In this document: positions 1 through 64,000 of the stretch, one piece after another | Position numbering within the stretch: the stretch's first letter is position 1 | Layout: every line of letters starts with the position of its first letter | Assembly: GCA_040222015.1 (NCBI GenBank) | Contig: JAVJWO010000159.1 | Coordinates: forward strand, 1-64,000 | Length of the DNA: 64,000 bases | Source: Coleofasciculus chthonoplastes F2-STO-03 | GTDB taxonomy: Bacteria; Cyanobacteriota; Cyanobacteriia; Cyanobacteriales; Coleofasciculaceae | Direction: 5' to 3' | Position numbers and translations under genes: made by a program | The notes under the pieces: model-generated | Database searches by the model: none | Seen by the model: only the letters and a program-made list of their open reading frames with translations | Told to the model about the DNA's origin: nothing

Positions 1-547
1 CACCCACTACAGGGTGGGGTTTGGGGCGGTTGACTGGTTCATATTCCAGCTTAAAGCTGATAAACCATCGGTCAGCCGTCCTGGATATGGTCACAGATTT
101 GGGCTGAAAACAAACGGGTAGCCGTTCGTGGGTTCTTAGCCTACCAATGACCGGAACTCTAATTTTAAAATGGTCGAGCTTAATTGACCCGTCTAGAGTA
201 AAGCTGTCATGTTTTCCCTTGCGCTTGAACTGAGGCGGTTTTTTGTTTTTCTTGAACGCATCTTTCCAAGCTTGGGCTAATTGTCTAAGCGCAAACTGGG
301 GGGCGCATTTGCTCACCTCATAGTACCAAGGGCAGATGGGTTTAACCAGCGCTACTAACCACTTGTGTAAGTCAATCCCAGTGGGGAACTTGATTTTATC
401 CTCTTTTGTGTCCCGGTTGTGGTCGAGTATTTGCTTGGTTAAACCTAGACCCCAATTCCACGCATGACGGGAAACGCCAGCGTGTTTGGCTAATGCCGTT
501 CGCTGCTTGTTGTTGAGTTTTAGCTCGGTTTTGAACCCTAACAGCAT
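1..547 (-). mobile_element. tnpB: TnpB (IS200/IS605/IS607-type accessory nuclease), N-terminal part; runs off the window start
   Basis: Not in the ORF track. Hand translation from ATG at 547: MLLGFKTELKLNNKQRTALAKHAGVSRHAWNWGLGLT... is a typical TnpB N-terminus. The frame ends ...PKPHPVVG at base 1, just before the expected RuvC-I Asp. Confidence 0.85.
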
Positions 548-607
548 AGTCTACCTATCCAATGCCTGTTATACTCATATTATATATGATGACACAAGTG
601 TAACAGA

Positions 608-787
608 ATGCCTAGAAAAAAAATTTATAACGAGCCTAAACGACGATTTACAATGACTTTGACAGAAACAGCAATAAATTGGCTAGAGGAGGAAAGGGTA
701 AGAATAGGGGCAAACAGCCTCAGCGATACGATTGAGCGAATGGCGAGAAACAAAGAAAAGTTACTCAAAATGTCTAGCAATGAATAG
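608..787 (+). CDS. 59-aa probable ribbon-helix-helix (CopG-like) DNA-binding protein, divergent from tnpB
   Basis: Hand translation MPRKKIYNEPKRRFTMTLTETAINWLEEERVRIGANSLSDTIERMARNKEKLLKMSSNE*; beta-strand (RFTMTL) followed by two helices ending in SLSDTIE. Confidence 0.65.
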   Translation: MPRKKIYNEPKRRFTMTLTETAINWLEEERVRIGANSLSDTIERMARNKEKLLKMSSNE

Positions 788-1017
788 CTTTGAGCAGAGA
801 TTAGGTTACAGTTATCAATCCCTGACTTCTACACTAGCTTATCGTGCCTTGGAGCCTTCTGCCCTCTGCCTTGTCTCCACCAATAGTATAAGTATTCAAC
901 CGGACATGATATAACCCCACCCAAATCAACGATTCAGATGGGGATAAATACGGCAAAACCTCAGTCAGTGAAACACTTTCTGAGGAACCTTTATTGGGAA
1001 CACACTGAGTTAGGAGA

Positions 1018-1731
1018 TTACTTCTTTTGTTTGAGCTGCTTCAAGATTGAACCGACACCCAAGGAACCCACAGCGAGTAAGCCACCGATTGTACCGGGTT
1101 CAGGAACCTCTGTCTGATCATAGGTCTGAACGATTGATGAAATTTCCGCAGAACCACCCGCTTCGGCTTCAACCCGAATCTCTTTGGTAATGTTTAATTT
1201 TTTGTATGGGGTAGCTAGGTCAAAATCTTCGCCTTCTAGTGCTGGATCTTGTAAGTCTGATCCCCCTTCATAAGGATTAGACACCATTAGTTCGGCAACA
1301 ATCGTACCATCGACTCTAGCCGTCTCCTTCACACTGGCTTTTCCATTCCCCGCAAAGGCTCCGTTAAATGCCAAATTAATCGAGTCAATCGCCTTGGTGG
1401 GATCTAAAGCTTCGACATCAAAGCTAATTAAGGTTTCCAGGAACTCAGTGTCTGGTGAAGCAAAATTAGTTACAGAAAAAGGTCCTTGGATATCAATGCC
1501 AAAGGGACTGTTTTCAATGGTATTGATCTTAATTTCGTCACAACTGTTAGGAACCAGCAGTGCCATATCAGAAGTAGAGAGTGCACACTGAAAGTTACTG
1601 AATCTTTTATCTCCCACATCCAGAAAGCCGTTGCCAATCTCTCCCAATGTGATCGCCTGAGCTGGAGCGGCTAGAGTGCCTACCACTGTGACGCCTGTAA
1701 CTGCTGCTGCTATTGCCCATTTATGTATCAT
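1018..1731 (-). CDS. PEP-CTERM sorting domain exported protein
   Basis: Signal peptide ending APAQA; C-terminal VPEPGT + hydrophobic helix + basic tail. Confidence 0.9.
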   Translation of the reverse strand: MIHKWAIAAAVTGVTVVGTLAAPAQAITLGEIGNGFLDVGDKRFSNFQCALSTSDMALLVPNSCDEIKINTIENSPFGIDIQGPFSVTNFASPDTEFLETLISFDVEALDPTKAIDSINLAFNGAFAGNGKASVKETARVDGTIVAELMVSNPYEGGSDLQDPALEGEDFDLATPYKKLNITKEIRVEAEAGGSAEISSIVQTYDQTEVPEPGTIGGLLAVGSLGVGSILKQLKQKK

Positions 1732-2208
1732 ATTATCTTTCCTTAACTGAACTGGACGACTGTGAATGGCGAAGGTTTTTTAGAAGAGGTTAATCTTCAT
1801 CTCTATATTTCTCTCTCTTTAAAGATACCTCATATAAACTTTGCTGTCATTCCCTCTACAGTAAAGACTTGATGAAATTACGGCTGGATTATTATGAAGT
1901 TTTGGTAAACCTTGAGCCAGAATAGTAAATTGGCATACCTTTGACATGAGGGCGTTGAGCGATGATATCCGAACTGATACGCAAGTTATCAATCTCAGGG
2001 ATGTTGAATCCCATCGATTGATCGCCTATTCATCCCAACGCCAACCTAAGTTGTTACTGAGCCTGTCGAAGTACAGGTATGGCGTTGGGCTTCCGGCTTT
2101 AGCTTATCCGGCTAAAAAAAATCGGGTAAGTGCTCAATCGTACTATACCCTCTCTTTTTTGCCCTGCCACCATATCTATCTAGAGTGGTGGGCTAATATG
2201 GCTTTGGC

Positions 2209-2964
2209 TTAGTTGTTGTCGTTGTCAGAAGGAAAGAAAGATGTAAACCCACTGAATTGACGGTTGCGCTTGAACATGAAGCCGAGACCTAAGGAACCTA
2301 ACACCAGCAAGCCACCCATGGTTCCGGGTTCGGGTACATCTTTTATGTAGTTCTGTCCAATCAATGAAATTTCGGCTGAACTGCCTGGACCGGCTTGAAG
2401 CAAGATGTCTTTGACAATCCGTACTTTACCGACTGGGTAGAGTAGGTCAAAGTCTCCGGCTTCCAATGCAGGATCTTGTAAGTCTGTACCTGCGCCTGAA
2501 TTGGTCACCTTGAGCTGTCCAATGATATCGCCATTCATATCATAGGCTGTCTCGGTCACACTAGCTCGCGCTAATCCCTCAAATGCTCCGTTAAAGGCAA
2601 GCTCAATATTGGTGATTGGGCTTCCATTCTTAGCCATTACATCAAAGCCAATGAGGGCATCTATGAAAGCCGTTCCCGAGTCTCCTAGATTCGTGGCGGA
2701 GAAGGGTCCCTGGATTTCCAGGTTAAAGGCAGGATCTGTGTCATTTATTTCTATGTCGTCGCAACTGTTGGGAACTAGAAGCTCTGTACCGAGATTGGAT
2801 GTGGCTAAGTTGCAAGTAAAGTTGCTGTAGGTGAAATGCTCGCTCATGAAGGTGCCGTCACCTGCCCAAATTTCTCCCAAGCTGATTGCTTGAGCGGGAG
2901 CGGCAAGAGTTCCAACTACTGTTGCGCCTGTAGCGGCGGCGGCGATTGCCCATTTGTTCATCAT
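2209..2964 (-). CDS. PEP-CTERM sorting domain exported protein, paralog of 1018..1731
   Basis: Near-identical signal peptide; shared LLVPNSCD, QGPFS, LAFNGAF and DLQDPALE blocks; VPEPGT tail. Confidence 0.9.
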   Translation of the reverse strand: MMNKWAIAAAATGATVVGTLAAPAQAISLGEIWAGDGTFMSEHFTYSNFTCNLATSNLGTELLVPNSCDDIEINDTDPAFNLEIQGPFSATNLGDSGTAFIDALIGFDVMAKNGSPITNIELAFNGAFEGLARASVTETAYDMNGDIIGQLKVTNSGAGTDLQDPALEAGDFDLLYPVGKVRIVKDILLQAGPGSSAEISLIGQNYIKDVPEPGTMGGLLVLGSLGLGFMFKRNRQFSGFTSFFPSDNDNN

Positions 2965-3407
2965 ATCTGAAGCTCCTTGAGTAATAACCAGGTCTAGTGT
3001 GTATCTTCGGCTTTAGCTTTTTTCTCTGCCTAAGCTAACTTCATATTACTCAAGCTTTCTGAAAGTATCCATAAAGTTACGATGAACTTTCTGTAAACTT
3101 TTCATAAAGTTGCCTTCAATGAGGCAGACATCCTACTTTTAGGTGATTTTTCGGGATTTAGATTACAAAAAAAGTGTGATTTCCGTCATTGAATCATTAA
3201 AGTAACTGACAAAAGTGGATGCATAACAAATAAAATAAAGTTTTGTCAAGATCAATTGAAGATCATTAAGCGCAAGTTTAGAAGCGCTATCTTTTGCCCG
3301 ATTCAGTAGAGGCACAATATATCGTACCCCTACGGTTTGGCAGGATTACGAGAATTTTAGTTTTGGACAATTAGCCTGTAGAGACGTTGCCGCCAACATC
3401 TCTCCTC

Positions 3408-4760
3408 TCAGTTAGCCAAGCGATCGCGGAAATACGCCTCATACAACTGACAGCTTACCACCACGCGATCGCGAACCCAACGCACTAACCCCAAACTGTG
3501 TAGCTTCACCATCTGAATTGGATCAAGTTCTACAGCATCATTTGCCTTAAGCACCTGCTGATACGCAACCGCTAAATCTGGATACTGGCGCAGCCTCCAT
3601 AAATGGTGATGCAGGTGATTTCCATAAATTCCTGTATCCGTCGCTACAGTTTCTACGACCGATTGTAAACTCACCTGATGCTTGACCATTTCATAGAACA
3701 TCAAACGCACCAAATAGGGAAACCCTCCCACTAACCGCATAAGCTGATCCAGTTCCTGGGATGATAAATAGAGTCCATAACGTTTTGCCAACTCGTAGAC
3801 TTGTTCACGAGTAAACGGGGATAACTGAATCCCTAACCCCAAAGTCAACAGCGATTGATAGTCATGAAACCAACAATAACCCTCAGAGGAATGAACCAGC
3901 ACCAAGCGTAGGTTGGAAAAGACGGGGATATCTTTAGTATCCTCTTGCCAGGAGTGTAATAATGCCAAAAAGTCCCCCGCGATCGCAGGATACTCGAAGA
4001 CTTGATTCACCTCATCAATGGCTAATACCACTGGGCGATCGCTCCCAGCTAGCAAATACTCCTGGAAATAAAGCGTGCAGCTAACCAAACAGCCCATTGC
4101 TTCATCCCAATACTCATCCAGCTTCGGTTCTAATTTAAGTTGTCGTGTCACATTGACACAAAGCCAACGCAAAAATGTTGCGATCGCACTAAACACCGGA
4201 CTCTCTGCCTGATGTAAACTTAATCGTACCGTCCGATAGTTCTGCTTCTGTGCATCAGCCAGAATTCTTGCCATTAACGAGGTTTTCCCCATCTGCTGGG
4301 AACCCTGCAAACGCAGGATGGTGGCAGGTTGGCGGATTTGCTGACAGCAGTCTGATTCTATAGGCGATCGCTCAATATAATAGATAGAGTTCAACGGAAC
4401 CTGTCCCTCTGGTACTTCTAAGGGAACAAACTGCCTAGGTTTTAGGAAGTTAGCCGTTGCCAAACCCTTGTCACTGAACAGTCTTCGTTCGAGTACCGAG
4501 CGAAAATTCGTCTTATTAACTTTTTCCTCGCAGGCGTTTGAGAGTAAGTGCCATAACTTCGGCGCGACACCTTGCTTAATATAGTTGGCAGAATAACCAT
4601 TCTCCTTCGCAATCTGGTCATAGGTTTTAGGTTCATCCTGCCATGATGCCCACAAAATCGCTTTTTGAATATAACTCAGCGAATGATCGGTCTTGGCAAC
4701 CAGGAACGTATCAATACATTCCAATACCTGATCAATTGGACGATGCCCCTGTGTAATCAT
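3408..4760 (-). CDS. AAA-like (AAA_35-type) NTPase with N-terminal HTH-like domain
   Basis: YIER motif, Walker A-like GSQQMGKTS, Walker B VLAIDEV; N-terminal TYDQIAKENGYSANYIK helix-turn-helix. Confidence 0.8.
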   Translation of the reverse strand: MITQGHRPIDQVLECIDTFLVAKTDHSLSYIQKAILWASWQDEPKTYDQIAKENGYSANYIKQGVAPKLWHLLSNACEEKVNKTNFRSVLERRLFSDKGLATANFLKPRQFVPLEVPEGQVPLNSIYYIERSPIESDCCQQIRQPATILRLQGSQQMGKTSLMARILADAQKQNYRTVRLSLHQAESPVFSAIATFLRWLCVNVTRQLKLEPKLDEYWDEAMGCLVSCTLYFQEYLLAGSDRPVVLAIDEVNQVFEYPAIAGDFLALLHSWQEDTKDIPVFSNLRLVLVHSSEGYCWFHDYQSLLTLGLGIQLSPFTREQVYELAKRYGLYLSSQELDQLMRLVGGFPYLVRLMFYEMVKHQVSLQSVVETVATDTGIYGNHLHHHLWRLRQYPDLAVAYQQVLKANDAVELDPIQMVKLHSLGLVRWVRDRVVVSCQLYEAYFRDRLAN

Positions 4761-5470
4761 CGTATCTATATATGATTCAAGCCCCCGACTTATAGTCGTG
4801 GGGTTCCTGACATAAGTTCACAAAAATAGACCAGGATGACTCCCTCAACTTATCATTTTAGTATATTGACAAACGTATTATTGTGTGCATTGCTCCCTAC
4901 TGGAAGAGGATAAAGGGTGACCTCCCCCTAACCAAGATATAAACTTTATATATTGACAAATAGGAAAAATTAAATAGTCTAATCAGGTTTCAACATCCAA
5001 TTGAGTTTGTCAACCCTCTTACTTAAAGAGTCTGTAAAGTTGGCGGGACAGCGATTAAAGATTAGATAAAGCTTCCCCGTTCAGCCGCACAAATTTTATG
5101 TCAAATTTATATATTGTTGATAGAGATTAAATTTGGCATCATAAAAAGTATAGATGGTAGGTTGTGAAACGCCATAAAATTTATTCCTCAATTTAATGAG
5201 GATAGGCTGGAAGAGAGGTCGCTGGTATTGATCCGCATTCTTGGCTAAAGCTATTAACCACAAATCGCTTTTGATTTGAGTGATTGTTAAGGCGTCGTAG
5301 CTGGAGCGATCGCAGTGATGAACGGGCGTCTAAAAATTCAATGGATTTAACCGGAACCTTAGGGATTACTCCTGTAAATCTGGCAGATAAAAGCTGGTCT
5401 GATCCAAATGAATTTGTCTGGTAGAATTTGCGGAATAATTACCCTTGTTTGCAAAACGGATTTAGATATC

Positions 5471-5830
5471 ATGAAAATCCTTGTCGTTGAAGATAACCTA
5501 GACTTTGCTGAAGCGTTGTTTGAATGTCTCACGTTTGAAGGCTATATCGTCGATGTAGTCACAAATGGTGCAGCGGCTTTAGAACGGGCAGTAATCACGG
5601 ACTACGACTTGGTACTTTCTGATATCGAGCTTCCCCAACTTGATGGGATAAGCCTTTGTAAAAAATTGCGTTATCATGGCTATCATCTACCTATATACTT
5701 AATGACAGGTTTAGAACGAGATTTGCCAATAATCTCGACGAATGAAGCCAAAGCTAATGGTTATTTTTTTAAACCGTTTAGTTTTCAAGAGTTATTAGAT
5801 CGGATTCAATCCCACTATCTCTGTTTCTAA
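5471..5830 (+). CDS. Single-domain response regulator (receiver)
   Basis: MKILVVEDN start (ATG 5471 preferred over 5408), DLVLSD phosphoacceptor, FFKPF. Confidence 0.85.
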   Translation: MKILVVEDNLDFAEALFECLTFEGYIVDVVTNGAAALERAVITDYDLVLSDIELPQLDGISLCKKLRYHGYHLPIYLMTGLERDLPIISTNEAKANGYFFKPFSFQELLDRIQSHYLCF

Positions 5831-5985
5831 GTCAAACGTCTTCGGGGAGGAGTGGCTGGCGTTCTGTAAAACTTGTCCCGAATAACCACTTAAAAAAATC
5901 AAAACTTCTGTATAGATCAGGGCTTTCGCTTACCTCCCTACTTTAAAGAATTTAAAGTCAACCCTTAAAAACCCTTTCAATTATC

Positions 5986-6849
5986 ATGTGCATCACAGGT
6001 TCTCTTGCTGATTTTTCTCTACCGCAAGTTTTTTGCTTACTCGAAACCGGACATCAAAGCGGTTTACTCACTCTGCATCCTGCGGGTACGGATCAAACGT
6101 CCTCAAATCAAGCGTATTATCTCTGGGTGTATCGGGGACAGCTTGTCGGAATGGCAAATTTGTTAGATCGTCAAGGTTTAGTCTCCTTAATTGCCCAACG
6201 GCGCTGGCTAAAGGATACTTGTCCATCCAGTCTCTTTGCTAAACTGACGAGATTATGTCCCAAGCATCAACCTTTGGGTTCTTATCTGAAAAAACAGGGT
6301 ATTTTAACTAACCAACAACTCAAGTGGCTATTCCAAGTTCAAGTTCTCCAGCCTTTGTGTGATGCATTTCAACTTAAAGCAGGTCACTTTAGGTTTGATC
6401 ATAATGTACCGCTACCGACAATAGAAATGACGGGTTTGAGTATATCGGCGACATTCGCCACGTTGATGGGACTGAGAAATTTGCCAAGTTGGGATGCTTT
6501 GGCGGATCACTTACCTGATCCGGATATGGGTTTAGCCAGTTTAGGGACAGATCAGTCTGAGTTTCCGTTAAATGATCTAGAGTGGCAAGTTTGGACATAT
6601 ACGGATTGCATGGTATCTCTCAAATCTATCGCCCAATACCTACAACTTCCCCTGAAAATAATACAGCAGATTGCTTTTCGCTTAATTGCGATTGGTTTGG
6701 CGCAAGAGATTTCTCTAGCGGTAGACGATAACTTTACCCCAACTATCGAGTCTCAATCATCAGGGTTGCACCAAGACTCCTATCGGGAAGTCGTTAGTTA
6801 TTCGTTTCTGCAACATTTACTAGGATTTTTAGTTCCTAAAGCGTCTTAG
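5986..6849 (+). CDS. DUF4388/PATAN-domain protein
   Basis: N-terminal GSLADFSLPQVF...SGLLTL signature, LGSYLKKQGIL, C-terminal wHTH-like LEWQVW...SLKSIA. Confidence 0.8.
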   Translation: MCITGSLADFSLPQVFCLLETGHQSGLLTLHPAGTDQTSSNQAYYLWVYRGQLVGMANLLDRQGLVSLIAQRRWLKDTCPSSLFAKLTRLCPKHQPLGSYLKKQGILTNQQLKWLFQVQVLQPLCDAFQLKAGHFRFDHNVPLPTIEMTGLSISATFATLMGLRNLPSWDALADHLPDPDMGLASLGTDQSEFPLNDLEWQVWTYTDCMVSLKSIAQYLQLPLKIIQQIAFRLIAIGLAQEISLAVDDNFTPTIESQSSGLHQDSYREVVSYSFLQHLLGFLVPKAS

Positions 6850-6859
6850 GGTAATTTCT

Positions 6860-6920
6860 TCTTCCCCTGCTTCCCCTGCTTCCCCTGCTCCCTCTGCTTC
6901 CCCTGCTCCCTCTGCTCCTC
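6860..6920. repeat. Short tandem 9-mer repeat (CTTCCCCTG/CTCCCTCTG, ~6-7 units)
   Basis: Directly visible between convergent genes. Confidence 0.85.
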
Positions 6921-6950
6921 TTAACCGAGCAGTATTGACCCTACATCACT

Positions 6951-7511
6951 TTAAAGCTGACGCCGACGACGCGATCGATAAGAGGCGCGAACCCGCCGAA
7001 TCAGTGTCAATCCTAGGAAATAACTAAAAATTCCACCAACCATCCCCACCGTAAAGCAGCCGACAAATAGCGTCCAGATAATCTCAGATCCCAACGTCTT
7101 GAACTCCTGCCAAGATCCGAGGCTAATATCGGTTAAGCTATTTTTCTGGAGTAGCCATTTTCCCAGGTGGAAGTTAAATGCATAAATCGGCACATAAGTC
7201 AATGGATTACTCACCCAAGTACCAGCCACCGCGATAATTTTATTGCCGCGAAAGATCAGCGCTAGACATATCCCTAAAATCGTTTGTAGCCCAAATAGGG
7301 GAAACAGCCCCGCAAACACACCACAGGCTAATCCGCGTGCGATCGCCTCTGGGGGTCCAGAGAGACGAATTAAGCGCCAGTAATAGTATTGTAAGCGCCG
7401 TCGGAAACTAGATCCGACTTTGGGATTGCGATCAGGGGAAGGGCGAATGGGTGTAGAGTTTACCTCCAATGATGAACGTTGGGGACGAGTTTGCAGGGAA
7501 TTCCTCGACAT
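6951..7511 (-). CDS. DUF2062 family membrane protein
   Basis: PEAIARGLACGVFAGLFPLFGLQT and GTWVSNPLT motifs. Confidence 0.85.
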   Translation of the reverse strand: MSRNSLQTRPQRSSLEVNSTPIRPSPDRNPKVGSSFRRRLQYYYWRLIRLSGPPEAIARGLACGVFAGLFPLFGLQTILGICLALIFRGNKIIAVAGTWVSNPLTYVPIYAFNFHLGKWLLQKNSLTDISLGSWQEFKTLGSEIIWTLFVGCFTVGMVGGIFSYFLGLTLIRRVRASYRSRRRRQL

Positions 7512-7613
7512 ATAGGCTAGAGAATCTACAGTTACAGCAAGGGCGGGACAGGATATACACTCATCCTAACCGACCCGTGCGATCGCGATCGAGTTCCATC
7601 TTCATCATTTAGA

Positions 7614-8726
7614 TCAGATCGTAATCGGTGAATCCACATAAATCGTCGGTTCATTCATCTTAAAGTTAATTCCATAAGCGAGTAACTGCTTGGAAATTTT
7701 TTCATTAGCGAGTTCCAAGAGACGCTTCCGCAATTGAATTGAATTTTCACTTGAGCCGAGAATAAAAAACGTTACCCTCGCCCGGGTGGTTTTGTCCTCT
7801 AGGGAGGGAATTAAGGTAATACTTGTACTTCCCGGATCAATGCCGAATAAAGAGTTTGTGCTTTCAGCAATAATTTGCTGAACTAAAGCTTTTTCTCGTT
7901 CTTCCAGAAGTTGAGAAAAATCCAAATAGAGTAATACCATCACTTTCTTCCCTCGGGTGACATTTTCGATTTCCCAATTTGCCATCGTTGAGTTGGGAAC
8001 AATCAAAAGTGTGCTTTTAGCCGCTGTGCGGATTTTTGTAGACCGCAAGCCAATTGATTCAACCCGACCAAACACTCCATCTGGTAGACGAACATACTCT
8101 CCGGGAATAAACGGACGGTCTAAATAAAGGACAATCGTCCCCAAAAGCTGCTCCAATGTCTTTTGTGCGGCAAACGCGATCGCAATACCGCCAATCCCAA
8201 AACTGGCGAGTAATCCGACTAAATTTACTTGCTGGCTTTGAGCAAATGCAACCACGGCAATAAATCCGATGATGACATTCGCTAGAGTCTCAAAAACTAG
8301 GAGCATTTCATCAACTTCTCGACCGAGTTTCCGCACTAATCCTATTCCATACACTCGCACAAACTGGCGAAATAAGCGAGAGGCTAACCACGCCACACTC
8401 ACGGTTACGGCTAAATCCATAAAGGGAAGAAGGAAGTCATGCAGTCCCTGATACACCCCCAGCCAAGCCAGTGAGAATGACAGTAAAATTAAGGTGCCAG
8501 CAAATTTGAAAGCTTGTTGGAGTGGGTCAATCAAATTATCATAAATTTCCTTTCCCTGCTGAAGTGAAAATCGGTGGATAATCCAGCTCACCAGAATCGG
8601 AGTGTATCGACCTGCCAAAACAGAGAGGAGAGCAAATATCAGGAAAAGAACATAGTTGGGCAGATTTAAGGAGTACACAAACAGAGAAACATCACTAATC
8701 GTGTTAGGGATATCAGTTAAGTTCAT
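7614..8726 (-). CDS. mscS: Small-conductance mechanosensitive channel family protein
   Basis: GIGGIAIAFAAQKTL, DRPF, GRVESIGLRSTKIR, IVPNS. Confidence 0.9.
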   Translation of the reverse strand: MNLTDIPNTISDVSLFVYSLNLPNYVLFLIFALLSVLAGRYTPILVSWIIHRFSLQQGKEIYDNLIDPLQQAFKFAGTLILLSFSLAWLGVYQGLHDFLLPFMDLAVTVSVAWLASRLFRQFVRVYGIGLVRKLGREVDEMLLVFETLANVIIGFIAVVAFAQSQQVNLVGLLASFGIGGIAIAFAAQKTLEQLLGTIVLYLDRPFIPGEYVRLPDGVFGRVESIGLRSTKIRTAAKSTLLIVPNSTMANWEIENVTRGKKVMVLLYLDFSQLLEEREKALVQQIIAESTNSLFGIDPGSTSITLIPSLEDKTTRARVTFFILGSSENSIQLRKRLLELANEKISKQLLAYGINFKMNEPTIYVDSPITI

Positions 8727-8843
8727 CAGCGAGTAAGGCTACTTTAGAAATCAGAATGGCTAGAGGGACACGACATATCGCATCTGTATTTTATATAATA
8801 AACTGTAATGCCTTTCATTTGAAAATTTAAACGATCTCCATAC

Positions 8844-8933
8844 CGAATAGCGAGCGAGACGCGAATAGCGAGCGAGACGCGAATAGCGAGCGAGACGCGA
8901 ATAGCGAGCGAGACGCGAATAGCGAGCGAGACG
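8844..8933. repeat. Perfect tandem repeat CGAATAGCGAGCGAGACG x5
   Basis: Five exact 18-bp units with no spacers. Confidence 0.95.
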
Positions 8934-9117
8934 CTCGCACTACTGTTGCCTCCTGCTTTGGAGCCTCTTCCCTCCACCACAACACTTATTCAGAATGCCC
9001 TAAGGAGGTCGGCGGCAATAAACCTACCTATATTAAGTTCTGTAAATGCACATCAAACCCTTACAAATGACAAATGACGCTCTCAGCCGTTAACTTTTAT
9101 TGTGCCCATCTACTTAC

Positions 9118-10200
9118 TTAGATCGTAATGGGTGAATCGACATTAATGGTTTGTTCTTCGATGTCAAAGGCAATACCATATTCCTTGAGTTGATTGGTGA
9201 TATTTTGTTTAGCAATATCCAGGAGTTGACGCCGCAATTCCATCGAGAACTCACCAGAACCCAGGATAAAAAAGTTAATTTGGGCTTGAGTCATTCCCGA
9301 CGCTCCATCTTGGATAATATCTTTAAACGTGACATCTGTACTGCGAGAGTCAATCCCAAAAATATCAATCGTGCTTTCTAAGATAACTTGGCGGATCAGC
9401 GATTTTTCTTGGTCGGGCATCGGACGATAGAAAATTAATGAGATAATTGAAATTACCTTCTTAGCACCCGTGAAGTTTTCGATACTGACCTGAGTTAGAG
9501 AACTATTGGGAATAACCATTAACGTTCCTTTCCCAGAGGAGCGGATTTTGGTAGACCGCAGTCCAATGGATTCGACTCTGCCAAATGTACCATCCGGTAG
9601 ACCGATATAATCATCGACGACAAAGGGACGGTCAATATAAATTACAATCCCACCCAGTAGCTGTTCCAGGGTTTTTTGTGCTGCAAACGCCACCGCCAGT
9701 CCACCAATTCCCAAACTTGCAAACAAGCCAAAAATATTGATTTGATGGGTTTGGGCAAAGATAAGGATGATGGTGACAATAATCAGTAAATTGACAACCA
9801 GTTTGGAAAGGAGTAATAATTCACTATTAACCTTCCGTCCACTTTGCAGGGTAGCATTTAACAGATAGGCATCAAAAAACCGCTTGAATAACCGAGAGCC
9901 TAATAAACTCGCTGTAATCGCTAAGGCGAGACTGATGGGAAGTTCTATCAGCTTGATGAACTCTCGTCTGGCATAAGCGAGAAATATAATATCGGTCAAG
10001 GTTAGACTCAGGACTAACCCCAGTAATGCTTTTTCCGGTTGAATCACCTTAGGATAGATATCCCTGAACCGCTCCCATAGCGAACCTAGCCAGCGAAAGG
10101 CAAACAAACTGCCCGCGATCGCGAAAATTCCGGCTAGGGCGAGTAAGATGAATGTTTTCAGGAAATCGAAATCCAGTAATTCGGGTAAGGCATCCAGCAT
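9118..10200 (-). CDS. mscS: Small-conductance mechanosensitive channel family protein (paralog)
   Basis: GIGGLAVAFAAQKTL, DRPF, GRVESIGLRSTKIR; shares the C-terminal VDSPITI. Confidence 0.9.
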   Translation of the reverse strand: MLDALPELLDFDFLKTFILLALAGIFAIAGSLFAFRWLGSLWERFRDIYPKVIQPEKALLGLVLSLTLTDIIFLAYARREFIKLIELPISLALAITASLLGSRLFKRFFDAYLLNATLQSGRKVNSELLLLSKLVVNLLIIVTIILIFAQTHQINIFGLFASLGIGGLAVAFAAQKTLEQLLGGIVIYIDRPFVVDDYIGLPDGTFGRVESIGLRSTKIRSSGKGTLMVIPNSSLTQVSIENFTGAKKVISIISLIFYRPMPDQEKSLIRQVILESTIDIFGIDSRSTDVTFKDIIQDGASGMTQAQINFFILGSGEFSMELRRQLLDIAKQNITNQLKEYGIAFDIEEQTINVDSPITI

Positions 10201-10532
10201 TTGGGATACTCCAATCTGTGGTCAGTCTCCTAGCTACTGCTTGACTCTGGCAGCAATCGGAGATTTAATGGCGCTATCGCTAGGGCTAAGAGTAGATATT
10301 ATATCTGATGGTTATCTCAGTTGACGAATGCTGGTAACTCACCTAGTTGAACCACCATCTGTAGGGGGAATTCAGGAATTGCCCTTACTATGCCGGATCT
10401 GTACGTCAATCCTAATTAGTGTTTAGACTAACAGTGACTCCCAGGTAGTTGGAGAAGATATTTATCAACGGATTCAGGGATAGGAATCTCCAATTTAAGC
10501 AATGAGCCGTTTAAACTATTATGGTGTGGGGT

Positions 10533-11354
10533 TTACAGATCCCCCAAACTCCTCGGTTCGTTAAAGATAACATAACCCATGTTTAATTCTTGGCTGGGCA
10601 GTTCCAAGTTAACCCCTTTCCCTTGCAAGAGTTTGCGCCAGTCTTTATCCGTAACCTGGGGTGAGTTAGCCAAACGAAGATTAGCTACATGAGTTAACGC
10701 ATCAAACCAAATTCGATTGGCGACATAAACCTGATCTTCGCGGGGTTTAGCAGTATTGAGTTGACGTTCTAGAGTGGGAGTTAAAGGAATTCGCTGTATC
10801 CATCCTTGGGCAAAAACTGGACTAGCAGATTTGTCGCGATCGCAATACAGTGTAAAGTACCAGCGATACCAGTTACCAATTTTGAGCGGTGCTTGAGTAT
10901 CCGGAATGCTAAGACGAACCAAGCCCGGCGTTTGCGATAACTGAAACGGAAGTCGATAGACATCATTACCCGCTTCATCCTGCAATACAAATTCTCCCAC
11001 AGGAGCTTGTTCAGGAGAATAAGGAACATAAAACCACAATGTCGGGTGTGCTTCAAGAGTCTTTCCCCAGTTCGATTCAGGAACTAAGGCGGTTAGGGGA
11101 AAATCCATCGGGGGACACTTGCTACGACTTCCGCCTCCGCTGCGATTTCCACTTCTACCATCAGATTGAAAGTCCACATTATCGTCATTCTGATTATTCT
11201 CCTGGGCAAACACACCAGCCATGAGTAGTGCCGGAATGCGAGGAGACTCGGAGGTTAAACTGGAGGGAATATAGTTCCAACTTATACCCCAGACAACTGG
11301 GATTAAAAGGTTGGGTAGGTTAAGCCTGAGATATCGGTTCAGTAATCGAATCAT
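10533..11354 (-). CDS. DUF928 family protein
   Basis: Gly/Arg-rich GRSGNRSGGGSR..C, LTALVP, T...HPTLWFYVPY, YRWYF, WFDAL motifs. Confidence 0.85.
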   Translation of the reverse strand: MIRLLNRYLRLNLPNLLIPVVWGISWNYIPSSLTSESPRIPALLMAGVFAQENNQNDDNVDFQSDGRSGNRSGGGSRSKCPPMDFPLTALVPESNWGKTLEAHPTLWFYVPYSPEQAPVGEFVLQDEAGNDVYRLPFQLSQTPGLVRLSIPDTQAPLKIGNWYRWYFTLYCDRDKSASPVFAQGWIQRIPLTPTLERQLNTAKPREDQVYVANRIWFDALTHVANLRLANSPQVTDKDWRKLLQGKGVNLELPSQELNMGYVIFNEPRSLGDL

Positions 11355-11459
11355 GAATGGTAAGATTATAGATCGAGATCCACACTAATTAAAGTTTGGA
11401 TAAAAAAACAAGCTGGCGTAATTTACACGCCAAGACATAAAAATACAAAAGTGCAAATG

Positions 11460-11521
11460 TAGGGGCGGGTTTAGGGACAAAATGAATGGAGCCATCTCCT
11501 CCTCAACAACAAAACCCGCCC
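11460..11521. repeat. REP-like inverted repeat GTAGGGGCGGGTTT...AAACCCGCCC (related copies near 38347-38407, 40697-40758, 56207-56265; half copy near 57397)
   Basis: Recurrent terminal inverted repeats with variable cores in intergenic DNA. Confidence 0.8.
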
Positions 11522-11541
11522 ATTTCCCCACCACCAGATAA

Positions 11542-13917
11542 TCAATTAATCCAAAACCCAACCATGAAGAAAGCGACTATCGACGGCACCAACGGTAACC
11601 AAAGTCCGGTTCGCCACAGGAAAACAAAGCCGCATCCCCCTAGTGCTGCTAACGCTGTACCCCCAGCTACGATCAGATAGAGTCGCCGCTGATGCCATCC
11701 TCCCATGCATACACCTGGGATTCCAGACCAAGCCCAAACCCAAAGCACATCACCCCACTGTGGAAACCACCATACCACAGGTCGCTGATTTAATACCGCA
11801 CTGATGATGTGACTCACCATCTGCGCCTGGATTTCCACCCCGGAGAGTTCTCGAATTGGCTCAAACGCGGCACTGTAGGGAGTGAGATGATAGTCTCCAT
11901 AGCTGTTATCGATTGTACCAATTAGTACAATGCGATCGCGGATTAAGGTTGCCAATTCCCCATCTTTTGACCCGTTTAAAATCTGCTGTAGAGGTACTTT
12001 TGGGGCAATTCTCTGTGTTGCACGGTAATTCAGCAACACTTCAAAGCCACCGGAATCGAGATTATGATAGCCTCCCCTGTGGCGTTCCGATTTGGGGAAG
12101 ATACGGGTGCCGATTTGAAACCGGGTGCGGGAAAGCCGTTTAAATTCTATATCCTGTGACCCTAAATAGTGACGGGCAATCTGAAAACTAAAGGATTGCT
12201 GAGTCTGACAGTGGGTTCCCGCCGCCATGCCAAAAATTTGGCGTCGGATGACTAAATCTGGATCATTGGGTAAATCACTAAACCCTACCTGCTGCACCCG
12301 AACACCTGATGGTGGGGAAATTTCCGGGGATGTTCTTACACCGCCCCCGATTTGGCAAATGTCGATAAATCGCTGATCTCGCTGACGAATTGCTTGTTTG
12401 GCGGCGTCAGGATCTAATCTGAACGCCACCGGATCACGATAGATGTCTAAACCAATGACGGCGGGTTGGTGGGGTTTAATTTTGTCCAAGAGGTTGACTA
12501 ACGCCCGATCCGCCAGTGATCCTTGGCGTTTCATTCCCTGTTGATCTTGATATTGAATATCGGCGGCGTCTATGGTAATAATCAGTAGGCGCTCATCGGG
12601 TAGTTCTGTCGGGCGCATTCGCATTAGAGCATCAAACACCCACAGTTCTGAAGATTGCAGGAACCCCAGCCACCGCACTCCCATCACCAACCCTGTCGCG
12701 ATCGCACTGCTTAAGAGTAGAGTTTGCCAACGGGGGCGTCTTGCTCCCATGATAGAAGGTTTAGGGGCAGGTTTTGGCTGTTGCCGCCAATTCTGCCAAG
12801 TGGGTGCGATCGGTGTCGGCGTTTGCACAATGATCGGTAACCAGCTTGCACCGGGAAACTCCCCCTCTAATCCTTGCAATCGTTCCCGCGCTTTCCGTAC
12901 CGCTAAATCGAAGCATCGCCCCCCAGCAAATTCGATCAGAAAGTACTTGAGGAAGGCTTGAGCCACATTATCCGGCACCGGTTCGCGCATGACAATAATG
13001 TGGGGAATCTGTAGATCCGACAGTTGTCGCGCTAATCCCAAGCCATCACAGGAATTAAAAATTGCCAACTGTAACCCTCCCGCGATCGCTTCGTTGAGGG
13101 CGTGTTTTAATTGAGGAATGCTTAAACGCTCATGGGGGTTAATATAAATCTCCCCGGAATCGCCATCCCCTTGGCTAGAACTATGTCCGGCAAAAAAGAG
13201 AATTGTCCATCCCTGATTATGCCAAAGCTGCTCATTTAACTCCTGTCGGCGGGGTTCGACTAAAAAGACGGTTTCGGCACCATCCAGACTGGCAAGGTAT
13301 TGCCGATCCACGTCAATATCAAGTCCCGTTGCATCGCCGAGAATTGCCAAGATTCTTACGGTTTTAGTTGGCGGTTGAGTCGTTTTTCTCGGTTCAATGT
13401 TGAGAGAACTCAACGACACTTCGGCGTGGGGATAATCCCGAAAAAATCGCCAGGTATACCAGGGTAATTTTCTCAGGTTACTGTCTTCGGTTTGAATAAT
13501 AACGCGAATGTCTTGATTCGGGGTAAATTGCTGATAAAGTTGACGACAGATCGGACTAAAGTCTGGGGAATCGAGCCAGATATCAATCTGCTGTTGTAAT
13601 TCCTGACAAACCTCAACAAAATCAGCTTCGCCAACGTGAGTTACATCAGTATCATCAATTTGGATATCTTCATCGATATCAATGGGTTGAGGATGAGAGC
13701 GATGGATAATGAACGAACGAGCCTGATAGAGTAAATCGTAGAGTAATTGCCAGTGGCGGTAAAGTTCCACCAGATGAGGTGCGGCGGGTAAACTGCCGAT
13801 TACCTGCCGATTTTGGGGTTGATCTTGTACCTGTAACTGAGCCGTTACCCAGGCAAAGCCATTGTACAAGTCTCCTCGTCCTAGGTTCAAGATCACGAAA
13901 TTATTCATCAGTAGCAA
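11542..13917 (-). CDS. Membrane-bound CHAT protease + CHASE2 sensor domain protein
   Basis: N-terminal CHAT with LFFAGHS (His) and IFNSCDG (Cys); TM segment; CHASE2 motifs (LLIITID, VIGLDIYRD, RIVLIG, GVEIQAQMVS); C-terminal TM helices. Confidence 0.9.
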   Translation of the reverse strand: MLLMNNFVILNLGRGDLYNGFAWVTAQLQVQDQPQNRQVIGSLPAAPHLVELYRHWQLLYDLLYQARSFIIHRSHPQPIDIDEDIQIDDTDVTHVGEADFVEVCQELQQQIDIWLDSPDFSPICRQLYQQFTPNQDIRVIIQTEDSNLRKLPWYTWRFFRDYPHAEVSLSSLNIEPRKTTQPPTKTVRILAILGDATGLDIDVDRQYLASLDGAETVFLVEPRRQELNEQLWHNQGWTILFFAGHSSSQGDGDSGEIYINPHERLSIPQLKHALNEAIAGGLQLAIFNSCDGLGLARQLSDLQIPHIIVMREPVPDNVAQAFLKYFLIEFAGGRCFDLAVRKARERLQGLEGEFPGASWLPIIVQTPTPIAPTWQNWRQQPKPAPKPSIMGARRPRWQTLLLSSAIATGLVMGVRWLGFLQSSELWVFDALMRMRPTELPDERLLIITIDAADIQYQDQQGMKRQGSLADRALVNLLDKIKPHQPAVIGLDIYRDPVAFRLDPDAAKQAIRQRDQRFIDICQIGGGVRTSPEISPPSGVRVQQVGFSDLPNDPDLVIRRQIFGMAAGTHCQTQQSFSFQIARHYLGSQDIEFKRLSRTRFQIGTRIFPKSERHRGGYHNLDSGGFEVLLNYRATQRIAPKVPLQQILNGSKDGELATLIRDRIVLIGTIDNSYGDYHLTPYSAAFEPIRELSGVEIQAQMVSHIISAVLNQRPVVWWFPQWGDVLWVWAWSGIPGVCMGGWHQRRLYLIVAGGTALAALGGCGFVFLWRTGLWLPLVPSIVAFFMVGFWIN

Positions 13918-14001
13918 ATGATGCGATCTCGTTGCCTCTAATCGGTGATTCTGTGGACAAAGGTTGAAAACTAGGCATCTCTAAAGTGTTGGTATTGGTT
14001 G

Positions 14002-15270
14002 TCAATTACTGTCCACTGTTCGACGGATCGCAAAATCTTCGGTAATGCTAAATTCACCCAGCGCCACCCGGATGCTGAACTGTTTCCCTACGGGACAGGT
14101 GAATCGTTTGAGTTGAATTAAATTATCGTGTATTCGGGCTTGATATTCCTGAAGTATAGCACCCGATTGAGAGAGTAAGGCAACGCGAATATTAGGTGGC
14201 AAGATAGGGGTTTCTCCCACCGGATACAGTTGTACCCGAACACCGACTCGTTCGTCTGTCTCTCGGACTAAACCCACCAGCAACGCCACGGATTGATTGT
14301 TGAGTTCTATACCCAAATCGATTACCTTAATCCCTTCTACATAAACCTGTCTCTCTTGGTTTCGTTGAGATCGTCTATGTCTAAAACTAACGGCAACTTG
14401 AACTGAATCTCGGCTTAAAAAGGCGTCCAGGGATTGCCAACCCGACTCAAAGATATTTTGCCACCATTGTCCTAAGTTAATCCGGGGTGGATCAGGTTCT
14501 GCCACTCTTTGAACTTGTCTTAACCGTCTTTGGTATAAGTCTTGACGCCATTGTTCGTTTGTGACAAATGCAGCCCATTGCTCATAAGGAACCGCAAGAC
14601 GCGGTGCGGAAACGGAGGATTGACTCAGTTGTGCCAATAACCGTTCAGCGGTTTCCTGGGTTAAAGATGGTACTGATTTAACTTGTACATCTTTCGGGAA
14701 AACGGGTTCAGGTTGGAGTAACATCAGAGTCAGATCTGGGGCTAAATGTTGTCCTGAAATGTAGTAGGCGCGATCGCTTTCTTCGTATATCCCTCTTTGC
14801 TGCAAATTTTGATAGCTAATATATCCCCACAGCCGCATCCAGGATGTATCTGGATTATCCAGGTTTATCTGTACAGCCAGATAATAATCGGCTCTCCAAC
14901 TGGTAATATCTACCCACTCTTGAGGAACACAAACCTCATCTACATCGGTGCTATCTGTAGGAATAAGCGCCAGTCGAATGTCGCCGAAGTTAATTATAGT
15001 ACCATTAATGAATTCCCAGAGACTGGGTAAGGATGATTCTATAAAACTATTAATTCGAGTCGATTTGTCGTTCTCTTGTCCTTCTTGACACCATCCCTCC
15101 AGCCAAGGAATAAATGCCGTTAAACAGAGTTCATTCAGGTAGGCATTACAACGAGTCATCGCATTAGCATGATTTTGCGATCGCTGCCAAGCTTGTTGTT
15201 GTTGTTTCTCTGAAATTTTTAACCAAATCTGATTGGGATACGTCCGGGATAATTCCAGTAATTTAAACAT
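14002..15270 (-). CDS. DUF1822 family protein (ATG 15270 with GGAGAG RBS preferred; ORF extends to 15297)
   Basis: AYLNELCL, LWEFINGT, VPQEWVDI..WRADYYLAVQ, LGQWWQNIFESGWQ, IQLKRF...FSIRVAL. Confidence 0.85.
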   Translation of the reverse strand: MFKLLELSRTYPNQIWLKISEKQQQQAWQRSQNHANAMTRCNAYLNELCLTAFIPWLEGWCQEGQENDKSTRINSFIESSLPSLWEFINGTIINFGDIRLALIPTDSTDVDEVCVPQEWVDITSWRADYYLAVQINLDNPDTSWMRLWGYISYQNLQQRGIYEESDRAYYISGQHLAPDLTLMLLQPEPVFPKDVQVKSVPSLTQETAERLLAQLSQSSVSAPRLAVPYEQWAAFVTNEQWRQDLYQRRLRQVQRVAEPDPPRINLGQWWQNIFESGWQSLDAFLSRDSVQVAVSFRHRRSQRNQERQVYVEGIKVIDLGIELNNQSVALLVGLVRETDERVGVRVQLYPVGETPILPPNIRVALLSQSGAILQEYQARIHDNLIQLKRFTCPVGKQFSIRVALGEFSITEDFAIRRTVDSN

Positions 15271-15274
15271 TATA

Positions 15275-17107
15275 CTACTCTCCACTATGAAGTTCATTTA
15301 AATCTAAACAATACAACTGGTTTAGCCAAGTTTCAACAGCTTGACTAATCTGGTCTTTTTCCGGATCTAGAGAAATTCCATACGTTCCATAACTCCACTG
15401 GAGTAAAGCCTGCTGTAATTGCTGCTTGGCTTGGTTAATGGCTTGAATTACGTTTTCTTTATGCAGAAATCGAGCAATTTTTTCTTCAGGCATTCTATGA
15501 GCATACCGCATTTTCATAATTTTTCGGGATTTAATTTCCGAGAAAGCCGTCACGAGTTGGTCAGATATAACTTGCTTATAGTGGTTTTTGATTAATTGCT
15601 CAATATAACTTATCTTGAGTTGATTGAGTGTTTCAATAGCAGCTATTTCTAAATCATGCCGAATGAGGTTTAATTTTTTCTCAATTGTATCGCTGGACTC
15701 ATTCTCTAAATAATCAACAATAGTATCAATGCTATATTTTTGACCATAGCGCAGTTTAAGGAGCAATTGTAAATGAGACCCTAAAGATTCAATAGTAACC
15801 ATTAAAGCTCTATCGATTTCCTGATTTTGATAAGGATTAGTAAATCTCTTAGACAAAAACTCTTTTACATAGTTTTGACTCCAAACATCCAAATCATTAT
15901 CTAACTGAGTCCGAATCAGACTATCCATTTGAGTTAACAGGGGAGATTTGTAAGTGTTGGCGATATAACGAGCCACTGTTCCCTGATTGACTCCCACTTT
16001 CTTGGCAAACTGAGCTTGAACTAAGAGGGAAAGTTCGTGAGGATAGCACAAAGGCATAACTGCCTGACGGAATTGTCTAGGAATTTTACTCCGAATTTTG
16101 TCAAGATTTTGATCAATGCGCTGAAATTGTGCCTGTAAATTGGGAGTGATTTGATTGATAAATTCAGCAGAGTCTTGGTCAGAATTTAACGTTTCCCAAG
16201 GATTAACCGACTGATCATAGTGTTTTTCATAGCTATCGGCATCCCTAGACAGTTCCACCAGTTTTTGAGAGTTGCGTAACGCTTGAATACAGGTATTCAT
16301 CCACTGTTGAATTGTCTTTGCTGTTACGTTTGAGCCAGACGAAACTTGTAGGGGAGCATCAGCAAGGAATCGATTCAGATTATAGTCTCTAGCCGCTTCC
16401 TCAAAATCCGTCTGTTCGGGTTGAACCCACGCCCTACCTTTTCTTTGACTTGGATGATAAAGCCGATTATTTTTATAGATAGGAACGAAGTATTGCCAAG
16501 CAAAGCAGTATTGAGACACCATTGGTTCAGTTATCCCTTGTCGGAATAAAGCCTCTCTCAATTTTTGCGCGGCATTCTTGAATTTGCGGCGACTGGTGAG
16601 ATCCACATTGCATAAGAGATGCCAGTCGGATTCCCAATTGATTTGCTCTAGAATAATATTCTTGAGTGCGCCTTCACAATAGGTTTTTAAATTAGCGGCA
16701 TTGCTCGTATTTGCATTATGTCCATGAATAATTTTTTTTAAATGATCGCGATTATAGAGAACGTCAGTCGTCAGGTCAAAAAAATGGAGACACGTCGCTA
16801 AAGGAAAGGGAAATTTTCGAGCAAACTGGCGGATAAAATGACAGCGAGAGACATCCAAATAAGCAACCAGATGGAGATGAGCAAATTGTTGTTCCGATTC
16901 AGGGAGTGATTCCTGATTGATGATACTCCAGAAATAGTCAACATAATCATCAGTGTGCCACTCTGGATGTAACTGAACCAGTTTTTCCATGTGGCGTTTT
17001 AGACGCGGCTGAAGCGATGGCTTGAACCAAGGAGAACCATTATGGCTGGTTATCTCATATAAAATACAGAATTGCTCAATGATATCCTGACGCTGTAAGT
17101 TCGACAT
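15275..17107 (-). CDS. Large sigma-70-like transcription factor with several region-4-like HTH modules
   Basis: AHLHLVAYLD...ANLKTYC..ALKNII region-2-like segment; QAQFAKKVGVNQGTVARYI HTH; two more LKLRYG/MKMRYA region-4-like repeats; abuts DUF1822. Confidence 0.65.
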   Translation of the reverse strand: MSNLQRQDIIEQFCILYEITSHNGSPWFKPSLQPRLKRHMEKLVQLHPEWHTDDYVDYFWSIINQESLPESEQQFAHLHLVAYLDVSRCHFIRQFARKFPFPLATCLHFFDLTTDVLYNRDHLKKIIHGHNANTSNAANLKTYCEGALKNIILEQINWESDWHLLCNVDLTSRRKFKNAAQKLREALFRQGITEPMVSQYCFAWQYFVPIYKNNRLYHPSQRKGRAWVQPEQTDFEEAARDYNLNRFLADAPLQVSSGSNVTAKTIQQWMNTCIQALRNSQKLVELSRDADSYEKHYDQSVNPWETLNSDQDSAEFINQITPNLQAQFQRIDQNLDKIRSKIPRQFRQAVMPLCYPHELSLLVQAQFAKKVGVNQGTVARYIANTYKSPLLTQMDSLIRTQLDNDLDVWSQNYVKEFLSKRFTNPYQNQEIDRALMVTIESLGSHLQLLLKLRYGQKYSIDTIVDYLENESSDTIEKKLNLIRHDLEIAAIETLNQLKISYIEQLIKNHYKQVISDQLVTAFSEIKSRKIMKMRYAHRMPEEKIARFLHKENVIQAINQAKQQLQQALLQWSYGTYGISLDPEKDQISQAVETWLNQLYCLDLNELHSGE

Positions 17108-17285
17108 TTTTATTAGCTCGTGTAGAACTTATAAGGTGAGTAAGCTGTCGCTATCGTTATAAAGATTAGGACAAAATTAATAGCTTTCGCAACCATGTTA
17201 AACCTTAGGGGTGCACGGGGCGTGCGCCCTCTTCCAGACATGCGCCCAATATACCTGTCCCCAAGCAGTAAGTAGGTTTACCTAA

Positions 17286-17316
17286 CCTATTGGGGTACAG
17301 ATAATGTTTTTATGCA
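17286..17316 (-). promoter_or_regulatory. Putative alternative-sigma promoter TGCATA-N17-CCAATAGG pointing at the sigma-like gene
   Basis: Minus-strand read TGCATA AAAACATTATCTGTACC CCAATAGG, ~180 bp upstream of ATG 17107. Confidence 0.65.
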
Positions 17317-17446
17317 CTATGAGTCTTCGCTATAAGCACAGGGCGACCTGAGCAAATTGAGTGGACTGGTATCGCCCCTGCACTGAGACTACAGGTGTTT
17401 TGGCTCATCCATGACGGGTGCGATCGCAGAAATTTTTCCAGTTAAC

Positions 17447-17477
17447 TGCATAAATCACAAAACCTCATCCTAATAAG
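17447..17477 (+). promoter_or_regulatory. Putative alternative-sigma promoter TGCATA-N17-CTAATAAG
   Basis: Exact consensus copy. Confidence 0.7.
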
Positions 17478-17578
17478 TCAGTTAAAGCGTTTGAGGGGTT
17501 AGAGGAATGGCACGTTTATGGGATAGAGCTTCTTGTTGCTTGTATTGCTACAGCTTTTCCCAGATAGCTCACCCAAAG

Positions 17579-17609
17579 TGCATAAATCAAAAAACTCAAC
17601 CGTAATAAG
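17579..17609 (+). promoter_or_regulatory. Putative alternative-sigma promoter TGCATA-N17-GTAATAAG
   Basis: One mismatch; 132 bp after the previous copy. Confidence 0.7.
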
Positions 17610-17635
17610 TCCGTTAAAGGGTTGGCAAGCTTAAA

Positions 17636-17665
17636 TGCATAAACAAAAAACCCAACCCTAATCAG
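17636..17665 (+). promoter_or_regulatory. Putative alternative-sigma promoter TGCATA-N16-CTAATCAG
   Basis: Third tandem copy, ending ~55 bp before GTG 17720 (RBS AAGGAG between). Confidence 0.6.
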
Positions 17666-17719
17666 TCAATCAAATCAAAGATTGGCTAATCAATTCAACT
17701 AAACAAAGGAGAAGTTAAC

Positions 17720-17872
17720 GTGGCTATTGTATTCGGAACTCCCGCTGACGACACCTTAAATGGAAGTGCAGGTGATGACTTTTTATTGGGTAATGCCGGA
17801 AACGACATCCTTAATAGTAATGCTGGTGCTGACCATTTATTTGGTGATATTACTGTTGGATTAACAGGATGA
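17720..17872 (+). CDS. 50-aa RTX/hemolysin-type Ca-binding repeat peptide (probably a truncated RTX gene)
   Basis: Not in ORF track. Strong RBS AAGGAG; MAIVFGTPADDTLNGSAGDDFLLGNAGNDILNSNAGADHLFGDITVGLTG*; its TGA overlaps the ATG of the next gene (ATGA). Confidence 0.75.
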   Translation: MAIVFGTPADDTLNGSAGDDFLLGNAGNDILNSNAGADHLFGDITVGLTG

Positions 17873-18198
17873 AAATAGAATTAGAGTTTGAAAATGTTCC
17901 TGATAACATTGAAAACGCAATAGCTGAAATTCGGGTTGAAGATCAGAGTGAGGCTGATGCACCAGCTATACGATTATCCTCAAAACGTGTTGGTCCTTTC
18001 TTAATCCAACATTCCCAGCCAAAAGTTACTTTGGATGTGGATCTGACCATCCCAGATGGAAATCACGAATTATCCATACTTGTACGAGTCAAGGGTCACA
18101 CGCAGAGCAATCAGCCAATTGAGTTTCTTAACACCACTACCACCTCCCTACCAACAGGAAGTGAGTTGGTGCAAGTAACACTGTCACGCATCCTTTAA
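17869..18198 (+). CDS. YbaY-like small protein without signal peptide
   Basis: AIAEIRVEDQSEADAPAIRLS resembles the YbaY-family V.LEDVS.ADAPA motif. Confidence 0.55.
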   Translation: MKIELEFENVPDNIENAIAEIRVEDQSEADAPAIRLSSKRVGPFLIQHSQPKVTLDVDLTIPDGNHELSILVRVKGHTQSNQPIEFLNTTTTSLPTGSELVQVTLSRIL

Positions 18199-18246
18199 TA
18201 TCCATTTCCCACTCAAACACAACTAAGTATCAGTAGGAGAAACGAC

Positions 18247-20229
18247 ATGAACCAAATTAGCAAACCGAAGGTAGATTTAGTCGGATCGGTTGATGAGCAT
18301 ATGGCTACAAGCGAGGAGACCGGACGAGGCTATCTGACTGGACCAGGATTGTATGAATTTCCAGTTGACTACGTAGTTGTTGACGGTGTTTGTATTCATG
18401 AGGGCTGCATTGATATCGGTTCTCCTGAAGAAGTCAAAGCGGAAGCCGAACGAATCCGCGCCAAACATCTAAGACAGCAAACTACTGAAGCTGCTGGCTC
18501 TGAAGATGTGACGAATGAACCAGAGGTTCAAAGGGGTATTGGTTTACCCACTACATCCTCGTTCCTCTGGACGAATGGTGTTGTACCTTACACGATTGCC
18601 AGCAACGTTCCCGATCCCAATCGTGTTGATGATGCCGTTCGATATATCGAGGAAATGACGGCACTTCGGTTAGTCAGACGGACAGCCGCAAATGCACAAC
18701 GTTATCCCAATTACATCGAAATCATCAGTAATGGAAATAAGGGGTGGAGTTCATCAGCAATTGGTATGCGTGGTGGGCGGCAGGTAATACGATATTCTGA
18801 TCGTCATACATGGTCCATACTGGTTCATGAGTTTTTACATGCATTCGGAGTTTATCACGAGCAATCCCGTTCTGATCGCGACGATTTCGTCGAAATTCGC
18901 TGGAACAACATCCAGGATAATAATATTGGTAATTTCCAAAAGAAGCCTGGATCTGTTGACTATTTTGGTTATGACTATGGTTCGATCATGCATTACCGAG
19001 GGACGAGTTTTGCTAAGGATCCATCCCAGCCAACCATTGTTCCATTACAGTCAGGCGTCACAATTGGACAAAGGAGTGGGATGTCTTATGGTGATCGCCA
19101 GACCATTGCCAAAATGTATCAGCGTTTCTTCTCACGAGGCTATGCTGGGGTGTGGCGCTCCGGCACAGGACGCTATGCCTTGTGGATAAACGCTTCCTGG
19201 CAGAGTTTTCGGGATAAGTGGCAAACCTGGAGTTCCCAAGGATTGCGACTTCAAGATATTCACGTCAGGCGGCGTGGGAGTCAAACCCTTTACTCTGGCG
19301 TATTTCGACCCGGATCAGGAGCTTATGGTTTGTGGGCAAATGTGACATGGGATAGCTTCAAGGCAAAGTGGCAGGAATGGAGTCAGCAAGGACTAAGACT
19401 GGTAGATATTCATGTCCATCGCGTTGGTGATCAGAATCGCTACTCCGGTGTATTTTTACCCGGATCGGGAGCTTATGGTTTGTGGGTGAACGTGACATGG
19501 GATAGCTTCAAGGCAAAGTGGCAGGAATGGAGTCAGCAAGGACTAAGACTGGTGGATATTCACGTCCATCGCGTTGGTAGTCAAAATCGTTACTCTGGTG
19601 TGTTCTTACCAGGTCGTGGTGGTTATGGACTTTGGGTCAATGCCACATGGTCTAGCTTTTTCTCAAAATGGCAAGAACTTACTGATCAAGGATTACGATT
19701 AGTCGATTTGAATATGCATCAAGTTGGTAATTCAATTCGTTATTCTGGTGTGTTCTTACCTGGGAATGATGACCATTATCTGTGGGCAAATGTAACGTTT
19801 GAGAGCCTGCGAGCAAAATGGCAAGAACTTGCTGCTCAAGGATTGCGGTTAGTCGATTTTGAAATCACTAATCCTGAAGATGGTGCAGCCGATTTCGCTG
19901 ATATCAGTCTTGAAGGTGGAGATGTTTCATATTCATCTCGTGAGCAGGAAGGGTTTGGGGGTATTTTTGAACCAGCAGCCCTGAACGATGTCGCTGATTT
20001 TTCTCAAGTACTTCAGGAGAGTGGTGGTGGAATGGGAAACAGCAATGGTGCAGAAGTTGCTCACAAAGCTGACCAAGATGGCGAAACAAATGGGGGAGTT
20101 TTCTTCCCAGACTCGAATGTTAAGCTATCTAATGAACAGGAAGGACTGGGAGGAGCCTTCTTTAACGTAGAACCCGATCAATCTACAACCGAATCCGAAG
20201 GATATGGAGAAGTGATATTGCCAGATTAG
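18247..20229 (+). CDS. Astacin-family (M12A) metalloprotease with five ~50-aa Trp-rich tandem repeats and an acidic tail
   Basis: HEFLHAFGVYHEQSRSDRD zinc motif, SIMHY Met-turn; repeats W..F..KWQEWS.QGLRLVDI...RYSGVF. Confidence 0.9.
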   Translation: MNQISKPKVDLVGSVDEHMATSEETGRGYLTGPGLYEFPVDYVVVDGVCIHEGCIDIGSPEEVKAEAERIRAKHLRQQTTEAAGSEDVTNEPEVQRGIGLPTTSSFLWTNGVVPYTIASNVPDPNRVDDAVRYIEEMTALRLVRRTAANAQRYPNYIEIISNGNKGWSSSAIGMRGGRQVIRYSDRHTWSILVHEFLHAFGVYHEQSRSDRDDFVEIRWNNIQDNNIGNFQKKPGSVDYFGYDYGSIMHYRGTSFAKDPSQPTIVPLQSGVTIGQRSGMSYGDRQTIAKMYQRFFSRGYAGVWRSGTGRYALWINASWQSFRDKWQTWSSQGLRLQDIHVRRRGSQTLYSGVFRPGSGAYGLWANVTWDSFKAKWQEWSQQGLRLVDIHVHRVGDQNRYSGVFLPGSGAYGLWVNVTWDSFKAKWQEWSQQGLRLVDIHVHRVGSQNRYSGVFLPGRGGYGLWVNATWSSFFSKWQELTDQGLRLVDLNMHQVGNSIRYSGVFLPGNDDHYLWANVTFESLRAKWQELAAQGLRLVDFEITNPEDGAADFADISLEGGDVSYSSREQEGFGGIFEPAALNDVADFSQVLQESGGGMGNSNGAEVAHKADQDGETNGGVFFPDSNVKLSNEQEGLGGAFFNVEPDQSTTESEGYGEVILPD

Positions 20230-20441
20230 CTTAACGAATCAACAAGATAGACAATAACAAAAAGAATCGGAGTAAGGTGGGCATAATTTGCCTACCTTCT
20301 CTTTTCTTACTATGGCGAGGCGATTACGGCAATCTGGGTATCGACATATAGCACTACGCACACACGTTAGCGGGACTTACACCCTTATCCGTTTTTCCGA
20401 TTTCTCCAATATACTGTCGTCCTACCCCGGCTGTGAAGTTT

Positions 20442-20655
20442 TCGCCCCTGCACTGAGACTACAGGTGTTTTGGCTCATCCATGACGGGTGCGATCGCAGA
20501 AATTTTTCTAGTTAACTGCATAAATCGCAAAACCTCATCCTAATAAGTCAGTTAAAGCGTTTGAGGGATTAGAGAGATAGAGCTTCTTGTGGCTTGTATT
20601 GCCACAGCTTTTCCCAGATAGCTCGCCCAAAGTGCATAAATCAAAAAACTCAACC
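20442..20655 (+). repeat. Near-identical copy of the promoter cassette 17372..17601 (motifs at 20517-20547 and degenerate 20633)
   Basis: Direct alignment by eye; differs by a 16-bp internal deletion and a few substitutions. Confidence 0.9.
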
Positions 20656-20773
20656 CAGGATGAGTTCACCTGACTATTGTCCTGAGAAATCCCGTTGACG
20701 ACTTGAACGGGAGCAACAGCTCAATTAACAACAGATGTTCAGTTTGTCCGGTTAGGTCATTAAAGGAGAAAAA

Positions 20774-21172
20774 ATGGATCAAAATAATTCTTCAAAGAGC
20801 GTCATCAGTCTTAGGTTTGAGGCAACTCGACTGGCGGTAATTTCTAAAATTATTGTCTTGATACTTTGGGGAGGTGTATTCGGATACGTTATCTCAAAAG
20901 AGGCGGCAATTGAATTGGAAAAAGCGGAAGCAATTTCAATTAAAAAATGTTCTAAGGAACTATGTATTGAAGAGGTTTTAGCCTATAAAGAGAGCTTATC
21001 CGATAACTCAAATAAGCTAGCTGTGAAGCCTGCTTATGGTATTCCCCTCATGACGGTTTCTGTCAGTATTTTATTAGGATCGTATGAGTTACTTGCCCTA
21101 ATAATCAGACTGGTGATTAAAAAAATAATTACAGTATTTTCTAATCATTCATATTTTATTCGGCGGTCTTGA
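20774..21172 (+). CDS. Hypothetical small membrane protein (2 TM segments)
   Basis: RBS AAGGAG, two hydrophobic segments, AT-rich. Confidence 0.6.
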   Translation: MDQNNSSKSVISLRFEATRLAVISKIIVLILWGGVFGYVISKEAAIELEKAEAISIKKCSKELCIEEVLAYKESLSDNSNKLAVKPAYGIPLMTVSVSILLGSYELLALIIRLVIKKIITVFSNHSYFIRRS

Positions 21173-21392
21173 TACGGTTCAATCGTCTGTTGACTTTACC
21201 CTGAGTGATTTTGTAGAAATCTTAGATCTAACGGGAAGCGCCGCCATTGACGGCACAGGTAACAATCTCAACAACCGCATGACTGGCAACAGTGCGAATA
21301 ATACCCTCAACGGTGATGTCGGTAACAATACTTTCGTTGGTAATCTTGGTGCTGATCGATTCGTAATCGTGCCATATTTTTTTCTGATATGA
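21162..21392 (+). pseudogene. Fragment of an RTX/Ca-binding repeat protein
   Basis: Hand translation GGLDTVQSSVDFTLSDFVEILDLTGSAAIDGTGNNLNNRMTGNSANNTLNGDVGNNTFVGNLGADRFV...*; in-frame stop at 21126-21128 upstream and no ATG/GTG before the homologous segment. Confidence 0.75.
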
Positions 21393-22087
21393 CTCAGCAA
21401 TTTAATTACGATCCTTTGAACCAAAACCAGATAAAACGCTGTATTAATAATGGAGATAGTCTGGTTTGTGGGCAACTTATTAGCCACTTGGAACATCAAC
21501 AGCGAATTGAAAAAATTGCTCGTAAAAATACGAGAGGTACGGCTGTTTCCTGGGAAGATGCTGCCCAAACTGCCCATACAAAAGTGTTTCAAGCTTTAAC
21601 CGCTGGGAAGTTTCGCCAAGGGGGTGTCCAAGACTTCTACCACTGGGCTGCAATGGTCGCTCGTTTTGCGATTATTGACTTAGTTCGTAAAGAAAAAAAA
21701 CAAAACTGTACTAGCTTAGATCAAACCATTCCTGGAACAAATTTACCCTTATTGGAAACGATACCGGATGAGTTTAATTTGCTGGATACTGTAGAACGCA
21801 CTGATTTAGTCAGCCGCGCCATTGATGCAATCTCATTGCTTGACAAACGTCATCAAAATCGGGGTTATAAAATACTCTGGGCTGGTAAATTGAAAGGCAG
21901 AACTCAAGTCCAAATTGCGGCTGATTTAGACTTGAAAACTCAAAGTGCTGTCTCAAAACGTTGGCACGAGTTATTAGAAAGCCTTGCTGAGGAGCTAGGA
22001 TTTTTGCCACCGACAACGATTCAAGCTGAAATCAAAGCAACAAGCGGTAAAAACGTTCAGGGGGGGCGTTCAACTCAAGCTTGGTGA
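21389..22087 (+). CDS. ECF-like sigma-70 family factor
   Basis: WEDAAQ, FYHWAAMVARFAIIDLVRK (region 2), SLDQ, TQVQIAADL..TQSAVSKR (region 4). Confidence 0.85.
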   Translation: MTQQFNYDPLNQNQIKRCINNGDSLVCGQLISHLEHQQRIEKIARKNTRGTAVSWEDAAQTAHTKVFQALTAGKFRQGGVQDFYHWAAMVARFAIIDLVRKEKKQNCTSLDQTIPGTNLPLLETIPDEFNLLDTVERTDLVSRAIDAISLLDKRHQNRGYKILWAGKLKGRTQVQIAADLDLKTQSAVSKRWHELLESLAEELGFLPPTTIQAEIKATSGKNVQGGRSTQAW

Positions 22088-22209
22088 ACTCAATCAGTCA
22101 TACTAAATCTGCCTTTATTACCCCCTTTTGCCACGGTGATTGAAATCGCTGCTACACAAACATAGGCGAAGCCTTCACGAAGGGTAGTCCACCTGCGCGG
22201 ACTGGTTTA

Positions 22210-22316
22210 TATAGCAACCGCCATAGCGGTTAGGACACATCATTTAGTAGAGACGTTCCGCCGGAGGAGTCTCTACAACAGTTCGGAACGTCTTAATCGA
22301 TGTGTCTACTGCTATA
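22210..22316. repeat. MITE-like element with TATAGCA...TGCTATA ends; inverted sister copy at 47527..47635
   Basis: Both arms match the reverse complement of the 47.5 kb copy; internal GTAGAGAC...GTCTCTAC hairpin. Confidence 0.8.
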
Positions 22317-22423
22317 ACAGGGATAGCTAACCCGGATTTGGGATTAAATCCTGCTGCTGTTGATTGGCATGCGAGAAACTTCGCTTGGGCAAAAAAATAG
22401 TTTCAGTTTTTCACCTTGGTTTT

Positions 22424-22453
22424 GGAATAATCTCCACAGTTTATTCGTTACTA
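22424..22453 (+). promoter_or_regulatory. Possible ECF-type promoter GGAATA-N16-CGTTACTA
   Basis: Resembles the generic ECF GGAA(C/T).../CGT consensus; ~60 bp upstream of the 22511 ORF, downstream of the second sigma gene. Confidence 0.45.
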
Positions 22454-22510
22454 ATATTGGAACAAATGAAAAGCTGTTCCCAACAAAAAAATTAAGCAAA
22501 GCAAAAGGAG

Positions 22511-22867
22511 TTGAAAATGGCTAGATCCGATTTCAATTGGATTCCTATCGGTCACAAATTCACTGTAGCAGCACCTTCAGTCAGTAAGAACTTCCCCATC
22601 GAAGGGAGTCAAAAACCAATCGATGATGCGTACCTACTTGTCCAGGTTCGAGGTGTTTCAAAATCTACACACAGTATCCGAATCAACGACGTAGAGCTAG
22701 GAGGTTTCGACATTCCACCTGCTCCCGGTAATTCCCAGGCTTGGCTGCTGTGGATGGATCATATTCCACCTAAGCTTCTCAAATCGGGGACAAACGAGAT
22801 TACAATTACACGCCAAGGAGACGACAACTTTGAAATTAACGCCGTAGTCGTGAACTGGAGAGAGTAA
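22511..22867 (+). CDS. Hypothetical beta-rich protein (start may be ATG 22517)
   Basis: RBS AAGGAG; LKSGTNEITI jelly-roll-like motif. Confidence 0.65.
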   Translation: MKMARSDFNWIPIGHKFTVAAPSVSKNFPIEGSQKPIDDAYLLVQVRGVSKSTHSIRINDVELGGFDIPPAPGNSQAWLLWMDHIPPKLLKSGTNEITITRQGDDNFEINAVVVNWRE

Positions 22868-22991
22868 AACTATTAACCAATACGGCTCGGTAAAGAACAC
22901 TCGATAAGAATGAAACCCTAAAAATATTGTGGTATTCATTCTCTAAAAAGGCTTATCCGAGCCGTCTTGAATAGGTCGTCTTGATCAAAAT

Positions 22992-23080
22992 AGGACTTAC
23001 GCAAAGCCTTTATGTGTAGGGTGTGTTAGCGCAGCGTAACGCACCTTTCCCGCCATGTATGGTGTAGCTGCGTAAGTCCT
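22992..23080. repeat. MITE-like element with AGGACTTACGCA terminal inverted repeats
   Basis: Perfect 12-bp inverted ends. Confidence 0.75.
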
Positions 23081-23351
23081 GAAAATGAAATAGAGCGTCG
23101 GTCAAGTATTCCTAGAAACCCGGTTGCTCGTGAGGATGACAACGCCAATCAACCTTTTACCCAAAGAAACCCGGTTTTTTGACCGATGTTCTAATTAAAG
23201 ATTTGCCCATAGGTAACCGAGAAGTAATGCTTTAGGTAAATCGTCGAAGATTTAAGTGTGATAATTCAGTGAAAACTTCCCCAAAAAACATTTTTACCCA
23301 TCCTCAAAAAAATGTGGCAAAATTATAGGCATATTTAGGGGAAATCAGGTT

Positions 23352-26300
23352 ATGAACATCCGCTACGTGTCCATTTGCTGGTTACCTGAATTATTTTCTG
23401 TTGCGAGAATAATTGCTCTAGGCATGGTTACGCTTCACTCCATGTCTCCGGTTCAGGCGCAATCGATTACCCAGGCAGAGGATGGTACGGGTACTGTGGT
23501 GACGATTAATGGCAATCAGTTTGATATTTCTGGCGGTTCTCTATCGGAGGATGGGGCAAACCTGTTCCAGAGTTTCCAGGATTTTGGGCTTTCTGCCCAT
23601 GAGATGGCTAATTTTCTCTCTACACCAGATATTCAAAATATTTTGGGGCGCGTGGTGGGCGGGAATGCTTCAATTATTGATGGATTGATTCAGGTGACGG
23701 GGGGAAGCGCCAATTTATTTTTCATGAATCCGGCAGGGATCGTGTTTGGTGCGAATTCTCGGTTAAATGTGATGGGGGATTTTACTGCCACCACCGCTAC
23801 GGGAATTGGCTTTGGCGATAACCTTTGGTTTAATGCGTTTGGTGATAATAACTACCAAACGTTAATTGGGAATCCCAGTCAGTTTGCCTTTAATTGGGCG
23901 GAGTCGGGCAGTATTGTTAATGCTGGGGATTTAGCTGTTACACAAGGGCAGAATTTAACCTTACTGGGTGGCACAGTTGTGAACACTGGAGAAATCACCG
24001 CACCGGGAGGAACGATTACCATCGCTGCTGTACCCGGAGAGAACGTAGTCCGAATTAGTCAACCGGGACAGGTGTTGAGTTTGGAGATTGAACCGCGACA
24101 GGATAGTACGGGGCAAATGCTACCCCTGAATCCCTTGGATTTAGCTGCATTACTCACCGGAGAAGAAACCGAAACGGTGGAAACAGGGTTGAGTGTGACT
24201 CCAACTCAACAGGTGCAGTTAACCGAATCCGGGATAACCATACCCCAAGAAGCTGGGACAGCGATTGTTTCGGGCAGTCTGAATGTGTCGGATGTCGCAG
24301 CAGAAGGCAATACCCTTTCATCTGGGATGGGCGGTAATGTTAATGTTTTAGGCGATAACGTGGGACTCTTTGCTGCTACTATCGACGCTTCTGGGATGGG
24401 GGGTGGTGGCAAAGTCCATATTGGTGGAGATTATCAAGGACAGGATACCCTACCCCGTGCAAGACAAACCCTAGTCAGTGCCGATTCGACAATTACCACC
24501 GATGGCGTTTCCTCGGAGTCTGGGACAACAGTAGATGGGGGTGAAGTGGTTCTCTGGTCCGATGAACTCACCCGCTTCTACGGTATCGTCAGCGCCCGTG
24601 GGGGAGAAGCTGGGGGAGATGGGGGATTAGTGGAAGTGTCGGGGAAAGAATTGCTGATTTTTACGGGTTTTGTCGATGCTGGAGCATCACAGGGTCAACC
24701 GGGGACATTGCTGCTCGACCCAAAAACGATTACGATAAGAGACCCGAATACTCCCTTGGCTACCTTTCTCAATCCCGAACCTGTAGCAGATGGCAGATTC
24801 GGCACCTCAGTCGCCACCGTGGGCAGCGATATCCTGATTGGCGCTTTTCTTAACACCTCCGGGGGATTCGAGGATGCGGGGCAAGCCTTTTTATTTAACT
24901 CAACAGGAACTCTGCTGCAAACCTTCGACAATCCCCAACCTTTAGTTGGTGGCAACTTTGGCATATCAGTAGCCGCCACGGGCAGCGACATCCTGATTGG
25001 CGCTAGGGGTAACACCTCTGGGGGAGTCACTAGAGCAGGGCAAGCCTTTTTGTTTAATCCAACAGGAACTCTGCTACAAACCTTCGACAATCCCCAACCT
25101 GTAGGTGGTGCTAGATTCGGTAGATCAGTAGCCGGAGTAGGTCCCGATATTATGATTGGCGCAGAGGGTAACACCTCCGGGGGATTCGAGGATGCAGGAC
25201 AAGCTTTTTTATTTAACCCAACAGGAACTCTGCTGCAAACCTTCGACAATCCTCAACCTGTAGTTGGTGGCCACTTTGGCTTCTCATTCGCTGCCGTGGG
25301 TAGCAACATCCTGATTGGCGCTCCTTTGAACACCTCTGGGGGATTCGAGGATGCAGGGCAAGCTTTTTTGTTTGCTCGTGACGGTGGTAACAGTGGTGTG
25401 GGATTCAGTTTTACTGACAATTCCGCTGAATCCGTGAACATTGCCCCTAGCACCATCACTGCAATTACCAACACAGGTACTGATGTGACGATGCAAGCCA
25501 ATACGGACATTATCGTGGAGCAACCAATTTTCACCAACAATCCTAATGGAAATGGTGGTGGACTCACCTTCCAAGCAGGGCGCAGTATTTTCGTTAATTC
25601 CTCTATCTCCACCGATAATGGAAACCTCACTCTAATTGCCAACGAAACGGCTGCCAATGGAGTGATTAATGCTTTTCGTGACCCCGGTCAAGCGGTTATC
25701 TCCATCGCCCCTGAAGCCACACTCAATTCGGGTACAGGCGATACAACCTTAATTCTCGGTACAGGTGATGGTTTAACAAATAATACCAGTGGCGATATGA
25801 CAGCCAGTACTATCACAGGTGGAAATATTACTCTGATTAATGATCGAGGCGGGATTAACACGAGTACCGGACTACTTCGTGCGGAAAGTAATGGGACTGG
25901 CGGCACTATTACCCTGCAAGCGGCTGGTCAAATTAACACCAATGGCATCATCGCTAGCGGCGAAAACGGTCAGGGGGGAACAATTAATCTAAATAGCGAC
26001 AGCGATATTACTACAGCCATTCTCAACGTTTCTGGAAACACTGATGGCGGTAACGTCACGCTCAATACAGGGGGTAACATTACCACCGAAAATATCCTAT
26101 CCAGTGGCGTCACCAACAATGGTGGAGAGATTCGCCTCATCAGTGGCGATGAAATCACCACAGACATTATTAGCTCTTTAAGTAATAACACAGGCGGCAC
26201 TATCACTCTCCAAGCGGCTAACAGCATTACCACAGATAGTATCAATGCCAATGGATTCAATGGTGATGGTGGAGAGATAAACCTCACCAGTGATAATGGT

Positions 26301-28427
26301 CATATTACCGCTGCCCTAGTCACGACTTTCGGCAATGAAAATGGTGGCAATATCAGCCTCAATGCCGCAGAAAATATTACCAGCAACAGTATTTTATCTA
26401 GTGGTGGCAATGGGGATGGAGGTCCGATTGACCTCGATAGCGGTGGTTCCATTACTATCCTCGATGAAAGCCTGACTATCAGAAGCGGTATCGGCTCTTT
26501 TTCTGGCAATGGTAATGGCGGCAATATTACCCTCAATGCTGCCACAACCATCAATACAGGTTCCCTACCCATCGTCTCCAATTCAGCTATTAGCAATGGG
26601 GGTAAAATTACCCTCAATGCCGATAATGGCGATATTACCGTCGCGGGTATTAACACCGAAGGCGGTATTGCTGGCACAGGCGGCGCTGTAGAAATCACTA
26701 CCCCCAGCTTCTTCCGCGCCACTGATTCTTTTCCAAATCTTAATGGCACAACCGCCAGCATTTCCACAGGTGGTGTCACCGCAGGGGGTACAATTACGAT
26801 TCGTCACGGCGGCGCAGGTGTCACCCCCTTTATTGTCGGTGATGCCAGCACCAATGGTACAGCCGAGGCAATTACCACAGGCAATACCCTACCCGAACAA
26901 ACGATTTCCCCCACTGTCGAATTTCCCTACACCCACACCCAAGACGGCATTCAAATTATCTCCGTCCCCGCCCCCGGTTCTGACCCAGAACCCCCCTCTC
27001 CACCCTCTGTACCACTGGGGTCAGACCGCCCCTCTGATTCCCCCAGCGACGCCCAAAGGGATTTAGCCTTCCTCATTGGCGATATTGTCGGTGCTGAAAC
27101 TTCAGTCAACCAAGACCCCCTCACAGGGGAATCTAGCTTTGTTTGGCAGGTTCCTGGTACAGGAAACCTAGACACTGGACGCATCAATATCCCCACCTTA
27201 CTGACGCAAAACCTCAATGATGCCATTCCCGCCATTGACGACCTATTTGAAGCAGAATACGAAGACTATTTCGGTGAAGACATTGCCAACGAAGAAGGCA
27301 GCGTCGAAACCATTCGCAATACCCTGAAAACCATCAATGCCGAAACTGGAACCAATCCGGTTATCGTCTATGCAATTTCCCTACCCGACCAATTGGAACT
27401 GGTGATGGTCGTTCCCGAAGGTCCCCCCATCCGCAAAACCGTTCCCGCCGCTAATCGTACCGCTTTCCAGGAAAAACTTACCGACTTCTACGGTGCTGTC
27501 ATTAACGTTACCATCTCTCAAGCCTCTCTAAAGAATTCGGCGCAGCAACTCTATACCTGGATGATTGCACCCTTAGAACCTGATCTAGAAGCTTTAGGTA
27601 TCGACACCCTCATCTTTTCCATGGACGCGGGTTTACGCACCATCCCCATGGCGGCGTTACACGACGGGGAGAAGTTTCTGATTGAAAAATACGCCATTGG
27701 TTCCATCCCCAGCATCAGCCTGACCAATACCCGCTACAATCCGATTAAAGATGCCCCAGTTCTAGCCATGGGCGCCTCTGAATTCACTGACAAAAATTCC
27801 TTACCGGCTGTCCCCATTGAACTGGAAACGATTACCCAAAACGTCTGGTCAGGGGACGCTTACCTCAATGACCAATTCACCCTCCAGAATCTGCAAACTC
27901 AGCGCCAACAAAAGCCCTGGAAAATCATCCACCTTGCTAGTCATGCGGATTTCCAAGCAGGAGACCCCAGCAATTCCTACATTCAGCTTTGGGACACGAA
28001 ACTGCAACTTGACCAAATGCGGCAACTGGGTTGGCATCAAGCGCCCCAAGTAGACCTGTTGGTATTAAGTGCCTGTCGTACTGCTTTTGGTAGTGTGGAT
28101 GCGGAGTTAGGCTTTGCCGGATTAGCGGTAAAAGCTGGGGTCAAGTCAGCGTTAGCCAGTCTTTGGTATGTTGATGATGGCGGTGCTTTTGCTTTAATGA
28201 GTGGATTTTATCACCAATTGGGTCAGCCGGATGTGACGATTAAAGCCGAGGCACTGCGACGCGCCCAACTTGCCTTGCTGCGAGGAGAGTTGCGTATGGA
28301 ATCAGGTGAATTGCAGGGGTTGGGAGAGGGAAAAACTATTCCTGTTGCGCCGGGATTGCCAAAAAATCAAAATTTCTCTCATCCTTATTATTGGGCTGCG
28401 TTTACCATAATTGGTAGTCCTTGGTAA
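23352..28427 (+). CDS. Filamentous haemagglutinin N-terminal (TPS) domain protein with FG-GAP-like repeats and C-terminal CHAT protease
   Basis: Signal peptide; NLFQSF..F and NLFFMNPAGIVFG TPS motifs; four ~54-aa FG.SVA..G.DILIGA repeats; IHLASH and VLSAC dyad; HPYYWAAF. Confidence 0.9.
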   Translation: MNIRYVSICWLPELFSVARIIALGMVTLHSMSPVQAQSITQAEDGTGTVVTINGNQFDISGGSLSEDGANLFQSFQDFGLSAHEMANFLSTPDIQNILGRVVGGNASIIDGLIQVTGGSANLFFMNPAGIVFGANSRLNVMGDFTATTATGIGFGDNLWFNAFGDNNYQTLIGNPSQFAFNWAESGSIVNAGDLAVTQGQNLTLLGGTVVNTGEITAPGGTITIAAVPGENVVRISQPGQVLSLEIEPRQDSTGQMLPLNPLDLAALLTGEETETVETGLSVTPTQQVQLTESGITIPQEAGTAIVSGSLNVSDVAAEGNTLSSGMGGNVNVLGDNVGLFAATIDASGMGGGGKVHIGGDYQGQDTLPRARQTLVSADSTITTDGVSSESGTTVDGGEVVLWSDELTRFYGIVSARGGEAGGDGGLVEVSGKELLIFTGFVDAGASQGQPGTLLLDPKTITIRDPNTPLATFLNPEPVADGRFGTSVATVGSDILIGAFLNTSGGFEDAGQAFLFNSTGTLLQTFDNPQPLVGGNFGISVAATGSDILIGARGNTSGGVTRAGQAFLFNPTGTLLQTFDNPQPVGGARFGRSVAGVGPDIMIGAEGNTSGGFEDAGQAFLFNPTGTLLQTFDNPQPVVGGHFGFSFAAVGSNILIGAPLNTSGGFEDAGQAFLFARDGGNSGVGFSFTDNSAESVNIAPSTITAITNTGTDVTMQANTDIIVEQPIFTNNPNGNGGGLTFQAGRSIFVNSSISTDNGNLTLIANETAANGVINAFRDPGQAVISIAPEATLNSGTGDTTLILGTGDGLTNNTSGDMTASTITGGNITLINDRGGINTSTGLLRAESNGTGGTITLQAAGQINTNGIIASGENGQGGTINLNSDSDITTAILNVSGNTDGGNVTLNTGGNITTENILSSGVTNNGGEIRLISGDEITTDIISSLSNNTGGTITLQAANSITTDSINANGFNGDGGEINLTSDNGHITAALVTTFGNENGGNISLNAAENITSNSILSSGGNGDGGPIDLDSGGSITILDESLTIRSGIGSFSGNGNGGNITLNAATTINTGSLPIVSNSAISNGGKITLNADNGDITVAGINTEGGIAGTGGAVEITTPSFFRATDSFPNLNGTTASISTGGVTAGGTITIRHGGAGVTPFIVGDASTNGTAEAITTGNTLPEQTISPTVEFPYTHTQDGIQIISVPAPGSDPEPPSPPSVPLGSDRPSDSPSDAQRDLAFLIGDIVGAETSVNQDPLTGESSFVWQVPGTGNLDTGRINIPTLLTQNLNDAIPAIDDLFEAEYEDYFGEDIANEEGSVETIRNTLKTINAETGTNPVIVYAISLPDQLELVMVVPEGPPIRKTVPAANRTAFQEKLTDFYGAVINVTISQASLKNSAQQLYTWMIAPLEPDLEALGIDTLIFSMDAGLRTIPMAALHDGEKFLIEKYAIGSIPSISLTNTRYNPIKDAPVLAMGASEFTDKNSLPAVPIELETITQNVWSGDAYLNDQFTLQNLQTQRQQKPWKIIHLASHADFQAGDPSNSYIQLWDTKLQLDQMRQLGWHQAPQVDLLVLSACRTAFGSVDAELGFAGLAVKAGVKSALASLWYVDDGGAFALMSGFYHQLGQPDVTIKAEALRRAQLALLRGELRMESGELQGLGEGKTIPVAPGLPKNQNFSHPYYWAAFTIIGSPW

Positions 28428-28864
28428 TTAACTGGACTTTGGACAAAAGGAAAGGGGGTTGAGCGCTCAAATCACTACGGAATAAGGCTTGACGCTGGGC
28501 AAGAGTACATCCGCACGGGGGAACTTCAGATTAAGGCTCCAAGGCAGAGCCAGCAGAGGTGATTGGCGATCGCGGTTTGTTTGCTGGTCGTGCGATCGCG
28601 TGACCTCAACCGTCTCTATCCTCAACCTTAGACTCCTTTGTAATATCATGTCCGGTTGAATACTCACCCCAAAACTCACCAGCCGCTTTCCCATCCCGAT
28701 TGTGTCCTGCTTAACCAAAAGCTTATGAGTGTCGGTCAACTATTTTACAAATATCCAGTATCAGTATTAGTACCTAGCTAAAAAGATACTGCATATCCTT
28801 ACTCTCGATCAGAGATAAATAAGCTAAAAGTTATCTATACTTTCCCTCAATGGAAGACGAAACG

Positions 28865-31800
28865 ATGCGTATACATCTCACCCACCTCAGCTTTGCCACA
28901 CTACTGCTTTGGGGAATCGGTGTCTGTTTACCACCAACCCTCAGTCTCTCGCCTGTAGTCGCCCAGGCACAAACGACTCACGAGCAGGAAACTCAAGCCG
29001 ATCGCTTATTCCAAACTGGCACTGAGCAATTTCGCCAAGGTCAGTTAAAACAAGCCTTACAAACCTATCAGCAAGCCCTAACCATTCATCGAGAACAGGG
29101 CAACCCTCTTCCGGAAGCCGAAACCCTTAACCAGTTAGGAGAAGTTTACAACGGATTGAGTCAATATACTCAAGCACAGGAGGTTTTACAGCAAGCCTTA
29201 ACCATTTTTCGTCAGCAGCAGCATTCCCTGGGGGAAGGGTTGGCTCTGAATCATCTGGGCGAAAGTTACCGCAATTTGGGACAATTGCAAACTGCTCTCA
29301 AGCATCATGAGCAAGCCTTGGCAATCATGGGACAGTTGGATAATCGTACCCAAGAAGCTGCAACTCTCCATAACATCGCCTCAGTTTACGAAATTCAAGG
29401 ACAGTACGAAAACGCTATCAAGTTCTACGAGCAAGCTTTAGCAATTCAGCGCAAGGAGAAGGATCGGTTGGGAGAAGGAAGAAGCCTGATTGGACTGGGG
29501 AATACTTACATCCACTGGAAACGGTATCAAAATTCTTTGCAGAATGCAGACAAAGACTTAAAGCTCTATCAAGATGCTCTCCAGGCTTACGAACAAGCCT
29601 TAGTTATTATGCGTGAACTAGGTGATTCGCCTCAGGGTGACAACTACGCTGCACGGGTTGGTGAAAGCTGGAGTCTCAATGGGTTGGGTATGGCTTACGC
29701 CTCCCTAAACACAACAGATGCCGAAGATGTTTTGAAGTTCTATGAGCAAGCCTTAGTCATTATGCGCGAGGTCGGAAATCGGGCTGGGGAAGCTACGGTT
29801 TTGTTTAATATTGGCAGAGATCAGCGCTTTCAGGGTCAATTTGACCGCTTCGGAGAAAGCCAATTTGACCCTCTATTTGACCCCATCAGAGAATATCGAC
29901 AGATTTCGTTGGACTTTTATGAGCAAGCTTTAGCGATTGTGCGGGAGATTGGTTATCGTCCTTTAGAAGCAGAAATCCTTAAAAAGCTTGGGGATCGGGG
30001 GGAAAAGTGGGAAATAAAGCTGGAATTTTACCAGCAGGCTTTCACCGTGGTACGTGAGGTTAGAAATAGTCCTTTAACGGACATCATCCTGAGGAATATT
30101 TCCCGAAGCTACAATGCGCTGGGATACCTTCAAACCGCTCAGGAGTATCGTGAACAAGCGTTGGCAATCAGACGAGAACTGGGTATTAAGGAAGATCCAA
30201 GTCCTTGGCAAGGAGCTACCCTGGTTACTTATAGAAAAGTAAACGATAAATTGACGTTGGTGACGAGGCTGGAAGGAGAAGCTGTAATCTACTATGAACA
30301 GGGAGATGCTCACGCCAATCGCCAACGATACCAAGCGGCTTTGGAGTCTTACCAGCAAGCTTTGACAATTGTGCGCCAACAAGGAAACCGTTCTTGGGAA
30401 TGGGTAATTCTCAACCAGATAGGGAAAGCTTACCAAGGATTGGAACAACTCCAACCTGCCTTAGCCGCCTATCAGCAAAGCGTAGTAATCAGGCGAGAGG
30501 TGTATAAACAGGCTCAACAAGAACCCATTCCCTATACGATTCGGGTAGCCAATCTTGTTCATTCAGTGAGTCGTAATTATACTGTAGAAGGAATCCTCCT
30601 AGAGGAGGCAATTTCTAATGGAGTGATTCGGCTAGGAGAAGGAGAGCCGATTACTACTCCTATTAAGATTACTGAAGGATTAACAGTTACGGCTGGGTGG
30701 CGAGATAGTTCAGATTTCTCTTTACAAAACGAAGAAGAAGAAACCCTGACTAATCTTGGGGATATTTACCAAATGCTAGGACAGTACCAAGCGGCATTAA
30801 AGCCTTACGAAGAAGCTTTGGCAATTGTCCGGGAAGAGACGGATGGTAATTATCACGAGCAGGGACAAATCATCTTTAAGCAGATGGGAAAAGTTTACGA
30901 AAAGTTGGGACAACACCAAGCTGCTCTAGAGTCCTATCAGCAAGCTTTAAAAATTGCAAACGGTGAAAACGCTCATCAAGGGCAAATAGACCAAATCCCT
31001 ATTTTGCTCACTCAGATTGGCAAAGCTTATGAAACCTTAGAACAGTACCAAGCGGCACTAGAATCCTACCAGAAAGCTCTAAAAATTGCACAGGAAAATA
31101 GAATACAATATCGCATTAAAGAAACAGGATATCGTCAGGCTGGTATCGCTTACGAAAAGCCTAATGAAGAGGTAATTCTGAATAGTATTGGGACAGTTTA
31201 CGAAAAGCTAGGACAACCTCAACTTGCCCAGGACTATCGAGAACAAGCCTTTACATTCAAACGGAACATGGGCAACCCTCCTGAGGAGATAACGATTGGG
31301 AAGGCAATTCTACTGACTGAAATTGGCAAAAATGAGAACCAACAAACCCTTGTCCAAGTACACAGGCTTGAAGGAGAAAGTGCCACCCTTGTTGCGGCTG
31401 GAAATACTGCAAATAATCAAGCGGCTTTGGAGTCTTACCAGCAAGCCTTGGCAATCGTCCGCCAACAAAGCAACCGTCCTTGGGAGGGGATAATCCTCCA
31501 TCTAATCGGTTCAGTTTACGAGAAACGAGGACAAAATCAAGCAGCACTAGAGTCTTATCAACAAGCCCTAGCATTCATTCAGGAGATAGATAACCATCCT
31601 GGAGAACAGGCAACTCTCCTGATGCTTTATGGAGGGGGTGCTGGTGATATCATCGATATTCGCTCGGAGTCCGGTAAAGTCACAACTTTTAATCGGGCAG
31701 GTGGAGTGATTTTATGGACACCGGAAGCAGAAGAACTCTTAATTAAGATCGGAGATTCTTATAAATCCATAGGACAAAACCAAGCGGCATTAAAGTCTTA

Positions 31801-34273
31801 TGAGCAAGCCTTGGAACTTGTCCTCAAGAATGAAGAATTAAAATTATTAACGGAAGAAGAAGTTCGCAGTAAAATTGCTTCAGTTTATAATAACTCACAA
31901 TACCAAGCCGCATTAGAATCATACCAGGAACTTCTTGCCAATCCACGAAACAGTGAAAATTCTTCGCTTCTTAACAAAATTGGCACCGTTTACAAAAACT
32001 TAGGGCAATACCAAGCTGCCCTCGAATCCTACGAGCAAGCCTTAGCAATTATCCGCAAGCAGAAGCAGCGATTGCCAAACTTTACTCCTGATAACAAAGA
32101 AGGAATAATCTTGAATAACGTTGGCGCAGTTTACGAGGACTTAGGGCAGTATCAAGCCGCCTTAGAATCTTATCAACAAGCCTTAACAATTGTCCGCAGT
32201 TTGAATGGGCGGGGTACGACTCTAATTAATATTGGTTCAGTTTATGAAAAAATGGGACAGCATCAAGCTGCCTTGGCGTCTTTCCAGCAAGCGTTAGCCG
32301 TTGCTCGTGGCATAAACTCTCGTCCTGCGGAAGGGATAATTCTAATTAATATTGGTCAAGTTTATGACCGTGTGGGACAACCGCAAGCAGCTTTGGATGC
32401 CTATCAGCAAGCCCTAGCCATTGTGCGTGAGGTAGATAATCGGGCTGGCGAAGGATGGGCGCTCAATAATATTGGGGAAGCTTACTCGACTCTGGGACAG
32501 TATCAAACCGCTCTAGAGTATTACCAGCAAGCTTTAGCAATTCGGGAAGAGGTTGGCGATCGCGCTGGTAAAGGAGTAACGCTCTACAACATTGGTGCTG
32601 CATTAGAAGCACAAAATAAACTGGAATTAGCGATTATTTTCTATAAGCAATCGGTTCAAATCCGAGAAGAAATTCGGCGGGATATTCAGGGATTGCCCCA
32701 AGACCAGCAAGACTCTTATACCCAAACCATTGCTGAGGATTATCGCCATTTAGCTGACGTATTATTACAACAAAACCGCATCTTAGAAGCCCAGCGGGTG
32801 CTAGATTTACTCAAAGTCCAAGAACTTGAAGATTATTTGCGTAATGTACGAGGAAATCAAGCCACTGCCCAAGGTGTAATAAACTTGCCGCCTGAACAAC
32901 AGTTTAAAGACAATTACCAAGCCAAGTTTATCGACCAAGCGATTGCTTTGGGTAAAGAACTCACCCAACTGCGACAGAAAACCAACCGCACACCTAAAGA
33001 TGAGCAGCGTCTTGTTGAACTCGTCAACACCCAAGAACAAATTATTGCTGATTTCAATACCTTTATCGAAAGTGAAGACGTCGAAGCCCTGATTGCTCAA
33101 CTTACTCCCAAGACCCGTAAACCTGATTTAGTAGACGATTTAGAAGACCTAATCGGCTTACAAGATAATCTCAAAAATCTCCAACAAAATGCTGTCCTTC
33201 TCTATCCCTTAATTCTCAATGACCGTATCGAACTCATCCTCACCACTCCCGACTCTCCCCCCATTCGCCGCACGGTTCCTATAACTAAAACACAACTGAA
33301 CCAGGCAATTGTTGACTTCCGTCAAGCCTTAAAAAACCCGACAATCAATGCAACACCCCCGGCACAAAAACTCTACAACTGGCTAATTAAACCCCTAGAA
33401 AATGACCTTGCCGCAGCCGCAGCCGAAACCATTATCTATGCACCCGATGGACAACTCCGCTACATTCCCTTAGCTGCCTTGCATGATGGTGAACAATGGT
33501 TAGTCCAACGCTATCGCATTAATAATATTACAGCGGCTTCTCTGACTGAACTTAATACCCAACCCAAAACCCAACTCAAAATTCTGGCTGGGGCATTTAC
33601 TCGCGGAAGCTACAGCTTTACTCTGGGTCAAGAACGCTTTGATTTTGGCGGTTTGCCTTATGCTGGCGTGGAAGTAGAAACCTTAGCCGAAACCGTTCCG
33701 AATACCACTCAACTCTTTGATCATGCCTTCAATCCTGAAGACACAAAACCGAAAATGGGCGACTATAACGTCTTGCATTTTGCCACCCATGGCGCAATTG
33801 TGCTAGGGACACCCGAAGATTCTTTTATTCTGTTTGGTGATGGGACTCCTGTTACCATTGCTGATGTCCGCAACTGGAACCTAAATAATGTGGATTTAGT
33901 GGTTCTTTCTGCCTGTGAAACTGGACTCGATGGCAATCTGGGTACAGGTGCAGAAATTCTCGGTCTAGGCTATCAGATGCAGAGGGCTGGTGCTAGGGCT
34001 TCTCTGGCTTCATTATGGACGGTGGATGATGGTGGCACTCAAGCCTTGATGAATGCCTTTTATGCGGCATGGCAAGGTGAGGCTATCACGAAAGCTGAAG
34101 CCCTGCGACAAGCCCAAATTGCTCTGATTACGGGTGATTATACGGCTTTGGGAGAACAACGAGGTGCGAGGGTAGCCGTGCGGGTGCGGAATGGGCTAAA
34201 ACCTGAAGTGGTGAATCGTCTCAGTCATCCTTATTATTGGGCACCGTTTATTTTAATTGGCAATGGGTTGTGA
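28865..34273 (+). CDS. Exported TPR-repeat CHAT protease (ORF extends to 28850)
   Basis: Signal peptide ending AQA, many YQQAL TPR units, LHFATHG and VLSACETG dyad, HPYYWAPFILIGNGL. Confidence 0.9.
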   Translation: MRIHLTHLSFATLLLWGIGVCLPPTLSLSPVVAQAQTTHEQETQADRLFQTGTEQFRQGQLKQALQTYQQALTIHREQGNPLPEAETLNQLGEVYNGLSQYTQAQEVLQQALTIFRQQQHSLGEGLALNHLGESYRNLGQLQTALKHHEQALAIMGQLDNRTQEAATLHNIASVYEIQGQYENAIKFYEQALAIQRKEKDRLGEGRSLIGLGNTYIHWKRYQNSLQNADKDLKLYQDALQAYEQALVIMRELGDSPQGDNYAARVGESWSLNGLGMAYASLNTTDAEDVLKFYEQALVIMREVGNRAGEATVLFNIGRDQRFQGQFDRFGESQFDPLFDPIREYRQISLDFYEQALAIVREIGYRPLEAEILKKLGDRGEKWEIKLEFYQQAFTVVREVRNSPLTDIILRNISRSYNALGYLQTAQEYREQALAIRRELGIKEDPSPWQGATLVTYRKVNDKLTLVTRLEGEAVIYYEQGDAHANRQRYQAALESYQQALTIVRQQGNRSWEWVILNQIGKAYQGLEQLQPALAAYQQSVVIRREVYKQAQQEPIPYTIRVANLVHSVSRNYTVEGILLEEAISNGVIRLGEGEPITTPIKITEGLTVTAGWRDSSDFSLQNEEEETLTNLGDIYQMLGQYQAALKPYEEALAIVREETDGNYHEQGQIIFKQMGKVYEKLGQHQAALESYQQALKIANGENAHQGQIDQIPILLTQIGKAYETLEQYQAALESYQKALKIAQENRIQYRIKETGYRQAGIAYEKPNEEVILNSIGTVYEKLGQPQLAQDYREQAFTFKRNMGNPPEEITIGKAILLTEIGKNENQQTLVQVHRLEGESATLVAAGNTANNQAALESYQQALAIVRQQSNRPWEGIILHLIGSVYEKRGQNQAALESYQQALAFIQEIDNHPGEQATLLMLYGGGAGDIIDIRSESGKVTTFNRAGGVILWTPEAEELLIKIGDSYKSIGQNQAALKSYEQALELVLKNEELKLLTEEEVRSKIASVYNNSQYQAALESYQELLANPRNSENSSLLNKIGTVYKNLGQYQAALESYEQALAIIRKQKQRLPNFTPDNKEGIILNNVGAVYEDLGQYQAALESYQQALTIVRSLNGRGTTLINIGSVYEKMGQHQAALASFQQALAVARGINSRPAEGIILINIGQVYDRVGQPQAALDAYQQALAIVREVDNRAGEGWALNNIGEAYSTLGQYQTALEYYQQALAIREEVGDRAGKGVTLYNIGAALEAQNKLELAIIFYKQSVQIREEIRRDIQGLPQDQQDSYTQTIAEDYRHLADVLLQQNRILEAQRVLDLLKVQELEDYLRNVRGNQATAQGVINLPPEQQFKDNYQAKFIDQAIALGKELTQLRQKTNRTPKDEQRLVELVNTQEQIIADFNTFIESEDVEALIAQLTPKTRKPDLVDDLEDLIGLQDNLKNLQQNAVLLYPLILNDRIELILTTPDSPPIRRTVPITKTQLNQAIVDFRQALKNPTINATPPAQKLYNWLIKPLENDLAAAAAETIIYAPDGQLRYIPLAALHDGEQWLVQRYRINNITAASLTELNTQPKTQLKILAGAFTRGSYSFTLGQERFDFGGLPYAGVEVETLAETVPNTTQLFDHAFNPEDTKPKMGDYNVLHFATHGAIVLGTPEDSFILFGDGTPVTIADVRNWNLNNVDLVVLSACETGLDGNLGTGAEILGLGYQMQRAGARASLASLWTVDDGGTQALMNAFYAAWQGEAITKAEALRQAQIALITGDYTALGEQRGARVAVRVRNGLKPEVVNRLSHPYYWAPFILIGNGL

Positions 34274-34352
34274 TTGGGAGTATGTCACCTGGACTTGATA
34301 TCACGCTGTAAGCCATACGGCAATCACCACCAGAGACTTTTTTCCAGTTAAC

Positions 34353-34383
34353 TGCATAAATCGCAAAACTCCATCCTAATAAG
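34353..34383 (+). promoter_or_regulatory. Putative alternative-sigma promoter TGCATA-N17-CTAATAAG upstream of the lanthipeptide precursor
   Basis: Exact consensus. Confidence 0.7.
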
Positions 34384-34484
34384 CCAGTTAAAGGGTTTGA
34401 GGCGTTAAACGAATGGCACGTTTGTTGGAGTGAGCTTCTTTTTGGTTGTATTGCCAAGGCTTTTCCGAAATAGTTCTTCCAAAG

Positions 34485-34515
34485 TGCATAAATCTGAAAA
34501 CGCCACCCTAATAAG
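34485..34515 (+). promoter_or_regulatory. Second promoter copy TGCATA-N17-CTAATAAG, 55 bp before the precursor ATG
   Basis: Exact consensus; 132 bp after the previous copy. Confidence 0.7.
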
Positions 34516-34570
34516 CCCAACTGTAAGGGGTCAAACCCGAATACACCAATAAAACTTAAGGAGAAAAAGC

Positions 34571-34843
34571 ATGTCAAACATTGACATCATTCGCGCTTGG
34601 AAAGATGAAGAGTATCGCCAGAGCCTGAGTGAAGAGCAGCGATCGCAGTTGCCGGAGAATCCCGCAGGTTCCCTAGAATTGGCGGAGCAGGATATGCAAA
34701 ACCTTGTTGGTGGTGCATCAACATCTTTGAAGAATGGCTCCCAACCTCTTCAGTTAAGCTTATGGTCGTGGCTTTCCAATTGTAAGAACATTAGCAACGC
34801 CATGTCATCAACCTCAACCTGTTGCTGTTACAGCATTCCCTAA
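34571..34843 (+). CDS. lanA: Class II lanthipeptide precursor (mersacidin/lichenicidin-type leader)
   Basis: DIIRAWKDEEYRQSLS...LPENPAG..EL leader, double-Gly site LVGG, Ser/Thr/Cys-rich core; RBS AAGGAG. Confidence 0.92.
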   Translation: MSNIDIIRAWKDEEYRQSLSEEQRSQLPENPAGSLELAEQDMQNLVGGASTSLKNGSQPLQLSLWSWLSNCKNISNAMSSTSTCCCYSIP

Positions 34844-34994
34844 TTTCACACATCTTCATCCATGCCATTACATGGGTGAGATCATTGAAGCTTAGGGTAT
34901 TTTGCCATCAGCGGAGCCTTCGCTCATGACATTGGGTGAGCGCTCATTGCTCACCCAACTTGACCAGAAATTACTGTTGCCATAGAGGTATACT

Positions 34995-37900
34995 ATGACG
35001 CCATCAGAGGATACAAGCAACTCGACAATCAAAGAAAATCCATTTCCAAAAGTCCCTGTACCTCGCCCCTCAAGTCCATCCACCGCTTGGTATCACTCCC
35101 TAACGTTAACAGAACGGATAGCATCGCTGCGTACTTGTGCTGATCATAAACCAAAACATAACATAGATGGGAAATTGGCTGAACGTCGTCTAGAACGCTG
35201 GCGTTCCCAATTTTCAGAAAAAACGTTTTTTGAGCAACGTCTAGCACTCGATGGTATTAATGAAAAAGAGTTTTTGCAGGTACTGGGTGAGCCGATAAAT
35301 GCCGTTCAGTATCGCTGCTCTATCCCTCCCAAATGGGTCAAACATCTTACCCAAGCCTTTGCTCGTCCCATGTCTTTCGATGCAGTAGCGCTACTCAAAC
35401 AATGGAACAAAAAACCCGAAGTCGGATTTCTTTATGTGATCGAGCCTTTGTTGCGCCAAGGCATTGACAATCTCCGGCAAGGAATTCAGAAGCTAGTCAC
35501 GGCACACGCTTCCCTACCGTTTGACCCAGACACCATCGAAGCCATACTTTTGGCAAATTGGTCTCAGGAATTACTCCATCTATTAAACCGCACCCTAGTC
35601 CTAGAACTCAACGTGGCTCGGTTACAGGGACGGCTCAAAGGGGATACCCCTCAAGAGCGCTTTGAGAGCTTCATTCAGCGGCTACGTCAGCGGGATGTGG
35701 CGTTTACCCTCCTCGAAGAATACCCGGTTTTAGCTCGCCAACTCCTGCTCCATATTCATCATCTCCGTTGCTTTAGTCTTGAGTTTCTTACTCACCTTTG
35801 TCAAGATTGGCATACCCTGCAAACAACTCTAGGAACTCATAAAACATCGGACAAATTATCCCAGTTAGAGGGGAACTTAGGAGACAAACATCGGGGCGGA
35901 CGGTCAGTACTCATTGCCACATTCACCTCTGGATGGAAAGTTGTTTATAAACCGAAATCATTAGGCATTGATGTCCATTTTCAGGAACTCTTATCCTGGT
36001 TGAACCAACGCGGTAATCACCCAACGTTGCGAACGTTAAACGTTCTCAACCGGGGTGACTACGGATGGGTTGAATTCGTCACAGCACAGGGGTGTAAGAC
36101 AAAGGCTGAACTGGAACGATTCTACGAGCGACAAGGTACATACCTGGCAATTTTATATGCCTTGGGTGCCACTGATTTTCATTTCGAGAATCTGATTGCA
36201 GCGGGAGAACATCCGGTGCTTCTGGATTTAGAAGCCCTGTTTCATCCCCCCAGAGAACGCAGAGATGACAATACTGAGCAACTCGTTGTCAATAGACTCC
36301 TCCAGTCAGTATTGAAAGTCGGCTTATTACCCATGCGCCTTTGGTTCGATGCTCAGTCAGAGGGCTTAGATATCAGTGGTTTGGGTGCTACAGCGGGTCA
36401 GCTATCCCCTGATCCCCTCCCCTACTGGGAAGGAGCAGGTACAGATCAGATGCAACTCAAACGCAGCCGATTTCCGTTAAAAGCGGGTGATCATCGTCCC
36501 CAGTTGCCGGGACAAGAGGTGCGTCTCTTGGACTATATTCCATCCCTGCTCAAGGGTTTCACCGCGATGTACCGATTGCTCGTGAACCATCGCGAGCAAC
36601 TCCTGTGTGACTCAGGACCTCTGGCGGCTTTTCGTGAAGATGAGGTGCGTGTGATTCTGCGTCCAACTCGGTTCTATGGCATATTACTCCATGAGAGCTT
36701 TCACCCAGACGTTTTACGCGACGCCTTAAACCGCGATCGCCTGTTTGATCAACTTTGGAGTGAAGTCAAAAATGACTCGGATCTGGTTCGGGTGATCCCT
36801 GCGGAGCGAGAGGATCTAGAGCAAGGTGATATTCCGGCATTTTTTACCCATCCCGGTTCACGTCATTTGTGGAGTAGTTCCGGGAAACGGATTGACAACT
36901 TTTTTGATGAATCTACCATGTCCTCTCCGGAACGGCGTTTGCGTCAGTTGAGTGATCAGGATCTGGCTCAACAAACCTGGTATATCCGGGCATCGTTGGC
37001 AACCACCGTAACTGGAGATGAACGCAAACACGGGTCAGTCTCCCGACCGATAATTTCTCATCCTTCAAATACTAGTGTTGATCAGAATCAGTTTCTTGCT
37101 GCCGCCTTAGCCGTGGGAGAGCGACTTGAGTCCTTAGTGGTGCAAGGTGAAGAAAATGCCACTTGGGTTGGACTGACACTGGTTGACCAACGGAATTGGA
37201 TGCTGGTTTCCTCTGGACTAGACCTTTATACCGGGCTACCAGGTATCGCCCTTTTCCTTGCCTATCTTGGTGCCGTGACAAACCAAAAACGTTACACTGT
37301 CTTGGCTCAAGCGGCGATAAAAACGGTACGCCATCAAGTGGAACAGGTCAAGTCAGTGGTTACCTCGATTGGTGCCTTTACTGGATGGGGCGGAGTCATC
37401 TACACCCTCACTCACTTAGGAGTGCTGTGGGAACAACCCGAACTAATCGCTGAAGCCGAGCAAATTGCGGCATTACTCCCCAATTTAATCGAATCCGATC
37501 AGCAGTTTGATCTGATTGGTGGTGCAGCAGGATGTATTGCTAGTCTAATCGCTCTGCATCACCATTCCCCGTCTCCGTTAACGTTGCAAACGGCTGTCCA
37601 ATGCGGTGACTGGCTTCTGGCTCATGCTCAACCTATGGAGCGGGGTTTAGCTTGGATGGCGAATGGATTTAGTCAGAGTCCACTTTCCGGCTTTTCCCAT
37701 GGTGCCGCCGGTATCGCTTGGACGTTGTTCAAATTAGCAGCATTGACGGGTGAGCAGCGGTTTAACCAGGTTGCTCGACAAGCCATTGAATTTGAACGCA
37801 CCCTCTTTTGCCAGGAGCAAGGTAACTGGTTTGATCGGCGTGACGCTGAGATAACGGGACAGGGGACAGAGCAATCCTCGGCAAAGTTTATGAATGCATG

Positions 37901-38306
37901 GTGTAATGGTGCACCTGGAATTGGACTGGCTCGTCTGGGGTGTCTTCCCTATCTGGATGATCTTCAAATCAGAGCCGAGATTGACATCGCACTCAAAACC
38001 ACTCTGGCTGATGGTTTTGGTGGTAATCATTCCCTGTGTCACGGTGATTTAGGCAATCTGGAGTTACTCCTACAAGCCAGCCAAATCTTGGATGAACCCC
38101 AGTGGAAAACCCAAGTTGACCGCCTTGCTGCCATTATCCTTGACAGGATCAATCAACATGGTTGGCTCTGTGGCGTTCCTTTAGAAGTTGAGACTCCCGG
38201 ACTCATGACTGGACTAGCAGGGATTGGTTATGAGTTACTGCGACTAGCCGCACCAGAGCGTGTTCCCTCGGTGCTAACTCTGGAACCGCCTCTTATATCA
38301 AGTTAA
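34995..38306 (+). CDS. lanM: Class II lanthipeptide synthetase LanM
   Basis: GDKHRGG, VVYKPKS, TDFHFENL, LDLEALF, RPTRFY dehydratase motifs; GFSHG, WCNG, LCHG cyclase motifs. Confidence 0.95.
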   Translation: MTPSEDTSNSTIKENPFPKVPVPRPSSPSTAWYHSLTLTERIASLRTCADHKPKHNIDGKLAERRLERWRSQFSEKTFFEQRLALDGINEKEFLQVLGEPINAVQYRCSIPPKWVKHLTQAFARPMSFDAVALLKQWNKKPEVGFLYVIEPLLRQGIDNLRQGIQKLVTAHASLPFDPDTIEAILLANWSQELLHLLNRTLVLELNVARLQGRLKGDTPQERFESFIQRLRQRDVAFTLLEEYPVLARQLLLHIHHLRCFSLEFLTHLCQDWHTLQTTLGTHKTSDKLSQLEGNLGDKHRGGRSVLIATFTSGWKVVYKPKSLGIDVHFQELLSWLNQRGNHPTLRTLNVLNRGDYGWVEFVTAQGCKTKAELERFYERQGTYLAILYALGATDFHFENLIAAGEHPVLLDLEALFHPPRERRDDNTEQLVVNRLLQSVLKVGLLPMRLWFDAQSEGLDISGLGATAGQLSPDPLPYWEGAGTDQMQLKRSRFPLKAGDHRPQLPGQEVRLLDYIPSLLKGFTAMYRLLVNHREQLLCDSGPLAAFREDEVRVILRPTRFYGILLHESFHPDVLRDALNRDRLFDQLWSEVKNDSDLVRVIPAEREDLEQGDIPAFFTHPGSRHLWSSSGKRIDNFFDESTMSSPERRLRQLSDQDLAQQTWYIRASLATTVTGDERKHGSVSRPIISHPSNTSVDQNQFLAAALAVGERLESLVVQGEENATWVGLTLVDQRNWMLVSSGLDLYTGLPGIALFLAYLGAVTNQKRYTVLAQAAIKTVRHQVEQVKSVVTSIGAFTGWGGVIYTLTHLGVLWEQPELIAEAEQIAALLPNLIESDQQFDLIGGAAGCIASLIALHHHSPSPLTLQTAVQCGDWLLAHAQPMERGLAWMANGFSQSPLSGFSHGAAGIAWTLFKLAALTGEQRFNQVARQAIEFERTLFCQEQGNWFDRRDAEITGQGTEQSSAKFMNAWCNGAPGIGLARLGCLPYLDDLQIRAEIDIALKTTLADGFGGNHSLCHGDLGNLELLLQASQILDEPQWKTQVDRLAAIILDRINQHGWLCGVPLEVETPGLMTGLAGIGYELLRLAAPERVPSVLTLEPPLISS

Positions 38307-38547
38307 ACCGTCTTGGGTTGTGTCGCCGATGGAAAAGGTGAGGAAGGTAGGGGCGGGTTTCACTGTTATCGTTTCTTATCTCACCCAGATGCGACTAAAC
38401 CCACCCCGGTTCCAGACGTAGCTTAAGGCTGGTGGGTTGAGCGAAGTCGAAACCCACCCTACGGTATATCAATGGTTTTGGTGATCCAAAATTATAAATT
38501 TTCAGTGCCATTCGTCCTATTTCCTTGAAATGCCACTCGGTATAACC

Positions 38548-40695
38548 ATGAAATTCCAGCTTATTCAACAGCATAGCGAAGAAGACTGCGGTGCGGCTTG
38601 TCTGGCTTCTATTGCTAAATATTATGGTCGTACCTTCACCCTCAACCGAATGCGGCAAGCTGTGGGAACTCGACAGGATGGAACCACTTTATTAGGGTTG
38701 AAACGGGGCGCTGAAGTTCTCGGTTTTAATGCCCGGGGGATTAAAGCGCCTCTCGATGTTGTGAATAAAAAAGCCGTACCTCTGCCAGCAATTATTCACT
38801 GGAAAGGCTATCACTGGGTAGTTTTGTATGGCAAACGGAATAATAAATACGTTGTTGCTGATCCCAGTGTCGGTATCCGTTATCTTTCCAAAAAGTGGCT
38901 CATGGAAGCCTGGACGGGTGGGGTTATGCTGCTGCTTGAACCTGATCCAGTCCGCTTTTTTGCCCAACCCGATGAACAAGAGAAAATTGGCGGATTGGGT
39001 CGCTTTCTTCGGCGTATTTTACCCTACCGCGCCCTGCTTGCCCAAACTTTGTTGCTTAATGTTGTACTCGGTTTACTCTCCCTAGCTTCTCCATTCCTGC
39101 TACAACTCCTCACCGATGATGTCCTTGTGCGAGGGGATACCCAACTCCTAACCAGTGTCGCGATCGCAGTCATTGTTATGCACCTGGTTAGCAGTAGTTT
39201 ACGACTTGCCCAATCTAACCTAATTGCCCACTTTGCCCAGCGTCTGGAATTAGGACTCATCTTGGACTTCGCACGGCAAATTCTGCGCCTGCCCCTAGAT
39301 TACTATGAATCCCGTCGCAGTGGCGAAATTGCTAGTCGATTGCGGGATATTCAGGAAATTAATCAGTTGGTTGCTCAGGTGGTTGTTTCCCTACCGAGTC
39401 AGTTTTTTATTGCTCTGATTTCGGTGATTTGCATGGTATTCTATAGCGCTAAACTTACCGCTGTTGCTGGTGTAATTGCTCTGTTTATGACCCTCTCAAC
39501 GGTCATATTTATGCCCACGTTACACCAAAAAACTCGTTCTGTCTTAGTCACTGAAGCCGAAAATCAAGGGGTTTTAGTCGAAACCTTTAAAGGCGCTCTC
39601 ACTCTAAAAACCACAACAGCCGCACCTCAATTCTGGGAAGAATTCCAAGGTCGCTTTGGTCGTCTGGCGACTCTCACTCTGGGGACAAATCAAATTGGCA
39701 TTATCAATGGAATCTTCTCTAATTTAGTCTCTAGTATCGGTAGCATTACCCTACTCTGGTTCGGTAGCACGTTGGTGATTCAACAAGAGTTAACGATTGG
39801 GATGCTCTTGGCGTTTAACAGCATGAATGGTAATTTTACAAACTTAATTGATACCCTAATTCGCTTTGTCGATGAATTCACCCGCGCCAAAACTGCCACC
39901 CAGCGTTTTACTGAAGTAATTGATACGCCACCGGAAACCAAAGACGATAGTCAAAAACCCTGGGTTCGGATTCCTAGTAATGCTGACATTATCTGCACTA
40001 ATCTTAACTTTCACCACGCGGGTAGAGTGTCTTTGCTGCAAGACTTTTCCCTAAGGTTTCCTGGGGGTAAAGTGATTGCCCTAATTGGCAAATCTGGCTG
40101 TGGTAAAAGTACCCTGGCTAAACTCATTGCTAGTCTATATCCGCTCCAGTCGGGTAATATTCGCTTTGGTATTTATAATCAACAGGATTTGTGCCTCAAT
40201 GGTTTGCGACAACAGGTTGTGCTAGTTCCCCAAGACGCCCACTTTTGGCGTCGCTCAATTGTGGAAAACTTCCGCCTCGGTGATCCTCACGTTTCTTTTG
40301 AGCAGATTGTACAAGCTTGTCAGATTACGGGGGCTGACGAGTTTATCAGTCAATTGCCAGATAAATATCAAACCGTATTAGGAGAATTTGGGGCAAATAT
40401 TTCCGGTGGACAACGACAGCGATTAGCGATTGCTAGAGCAATTGTTAATCATCCACCCGTGCTGATTTTAGATGAGTCTACAGGCGCTCTTGATCCGGTT
40501 AGCGAAACTGAGGTTTTGACCCGATTACTAGCTCATCGTCAAGGTCAAACAACGATTTTGATTAGTCATCGTCCTCGAGTGATTCAACGGGCAGATTGGA
40601 TCGTTATGTTGGAGTCTGGAACATTGAAATTACAAGGTTATGTTGATAATTTACAAAAACAAACAGGTGAGCATTTAGATTTTTTAATTCCTTAA
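38548..40695 (+). CDS. lanT: Peptidase C39-containing ABC transporter (LanT-type; ORF extends to 38530)
   Basis: QHSEEDCGAACLA, HWVV, ADP catalytic residues; GKSGCGKST, ISGGQRQR, LILDE. Confidence 0.92.
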   Translation: MKFQLIQQHSEEDCGAACLASIAKYYGRTFTLNRMRQAVGTRQDGTTLLGLKRGAEVLGFNARGIKAPLDVVNKKAVPLPAIIHWKGYHWVVLYGKRNNKYVVADPSVGIRYLSKKWLMEAWTGGVMLLLEPDPVRFFAQPDEQEKIGGLGRFLRRILPYRALLAQTLLLNVVLGLLSLASPFLLQLLTDDVLVRGDTQLLTSVAIAVIVMHLVSSSLRLAQSNLIAHFAQRLELGLILDFARQILRLPLDYYESRRSGEIASRLRDIQEINQLVAQVVVSLPSQFFIALISVICMVFYSAKLTAVAGVIALFMTLSTVIFMPTLHQKTRSVLVTEAENQGVLVETFKGALTLKTTTAAPQFWEEFQGRFGRLATLTLGTNQIGIINGIFSNLVSSIGSITLLWFGSTLVIQQELTIGMLLAFNSMNGNFTNLIDTLIRFVDEFTRAKTATQRFTEVIDTPPETKDDSQKPWVRIPSNADIICTNLNFHHAGRVSLLQDFSLRFPGGKVIALIGKSGCGKSTLAKLIASLYPLQSGNIRFGIYNQQDLCLNGLRQQVVLVPQDAHFWRRSIVENFRLGDPHVSFEQIVQACQITGADEFISQLPDKYQTVLGEFGANISGGQRQRLAIARAIVNHPPVLILDESTGALDPVSETEVLTRLLAHRQGQTTILISHRPRVIQRADWIVMLESGTLKLQGYVDNLQKQTGEHLDFLIP

Positions 40696-40815
40696 TTGGG
40701 GCGGGTTTAGTTACATCTAGGTGCAACCGAAAAGATATTCGTGAAACCCGCCCCTACAGAGGCACTACATACTGTAAAAAGTCAGATTTATCCGCTCATT
40801 CTACTCATTATTACC

Positions 40816-42324
40816 ATGGTCAGTACTCCTATCCCAGATTTTTTACCGCTTCTTCAAAACAATGAATTTCTGCCACCAATAAGTCGTTGGACAAGGTGGG
40901 GCGGACTATTCATGGTTGGTGCGGTGGGTGTCGCGATCGCGCTTTGTTCGGTAACGAAATATAGAGTAACCGTAAAAGCTCAAGCTCAGGTACGTCCGGC
41001 TGGAGAGTTGCGGTTAGTTCAGACGGCTACACAGGGTTCGGTTATTAGTATCTCCGCTAGGGAAAATCAAGAGATAAAAAAGGGAGATATTATAGCTACT
41101 CTTGATGATTCTAACCTACAAACTGAAAAACAGAAAGTGCAAATTAATATTCAGCAAGCACAACGCCAAATGGTTCAAGTTAGCGCCCAAATTAGCGCCC
41201 TAAATCGTCAGATTCAGGCAGAAACGAATCGAATTAACCGCGCTGTTGCTTCAGCTAATGCCCAACTGAGTCACCGTCAACGGGATTATCGAGATTTAGA
41301 CATTACCAGTCATGCCCAATTCCAAGAAGCTGAGGCAAATGTGAGCAGCGCACAGAACGAATTACAAAAAGCGCAAATTCAATTAACATCAACTCAAGCC
41401 AACTTAAAATCTAGTCAAGCGGCGTTAAATGCTGCCCGTTCTAAACTCAACCGTTATCAACCGATCGCCCAATTGGGTGCCCTTTCTCAGAATCAATTGG
41501 AAGAAGCCCAACTGTCGGTTGAGCAGCACAAACAAACCGTTGAGGCACAAAAAGCCACTGTTGAGGCACAACACCAAACCATTGAGCAGTTAAAACAAGC
41601 AGTTAAAGCGGCTCAAGCCAAACAGCAAAGCGCCAAAGCCAGTCTCAATCCCAGTGATGCAGACGTTGCGATCGCAGCTTTGGCTATCGCTCAAGAACAA
41701 GCGACGGGTGAAGCGAGTCTCGCCATATTAGCGAAAGAAAAAGAAGCCTTGATTCAACAGCGCATTGAAATCCAGAAACAGCTAGAACGAAATAACCAGG
41801 AACTCCAACAAATTGACCTTGATTTAGAGCAAACCACGATTAGAGCCACGGCTGATGGGATTATTTCCCAGTTTAATCTACGCAACCCAGGTCAAACGGT
41901 GCAACCTGGACAAAACATTGCCCAAATTGTTCCCAGTGATGTGCCTTTAGAAATAAAAGCTGCTGTATCTCCGGCTGATATTGGTAAATTAGACGTCGGT
42001 CAAACTGTGCAAATGCGCGTCTCGGCTTGTCCCTATCCCGATTACGGTACACTCAACGGTGTAGTCAGGCAAATATCTGAGGATACGATTCAATCGAACC
42101 CAAATCAGACATCTGCGATCGCGACTGTCGCCACTAGCCAGAAGACGGCAACAATTGCAGCATTCTACCAGGTAACCATTGAGCCAGAACGCCTGTTTCT
42201 CAGTCAAGGCAACAATAAATGCGTCCTTCAATTCGGGATGGAAGGCAAAGCTGATATTCTTGCACAAGAAGAGACAGTGCTTACCTTTTTGCTCAGGAAA
42301 GCAAGGCTAGTCGCCAATTTTTGA
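40816..42324 (+). CDS. HlyD-family secretion membrane-fusion protein (ATG 40816 preferred; 40741 lies in a repeat)
   Basis: EFLPPISRW, one TM segment, long coiled coil, IRATADG, SACPYPDYGTL. Confidence 0.9.
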   Translation: MVSTPIPDFLPLLQNNEFLPPISRWTRWGGLFMVGAVGVAIALCSVTKYRVTVKAQAQVRPAGELRLVQTATQGSVISISARENQEIKKGDIIATLDDSNLQTEKQKVQINIQQAQRQMVQVSAQISALNRQIQAETNRINRAVASANAQLSHRQRDYRDLDITSHAQFQEAEANVSSAQNELQKAQIQLTSTQANLKSSQAALNAARSKLNRYQPIAQLGALSQNQLEEAQLSVEQHKQTVEAQKATVEAQHQTIEQLKQAVKAAQAKQQSAKASLNPSDADVAIAALAIAQEQATGEASLAILAKEKEALIQQRIEIQKQLERNNQELQQIDLDLEQTTIRATADGIISQFNLRNPGQTVQPGQNIAQIVPSDVPLEIKAAVSPADIGKLDVGQTVQMRVSACPYPDYGTLNGVVRQISEDTIQSNPNQTSAIATVATSQKTATIAAFYQVTIEPERLFLSQGNNKCVLQFGMEGKADILAQEETVLTFLLRKARLVANF

Positions 42325-42447
42325 GAACCATAGAAAAGCAGAATGTGACTAAATTTTAGCCCCATTCAGTTTGTTTTAACTAATTGTTTTAACTAAAGAA
42401 TATTACAGTAATTTATCACATGATATCGCTCATCTGGTTCACTCAAA

Positions 42448-42478
42448 TGCATAATTTTCAAAACCCACCCCTAATAAG
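42448..42478 (+). promoter_or_regulatory. Putative alternative-sigma promoter TGCATA-N17-CTAATAAG
   Basis: Exact consensus, ~40 bp before ATG 42518. Confidence 0.7.
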
Positions 42479-42605
42479 TTAATCAAAGAGTTCACAAGCT
42501 AAGGCTGAAACAGAGATATGACTTATAATACCCACTGTAGTCGCCCCAACGTTCCGTTTCCTGAAGAATTAACGAATGCCCGAATTGAAGCAGAAGACAG
42601 AGTTC

Positions 42606-44183
42606 TCAAAACTGGCAAATATATGGAGGACTGACTGGGCAAGTTGGTTGTGATCCTCCGGAGCTATCCGAAGAAATCGGATTCTCTGTAAGGTCAAGTC
42701 TGCTCAGATTTTGTAGTCCGGAAAGAGGGCTGACATCTGTGATTTGGTTACCTTTGAGACGAAGCAAGTTCAGATTTTGTAGTCCGGAAAGAGGACTGAC
42801 ATCTGTGATTTGGTTACCTTTGAGACTAAGCGAGTTCAGATTTTGTAGTCCGGAAAGAGAACTAATATCTTCCATTTCGTTGCCGTTGAGACTAAGCGAT
42901 TTCAGTTTTTTTAATTCTGCCAGAGGGCTGACATCTTGGATTTGGTTGAAGTTGAGCGCAAGCGTCTCCAGGTTGGTGAGTCCAGAAAGAGGACTGACAT
43001 CTGTGATTTGATTATATGTGAGCCTAAGAAACCTCAGGTTGGTGAGTCCAGGAAGAGGGCTAATAGTTTTGATTTGGTTACCGTTGAGACTAAGCACGTT
43101 CAGATTTTGTAATTCTGCCAGAGGGCTGACATCTTGGATTTGGTTACCGTTGAGATCAAGCGTCTCCAGGTTGGTGAGTTCTGCCAGAGGGCTGATATCT
43201 TGGATTTGGTTGAAGTTGAGCGCAAGCCTCTTCAGGTTGGTGAGTCCAGAAAGAGGACTGACATCTGTGATTTGATTATATGTGAGCTTAAGAAACGTCA
43301 GGTTTGTGAGTTCTGCCAGAGGGCTAATATCTTGGATTTGGTTGTCTTCGAGGTCAAGCCATGTCAGATTTTGTAATTCTGCCAGAGGGCTGACATCTTG
43401 GATTTGGTTACCGTTGAGCTCAAGCGCCTTCAGGTTGGTGAGTCCAGAAAGAGGGCTAATATCTTTGATTTGGTTGAGAACTAGGAAAAGTCGTTTCAGA
43501 TTGGTGAATTCAGAAAGAGGGCTAATATCTGTGATTTGGTTGTCTTCGAGGTAAAGCGCGTTCAGGTTTTGTAATCCTGCCAGAGAGCTAATATCTGTGA
43601 TTTGGTTGCCGTAGAGGTGAAGCCATTTCAGATTTTGTAGTTCGGCTAAAGGACTGATAGTTGTAATTTGGTTGTTTTCGAGGTCAAGGAACTCCAGGTT
43701 GGTAAGTTCTGCTAGAGAGTTAACATCAGCAATTTGGTTGCGGCTGAGGGAAAGCTCAGTCAGGTTGGTGAGTTCTGTTAAAGGACAAATATCTGTGATT
43801 TGGTTGCGTCTGAGGGTAAGATACTTCAGATTGGTGAGTTCTGTTAAAGGGCAGATATCTGTGATTTGGTTGCCGTCGAGGTGAAGCGACTCCAGGTTGG
43901 TAAGTTCTGATAAGGGACTCAGATCACTGATTTCTTGGCTGGAGAGGGAAAGCTCAGTGCGACTTGACAGATTTTCGGCAGCAAGTTCACAATCATTGGT
44001 GCCTACTTCTGCTAACAGCAGCTGTACTGTTCGTCCCGCCTCAACTGATAAATCGGCTTGGTTTTGACACAACTCTTTAAAAGAACTCCCATGACTAGGT
44101 TCAGCCGCTTGAGTGACTCCCCATCCCCAACTACTGAATGCCCACATATTGATTAGCAGAGCAACGGCGCTAGTTAATTTCAT
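42606..44183 (-). CDS. Internalin-like leucine-rich repeat protein (start probably ATG 44183; ORF extends to 44315)
   Basis: About 20 22-aa repeats L..L.L..NQI.DISPL..LTN; signal-like MKLTSAVALL; Cys-containing caps. Confidence 0.9.
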   Translation of the reverse strand: MKLTSAVALLINMWAFSSWGWGVTQAAEPSHGSSFKELCQNQADLSVEAGRTVQLLLAEVGTNDCELAAENLSSRTELSLSSQEISDLSPLSELTNLESLHLDGNQITDICPLTELTNLKYLTLRRNQITDICPLTELTNLTELSLSRNQIADVNSLAELTNLEFLDLENNQITTISPLAELQNLKWLHLYGNQITDISSLAGLQNLNALYLEDNQITDISPLSEFTNLKRLFLVLNQIKDISPLSGLTNLKALELNGNQIQDVSPLAELQNLTWLDLEDNQIQDISPLAELTNLTFLKLTYNQITDVSPLSGLTNLKRLALNFNQIQDISPLAELTNLETLDLNGNQIQDVSPLAELQNLNVLSLNGNQIKTISPLPGLTNLRFLRLTYNQITDVSPLSGLTNLETLALNFNQIQDVSPLAELKKLKSLSLNGNEMEDISSLSGLQNLNSLSLKGNQITDVSPLSGLQNLNLLRLKGNQITDVSPLSGLQNLSRLDLTENPISSDSSGGSQPTCPVSPPYICQF

Positions 44184-44241
44184 CGTTAGTAAACGTCCCC
44201 TAAGTCTTGTTGGTTCTTCCGACATCTTGGGATAAATTATA

Positions 44242-44371
44242 TATAGCAATCCTAAATAGGTTGCGGTACAATCAAAAAACAGAAAAAAGCCTTGAAACTC
44301 TTTCCCATTCCCCATTCTTCATTCCCGAAAATTATCAAATTTTTGGACACGAATTAAATAAGATTGCTATA
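44242..44371. repeat. MITE-like element with TATAGCAATC...GATTGCTATA ends
   Basis: 10-bp perfect terminal inverted repeat. Confidence 0.7.
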
Positions 44372-44612
44372 GTGAAATCGGGCGCACGTCTGTGCGCCCC
44401 TACGGTTTTTGGATGTAAGCCTAATCTATCAAATTAGGTGTGCCACGCTACTACTACTATTACCGAACGCTTAACACTTATACAAGGAATCTAATTATTG
44501 AAGCTCCGGTTATAAATACCTATAACAAAAAGGATACCGCATATCTCCCCTAGCGATGAGAGATAGATAAATGAACCGCAATCTGTATTGTCCCTTGATG
44601 GAGGACTGAACC

Positions 44613-47468
44613 ATGGGTCTAAAATTAGTCAGCCTCAGCTTTGCTACTCTGCTGCTGGCGCTAACATCTGCCGTCTTACCACCGACATTGAGTCTATCGC
44701 CTGCAGTCGCACAGACTCTTTCCGAGCAAGACCACGATCAGAAAGCTAAAGCTGATCGGTTGCTTAGAGAAGGTAGATATCGGAATGCCCGGAATAACGT
44801 TGAAAGAGCATTAAGCAATTTCGAGGACGCCTTATTAATTTATGAAGAAATAGGCGACAATGCGGGTATGGGAGAAACCTTATACCACATTGGGATGATT
44901 TACGAAGAGAGAGAAGACTATGATCAGGCGTTGAATTACTACCAGCGATTGTTGCGAATGAGTAGCGAACTCGACAATAGCGATAGGGAAAGAACTGCCC
45001 TGAGTATGATAGCAAATCTGTATAGTACCTATGGTCATCAGCTCGTCGAGCAAAATCAGTATCGAGAAGCCGTAGATAAATTCCAGCAAGCCTTAGTTAT
45101 TTACAGAAAAATTCGTTCTAAAAGATCGCAATGGCACACGCTTAAGAGCATGGGCTTTGTTTACAGAATCTTAGGAGAGTACCAATTAGCGTTGGCAGCC
45201 TATCAGCGAGCCTTATCGATTGAGCCGGACATGGCTTTATTTGCCGGGGATGGAGTCAATTTCGAGGTCGGGCAGATTTATGAGTTACTCGGACAATATG
45301 ACCTAGCATTGGAGTCCTATCAACAAGCCCTAGAACGCGCCAGAATCCCTGCAATACCAGTTATCGGGAGGGGCGCGATTGGGAACATTGGGGGTGAAGT
45401 ACAAGCGCTCATTGCGATTGGCAATGTTCATTTCAAACTTAAACAGTACGAATTAGCCTTAGATTTTTACCAGCAAGCTTCAGCCGTACTCAAAACAGTT
45501 GCAAATAAAGAATACAAAAAATTGCTGGAAGCCTCGACACTCAATAGTATTGGGGTTGTTTATCTAACACAGGGAAAAGAAGAATTAGCATTGGAGTACT
45601 TGCAGCAAGCGTTAACCATCAGCCAAGCATTCGGTGACAAGCCATCAGAAGGATCATTTCTCCGCAATATAGGCAGGGTTCACTTTGAACTAGAGCAGTA
45701 CGACTTCGCCTGGAATTTCTACCAGCAAGCCTTACTAATTAACCAGGAAACGGGTGACAAAGGAGATGAAGGACATACGCTCAATAATATTGGTTACTTG
45801 CTAGAGGCACAGAATCAGCCAGAATTAGCGATTATCTTCTTCAAGCAGTCGGTCAACGTGAGAGAAGCGATTCGGGATAATATCAAGGGACTTTCCCAAG
45901 ACCAACAAGAATCCTACACTGAAACCATTGCTGAGGATTATCGCCATTTAGCTGACTTATTATTACAACAAAACCGTATCCTCGAAGCCCAACGAGTCCT
46001 CGATTTACTCAAAGTCCAAGAACTTGACGATTACTTGAACAACGTGCGCGGTACAGGAAATACAGCCAAAGGCGTACCCAATTTACCCCCAGAACAACAA
46101 GTTACAGACAACTACCAAGCCATTCTTGATCAAGCCATTACTCTGGGGAAAGAACTTACCCAATTGCGACAGAAAAGTAATCGTACTCCCGAAGAGGAAC
46201 AGCGCATCGCTCAACTCGTGAATGCCCAAGAAACAATTCTCGCCGATTTCAACACTTTTATCGAAAGTGACGAAGTAGAAGCCCTGATTGCTCAACTCAC
46301 TCCCAAGACACGCAAACCGGATTTAGTAGACGATTTAGAAGACTTGATCTGCTTACAAGATAACCTCAAGAATTTGCACCAAAATGCCGTCCTTTTCTAT
46401 CCCCTAATTCTAGATGACCGCATTGAACTTATCCTGACTACCCCTGACTCTCCCCCTATTCGCCGTACCGTTGCCGTTACTAAAGAACAACTTAATCAGG
46501 AAATTTTAACGTTACATCAAGCCTTACGAAACCCTACCTATAATGCTAAAGCTCCAGCCCAAAAACTCTACAACTGGTTGATTAAACCCTTAGAAAATGA
46601 CCTTACCGCAGCAGATGCCGAAACCCTGATCTACGCCCCCGATGGACAACTTCGCTACATTCCGCTTGCGGCTTTGCACGATGGTGAACAATGGTTAGTC
46701 GAACGCTACCGCATCAATAATATTACGGCGGCTTCTCTGACTGAACTCAACACAAAACCCCAATCCCAACTCAAGATTTTGGCGGGGGCATTTACCCAAG
46801 GACACTACAGCTTTACCATGGGTCAAGAACAGTTTGAATTTGGCGGTTTGCCCTATGCTGGAGTGGAAGTGGAAACGTTAGCCGAAACGGTTCCTAATAC
46901 CACTCAACTCTTTGATAACGCCTTCAATCTTGAAGACACGAAACCGAAAATGGGTGATCATACTGTCTTACATTTTGCCACTCACGGGGCAATTGTAGTC
47001 GGCACCCCGGAAGAATCGTTTATTCTCTTTGGTGATGGAACTCCCGTTACCATTACTGATGTCCGCAACTGGAACCTAAATAACGTGGATTTAGTGGTTC
47101 TTTCTGCCTGCGAAACTGGACTTGGTGGCAATCTGGGTACAGGTGCAGAAATTCTCGGTCTCGGCTATCAAATGCAAAGGGCTGGTGCTAGGGCGGCTAT
47201 TGCTTCATTATGGACTGTGGATGATGGCGGCACTCAAGCGTTGATGAATGCCTTTTATGCGGCATGGCAAGGTGAGGCTATCACGAAAGCTGAAGCCCTG
47301 CGACAAGCCCAAATTGCTCTGATTACGGGTGATTATACGGCTTTGGGAGAACAACGAGGTGCTAGGGTAGCCGTGCGGGTGCGGAATGGGCTAAAACCTG
47401 AAGTGGTGAATCGTCTTAGTCATCCTTATTATTGGGCACCGTTTATTTTAATTGGCAATGGGTTGTGA
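44613..47468 (+). CDS. Exported TPR-repeat CHAT protease, paralog of 28865..34273
   Basis: Signal peptide SLSFATLLL...AVAQ, TPRs, LHFATHG/VLSACETG; near-identical C-terminus. Confidence 0.92.
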   Translation: MGLKLVSLSFATLLLALTSAVLPPTLSLSPAVAQTLSEQDHDQKAKADRLLREGRYRNARNNVERALSNFEDALLIYEEIGDNAGMGETLYHIGMIYEEREDYDQALNYYQRLLRMSSELDNSDRERTALSMIANLYSTYGHQLVEQNQYREAVDKFQQALVIYRKIRSKRSQWHTLKSMGFVYRILGEYQLALAAYQRALSIEPDMALFAGDGVNFEVGQIYELLGQYDLALESYQQALERARIPAIPVIGRGAIGNIGGEVQALIAIGNVHFKLKQYELALDFYQQASAVLKTVANKEYKKLLEASTLNSIGVVYLTQGKEELALEYLQQALTISQAFGDKPSEGSFLRNIGRVHFELEQYDFAWNFYQQALLINQETGDKGDEGHTLNNIGYLLEAQNQPELAIIFFKQSVNVREAIRDNIKGLSQDQQESYTETIAEDYRHLADLLLQQNRILEAQRVLDLLKVQELDDYLNNVRGTGNTAKGVPNLPPEQQVTDNYQAILDQAITLGKELTQLRQKSNRTPEEEQRIAQLVNAQETILADFNTFIESDEVEALIAQLTPKTRKPDLVDDLEDLICLQDNLKNLHQNAVLFYPLILDDRIELILTTPDSPPIRRTVAVTKEQLNQEILTLHQALRNPTYNAKAPAQKLYNWLIKPLENDLTAADAETLIYAPDGQLRYIPLAALHDGEQWLVERYRINNITAASLTELNTKPQSQLKILAGAFTQGHYSFTMGQEQFEFGGLPYAGVEVETLAETVPNTTQLFDNAFNLEDTKPKMGDHTVLHFATHGAIVVGTPEESFILFGDGTPVTITDVRNWNLNNVDLVVLSACETGLGGNLGTGAEILGLGYQMQRAGARAAIASLWTVDDGGTQALMNAFYAAWQGEAITKAEALRQAQIALITGDYTALGEQRGARVAVRVRNGLKPEVVNRLSHPYYWAPFILIGNGL

Positions 47469-47526
47469 TTTAGCCTGAAGTTTCCCCCAGCCAAAAACTC
47501 TCCCACAGCCTCACCTTTCCACGATA

Positions 47527-47635
47527 TATAGCAGTAGACACATCGATTAGGACTTTCGGCACCATTGTAGAGACTAAAATGCAACGTCTCTACACACATA
47601 AATGATGTGTCCTAACAGCTATGGCGGTTGCTATA
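47527..47635. repeat. MITE-like element, inverted copy of 22210..22316
   Basis: Arms match by reverse complement. Confidence 0.8.
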
Positions 47636-47701
47636 TATCGTTGCTTTTGGGAATGGTGTTTCCAAAACGGGATGCTCCCGTTTTTTGCTACTCGGTATTG
47701 G

Positions 47702-48757
47702 CTAACGATTAGGATAGCGAGTTTGCTCCAACAGTTGTTCGGCAGAGGCTGCCCACTGAGCGTTACCTTGAGCCTGATAAAGGTCTCTAGCATATTGTAG
47801 AACTTGCTGGGCATCACGTAATCGATTCTGGCGCAGAAAGACTAACCCTGCCCCATAATAGGCATTGGCATAATTAGAGTTACTTTCGGCGGATTGGCGG
47901 AAGGCTTCTAGTGCTCCGTCTAAATTCCCCTGTTCAAATAAAATTGACCCTAGATTATAATAAGCTTCTGGATATTGGGGACTAATTTTGATGGCTTGCT
48001 CAAATGCGGCTTTCGCCTGCTCAATCTGCCCCTGTCGCAGATAAACAAGTCCCAAATGATAAGCAGGTTCTGGTGCATTGCTGCTCAACTGCATCGCTTT
48101 CTGGAATGCCGCGATCGCAACCTCATATTCTCCCAATTCAGACAGGACTAACCCATAATTATAATGGGCAACCCCTAACTCCGGATCAAGTTCAATTGCT
48201 CGTCTCAACGCATCCCGTGCTTGGGGCAAATTCTTCCCTTCTAACAACGCCGCGCCTAAATTAGCGTAAGCCAGAGCAAAGTTGGGAGCGATCTGAGTCG
48301 CCTGGTAAAACGCATCGGCGGCTGCTTGTAACTGTCCGGCTTGGCGCAAAGCTAATCCTAAATTATAGTGAGCTGGGGCAAGCTGGGGGTTGAGTTGTGC
48401 CGCTTGACGAAATGCTGCGATCGCGTCGGCGACATTCCCTTGCTGAATTAACCTCAATCCCTGATTTAGCTGTTCTAGTGCAGCGGGTTGGGTTGGCTTC
48501 AGAGGAGGGATAGATTGAGCCAGATAGTCAGTTGGTTCTGTCTGGAATAGCAGTGCAGGGGTGCAGGGGTGTAGGGGTACAGGGGTGCCTGTAGAGACCT
48601 GCCATGGCGCGTTTGGGTTCATGGGAACGTTTACCACCCTATCCGACGCATGAGAATGATTAGCAGCAATTGCACCGACGCTAATACTCAGCAACAGTAA
48701 GCTTAATTGATAGTACAAGGCAGAAGGTTTTTTACGGGTACGTGGGTGTTTCATCAT
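47702..48757 (-). CDS. Exported TPR-repeat protein
   Basis: Hydrophobic N-terminus; repeated AHYNLG/AYYNLG TPR units. Confidence 0.85.
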   Translation of the reverse strand: MMKHPRTRKKPSALYYQLSLLLLSISVGAIAANHSHASDRVVNVPMNPNAPWQVSTGTPVPLHPCTPALLFQTEPTDYLAQSIPPLKPTQPAALEQLNQGLRLIQQGNVADAIAAFRQAAQLNPQLAPAHYNLGLALRQAGQLQAAADAFYQATQIAPNFALAYANLGAALLEGKNLPQARDALRRAIELDPELGVAHYNYGLVLSELGEYEVAIAAFQKAMQLSSNAPEPAYHLGLVYLRQGQIEQAKAAFEQAIKISPQYPEAYYNLGSILFEQGNLDGALEAFRQSAESNSNYANAYYGAGLVFLRQNRLRDAQQVLQYARDLYQAQGNAQWAASAEQLLEQTRYPNR

Positions 48758-49158
48758 TTAGCTGAACCTGATCTCAAACGTTTTCCCCGGCTTCCCTACC
48801 CAGCAAGCTGTCATTGTTAAAAAAATATTAAGCTGATGTGGCGATAAAATTATACCATTTTTCCACAAAATTAGCTGTCAAGCGAGAGGATATACATAAA
48901 ACTTAGAAGTCATTAATGAGGAGCAACCGTACTTAACTTAACAGTAATTTTCCTGACCCAACCTGGCGAGATGATCAAATTGAGGACAGAACGCGCTAAT
49001 TTGATAAACAGAGAGTTGCTCATCTGCTCCATATCCATAAATGCGATAAATGCCACAGATGGGCAGATTAAGAGGTGAGCCAATCGCTTAACTTAGAGAG
49101 GAGACAAGACCTCACTCCCTTAACCGATCACTTGATTAACATTAGTCTGGGGGAAAAT

Positions 49159-51219
49159 ATGAACCAAAACGCCGTAACCGCCACCCGTAATGTGGCAATT
49201 GTTGGTCCCTATTTGAGTGGTAAAACCAGCCTGTTAGAAAGTTTGTTGTTCGTTACCGGGGCGACATCTCGGAAAGGGAACATCAAAGATGGAAATACCG
49301 TAGGCGATGCCATAGCCGAGGCTCGCGATCGCACGATGACGGTGGAGATTAATGTCGCCAGTACCGAATACCAGGGGATTCGCTTCAACTGGATTGACTG
49401 TCCGGGTTCGATTGAGTTTGCTAAAGAAACCTATAATGCTCTGATGGGCGTCGATGCGGCTGTTGTCGTCTGCGAACCCACGAGCGATCGCGTGCTGATG
49501 CTCGCCCCCTTATTCAAGTTTCTGGATGACTGGAAAATCCCTCACCTCGTCTTTGTCAACAAAATCGATCAACTTTCCTGTGACGGGGGAGCCTGCGGTC
49601 AATCCTATCGCCAGATTTTAGACGCCTTGAAAGGGGTATCCTCCCGCCCCATTGTTCCTCATCAGTACCCGATTGGCAAAGCAGAACAGCTAATCGGGTT
49701 TATTGATTTAGTCACTGAACAAGCGTTTCATTATCATACAGGCGCTCCGGCTGACCCTGTACCCCTGCCCGACTCCCTCAAAGACGCCGAACATGCCGCA
49801 CGGGAAGAAATGCTGGAAGCCTTGGCAGATTTTGATGACCACTTACTTGAAGAACTCCTAGAGGAAATTGAACCGCCCCAAGAGGAAATTGTCAAGGACC
49901 TAAAAATGGAATTGGGGGCGGATTTAATTGTGCCTGTATTTATCGGTGTCGCCGAACAAGATTATGGGGTGCGCCACCTGATTGATGCCCTATTACGGGA
50001 AGCCCCCGCCCCAGAAGCCACGGCGGAACGTCGGGGGTTAACGGGTAAAGGTGGCGCAACCGTGGCACAGGTGCTGAAAACCTATTACACTCCCCAAGGG
50101 GGCAAACTTTCATTGGCACGAGTTTGGACAGGTCAACTCACTGATGGTTCAGTTCTCAATGGAATTCGGGCTGGTGGATTATACCATATCTTTGGTCAGC
50201 AACAGCAGTCTACCCCAGAAGCAAAGGCAGGTGATATTGTTGCGATCGGACGATTAGAGGGGATTCACACCGGTGACACTCTGAGTACAGAGGAGAAGGG
50301 AGCAAAAGAATTACCCAAAGCCCCAGCAATGAAACCCGTCTATGGCTTAGCGATTACCGCCGAACAGCGCAAAGATGAAGTTAAGCTCAGTGGGGCGCTG
50401 ACGAAGCTTTTAGAAGAAGATCCATCATTGTCCTGGGAGCAACATGAGGATACCCATGAAATTATCCTCTGGGGACAAGGTGAAATACACCTAAAAGTGG
50501 CGTTAGACCGATTGCGGCGCAAATATAATTTGCCGATGGATACTCACCTTCCCCGGATTCCTTACAAAGAAACGATTCGTAAATCTACGTCCTCTCACGG
50601 GCGCTATAAGCACCAAAGTGGCGGTCATGGGCAATTTGGGGATGTGTACCTGGATATTAAGCCCATGGAGCGCGGTGAAGGCTTTAGCTTCTCGGAAACG
50701 ATTGTCGGTGGTGTTGTCCCGAAACAGTATATTCCGGGCGTTGAGACGGGGGTGCGGGAGTATTTGCCCCAAGGTCCTTTAGGCTTCCCTGTCGTCGATG
50801 TAGAAGTCACCTTAACCAATGGGTCTTATCATTCCGTCGATAGTTCGGAACAGGCGTTTAAACAAGCCGCACGAGTGGCTATGACGGAAGGAATGCTCAA
50901 GTGTAATCCGGTTTTATTGGAACCGATTATGACAATTCAGGTGTCAGCGCCAACGGAATTTACCTCGAAAGTGCTGCAACTGATATCCGGACGTCGGGGA
51001 CAAATTCTCAACTATGAACCCGTTTCGGGTTGGAACGGATGGGATCGAGTGTCTGGGTATTTGCCTCAGGCGGAAATGCATGACTTTATCATAGAGTTGC
51101 GATCGCTCACCTTAGGGATTGGCTTCTTTAACTGGGAGTATGACCATCTCCAGGAAGTTCCGGGTAAGTTGGCTGATCATGTCCTGGCGACTACGGGGAA
51201 TGGGAATGGCAACGGATAA
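49159..51219 (+). CDS. fusA: Elongation factor G-like paralog (EF-G2 type; ORF extends to 49075)
   Basis: RNVAIVG, variant G1 GPYLSGKTS, DCPG, NKID, GEIHL, HQSGGHGQFG, GSYHSVDSSE, LLEPI. Confidence 0.88.
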   Translation: MNQNAVTATRNVAIVGPYLSGKTSLLESLLFVTGATSRKGNIKDGNTVGDAIAEARDRTMTVEINVASTEYQGIRFNWIDCPGSIEFAKETYNALMGVDAAVVVCEPTSDRVLMLAPLFKFLDDWKIPHLVFVNKIDQLSCDGGACGQSYRQILDALKGVSSRPIVPHQYPIGKAEQLIGFIDLVTEQAFHYHTGAPADPVPLPDSLKDAEHAAREEMLEALADFDDHLLEELLEEIEPPQEEIVKDLKMELGADLIVPVFIGVAEQDYGVRHLIDALLREAPAPEATAERRGLTGKGGATVAQVLKTYYTPQGGKLSLARVWTGQLTDGSVLNGIRAGGLYHIFGQQQQSTPEAKAGDIVAIGRLEGIHTGDTLSTEEKGAKELPKAPAMKPVYGLAITAEQRKDEVKLSGALTKLLEEDPSLSWEQHEDTHEIILWGQGEIHLKVALDRLRRKYNLPMDTHLPRIPYKETIRKSTSSHGRYKHQSGGHGQFGDVYLDIKPMERGEGFSFSETIVGGVVPKQYIPGVETGVREYLPQGPLGFPVVDVEVTLTNGSYHSVDSSEQAFKQAARVAMTEGMLKCNPVLLEPIMTIQVSAPTEFTSKVLQLISGRRGQILNYEPVSGWNGWDRVSGYLPQAEMHDFIIELRSLTLGIGFFNWEYDHLQEVPGKLADHVLATTGNGNGNG

Positions 51220-51329
51220 ACCCTGAGTTTAAGCTAGGTTTGTAGTTGCGCTCTCTTCGCCATCAGCACTTGAGCGCTGACTACAAACAATTTTAATTTT
51301 TGTAACAAAAATAGGTCTTCTGCGTAGAA

Positions 51330-51369
51330 TTGAACGCACCCCACTCAAATCGAAGATTCTGAGTGGGGA
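51330..51369 (-). mobile_element. IS200/IS605-type right end: subterminal hairpin followed by TCAA
   Basis: Minus strand CCCCACTCA-GAATCTTCGATT-TGAGTGGGG-TGCGT-TCAA directly after the tnpB stop. Confidence 0.7.
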
Positions 51370-51377
51370 TTCTTATG

Positions 51378-52790
51378 CTAGGCTTTACTCAGCTCCCAAA
51401 GAGTACTGAGCGTCACTGGCGTTCGCAGCGTGTGGGAGGAACTTTTGCCTACCCACACCCGAGTAAATTTACTATTTGTTAATATGGCGTACCAATACCG
51501 TGCGCCGATGTTGTAGGAAGCGGATAAGTCAGCGTTGTACCGCTTCCCATTCTGAAATATTGCTATTGAATACTTCTTGTTACTCCGCTTAATTTTGCCA
51601 CTGCCATCAAAGGCATAGGCACTGGTGTATTTGGCGTTAACCTTGCTGACTTTCCCTCCTAACTCGGAAAATTTTTGGATGGTTAACTCAACCAACTTGT
51701 CCTTGCACCATTGATGAAATCTCTGTTTCTGCAAAGAACCGTGCTTTCCACCTTTGGCTTTCCAGTTAGACAAGTCCTCAAACACAATCACATTGACATT
51801 ATGTTTTTGGGCAAACTCAACAATCTGGCTTGAAACGGTTTGAGCAATATGCTTGTTGATGTTTTTGGACTTTCGATACAAGCCTTGGCAGAATCCTTTG
51901 GGTAAGTCTTGGTTGGTGATTTTTCGAGTTAGTTTTGACTTATTAGCAATGCGCTGCTTTCTCTGGTCACGACGGTCTATGTCTCTGGCCGGGTTAATAA
52001 ACGCCCTTGCCTTTACAGTACCGTATGAGCCCACTATTGAGCAGGTTGCCGTTGTGTTTATGCCAATATCAATTGCACAAACATAATCCGAATTCGGTAA
52101 GGGTTGAGGATTTATCTCAACGGGCATGGAAAGATGTACACTGCGCTTGTTAGCAATGAAAGATGGAGACAGCAACTTCGCTCCCTCTCTAATATGCCTA
52201 CTCTTTCCATGCTTCCGAACTGGAATGTTTTCCATCCACACCCAATCCTTACCATTCCATATTTTTAGCTCAACAGAAGCGAAGTTGGAATGGTATTTAA
52301 CTTGCTGACCTTTATACAGCGCTGGATAGCTGTTGCACATTGAAGTCAACTTGGGGGAGTTGTCGTACCGATGTTTTCTTTCTCCCCTTTTCCAAGCATC
52401 CCAACGAGTAACAAAGCTGCTAACAATGCCCAAGGCATCTTGAATAGCCGCTCGTCTTAGATAGCTGGGAAACTTCCGAAATGAGGGATGATTACTGATA
52501 GCTTTCTGGAAGTACCAATAGTATTTTGGACTAGGATTATCTGCTGTTTTATGAATCAGCTTTTCTAGAGTATTAACTCTTTCATTGCTGGTTAATTGAG
52601 ACAGCCTAGCCCAATTCCAGTAGCTAATTAGTCCTAACGGCTTCAGAAAATGTCGATATTCAGCTACGGTAAGAAGTGCTAATTGGCGTTGCTCTTGCGT
52701 CACTACCAGTTGCCAGACATCGGTTCTGATGTTTGGCTCCTTGTCAGCTTTCTTGCGCTTACTTTGCTTCTTAGTTTTATTCTTTACCAT
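51378..52790 (-). mobile_element. tnpB: TnpB RNA-guided endonuclease (IS200/IS605 family), no adjacent tnpA seen
   Basis: RuvC I AIDIG, RuvC II VFEDL, RuvC III NADLSASYNIG; FRKFPSYLRRAAI. Confidence 0.88.
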
Positions 52791-52818
52791 AGCCTCGACC
52801 TCAGCTCGGATAAATATT

Positions 52819-52847
52819 ATGCTACTTTAATCTAATTCAGGTGTCAA
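52819..52847 (-). promoter_or_regulatory. Sigma-70 type promoter for tnpB (TTGACA-N17-TAGCAT)
   Basis: Perfect -35, 17-bp spacer, -10 about 30 bp upstream of the ATG. Confidence 0.55.
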
Positions 52848-53133
52848 CTCAGTTATGTATTTAGTTGTCTGACCACAGCAAGGCTTAAAACTCGCTCCAA
52901 TTCAGCATTTTGACTAATCTATCATCAAGTCCAAGTGACCAAGTTCACAACACAAATAGAACCCTTGTCGGCACTCTCTGCAACTTTGGATAAACTCCCA
53001 AAGTCTGTGAAAAATCAGGAAAAGCCAGACTAAGGATGCTTCGCTTCATTTTAGCTGTTTCGCTAACTGGGGACTGCGCTCAACTATTTCGTTCAATTGC
53101 CGGAAACGCTCCAAGCTGCTGTACAGCGTCCCT

Positions 53134-53313
53134 ATGTCTGATACACAAAAATGGTATATTGTCAAGCAAAAAAATGGACAATGCGAAATTGTTCCCAGCA
53201 CTCAACTCGAAGGTGAGGAAGAATCAGAACGCTGGGGACCTTTTGCCTCTCCACAAGACGCGATCGCACGCCGAGTTGGACTAATTCTGGCGGGAAAATG
53301 TCAACCTGCCTAA
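53134..53313 (+). CDS. 59-aa small hypothetical protein
   Basis: Not in ORF track. MSDTQKWYIVKQKNGQCEIVPSTQLEGEEESERWGPFASPQDAIARRVGLILAGKCQPA*; I recognise WGPF...AIARRVGLI.AGKC as a conserved cyanobacterial motif (not database-checked). Confidence 0.7.
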   Translation: MSDTQKWYIVKQKNGQCEIVPSTQLEGEEESERWGPFASPQDAIARRVGLILAGKCQPA

Positions 53314-53491
53314 AACACTGATTTCACGGATTAGAGAGAGATTACGGTGGAGGTGGAGGATTTTGATGGCACTGATTACACTGAGAGGTTAGTCGTCAAT
53401 GGGTAGAGGATGATCAGATTGACATGGCTTTCGTCCTCGCCAGATGTGTCATGGCAAGTCTGGAACATACATCGTCTACATCCCCTACTAC

Positions 53492-54790
53492 CTATCTAGC
53501 CTGAACCGATGCTCCATTATTGGGTTGCTCGGCAATTGCCTGATTGAGAACATCTAGAGCTTTTACATATTGGGGATCGTCTGGCGTACCAATTTTAGTC
53601 CGATCCTTCTGTAATTCCTTGCGCTGTTCCTCAGTCAGTTCTATGACAATATCCGGCGGAATCCCTTCCTTATTGATATCACGACCACTGGGCGTCAGAT
53701 ACTTAGCAATAGTCACCGCTAAACCAGAACCATCTCCGAGTCCGCGTACCGATTGTACCAAGCCTTTGCCAAAGGTCTGAGTTCCGACTAAAGTGGCTCG
53801 TTCGTTATCTTGTAAGGCACCCGACAGAATTTCACTCGCACTAGCTGAACCGCCATCGACTAGGACAACTAACGGTTTATCGGTCAAGGCTCGATTTCTA
53901 GCAATCTCTTCATGGGCCTTGGAAATACCATCACGATTCACGGTGGATACAATCTTCCCTTTATCGAGCCACATGCGGGCAATCTCAATACTGGAGTAGA
54001 GTAATCCACCAGGGTTAGAGCGCAAATCTAGGATGTAGCCATTAACATCCTTTGTCTCTAACTCCTTAATCGCCTCTCGCATTTCCTGTGCCGCGATCGC
54101 GCTAAACTGATTCAAGCGAATATAACCAATCTCACCCGTGGGTGTACTCCGATAACTGTAGCGTACTGGATGAATTTCAATCCGCGCCCGTGTGATTGTA
54201 TAGTCGATTTCCTCCTCGTCGCGTTGAATGGTAAGGATCACATCAGTACCCGGTTTCCCGCGAATCAGTTGTACGGCGTCATTAACATCCATGCCTTCGG
54301 TACTCTGACCGTCAATCTTGACGATTAGATCCTTTGCTAGGATACCAGCCTTAAACGCTGGTGTATCCTCAATTGGCGAAATCACCACCAACTTTTTCGT
54401 GTCCTCATCTTGGGCGATTTGAATCCCCACACCCGTTAATTCCCCAGAGGTATCAATTTGCATGTTTTTGAACTCTTCGGGGTCCATGAATCGGGTATAG
54501 GGATCGTCCAGCGTCTTGAGCATTTCCCGAATGGCTTCGTAAGCTTCTTCCTTGTCAGAATACTCACGGTTTAAATACTCATTGCGGACGGATCGCCAAT
54601 CCACCTGGTTGAAGGTAGCATCTACGTATTGGCGATCGATAATTTGCCAGACTTCATCGACTAGCTCTTTGGGGCTTTCCTGGAAGAAAGCCTGACTTTG
54701 AGATAAATGCAGACCAGCCCCTGTAACTGCAACCGTTGTTAAGACTACTGCGGTCGCCCCGACCACGAGGCTACGTTTTGTAATTACCAT
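53492..54790 (-). CDS. Carboxyl-terminal processing protease (S41A, CtpA/B/C family)
   Basis: LDDPYTRF, GVGIQ PDZ domain, LDLRSNPGG, SASASEILSGAL, TFGKGLVQ. Confidence 0.93.
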   Translation of the reverse strand: MVITKRSLVVGATAVVLTTVAVTGAGLHLSQSQAFFQESPKELVDEVWQIIDRQYVDATFNQVDWRSVRNEYLNREYSDKEEAYEAIREMLKTLDDPYTRFMDPEEFKNMQIDTSGELTGVGIQIAQDEDTKKLVVISPIEDTPAFKAGILAKDLIVKIDGQSTEGMDVNDAVQLIRGKPGTDVILTIQRDEEEIDYTITRARIEIHPVRYSYRSTPTGEIGYIRLNQFSAIAAQEMREAIKELETKDVNGYILDLRSNPGGLLYSSIEIARMWLDKGKIVSTVNRDGISKAHEEIARNRALTDKPLVVLVDGGSASASEILSGALQDNERATLVGTQTFGKGLVQSVRGLGDGSGLAVTIAKYLTPSGRDINKEGIPPDIVIELTEEQRKELQKDRTKIGTPDDPQYVKALDVLNQAIAEQPNNGASVQAR

Positions 54791-55354
54791 AATCCTTTCA
54801 CAAGCTGGAGGAAAACGACTGCAAAGGAATTACGCTCACTCTAACACAGGCTATGCCAGCACGCTCCTGTTGCACATCTTTGTTATCCATCCTAACTTGC
54901 TTGCCGTCCGGATGTAATGGCTGTTGAGTTTTAAATCGGGATAGGTAAAGGGTAATGGGGCGGTATTTGCCCTAATCCAATCCCTACAGTGTATATCTAT
55001 CAGGGTTTCCAGGCATTCAATCGGTCACTGCTCCCTTCCCGCCACCAAACAAATTCAGTAGACCGAAAACTTTGCGGTTGAGATCGCCGGGGAGCAGAGG
55101 AACCGGGGAGCAGAGGAGCAAGGAAAAATTTCACCTGATTTTTCGTATTCTGGGATACATTTTTGAGGTTAAATTTTTTCAGACTCGAATGGCGATTCAT
55201 CGGTTCGGACTTCGGCGTGAGCGCGGCTCGACTGAACTTCGACAGGCTCAGTTGCCGCGCTCGCCGAACGTCTCAGTCGAACGCTGACGCTCACCGGAAG
55301 ACTCACGGTAAGGCTTCTCACCGCACTAGCTAACTGTACAAGGGACTGATTCAA

Positions 55355-56134
55355 TCAACGAAACAACTGGGGATAAATCTGTCGCCAAGCCAACCCAGAA
55401 AAAAGACCCATTCCCAAGAATAGCCCGATTAACTGCAAAAACCAGAAATTGGGTAATCCGAGGGGCCAGCGCAAGAGGTCAACCAGAGCCGCAAGGGGCA
55501 ATAGATTGGCAATAGTCCCCAATATAGGCGGTAACGTTTCACGGGGGAAGTACGTCCCACAGAAGGTAAACATAGGGACGATGAATAAGAAAAGTGGCAC
55601 GTTAATTTGGTCAATCGTTCGCATGATTCCCGCCGTAAACAGTCCCATAACGCCAAATAGCATACTGCCCAAAATAATCAGGGGCAATGATATCAGTAAA
55701 TGCCAGCCTGAGTAGAGTCCCCACGCCACAGCCACTAACCCCGTTAAGCTGCCCGCGATGGTTCCTTTAGTCGTTGCCCATAGCCAGTCTCCCAAAAACA
55801 CTTCCGTGAAGCTTAACGGTGCTGTGAGTAAAGCTTGCCAGGTTTTTTGGAATTTGAGGCGAATAAAACTGCCAAAAGCGCCCTCGAAAAAGGATTGGAA
55901 GAGTACGCCAATAGCTATCATACCGGGAGCAATAAATTTTAAGTAGGGAACCGTTTCACCGTTGTAGGTAACATCACCGACTAACGGGCTAAGCCCATAG
56001 CCAAAAGCGACAAGATAAATGATCGGTTCAGAAAGCGGAGGTAAGCTATTTACTAACCAGGTTTTCTGATAAACCCTAGCATGACGATGCCAGACTGAGT
56101 AAACTCCCCAAGGGGTAACAGAAATGCCTTTCAT
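55355..56134 (-). CDS. ABC-2 type exporter permease (NodJ-like; ORF extends to 56152)
   Basis: EPIIYLVAFGYGL, YLKFIAPG, FCGTYFP; multiple TM segments. Confidence 0.85.
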   Translation of the reverse strand: MKGISVTPWGVYSVWHRHARVYQKTWLVNSLPPLSEPIIYLVAFGYGLSPLVGDVTYNGETVPYLKFIAPGMIAIGVLFQSFFEGAFGSFIRLKFQKTWQALLTAPLSFTEVFLGDWLWATTKGTIAGSLTGLVAVAWGLYSGWHLLISLPLIILGSMLFGVMGLFTAGIMRTIDQINVPLFLFIVPMFTFCGTYFPRETLPPILGTIANLLPLAALVDLLRWPLGLPNFWFLQLIGLFLGMGLFSGLAWRQIYPQLFR

Positions 56135-56313
56135 TTTTATTTGCGATTTCAAAGATTTTGTTTTGAATGAATCCTTTGTGGCAGATCCCTTAGTTAACAG
56201 ATGACTGTAGGGGCGGGTTTAACTCCAATCGTTTTTTGCTACCCAGATGCCAATAAACCCGCCCAGACGAAATGGGATAATTCTTTGACAAATGACGAAT
56301 GACAAATGAAAAA

Positions 56314-57258
56314 TTATTCAAGTGATGTACCTGTCAGATGCAAAAATACATCGTCTAAATTGGTATGGCGACGGGTTAAGCTAAAAGGATTGGTAGCATC
56401 CAGACATTCCCAAAGAGGGTGGGGGTTGTCTGCTGGTAAGCCAATCAGGTAACCATTGCCAAAAGAGCGATACCAGGTTTGATACTGATGGGCGAGTTGT
56501 TGGAGGATTTCTGCGGAAATGCCCTCAATTTCTACCACCTCTGTGCCAACAGTACGCTCAATCAATTCCTCAGGAGTGCCTTGGTCAATCATTTTACCCT
56601 GTTGGAGTAAAATTAGGCGATCGCACAATCGTTGCGCTTCATCCATATAGTGGGTTGTCAATAGCACCCCACATCCCTTTTGCTTAAGCTGACTGACTAA
56701 CTTCCAAAAATCTTGCCGCGCATGGGGATCAAGTCCAGTTGTTGGTTCATCCAGAAATACCACTTGCGGCTGATTAATCAACGCCCGTGCCAACACCAGA
56801 CGCCGCTTCATGCCACCAGACAGTTCATCCACCCGATGTTTAGCATAATCTTGCAACCCCACTTGTGCCAATAACTCCCCTGCCCGTTTTCGAGCCGCTT
56901 TGCCGACAATCCGGTAGTGATGGGCAAAGAAAATCAAATTATCGAAGACACTAAAATCGGGGTCAAGATTATCGTCTTGAGTAACAATTCCCATCGAGTA
57001 ACGCGCCAAACGTCCTTGAGATTGGATTTGATACTGTCCAAGTTGAACAAAACCCCGACTGGGAATTACTGCACCATAAAGCATTCCTACTGTAGTAGTT
57101 TTCCCAGCACCATTCGGACCAAGCAGACCCAAAATTTCTCCAGAATTTATGGTAAAGTTAACACCTTGAACAACATGGTTTGAACCATAAGATTTCCACA
57201 AGTCATAAGCCGTGAGTACCACGGACTGGGTTTGAGGTTGAGCCGTTGTCAGAGTCAT
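56314..57258 (-). CDS. ABC exporter ATP-binding protein (NodI-like)
   Basis: GPNGAGKTT, LSGGMKRRL, LDEPTTGLD, TTHYMDEA. Confidence 0.9.
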   Translation of the reverse strand: MTLTTAQPQTQSVVLTAYDLWKSYGSNHVVQGVNFTINSGEILGLLGPNGAGKTTTVGMLYGAVIPSRGFVQLGQYQIQSQGRLARYSMGIVTQDDNLDPDFSVFDNLIFFAHHYRIVGKAARKRAGELLAQVGLQDYAKHRVDELSGGMKRRLVLARALINQPQVVFLDEPTTGLDPHARQDFWKLVSQLKQKGCGVLLTTHYMDEAQRLCDRLILLQQGKMIDQGTPEELIERTVGTEVVEIEGISAEILQQLAHQYQTWYRSFGNGYLIGLPADNPHPLWECLDATNPFSLTRRHTNLDDVFLHLTGTSLE

Positions 57259-57342
57259 AAATAATGGTAATTACACCGCCGATTGTTTACTTTGCCGCCA
57301 ATAAATTACAGTTAAGTTAAATAGTCCAAGAGTCAGCTTACT

Positions 57343-57501
57343 TCAACAGACTGGACAAAATTTTTTTTCGGGGAGTGGTGTGGGAGAGATAATAGTAAAA
57401 CCCGCCCCTACACACGTACTACACCCGACTAGCGAAGCGAAGAGTGCGATCGCGTCTAAGTCGGTTTCCCCACGGTAGGGACGCCGGATAATACTACTCA
57501 T
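57343..57501 (-). pseudogene. Truncated second GNAT paralog (first ~21 codons), then repeat-derived sequence
   Basis: MSSIIRRPYRGETDLDAIALF matches MTTLTMRPHRGKADLDAIALF of the upstream gene; ATGA overlap. Confidence 0.65.
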
Positions 57502-58445
57502 CCTGCCATATCCTTAACATAAGCGATTTGAGTGTGTGTTGTCTGGAAACCCACAGACTCGTATAACCGCCGCGCCCCCGAAGGGTTTTCAGCATCCACA
57601 TACAGCATGGCGGTTTCCATACCTTCTACCTTTAACTGCTGCATCACGGCTTGTAACATACTGCGTGCTACACCCTGCTTGCGGTAACCGCGTCGCGTAC
57701 CCACCGGATTAATCCAGCCCTGATTCCCATCTTTGGGGATGTAACAGTCGCAAAATCCCGCCCAAGTACCATCAGGCGCGATCGCAACCACAGACAAGTC
57801 TGGTCGAAATTCGGGATTTTTCAGCTTATGGTTAAAGGCGTCAACGGTTTCTGGGTGATAATTCCAGTGATCGATAAACGTATCGTTGAACAGTTCCACC
57901 CACGTTTGAGCATCCGGTTCACCTTGAATCGGGCGCAAGGTAAAACCATCAGGTAACTGGGGTTCTGGAATCGGTTCAGACAGTGAACGCACCATGGTAA
58001 GAAAATAGCGCTCAATCCGGAAACCACAGTTTTCCAGGAAAGTAATGCGTTTTGCTTGTTCAGCGCCAGCACCAGCCAGCAGTTTTACCGCCAGACAACG
58101 TTCTTGACGCACTTCCTGCATTCGTGATTCTGCCCAAGGGATAATGTCACTGTAGAGAATATCAAGGGGTTCTGTGGGATGAACACGAAACCAGAGAAAA
58201 CCATCAACTGTTTCCCCAACTGTGGGAATCATTAACCCCGCCAAGACAATTAATTGACCCTCTGCATCTTCCCACAAGCAAATATCCCGTTGCTGATCCA
58301 CTGAGGGTGCATCAAATTGCATTAATATATCGGACACTGAGGGGTACTCGTTAGGCAAATCAACCGCTTCACAGGTTTTTAGGAAGAGTGCGATCGCATC
58401 TAAGTCGGCTTTACCCCGATGAGGGCGCATGGTTAGAGTTGTCAT
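57498..58445 (-). CDS. GNAT family N-acetyltransferase (ORF extends to 58484)
   Basis: VGTRRGYRKQGVA acetyl-CoA motif; N..ARRLYESVGF. Confidence 0.88.
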   Translation of the reverse strand: MTTLTMRPHRGKADLDAIALFLKTCEAVDLPNEYPSVSDILMQFDAPSVDQQRDICLWEDAEGQLIVLAGLMIPTVGETVDGFLWFRVHPTEPLDILYSDIIPWAESRMQEVRQERCLAVKLLAGAGAEQAKRITFLENCGFRIERYFLTMVRSLSEPIPEPQLPDGFTLRPIQGEPDAQTWVELFNDTFIDHWNYHPETVDAFNHKLKNPEFRPDLSVVAIAPDGTWAGFCDCYIPKDGNQGWINPVGTRRGYRKQGVARSMLQAVMQQLKVEGMETAMLYVDAENPSGARRLYESVGFQTTHTQIAYVKDMAG

Positions 58446-59056
58446 AGAATTAAGCAGATAGGTCAGTTGCTGCAATTTAAGCAACTCAATCAGTAATTGA
58501 CTACAGGTATACTACAAGTTGGGGCAGAAATAGCACTTCATCCTGTCGATTCACCCAACCGGGTGAACTCGTCGCTCAATCTGAAGAGGTGTCTGTCCCT
58601 CAATAAATGGACGACTGAAACTTTTACGTTAAGGATTCATTAACTTTTGAGGATGTAGAATAGTAATGTTCTGCTTACGATTCTGGATGTAGAATAGGCT
58701 GTACTAATTGACCGATCCTAGAAATTGATAAATGCTATAGTAAAACCATGAATATTGAAGCCAAATAACCCAAAAATATGGGTAGCATTTTAGCGGCAAG
58801 CAGCAAAATTGCTGAAGCGCTTACGTTGTTTTCAGAAGGAATTGATGATTAAGCTGTTCGGCATTCAAACCTTAATGTAAACAATGACGAAATCCTTGTA
58901 GTGCGTTAAGCGAAGCCATGCCGCAGGCTTTGCATCTTGCTCGCTACTAATACGCAATTTAAATGCATGACAGCTTACTGGGAATTCATTTCTTTGGAAT
59001 CCAAAAAATCCATTAAAATTTTAGCCAAGGAAATGATTTTTTTGCCGACAATGTAA

Positions 59057-59269
59057 GAAGCGGCTGAATTATGGGCTTTTGCCCGCAATAATTCCTATGT
59101 AGCCTACGATGCAGACTTAATCATAGCTGCTCAAGCCGTCGTTATTAAGAGCATCGGAATAGACGTAATTATTGCCACAACGGATATCGAAGACTTTAAC
59201 CGATTACTCAAACAGCATCACATTGAAGCTAGACGCTGGAGAGACATTAAACCTTGGCTAAACAGTTGA
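59057..59269 (+). pseudogene. C-terminal remnant of a PIN-domain (VapC-like) protein
   Basis: EAAELWAFAR...DADLIIAAQA...VIIATTDIEDF...W.DI; in-frame stop immediately upstream. Confidence 0.6.
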
Positions 59270-59483
59270 CAACTTAAAGTTCTACCTAAAGATAGAGGTA
59301 GATTTGAACCATTAGCCTTGTATTTGTAGGGACACCATCCTTGCGCCCAAAAAGCTGACATGAAACTGTAAAACTTCTTTACAAACTGCCGGAGATTACA
59401 AAAATTGACTTAAGTTAAAGCCTTATCTGCCAAAAATTTCCTAGAGTAGGGATAGAGAAACTGAATATAGGAAAAAGTAACTC

Positions 59484-61133
59484 ATGTTTTGTGAACAGTG
59501 TGAACAAACCGCCAGTGGTAATGGCTGTCATCAATGGGGCGCATGTGGTAAAAGTCCTCAACTCAACGCCGTTCAAGATTTATTAGTCTACTGCTTGCGC
59601 GGACTTGCGCCAGTGGTGATTAAAGCTCGTCAATTAGGCATTTCTACTCACGATGAAGATGTATTCACCTGCGAATCGTTATTCGCCACAATGACGAATG
59701 TCAATTTTGACCGGAAACGCTTTACCAAGTATGTCCGTGACTGTATCGAGAAGCGAGATAATTTAAAAGCTAAAGTCAAAGAAGTTAGCCCAGAACCCGT
59801 CAAATGGACAAGAGTGTCTGGGTATCATCCTGACTTTAATGATAGTTTAGTCGAACAGGGTCAAGATTTGGCATTAGGCTTCATTAGTGAATCGGCGCGG
59901 GATGTTGATATCTTCTCCCTGAAACTCACGGTTCTCTATGGGATTAAGGGTGCTGCTTCCTACACCTTTCATGCCCAAGAATTGGGACAAGAAGATGAGC
60001 AGGTGTATCACTTCATTCAAGAAGCCTTAGATGCCCTAAATCATCAAGATTTCACGTTGGATGATTGGGTAAATTTAGCCTTAAAGGTGGGAGAAATGAA
60101 CCTGCGGGCGATGGAATTATTGGATGCGGGACATACCAATACATACGGACATCCCACGCCAACCCCTGTTCCCCTCAATCCCCGAAAAGGCAAAGCTATC
60201 CTGGTATCTGGACATGATATCAGACAACTGGAAGCCATCCTGAAACAGACGGCGGATAAAGGGATTACCGTTTACACCCACGGTGAACTTTTACCCGCTC
60301 ACGGTTATCCTTTACTCAAACAGAACTATCCCCATCTGTACGGGCATTATGGTACAGCTTGGCAGAATCAAACCAAAGAATTTGCTAAGTTTCCGGGGGC
60401 GATTATTGTCACTACCAATTGTTTGATGCCGCCCCATGAAACCTATGATGAGAAACTATTTACCATTGGTCCTGTTGGGTTTGCCGGCATTAACTATATT
60501 CCGGCGGAGGAGGGTAACATCCCCAACTTTAGCCCCGCGATTCAAAAATCCCTAGATATGCCTGGGTTTGTGGAAGAGCAACCCCCGCGTCAGGTAATGA
60601 CAGGATTTGCTCGGAATGCGGTGTTAAATGTTGCAGATCAAGTGATTGATGGGGTTAAGCAAGGCAAGATTCGTCACTTCTTCTTAGTTGGCGGCTGTGA
60701 TGGCGCGAAACCGGAGCGCAATTACTACACTGAATTTGTGGAAAAAGTACCGGAAGATTGTATCGTTCTAACTTTAGCTTGTGGTAAGTTCCGTTTCTTT
60801 GATCAACAGTTGGGAGAAATTGGTTCTCTGCCTCGGTTAATGGATGTGGGACAATGTAATGATGCCTATTCCGCGATTCAAATTGCTTTGGGATTAGCGA
60901 AGGCGTTTGATATGGATGTGAATCAATTGCCTTTGTCAATGATTCTGTCTTGGTATGAACAGAAGGCGGTGGCTGTGTTGTTGACGCTGCTGTATCTGGG
61001 AATTAAGGATATTCGTTTGGGTCCCACGTTACCCGCGTTTATTTCTCCTAATGTTTTCAAATTGCTGTCGGAGAAGTATCAGTTGAAGGCGATTACGACA
61101 CCGGATGAAGATTTAGCGGCTTGTTTGGGTTGA
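59484..61133 (+). CDS. hcp: Hybrid cluster protein (hydroxylamine reductase)
   Basis: MFCEQCEQT...C...G.CGK, ILVSGHD, YTHGELLPAHGYP, GGCDG, GQCNDAY, LSWYEQKA. Confidence 0.97.
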   Translation: MFCEQCEQTASGNGCHQWGACGKSPQLNAVQDLLVYCLRGLAPVVIKARQLGISTHDEDVFTCESLFATMTNVNFDRKRFTKYVRDCIEKRDNLKAKVKEVSPEPVKWTRVSGYHPDFNDSLVEQGQDLALGFISESARDVDIFSLKLTVLYGIKGAASYTFHAQELGQEDEQVYHFIQEALDALNHQDFTLDDWVNLALKVGEMNLRAMELLDAGHTNTYGHPTPTPVPLNPRKGKAILVSGHDIRQLEAILKQTADKGITVYTHGELLPAHGYPLLKQNYPHLYGHYGTAWQNQTKEFAKFPGAIIVTTNCLMPPHETYDEKLFTIGPVGFAGINYIPAEEGNIPNFSPAIQKSLDMPGFVEEQPPRQVMTGFARNAVLNVADQVIDGVKQGKIRHFFLVGGCDGAKPERNYYTEFVEKVPEDCIVLTLACGKFRFFDQQLGEIGSLPRLMDVGQCNDAYSAIQIALGLAKAFDMDVNQLPLSMILSWYEQKAVAVLLTLLYLGIKDIRLGPTLPAFISPNVFKLLSEKYQLKAITTPDEDLAACLG

Positions 61134-61210
61134 GTTAGTTAGGTGAGGGGGTGTGGCTTTTGTCGCGTCCTTTTGATTTAGATTGGATGTTGGGTTTGCT
61201 GGTGTTAGAG

Positions 61211-61348
61211 CAAGTTGCGTTCTATTATGTCATTCTGAGCGAAGCGATAGCGAGGAACGAGCGTCAGAATCTGGACAGATGCTTCGCGTCACTCCGTTTC
61301 ACTGCGTTCTGCTCAGCATGACAAATATTACCATAGACTGCAACTTGG
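61211..61348. repeat. Nested palindromic repeat element (outer CAAGTTGC...GCAACTTG; inner TGTCATTCTGAGC...GCTCAGCATGACA)
   Basis: Two pairs of inverted repeats between convergent genes. Confidence 0.7.
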
Positions 61349-61381
61349 TATTAGTTCAAGATAGGGGTATGGGCGCTCATA

Positions 61382-62785
61382 CTAGTCCGCTGAATATGTC
61401 CTTTCCCATTGAAAGTCAATTGATTCTATGTCTGGAGACGCATGATCGGTTATCAATCCTTTGTAGCCTATCTTTCGTAAAACCAGTCTATAAACCATTG
61501 AAATCAAAATATTTCGTTTTAGCCAAAAATCTTTATCTACTGGAAATTCTATTATTTTTCCGTGAGCTAAGGAATTACGTATACCTTTCCAAGCTTTAAT
61601 ATGCTTTTCCTCTACAACATTTTCTTGTTGTAAAATTTCCATTTTCTTTTTTATAGGAATCGAAAAAATTTGCGAATATAATAATTTAATTGCTCTATCT
61701 CTTACATTTGTATTCCCTTCCCATTTTTCTATATAGTTTTTTAGATTTTTCCATGTGTCTTTATCAGGTACATCTGACCTATCTACATCGTTTAGTTGCT
61801 CATCTTCATCTAGCTGTCCAATTAAATTCTCGACACAAACTGCCAAGGACAAAACAAAGGCTTGTAGGGTTCCGGTACTTGCAATTATAACCTCAGAAAA
61901 TATCTTGGTTGTAGCAAGTTGTTCAAATTCATTGCATCTTACACATTCTTCTAGATATGCCTTAAATATATTCCATATTTCTTTTCTGTCATTCGGAGTT
62001 CCAAGAATTGGGGAAGGCATTTTTGATTTAATATTAGACGGTGTATTTCTTAAGAAAATTCGAGACTCGTCCTCAAAATGACGTATTATCATTCTGGGAT
62101 ACGTCAATGTTGCTGTTATAAAAGTTAGAGCTTCCGGAATCCAATTTTCTACATAAGGTGCAAGAAATCCCTCTTTGTGATCTGCTGTTATATGAAAAAG
62201 GTTATCATTGTTGCTGATAAGAAAATTAATTTTTACCCCATTAAAATTTAATTCATGTCTGTTTGCCCATGTCCGAGAGTAAACTTTCTCCCCACGATGT
62301 TTTCTTTCTTCTTCTACTAATTCTGTGAGTGGCACTTCGGGAATGTTGGCAAAAACCAACTCGGTTGTATTACTACAAATATTACCTTCATATCTTTTGA
62401 CTATTGTAGATAGTTGTTCAAACTGACCATGTACTATAAATTTACCAGATTTTGATGAGTATACATTGGGAATAGACCATCCACCTGTCCAATGAATACC
62501 CTCGTAATCTATGGCAAATATTCTTGCTTGTATATCTTCGTTTTGTAGGTTTTTCCCAATGAATAAGTTAAAGTCTTTTTCTGAAAGTGGTATTTGATTG
62601 TGGAGTCTGAATGAAAAGGCTCCTTTTTCTTTTCCACTTATGACGCCGGGACCTTTGTATAACGGAGGACAGTTGTCTGGTATACCATGCACTTCAATAT
62701 CATGGCATTCAATCTCAAACTCACGTCCTACCCACTTTTCTGTTAATAATCTAATAAAAACCATGGGTAATTCAGGTACTTCCAT
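61382..62785 (-). CDS. AT-rich hypothetical protein with C-terminal HEPN-like RxxxxH motif
   Basis: WKGIRNSLAHG near the C-terminus; visibly lower GC than neighbours. Confidence 0.6.
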   Translation of the reverse strand: MEVPELPMVFIRLLTEKWVGREFEIECHDIEVHGIPDNCPPLYKGPGVISGKEKGAFSFRLHNQIPLSEKDFNLFIGKNLQNEDIQARIFAIDYEGIHWTGGWSIPNVYSSKSGKFIVHGQFEQLSTIVKRYEGNICSNTTELVFANIPEVPLTELVEEERKHRGEKVYSRTWANRHELNFNGVKINFLISNNDNLFHITADHKEGFLAPYVENWIPEALTFITATLTYPRMIIRHFEDESRIFLRNTPSNIKSKMPSPILGTPNDRKEIWNIFKAYLEECVRCNEFEQLATTKIFSEVIIASTGTLQAFVLSLAVCVENLIGQLDEDEQLNDVDRSDVPDKDTWKNLKNYIEKWEGNTNVRDRAIKLLYSQIFSIPIKKKMEILQQENVVEEKHIKAWKGIRNSLAHGKIIEFPVDKDFWLKRNILISMVYRLVLRKIGYKGLITDHASPDIESIDFQWERTYSAD

Positions 62786-62871
62786 CAGGTGTAGCCGGAT
62801 TGTGTTTACTGTGAATGCTCAAAAGGCAATGGACTCCAGCATCGAGAAAAGTGCGATCACACTGATTTTAC

Positions 62872-63088
62872 TCAAGTCTGCTTATCCCCTTCTAGTAACT
62901 CAGCTAGCTTGTGTGCAGCTTCATGCGAATTATACGGCGACCAAACAGTATAGGTTGCTCTAGGTTGCAAAAGCGTATCTTCCTCATTCTTTTGGACAAG
63001 CTCTGAGCTTTGTTTGGTACTATTAGGTTGCTGCATCAATGTCCTCCTCAGCTCTAAAGTCCAGCACGATAGGAAAATTAGCGTTCAC
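62872..63088 (-). pseudogene. Fused remnants: ParE/RelE-like toxin start with double stop, then the C-terminus of a small antitoxin-like protein
   Basis: GTG 63088 MNANFPIVLDFRAEEDIDAAT** ; another frame gives SELVQKNEEDTLLQPRATYTVWSPYNSHEAAHKLAELLEGDKQT*. Confidence 0.45.
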
Positions 63089-63347
63089 GATACTTGCTCA
63101 TTAGTCGTTGCTTTACCTCATTCCACGTATTTTTTTGTGTGACATCCTGCGAGGAAACGCGATCGCGTACAATTTCAAGATGCCATTCAGGAACAGGTAT
63201 CTGCTCAGGTACAGCAATTATTAGCTCCCAAAGTTGCTGAACGTAATCAATTTGCTGCTCCTTGCTTAACTGCTCGAATCCAGGTGGAATAGCTAAAGGC
63301 TGAGAGATAGACATGGGTGACACGAAAAACTTGCTAGTCACCACCAT
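63078..63347 (-). CDS. Addiction module antitoxin component
   Basis: LS..QQI..VQQLWE.I...PVPEWH.EI..DR...TWNEVKQRL. Confidence 0.8.
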   Translation of the reverse strand: MVVTSKFFVSPMSISQPLAIPPGFEQLSKEQQIDYVQQLWELIIAVPEQIPVPEWHLEIVRDRVSSQDVTQKNTWNEVKQRLMSKYRER

Positions 63348-63443
63348 AATAGCTTGGCAGACCGTCTACGGTGCGATGGGGCAAGTTCCAGCATCTGAGA
63401 CGCGATCGCACTTGCTTGTGTCAGGTATACCAATCGGTTAGGC

Positions 63444-63716
63444 TCATTGCTTATTGCCATTGCTTTCAATGTAACGACGTAGAACAGTATTAATGACTGT
63501 CTTGTATTCTTTATCTTGGGCTTTGAACCAAGCTATTACATCTGGGTCGATCTGAATCAGATGGCGTGCTTTATCTGCTGGAATTCGCAGTGTCGCGCCC
63601 TCAAAGAATTCATCTGTCAACGGTGGGATGTCAGAATAATCAATATCTTCATCAGACATTGATTCGAGTGCTTCCCAATTAGTACGTGAGGTATTGTTCA
63701 AATCGTTTTCGCTCAT
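63444..63716 (-). CDS. brnA: BrnA family antitoxin
   Basis: TNWEAL..MSDEDIDYSDIPPL, IDPDVIAWFK...YKT.IN.VLRRY. Confidence 0.88.
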   Translation of the reverse strand: MSENDLNNTSRTNWEALESMSDEDIDYSDIPPLTDEFFEGATLRIPADKARHLIQIDPDVIAWFKAQDKEYKTVINTVLRRYIESNGNKQ

Positions 63717-63957
63717 ATCGATTTGCCTTTCGTGCTGAGATAATCCGGATTACATCACCCTGTCGTTCTGTCCAAACGACAACCGCTACACCGTTACCGA
63801 GAAAACCGATACCGAACCACCGATCCTCCCCATAATCAAAACGGTCATCTAGCTCAATCAGCATTGGACTTTCAAAAATTGCAGGAACGTCTGCGAAGTC
63901 AATTTGATGTTTACGAATGTTTTCGATATTCTTGGCTTCGTCCCATTCAAACTGCAT
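63679..63957 (-). CDS. brnT: BrnT family ribonuclease toxin
   Basis: FEWDEAKN..N..KH.IDF, YGEDRW..IG, IRIISARKA..ER..Y. Confidence 0.92.
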   Translation of the reverse strand: MQFEWDEAKNIENIRKHQIDFADVPAIFESPMLIELDDRFDYGEDRWFGIGFLGNGVAVVVWTERQGDVIRIISARKANRYERKRFEQYLTY

Positions 63958-64000
63958 GAAAATTTAATGAGCGCTAATTAAGCTATTTTACTACTATGTT

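Follow-up and report, generated by a model that had tools for sequence, protein, structure and literature searches.

A candidate CHAT/sigma/DUF1822 signalling operon and a bipartite motif linked to peptide-export clusters in Coleofasciculus chthonoplastes

The window analysed here, a 64,000-nucleotide stretch of DNA from Coleofasciculus chthonoplastes F2-STO-03 (contig JAVJWO010000159.1), carries a minus-strand operon encoding, in order, a 610-residue sigma-like factor, a DUF1822 protein, a CHAT-CHASE2 receptor-protease and a DUF928 protein. It also holds nine copies of a bipartite motif (TGCATAAA, 15 nt, CYAATAAG), with copies facing the sigma operon, an RTX-like/astacin unit, a small membrane-protein unit and a lanthipeptide precursor. 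On balance we lean towards reading the operon as a caspase (CHAT)/sigma/DUF1822 signalling system, of a subfamily whose sigma-type factor is unusually long, that is gated as follows. The 610-residue factor would drive transcription from the motif as its private promoter; the copy facing its own operon would provide positive feedback, and the other copies would serve the lanthipeptide precursor and LanM/exporter genes, the astacin unit and the small membrane-protein unit. The N-terminal domain of DUF1822 would bind the factor and keep it inactive; CHASE2 would detect an extracytoplasmic signal, upon which the CHAT protease in the cytoplasm would lift the DUF1822 block, most likely by cleaving DUF1822. 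Gene order, sigma-like folds, the positions and conservation of the motif, its restriction to the locus and the peptide-export neighbours support this reading in silico. As the motif marks neighbouring genes in many genomes, among them lanthipeptide and bacteriocin-type ones, regulation of such peptide clusters becomes directly testable.

The sigma-type operon and its predicted complex

Open reading frames and Pfam matches confirm the operon as the initial annotation had drawn it. The gene of the 610-residue factor (P0001; 15275-17107, minus strand), which has no Pfam match, overlaps by 23 nt that of the 431-residue DUF1822 protein (14002-15297, minus; Pfam 5.9e-88); the CHAT-CHASE2 gene (11542-13917, minus; CHAT 8.6e-12, CHASE2 1e-58) and the last gene, for the 273-residue DUF928 protein (10533-11354, minus; 2.7e-54), follow. 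The factor comprises a sigma-2-like fold (residues ~50-160), an inserted segment whose helix-turn-helix (HTH; 355-391) is nearly invariant, a sigma-4-like fold (426-495) and a further HTH (~512-601). Pfam detects no sigma domain in it, and TIGR02937 matches residues 270-386 at 2.7e-8 and 33.6 bits, short of the cut-off of 42.9. Compared with PDB entries, the family profile matches FliA region 4 (E 0.0089), and the best-conserved HTH is XRE-like (HipB, E 0.02). An AF2 model (pLDDT 83.3) includes a low-confidence loop (283-313) and an N-terminal beta-hairpin extension. The whole model gave no Foldseek match at E <= 0.001; sigma domains make up the bulk of its VIA match list, including sigma-E region 4 (2h27_D; Z 8.5, rmsd 2.2, 69/69 aligned), SigW sigma-2 (5wuq_A; Z 6.6, rmsd 2.8, 87 aligned), SigA domain 2 (Z 6.6, rmsd 3.1, 97 aligned) and pro-sigma-K bound in the complex that processes it (8vjl_B; Z 7.8, rmsd 5.2, 103 aligned); Z values of 6-8.5 such as these are often fortuitous among helical proteins. 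We found 85 homologues, each of ~600 residues, and all organism names among the matches listed are cyanobacterial; PF04545 is precomputed on many of them, and their source annotation reads 'XRE family'. In three paralogous modules of the same genome the sigma gene position is occupied by short proteins that match Sigma70_r2 or r4 and to which the 610-residue profile showed no similarity. Fold and weak profile matches thus support the earlier view that the modelled protein is sigma-like, and we infer that it would work with RNA polymerase core.

The AF2 model of DUF1822 (pLDDT 68.5) has an N-terminal alpha/beta domain resembling PD-(D/E)xK nucleases (VIA Z ~7), a low-confidence linker (265-313) and a C-terminal beta-sandwich resembling Ig-like sandwiches (Z ~7); VIA structure comparison found no known anti-sigma fold in it. 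A HEAT-like repeat insert occurs in Nostocales orthologues only. The structure prediction suggested by the initial annotation points to binding between the sigma-like factor and DUF1822, with an ipSAE of 0.82 (runs 0.81, 0.82 and 0.82); the highest of 3 controls scored 0.00. Among solved complexes 116/157 attain this mark, and among mismatched pairs 2/215, counts that apply only roughly because our own alignments were used for this model. The runs have at least 83% of contacts in common, with partner pLDDT of at least 76, and the predicted interface sets sigma residues 206-226 and the HTH 355-391 against DUF1822 residues 8-73, stretches that are two of the best conserved in each family. No solved relative of the DUF1822 domains was found, so the score does not recall a known complex. 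We infer further that DUF1822 may inhibit the factor and may be cut by the CHAT domain. Such cleavage has a precedent in the cyanobacterial CHAT protease HetF, which acts on the regulator-binding protein PatU3 (PMC9457339). HetF cuts after Arg, though inspection of the DUF1822 alignment (A3) by eye revealed no Arg conserved in all linkers.

In the receptor-protease an N-terminal region is followed by CHAT (220-348), CHASE2 (408-733; Pfam) and two C-terminal hydrophobic segments (746-768 and 770-791). Because CHAT precedes CHASE2 and the membrane segments, it is presumably cytoplasmic. Candidacy of this protein as a HetF orthologue was rejected (21.5 bits with the NCBIfam HetF model, cut-off 1200). 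Pfam places three further CHAT proteins on the plus strand: TPS-FG-GAP-CHAT (23352-28427), TPR-CHAT (28850-34273) and a 951-residue TPR-CHAT (44613-47468). The claim that all four CHAT domains keep the His/Cys dyad held on domain alignment, with His in FFAGHSS (the receptor-protease), HLASHAD and, twice, HFATHGA, and Cys in IFNSCD (the receptor-protease, IFNSC), LSACRT and, twice, LSACET. The three additional proteins are indeed present, as had been proposed; their export fits the one N-terminal hydrophobic segment that each has in a Kyte-Doolittle scan, which is no signal-peptide prediction. In the window no motif copy precedes any of their genes, and the same scan finds no hydrophobic segment in DUF928; the proposal that exported TPS/TPR-CHATs and DUF928 feed CHASE2 is not supported, and a role for any of them in the circuit would be conjectural.

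The bipartite motif and its distribution

The pattern TGCATAAA-N14-20-TAATMAG has 6 matches in the window, all on the plus strand, against 0 in 100 shuffles. All six sit in a direct repeat of 210-290 nt that is present in three copies. Copy 1 (17372-17660, plus, with a motif reaching 17665) contains motifs at 17447-17477, 17579-17609 and 17636-17665 and precedes a 50-residue RTX-like ORF (17720-17872), a 109-residue ORF (17869-18198) and a gene for an astacin and BTRD1-repeat protein (18247-20229), all on the plus strand. Copy 2 (20442-20655, plus; 96-98% identical to copy 1), with a full motif at 20517-20547 and a truncated one from 20633, precedes plus-strand genes for a 132-residue protein with two hydrophobic regions (20774-21172) and a canonical 232-residue ECF sigma (21389-22087; TIGR02937 44.4 bits, above cut-off). 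Copy 3 (34278-34518, plus; 80-84% identical), with motifs at 34353-34383 and 34485-34515, precedes a 90-residue LanA precursor (34571-34843; TIGR03898 8.1e-20) that has a mersacidin/lichenicidin-type leader with a GG site; on the same strand Pfam identifies LanM (34995-38306), a C39-peptidase ABC exporter (38530-40695) and an HlyD-family protein (40741-42324). Other dispersed repeats occur near these.

Two variants complete the set. The minus-strand copy facing the sigma operon (17286-17316, ending CCAATAGG) lies ~180 nt before the start codon, is one letter off the first loose pattern and matches the sigma-side copies of related loci L060, L063 and L069 when aligned by eye. The other, TGCATAAT (42448-42478, plus; PWM score 27.6), lies behind the HlyD gene, points at the 3' end of an LRR gene and resembles two such copies in L063. 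Behind the bipartite part of the motif stands another conserved box (AAAGGGTT-like). The initial annotation had placed the motif upstream of the sigma, RTX/astacin, membrane-protein and lanthipeptide genes, which proved correct, the sigma-side copy being the minus-strand variant. It does precede both RTX and astacin genes; the 'RTX' gene is only the 50-residue ORF, and the Kyte-Doolittle scan finds no N-terminal hydrophobic segment in the astacin protein. The RNA-library data are contigs, one of which begins upstream of the motif, which makes them uninformative on the position of a transcript start. Across the whole 7.7-Mb genome only 2 motif matches fall outside the locus, with unrelated inner sequence, and none lies at the three paralogous sigma-DUF1822 modules.

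We compared 34 related loci holding the sigma-like gene, with denominators that vary with flank length. DUF1822 is the next gene in 26/30 loci, and the order sigma, DUF1822, CHAT-CHASE2, DUF928 is kept in 22/27 loci with at least 5 kb downstream. Among loci with at least 300 nt upstream, a script found a sigma-facing motif copy within 1.3 kb in 21/33, and five more variants recognised by eye (L061, L066, L069, L071 and L075) bring this to 26/33; the three closest relatives (L046-L048) have no recognisable sigma-facing copy, in upstream sequence of only 582 and 898 nt for L046 and L047. LanM, C39-ABC and HlyD homologues adjoin the sigma operon in other genomes: where at least 8 kb upstream is available, HlyD and C39-ABC occur in 14/19 loci (13 divergent upstream, 1 downstream) and are absent from 5/19 with full flanks, and LanM and LanA occur in 5/19. 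In the window and the 34 loci a loose motif pattern gave 52 matches against 4 in reversed-sequence controls, and a weight matrix built from these matches gave 55 against 0. Motif copies precede the sigma gene (8 loci), LanA (the window and 5 loci), double-glycine leader peptides (6 loci), ~183- and 125-residue proteins with hydrophobic N-termini, a radical-SAM protein and an astacin-like protein, the last including a 647-residue astacin-like gene in L068. In 5 other whole genomes, matches to the motif signature cluster at or near the sigma locus and the remainder are at control level. Only a motif core of 31-46 nt is retained where the sigma proteins are 35-45% identical; these cores are single copies near similar gene types, in both orientations, and the 15-nt box spacing is near-fixed across cyanobacterial orders. 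The neighbourhood survey proposed earlier thus supports, from gene content and sequence, a sigma operon, motif and lanthipeptide or double-glycine peptide clusters that travel together across cyanobacterial orders. The initial annotation also held the products to be antagonistic, for which we find no support: double-glycine peptides with similar export also serve biofilm formation in Synechococcus (available text of PMC12267927). Its interpretation as a whole is partly supported.

Alternative readings

The 610-residue protein might be an ordinary multi-HTH activator or repressor, with the motif an operator over a housekeeping-sigma promoter and its A/T-rich second box the -10 element. Such a regulator could account for the three HTH-type units (355-391, 426-495 and ~512-601), the XRE-like character of the best-conserved one (HipB, E 0.02), the 'XRE family' label of the homologues, a sigma HMM score under the cut-off and the additional AAAGGGTT-like box, which hints at contacts beyond those that a simple promoter calls for. 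We nevertheless think it unlikely, as sigma-2-like (50-160) and sigma-4-like (426-495) folds come in the correct order, the 15-nt spacing is near-fixed across orders, paralogous modules have short Sigma70_r2/r4 proteins in the equivalent gene position, and motif copies face the factor's own gene. Self-facing promoter copies are typical of alternative sigmas such as ECF sigmas. A further reading, to which we give limited credence, makes DUF1822 an adaptor recruiting the factor to the receptor-protease, with CHAT cutting the sigma-like factor (as pro-sigma activation or destruction) or itself. The factor's loop (283-313) and beta-hairpin extension and the VIA match to complexed pro-sigma-K (8vjl_B, Z 7.8) agree with this, as do the 'autopeptidase activation' proposed by Kaur et al. 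and the placement of DUF1822 where TRADD-N adaptors sit in sister systems (both in the available text of PMC8195603), and the self-cleavage proposed for DdvA (likewise PMC11506125). Against it, though not decisively, the HTH best conserved in the factor lies within the predicted interface, in keeping with occlusion, and DUF1822 has its own long low-confidence linker (265-313) between folded domains.

That the ECF sigma at 21389-22087 reads the motif and autoregulates, leaving the 610-residue protein unrelated to the motif, is highly improbable, even though it is clearly an ECF-type sigma (TIGR02937 44.4 bits) and a motif copy precedes its transcription unit. A homologue of it is absent from all 34 related loci, most of which nevertheless have the motif; in L048 a homologue of the 132-residue protein (4e-68), preceded by motif copies, is directly divergent from the 610-residue gene and no ECF gene lies within 10 kb; contigs of a related strain skip the segment 20301-22963 in 4/4 runs; and the 96-98% identity of repeat copy 2 to copy 1 points to recent duplication. 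This ECF sigma probably does not read the motif. It is scarcely credible, and disfavoured, that the repeats are selfish or accidentally duplicated DNA with no regulatory role: motif copies do lie inside three long direct repeats, two nearly identical, with other dispersed repeats nearby, but only the 31-46 nt core survives at 35-45% sigma identity, cores elsewhere are single copies beside like gene types in both orientations, and six genomes searched held nothing elsewhere above control level.

Comparison with known systems

The precedents cited initially (HetF/PatU3, DdvA and Csx29/Csx30) are in print, and the comparisons below follow the available text of each source. In type III-E CRISPR the craspase TPR-CHAT Csx29 cuts the sigma-linked Csx30 (PMC10028731). 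There too a CHAT protease targets a sigma-associated protein, but it is RNA-triggered through Cas7-11 and wholly cytoplasmic, and we detected no sequence relation of the craspase to DUF1822 or the 610-residue factor. HetF of Anabaena, a cyanobacterial membrane CHAT, cleaves PatU3 after Arg117, a small protein that sequesters the DNA-binding regulator HetZ; it differs in its partners and in the process served, cell division and heterocysts (PMC9457339). In Myxococcus the anti-sigma DdvA likewise spans the envelope and links a CHAT module with regulation of an ECF sigma, DdvS, but its TPR-CHAT sits in the periplasm as a fusion with a zinc anti-sigma domain (PMC11506125), whereas in our operon the CHAT is presumably cytoplasmic and the sigma partner is a separate soluble protein. 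The microbisporicin lantibiotic cluster, with its pathway-specific ECF sigma MibX and anti-sigma MibW, offers a cluster-situated sigma with a restraining partner and feed-forward lanthipeptide production, but in an actinomycete, for a class I lantibiotic, with an ECF sigma of the classical small type and an anti-sigma in the membrane, and as described has no caspase-like protease, DUF1822 or CHASE2 (PMC4973701).

Closest are the EACC2-caspase systems of Kaur, Iyer, Burroughs and Aravind (eLife 2021; PMC8195603), which have neighbouring ECF sigma and DUF1822 genes and for which the authors proposed that a stimulus activates the peptidase and in turn sigma-driven transcription. Both share a caspase/CHAT whose C-terminal sensor varies (CHASE2 being one that the authors name), a sigma and DUF1822, as well as the stimulus/peptidase/sigma logic. 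That study is computational, and its available text gives no promoter, target genes, DUF928 or long sigma form; it treats DUF1822 as a TPR protein, in contrast to the alpha/beta and beta-sandwich model obtained here. The initial view that the circuit had not been described therefore needs amending: the three-gene core and its logic were in print by 2021, and what we did not find in print are the promoter motif and its link to peptide clusters. To the EACC2-caspase description this locus adds a conserved motif and a connection with peptide-export clusters.

Gene content of the locus and its relatives

The minus strand carries a tight four-gene operon, confirmed by ORF listing and Pfam as the initial annotation had described it. 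It encodes the 610-aa sigma-like factor (15275–17107), which has no Pfam match; a DUF1822 protein (14002–15297, 5.9e-88) whose gene overlaps that of the factor by 23 nt; a 791-aa protein combining CHAT (8.6e-12) and CHASE2 (1e-58) domains (11542–13917); and a DUF928 protein assigned by Pfam (10533–11354). On the plus strand, the ORF listing and Pfam place a 50-aa RTX-like ORF, a 109-aa ORF and an astacin with BTRD1 repeats (17720–20229), followed by a 132-aa protein with two hydrophobic regions (ORF listing), a canonical ECF sigma factor of 232 aa (21389–22087), a DUF7383 protein gene, and Pfam-assigned TPS-FG-GAP-CHAT (1691 aa) and TPR-CHAT (1807 aa) proteins. Next on this strand is a class II lanthipeptide cluster with LanA (34571–34843), LanM, a C39-ABC exporter and HlyD in that order. 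Its LanM synthetase matches DUF4135 (9.7e-130) and LANC_like (2e-74) in Pfam, its GG-leader LanA precursor matches TIGR03898 (8.1e-20, NCBIfam), and its exporter holds Peptidase_C39, ABC_membrane and ABC_tran in one protein, accompanied by an HlyD_3 match (Pfam) for the HlyD protein. Pfam further assigns a minus-strand LRR protein and, after its gene, a third TPR-CHAT protein (951 aa, plus strand). NCBIfam returned no match for the DUF1822, DUF928, 109-aa, 132-aa and DUF7383 proteins. The remainder of the window, outside the operon, the downstream units and the CHAT genes, is unrelated.

Several smaller features were observed. The 50-aa (17720–17872) and 37-aa (21279–21392) ORFs consist of RTX-like glycine/aspartate nonapeptide repeats and each could be what is left of a larger gene, or a small repeat peptide; the 50-aa ORF sits directly behind copies of the motif treated below. 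The LRR protein (42606–44315, 569 aa) has one N-terminal hydrophobic segment. Its gene, in which a 66-nt unit recurs at least 16 times, and the HlyD gene are convergent, and a variant motif copy is directed at the 3′ end of the LRR gene. An 18-nt unit in five tandem copies, the last decayed, lies between two MscS-type channel genes (8844–8952), and an IS605 OrfB/TnpB-like gene lies at 51378–52790 (OrfB_IS605 3.6e-7, with a weak Cas12f-like TNB match).

Conservation of this arrangement was surveyed by comparing the window proteins, using phmmer, with the ORFs of 34 loci from named public genomes (Coleofasciculus, Microcoleus, Nostocales, Pleurocapsales), each encoding a relative of the 610-aa factor. 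Among the 30 loci with at least 1.5 kb of downstream sequence, 26 have DUF1822 as the next gene; the others are L060, where the sigma gene is broken, L074, L078 and L079. The gene-neighbourhood survey across cyanobacteria, proposed at the outset as a check on co-occurrence, bears the operon out: the order DUF1822, CHAT-CHASE2, DUF928 is kept in 22 of 27 loci, and an HlyD and C39-ABC exporter pair is found in 14 of the 19 loci with at least 8 kb upstream (13 divergently upstream, 1 downstream). LanM and LanA are additionally present in 5 of those 19. The locus is carried by culturable strains of, for example, Calothrix, Nostoc, Scytonema and Tolypothrix.

The adjoining DUF1822 and sigma-factor genes typical of the systems described by Kaur et al. 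(2021; PMC8195603) are present in the window, and the same order recurs in three paralogous modules of this genome (contigs C41, C113 and C4), all of which lack the window's motif. One of these modules has CHAT-CHASE2 and DUF928, one has CHAT-TPR and a TPS-CHAT giant, and the third has a 484-aa protein without a Pfam match and behind that only a TPR protein. An hhalign comparison of the 610-aa family profile with the three paralogous sigma-position proteins gave no match (probabilities <1%).

The bipartite motif and its probable reader

The pattern TGCATAAA-N14-20-TAATMAG occurs 6 times in the window and not once in 100 shuffles. The copies belong to a direct repeat of which the window has three: one (17372–17660) in front of the RTX-like/astacin unit, one (20442–20655) in front of the 132-aa gene and one (34278–34518) in front of LanA. 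A minus-strand variant (17316–17286) faces the sigma operon, and the window holds one truncated copy and another variant at 42448. The claim of the initial annotation that one motif precedes the sigma, RTX/astacin, membrane-protein and lanthipeptide genes therefore stands, the sigma-side copy being a variant. We assign the repeats to no known RNA family because Rfam gave no match at E 1 or better across 10000–48000. The whole 7.7-Mb genome contains just two matches beyond the window, and their inner sequence is unrelated.

Across the 34 related loci the tight pattern returned a single, chance-like match, and reading of the LanA upstream regions revealed the motif with a slightly different second box. 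A loosened pattern gave 52 matches in the window and the 34 loci, compared with 4 in reversed-sequence controls. A weight matrix gave 55 matches and none in controls; it was derived from the pattern matches and hence is not independent of them, so that its weight rests solely on the zero control count. A copy facing the sigma gene within 1.3 kb is present in 21 of the 33 loci with enough upstream DNA, with five more variants found by eye; none was seen in the three closest relatives, two of which have very short flanks. The genes behind motif copies are the sigma gene itself, LanA genes and genes for classical double-glycine-leader peptides, as well as those for ~183-aa and ~125-aa proteins with hydrophobic N-termini, an astacin-like protein and a radical-SAM enzyme. 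In five other whole genomes, signature matches fall at or near the sigma locus and the remainder is at control level. By these sequence counts the motif is real, local and conserved. Its TAAA-type first box, 15-nt spacer and long second box presumably resemble the promoter class read by FliA-type sigma factors, in agreement with the presence of both FliA and WhiG among the matches.

Behind a motif copy at one related locus (L048, about 8650–8080, minus strand) stands a gene resembling, by eye, an IS630-type HTH transposase, and the repeat there may have been cut by an insertion.

Two sigma-like genes of the window could supply the reader of this motif: the 610-aa factor and the 232-aa canonical ECF sigma factor, which shares a segment (20301–22963) with repeat copy 2 and the 132-aa gene. 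No homologue of the ECF sigma factor occurs in any of the 34 related loci, and the 132-aa gene of L048, together with its motif copies, directly adjoins the gene for the long factor. In contigs of a related strain the whole segment is missing in all four runs, which join 20300 to 22964; it is an insertion/deletion difference between strains. On these three grounds we reject the ECF sigma factor as motif reader: it is probably a passenger, and the motif probably belongs with the 610-aa factor. The link from the 610-aa factor through the motif to its regulon appears quite likely.

The related-strain contigs carry 7 other letters at the fusion, and the 37-aa RTX-like ORF and DUF7383 also lie inside the segment; other contigs, about 93% alike, still cover 21452–22124. 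Contigs 90–99% alike from four metatranscriptome runs extend over the sigma, astacin, ECF, TPS-CHAT and LanA genes; they are contigs possibly including DNA, hold no starts, strands or levels, and their uncovered stretches (about 29000–32300 in three runs) carry no meaning as absence. Summed contig depth reaches roughly 800–5400 at about 22209–22265 and 22991–23048, compared with tens to hundreds elsewhere. Both bins show many loose ends and a short palindromic consensus, and look like a small dispersed repeat in intergenic DNA.

The 610-aa factor and its predicted partner

The general sigma-70/ECF model TIGR02937 (NCBIfam) matches residues 270–386 of the 610-aa factor at 2.7e-8 with 33.6 bits, under the cut-off of 42.9; the protein reaches no curated sigma-family cut-off, and no Pfam sigma family matches it at E 0.01 or better. 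Its 85 homologues are ~600 aa long and cyanobacterial in every organism name shown; many carry a precomputed Sigma70_r4 match (PF04545), and the label mostly used by the sources is "XRE family". A profile of 34 homologues searched against the PDB matched FliA region 4 (E 0.0089) and HipB-type HTHs (E 0.02), and phmmer with the factor alone found nothing meaningful there.

The AlphaFold model of the factor is confident (pLDDT 83.3), apart from a low-confidence linker at residues 283–313. Foldseek with the whole model returned no PDB match at E 0.001 or better, and the VIA structure comparison returned mostly sigma factors. Residues 426–495 superimpose on sigma-E region 4 (2h27_D) with Z 8.5, rmsd 2.2 and 69 of 69 residues aligned. 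Residues 50–160, where no sequence profile detects sigma-2, match several sigma-2 structures (Z 5.6–6.6, rmsd 2.8–4.0, 87–97 aligned), including SigW (Z 6.6, rmsd 2.8, 87 aligned) and SigA domain 2 (Z 6.6). Because such Z values are modest for helical proteins, we accept a sigma-4 fold in the model at the level of fold and family, consider a sigma-2 fold likely, and leave the protein alone under the curated cut-offs. The two folds are separated by a 260-residue insert that contains a near-invariant HTH (355–391), and an additional HTH stands at the C-terminus. The factor would bind the RNA polymerase core and confer promoter recognition, as suggested indirectly by the fixed spacing of the bipartite motif and the copy facing its own gene.

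The DUF1822 model (pLDDT 68.5) comprises an N-terminal alpha/beta domain, a low-confidence linker (265–313) and a C-terminal beta-sandwich. By VIA the N-domain (residues about 23–198) is PD-(D/E)xK nuclease-like with Z about 7 (D212 7.3, I-Ssp6803I 7.1, DpnI 6.8, Hjc 6.7), and the C-domain matches Ig-like beta-sandwiches, one of them the extracellular sensor sandwich of the anti-sigma factor RsgI4 (7cg5_A, Z 6.5). No cytoplasmic anti-sigma domain (ASD/ZAS or similar) is among the 50 matches listed. Nostocales and Pleurocapsales orthologues (L049–L062 and others) carry between the domains a HEAT-like alpha-repeat insert of ~70 residues that is missing from the Coleofasciculus and Microcoleus proteins, including the one encoded here. 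This insert is the sole part of the family with solved relatives; a PDB profile search found only artificial alpha-repeat proteins, by way of the insert, and it probably explains why the literature called DUF1822 a repeat protein.

Structure prediction of the sigma–DUF1822 complex, another check set out beforehand, supports binding. With factor residues 1–500 and whole DUF1822, each given as a 21-orthologue alignment, three runs scored 0.82, and the best of three controls 0.00. Among solved complexes, 116 of 157 attain the mark of 0.82, and among mismatched pairs 2 of 215; these counts are rough because our own alignments were used. The runs have at least 83% of contacts in common, with partner pLDDT at least 76. 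In the predicted interface the factor's invariant FAW...YKNN stretch and invariant HTH pack against invariant N-terminal helices of DUF1822, which fits occlusion of a DNA-reading surface. On these models the 610-aa factor is fairly likely to bind DUF1822.

The CHAT proteins, the proposed circuit and known systems

All four CHAT domains retain both His and Cys in the alignment, in keeping with the dyad reported for them earlier. The 791-aa receptor joins a caspase-fold (CHAT) domain to a variable C-terminal sensor, here CHASE2, as in the systems of Kaur et al. Its residues 1–200, ahead of the CHAT match, have no match in Pfam or NCBIfam, and the searched libraries returned no EACC2 model. Identity with the cell division protein HetF (NF045509, NCBIfam) is excluded at 21.5 bits, compared with an equivalog cut-off of 1200. 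A Kyte-Doolittle scan flagged one N-terminal hydrophobic segment in each of the three large CHAT proteins, and none ahead of CHASE2 (about 397–420) or in the DUF928 protein; the membrane topology ahead of CHASE2 and the export of DUF928 are assumed.

The initial annotation also had exported TPS/TPR-CHAT proteases and DUF928 feed the signal. Nothing here connects them to that signal, and no motif copy was found upstream of the three extra CHAT genes of the window. About 10 of the 34 related loci have neighbouring genes with CHAT domains. The scanned window ORFs of 100–110 aa or more include no TpsB-type partner for the TPS-CHAT protein. In an uncultured cyanobacterium (L077, 11750–20767) the gene directly after DUF1822 encodes a protein of 2492 aa that matches the TPS-CHAT protein of the window (5e-87); this gene takes the position of the CHAT-CHASE2 and DUF928 genes.

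The evidence is computational throughout. It establishes the operon, the folds, the motif with its conserved positions and the conserved neighbours in silico, and family knowledge together with three published precedents, as far as the available text of each describes them, suggests how these parts might work: HetF–PatU3 (PMC9457339), DdvA–DdvS (PMC11506125) and Csx29–Csx30 (PMC10028731). The CHASE2 domain would sense something outside the cytoplasm and thereby activate the CHAT domain, which would cut DUF1822; the freed 610-aa factor would then fire its own operon and the motif-marked genes. By this analogy DUF1822 may be the cleaved inhibitor, a reading we hold tentatively. If the protease step holds, the membrane-receptor form would join the small set of caspase-like proteases gating bacterial transcription. 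The products of the marked genes may not be weapons at all: double-glycine peptides exported by C39 transporters drive biofilm formation in Synechococcus, according to the accessible part of PMC12267927.

On the most far-reaching interpretation, the locus would make up an entire autoinduction circuit for ribosomal peptides, self-contained and of a hitherto undescribed type. The signal would be an exported product, or a fragment released extracellularly by the exported TPS/TPR-CHAT proteases; DUF928 and CHASE2 would sense it, the receptor's cytoplasmic caspase-like domain would cut DUF1822, and the long sigma factor, once free, would boost its own operon and switch on the peptide cluster. We judge this improbable. 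Were it true, a caspase-type proteolytic relay would play in cyanobacteria the part that two-component quorum switches play in lantibiotic producers, and would offer a broadly usable means of activating silent peptide clusters of cyanobacteria.

Control of cyanobacterial lanthipeptide and double-glycine peptide clusters was not covered by any of the papers found. Titles and abstract openings on sigma control of cyanobacterial LanM lanthipeptides yielded nothing on this system, and a word search of the available text of a genome-mining survey of such clusters (PMC3140520) returned no mention of sigma, CHAT or promoter. No experimental work on the system was found in the literature on DUF1822 or DUF928. 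The caspase/sigma/DUF1822 systems have until now been a computational catalogue entry without known targets. To both questions the present analysis contributes a candidate regulator whose fold is recognisable, a predicted partner and a short conserved motif that marks likely targets in each genome, and both become testable at the bench in culturable strains.

The closest worked sigma/anti-sigma pair inside a lanthipeptide cluster is MibX/MibW, as presented in the accessible part of PMC4973701. The earlier statement that the complete circuit had not been described holds in part: the neighbourhood of caspase with CHASE2, ECF sigma and DUF1822, and the same general logic, were already proposed in the text seen of Kaur et al. 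(2021), whereas no literature was found that gives the motif or links CHAT, CHASE2 or DUF1822 to cyanobacterial peptide clusters, although their supplementary tables may list such loci. The caspase, CHASE2, sigma and DUF1822 core is common to their systems and ours; the conserved promoter-like motif, the set of likely targets and the predicted partner go beyond them.
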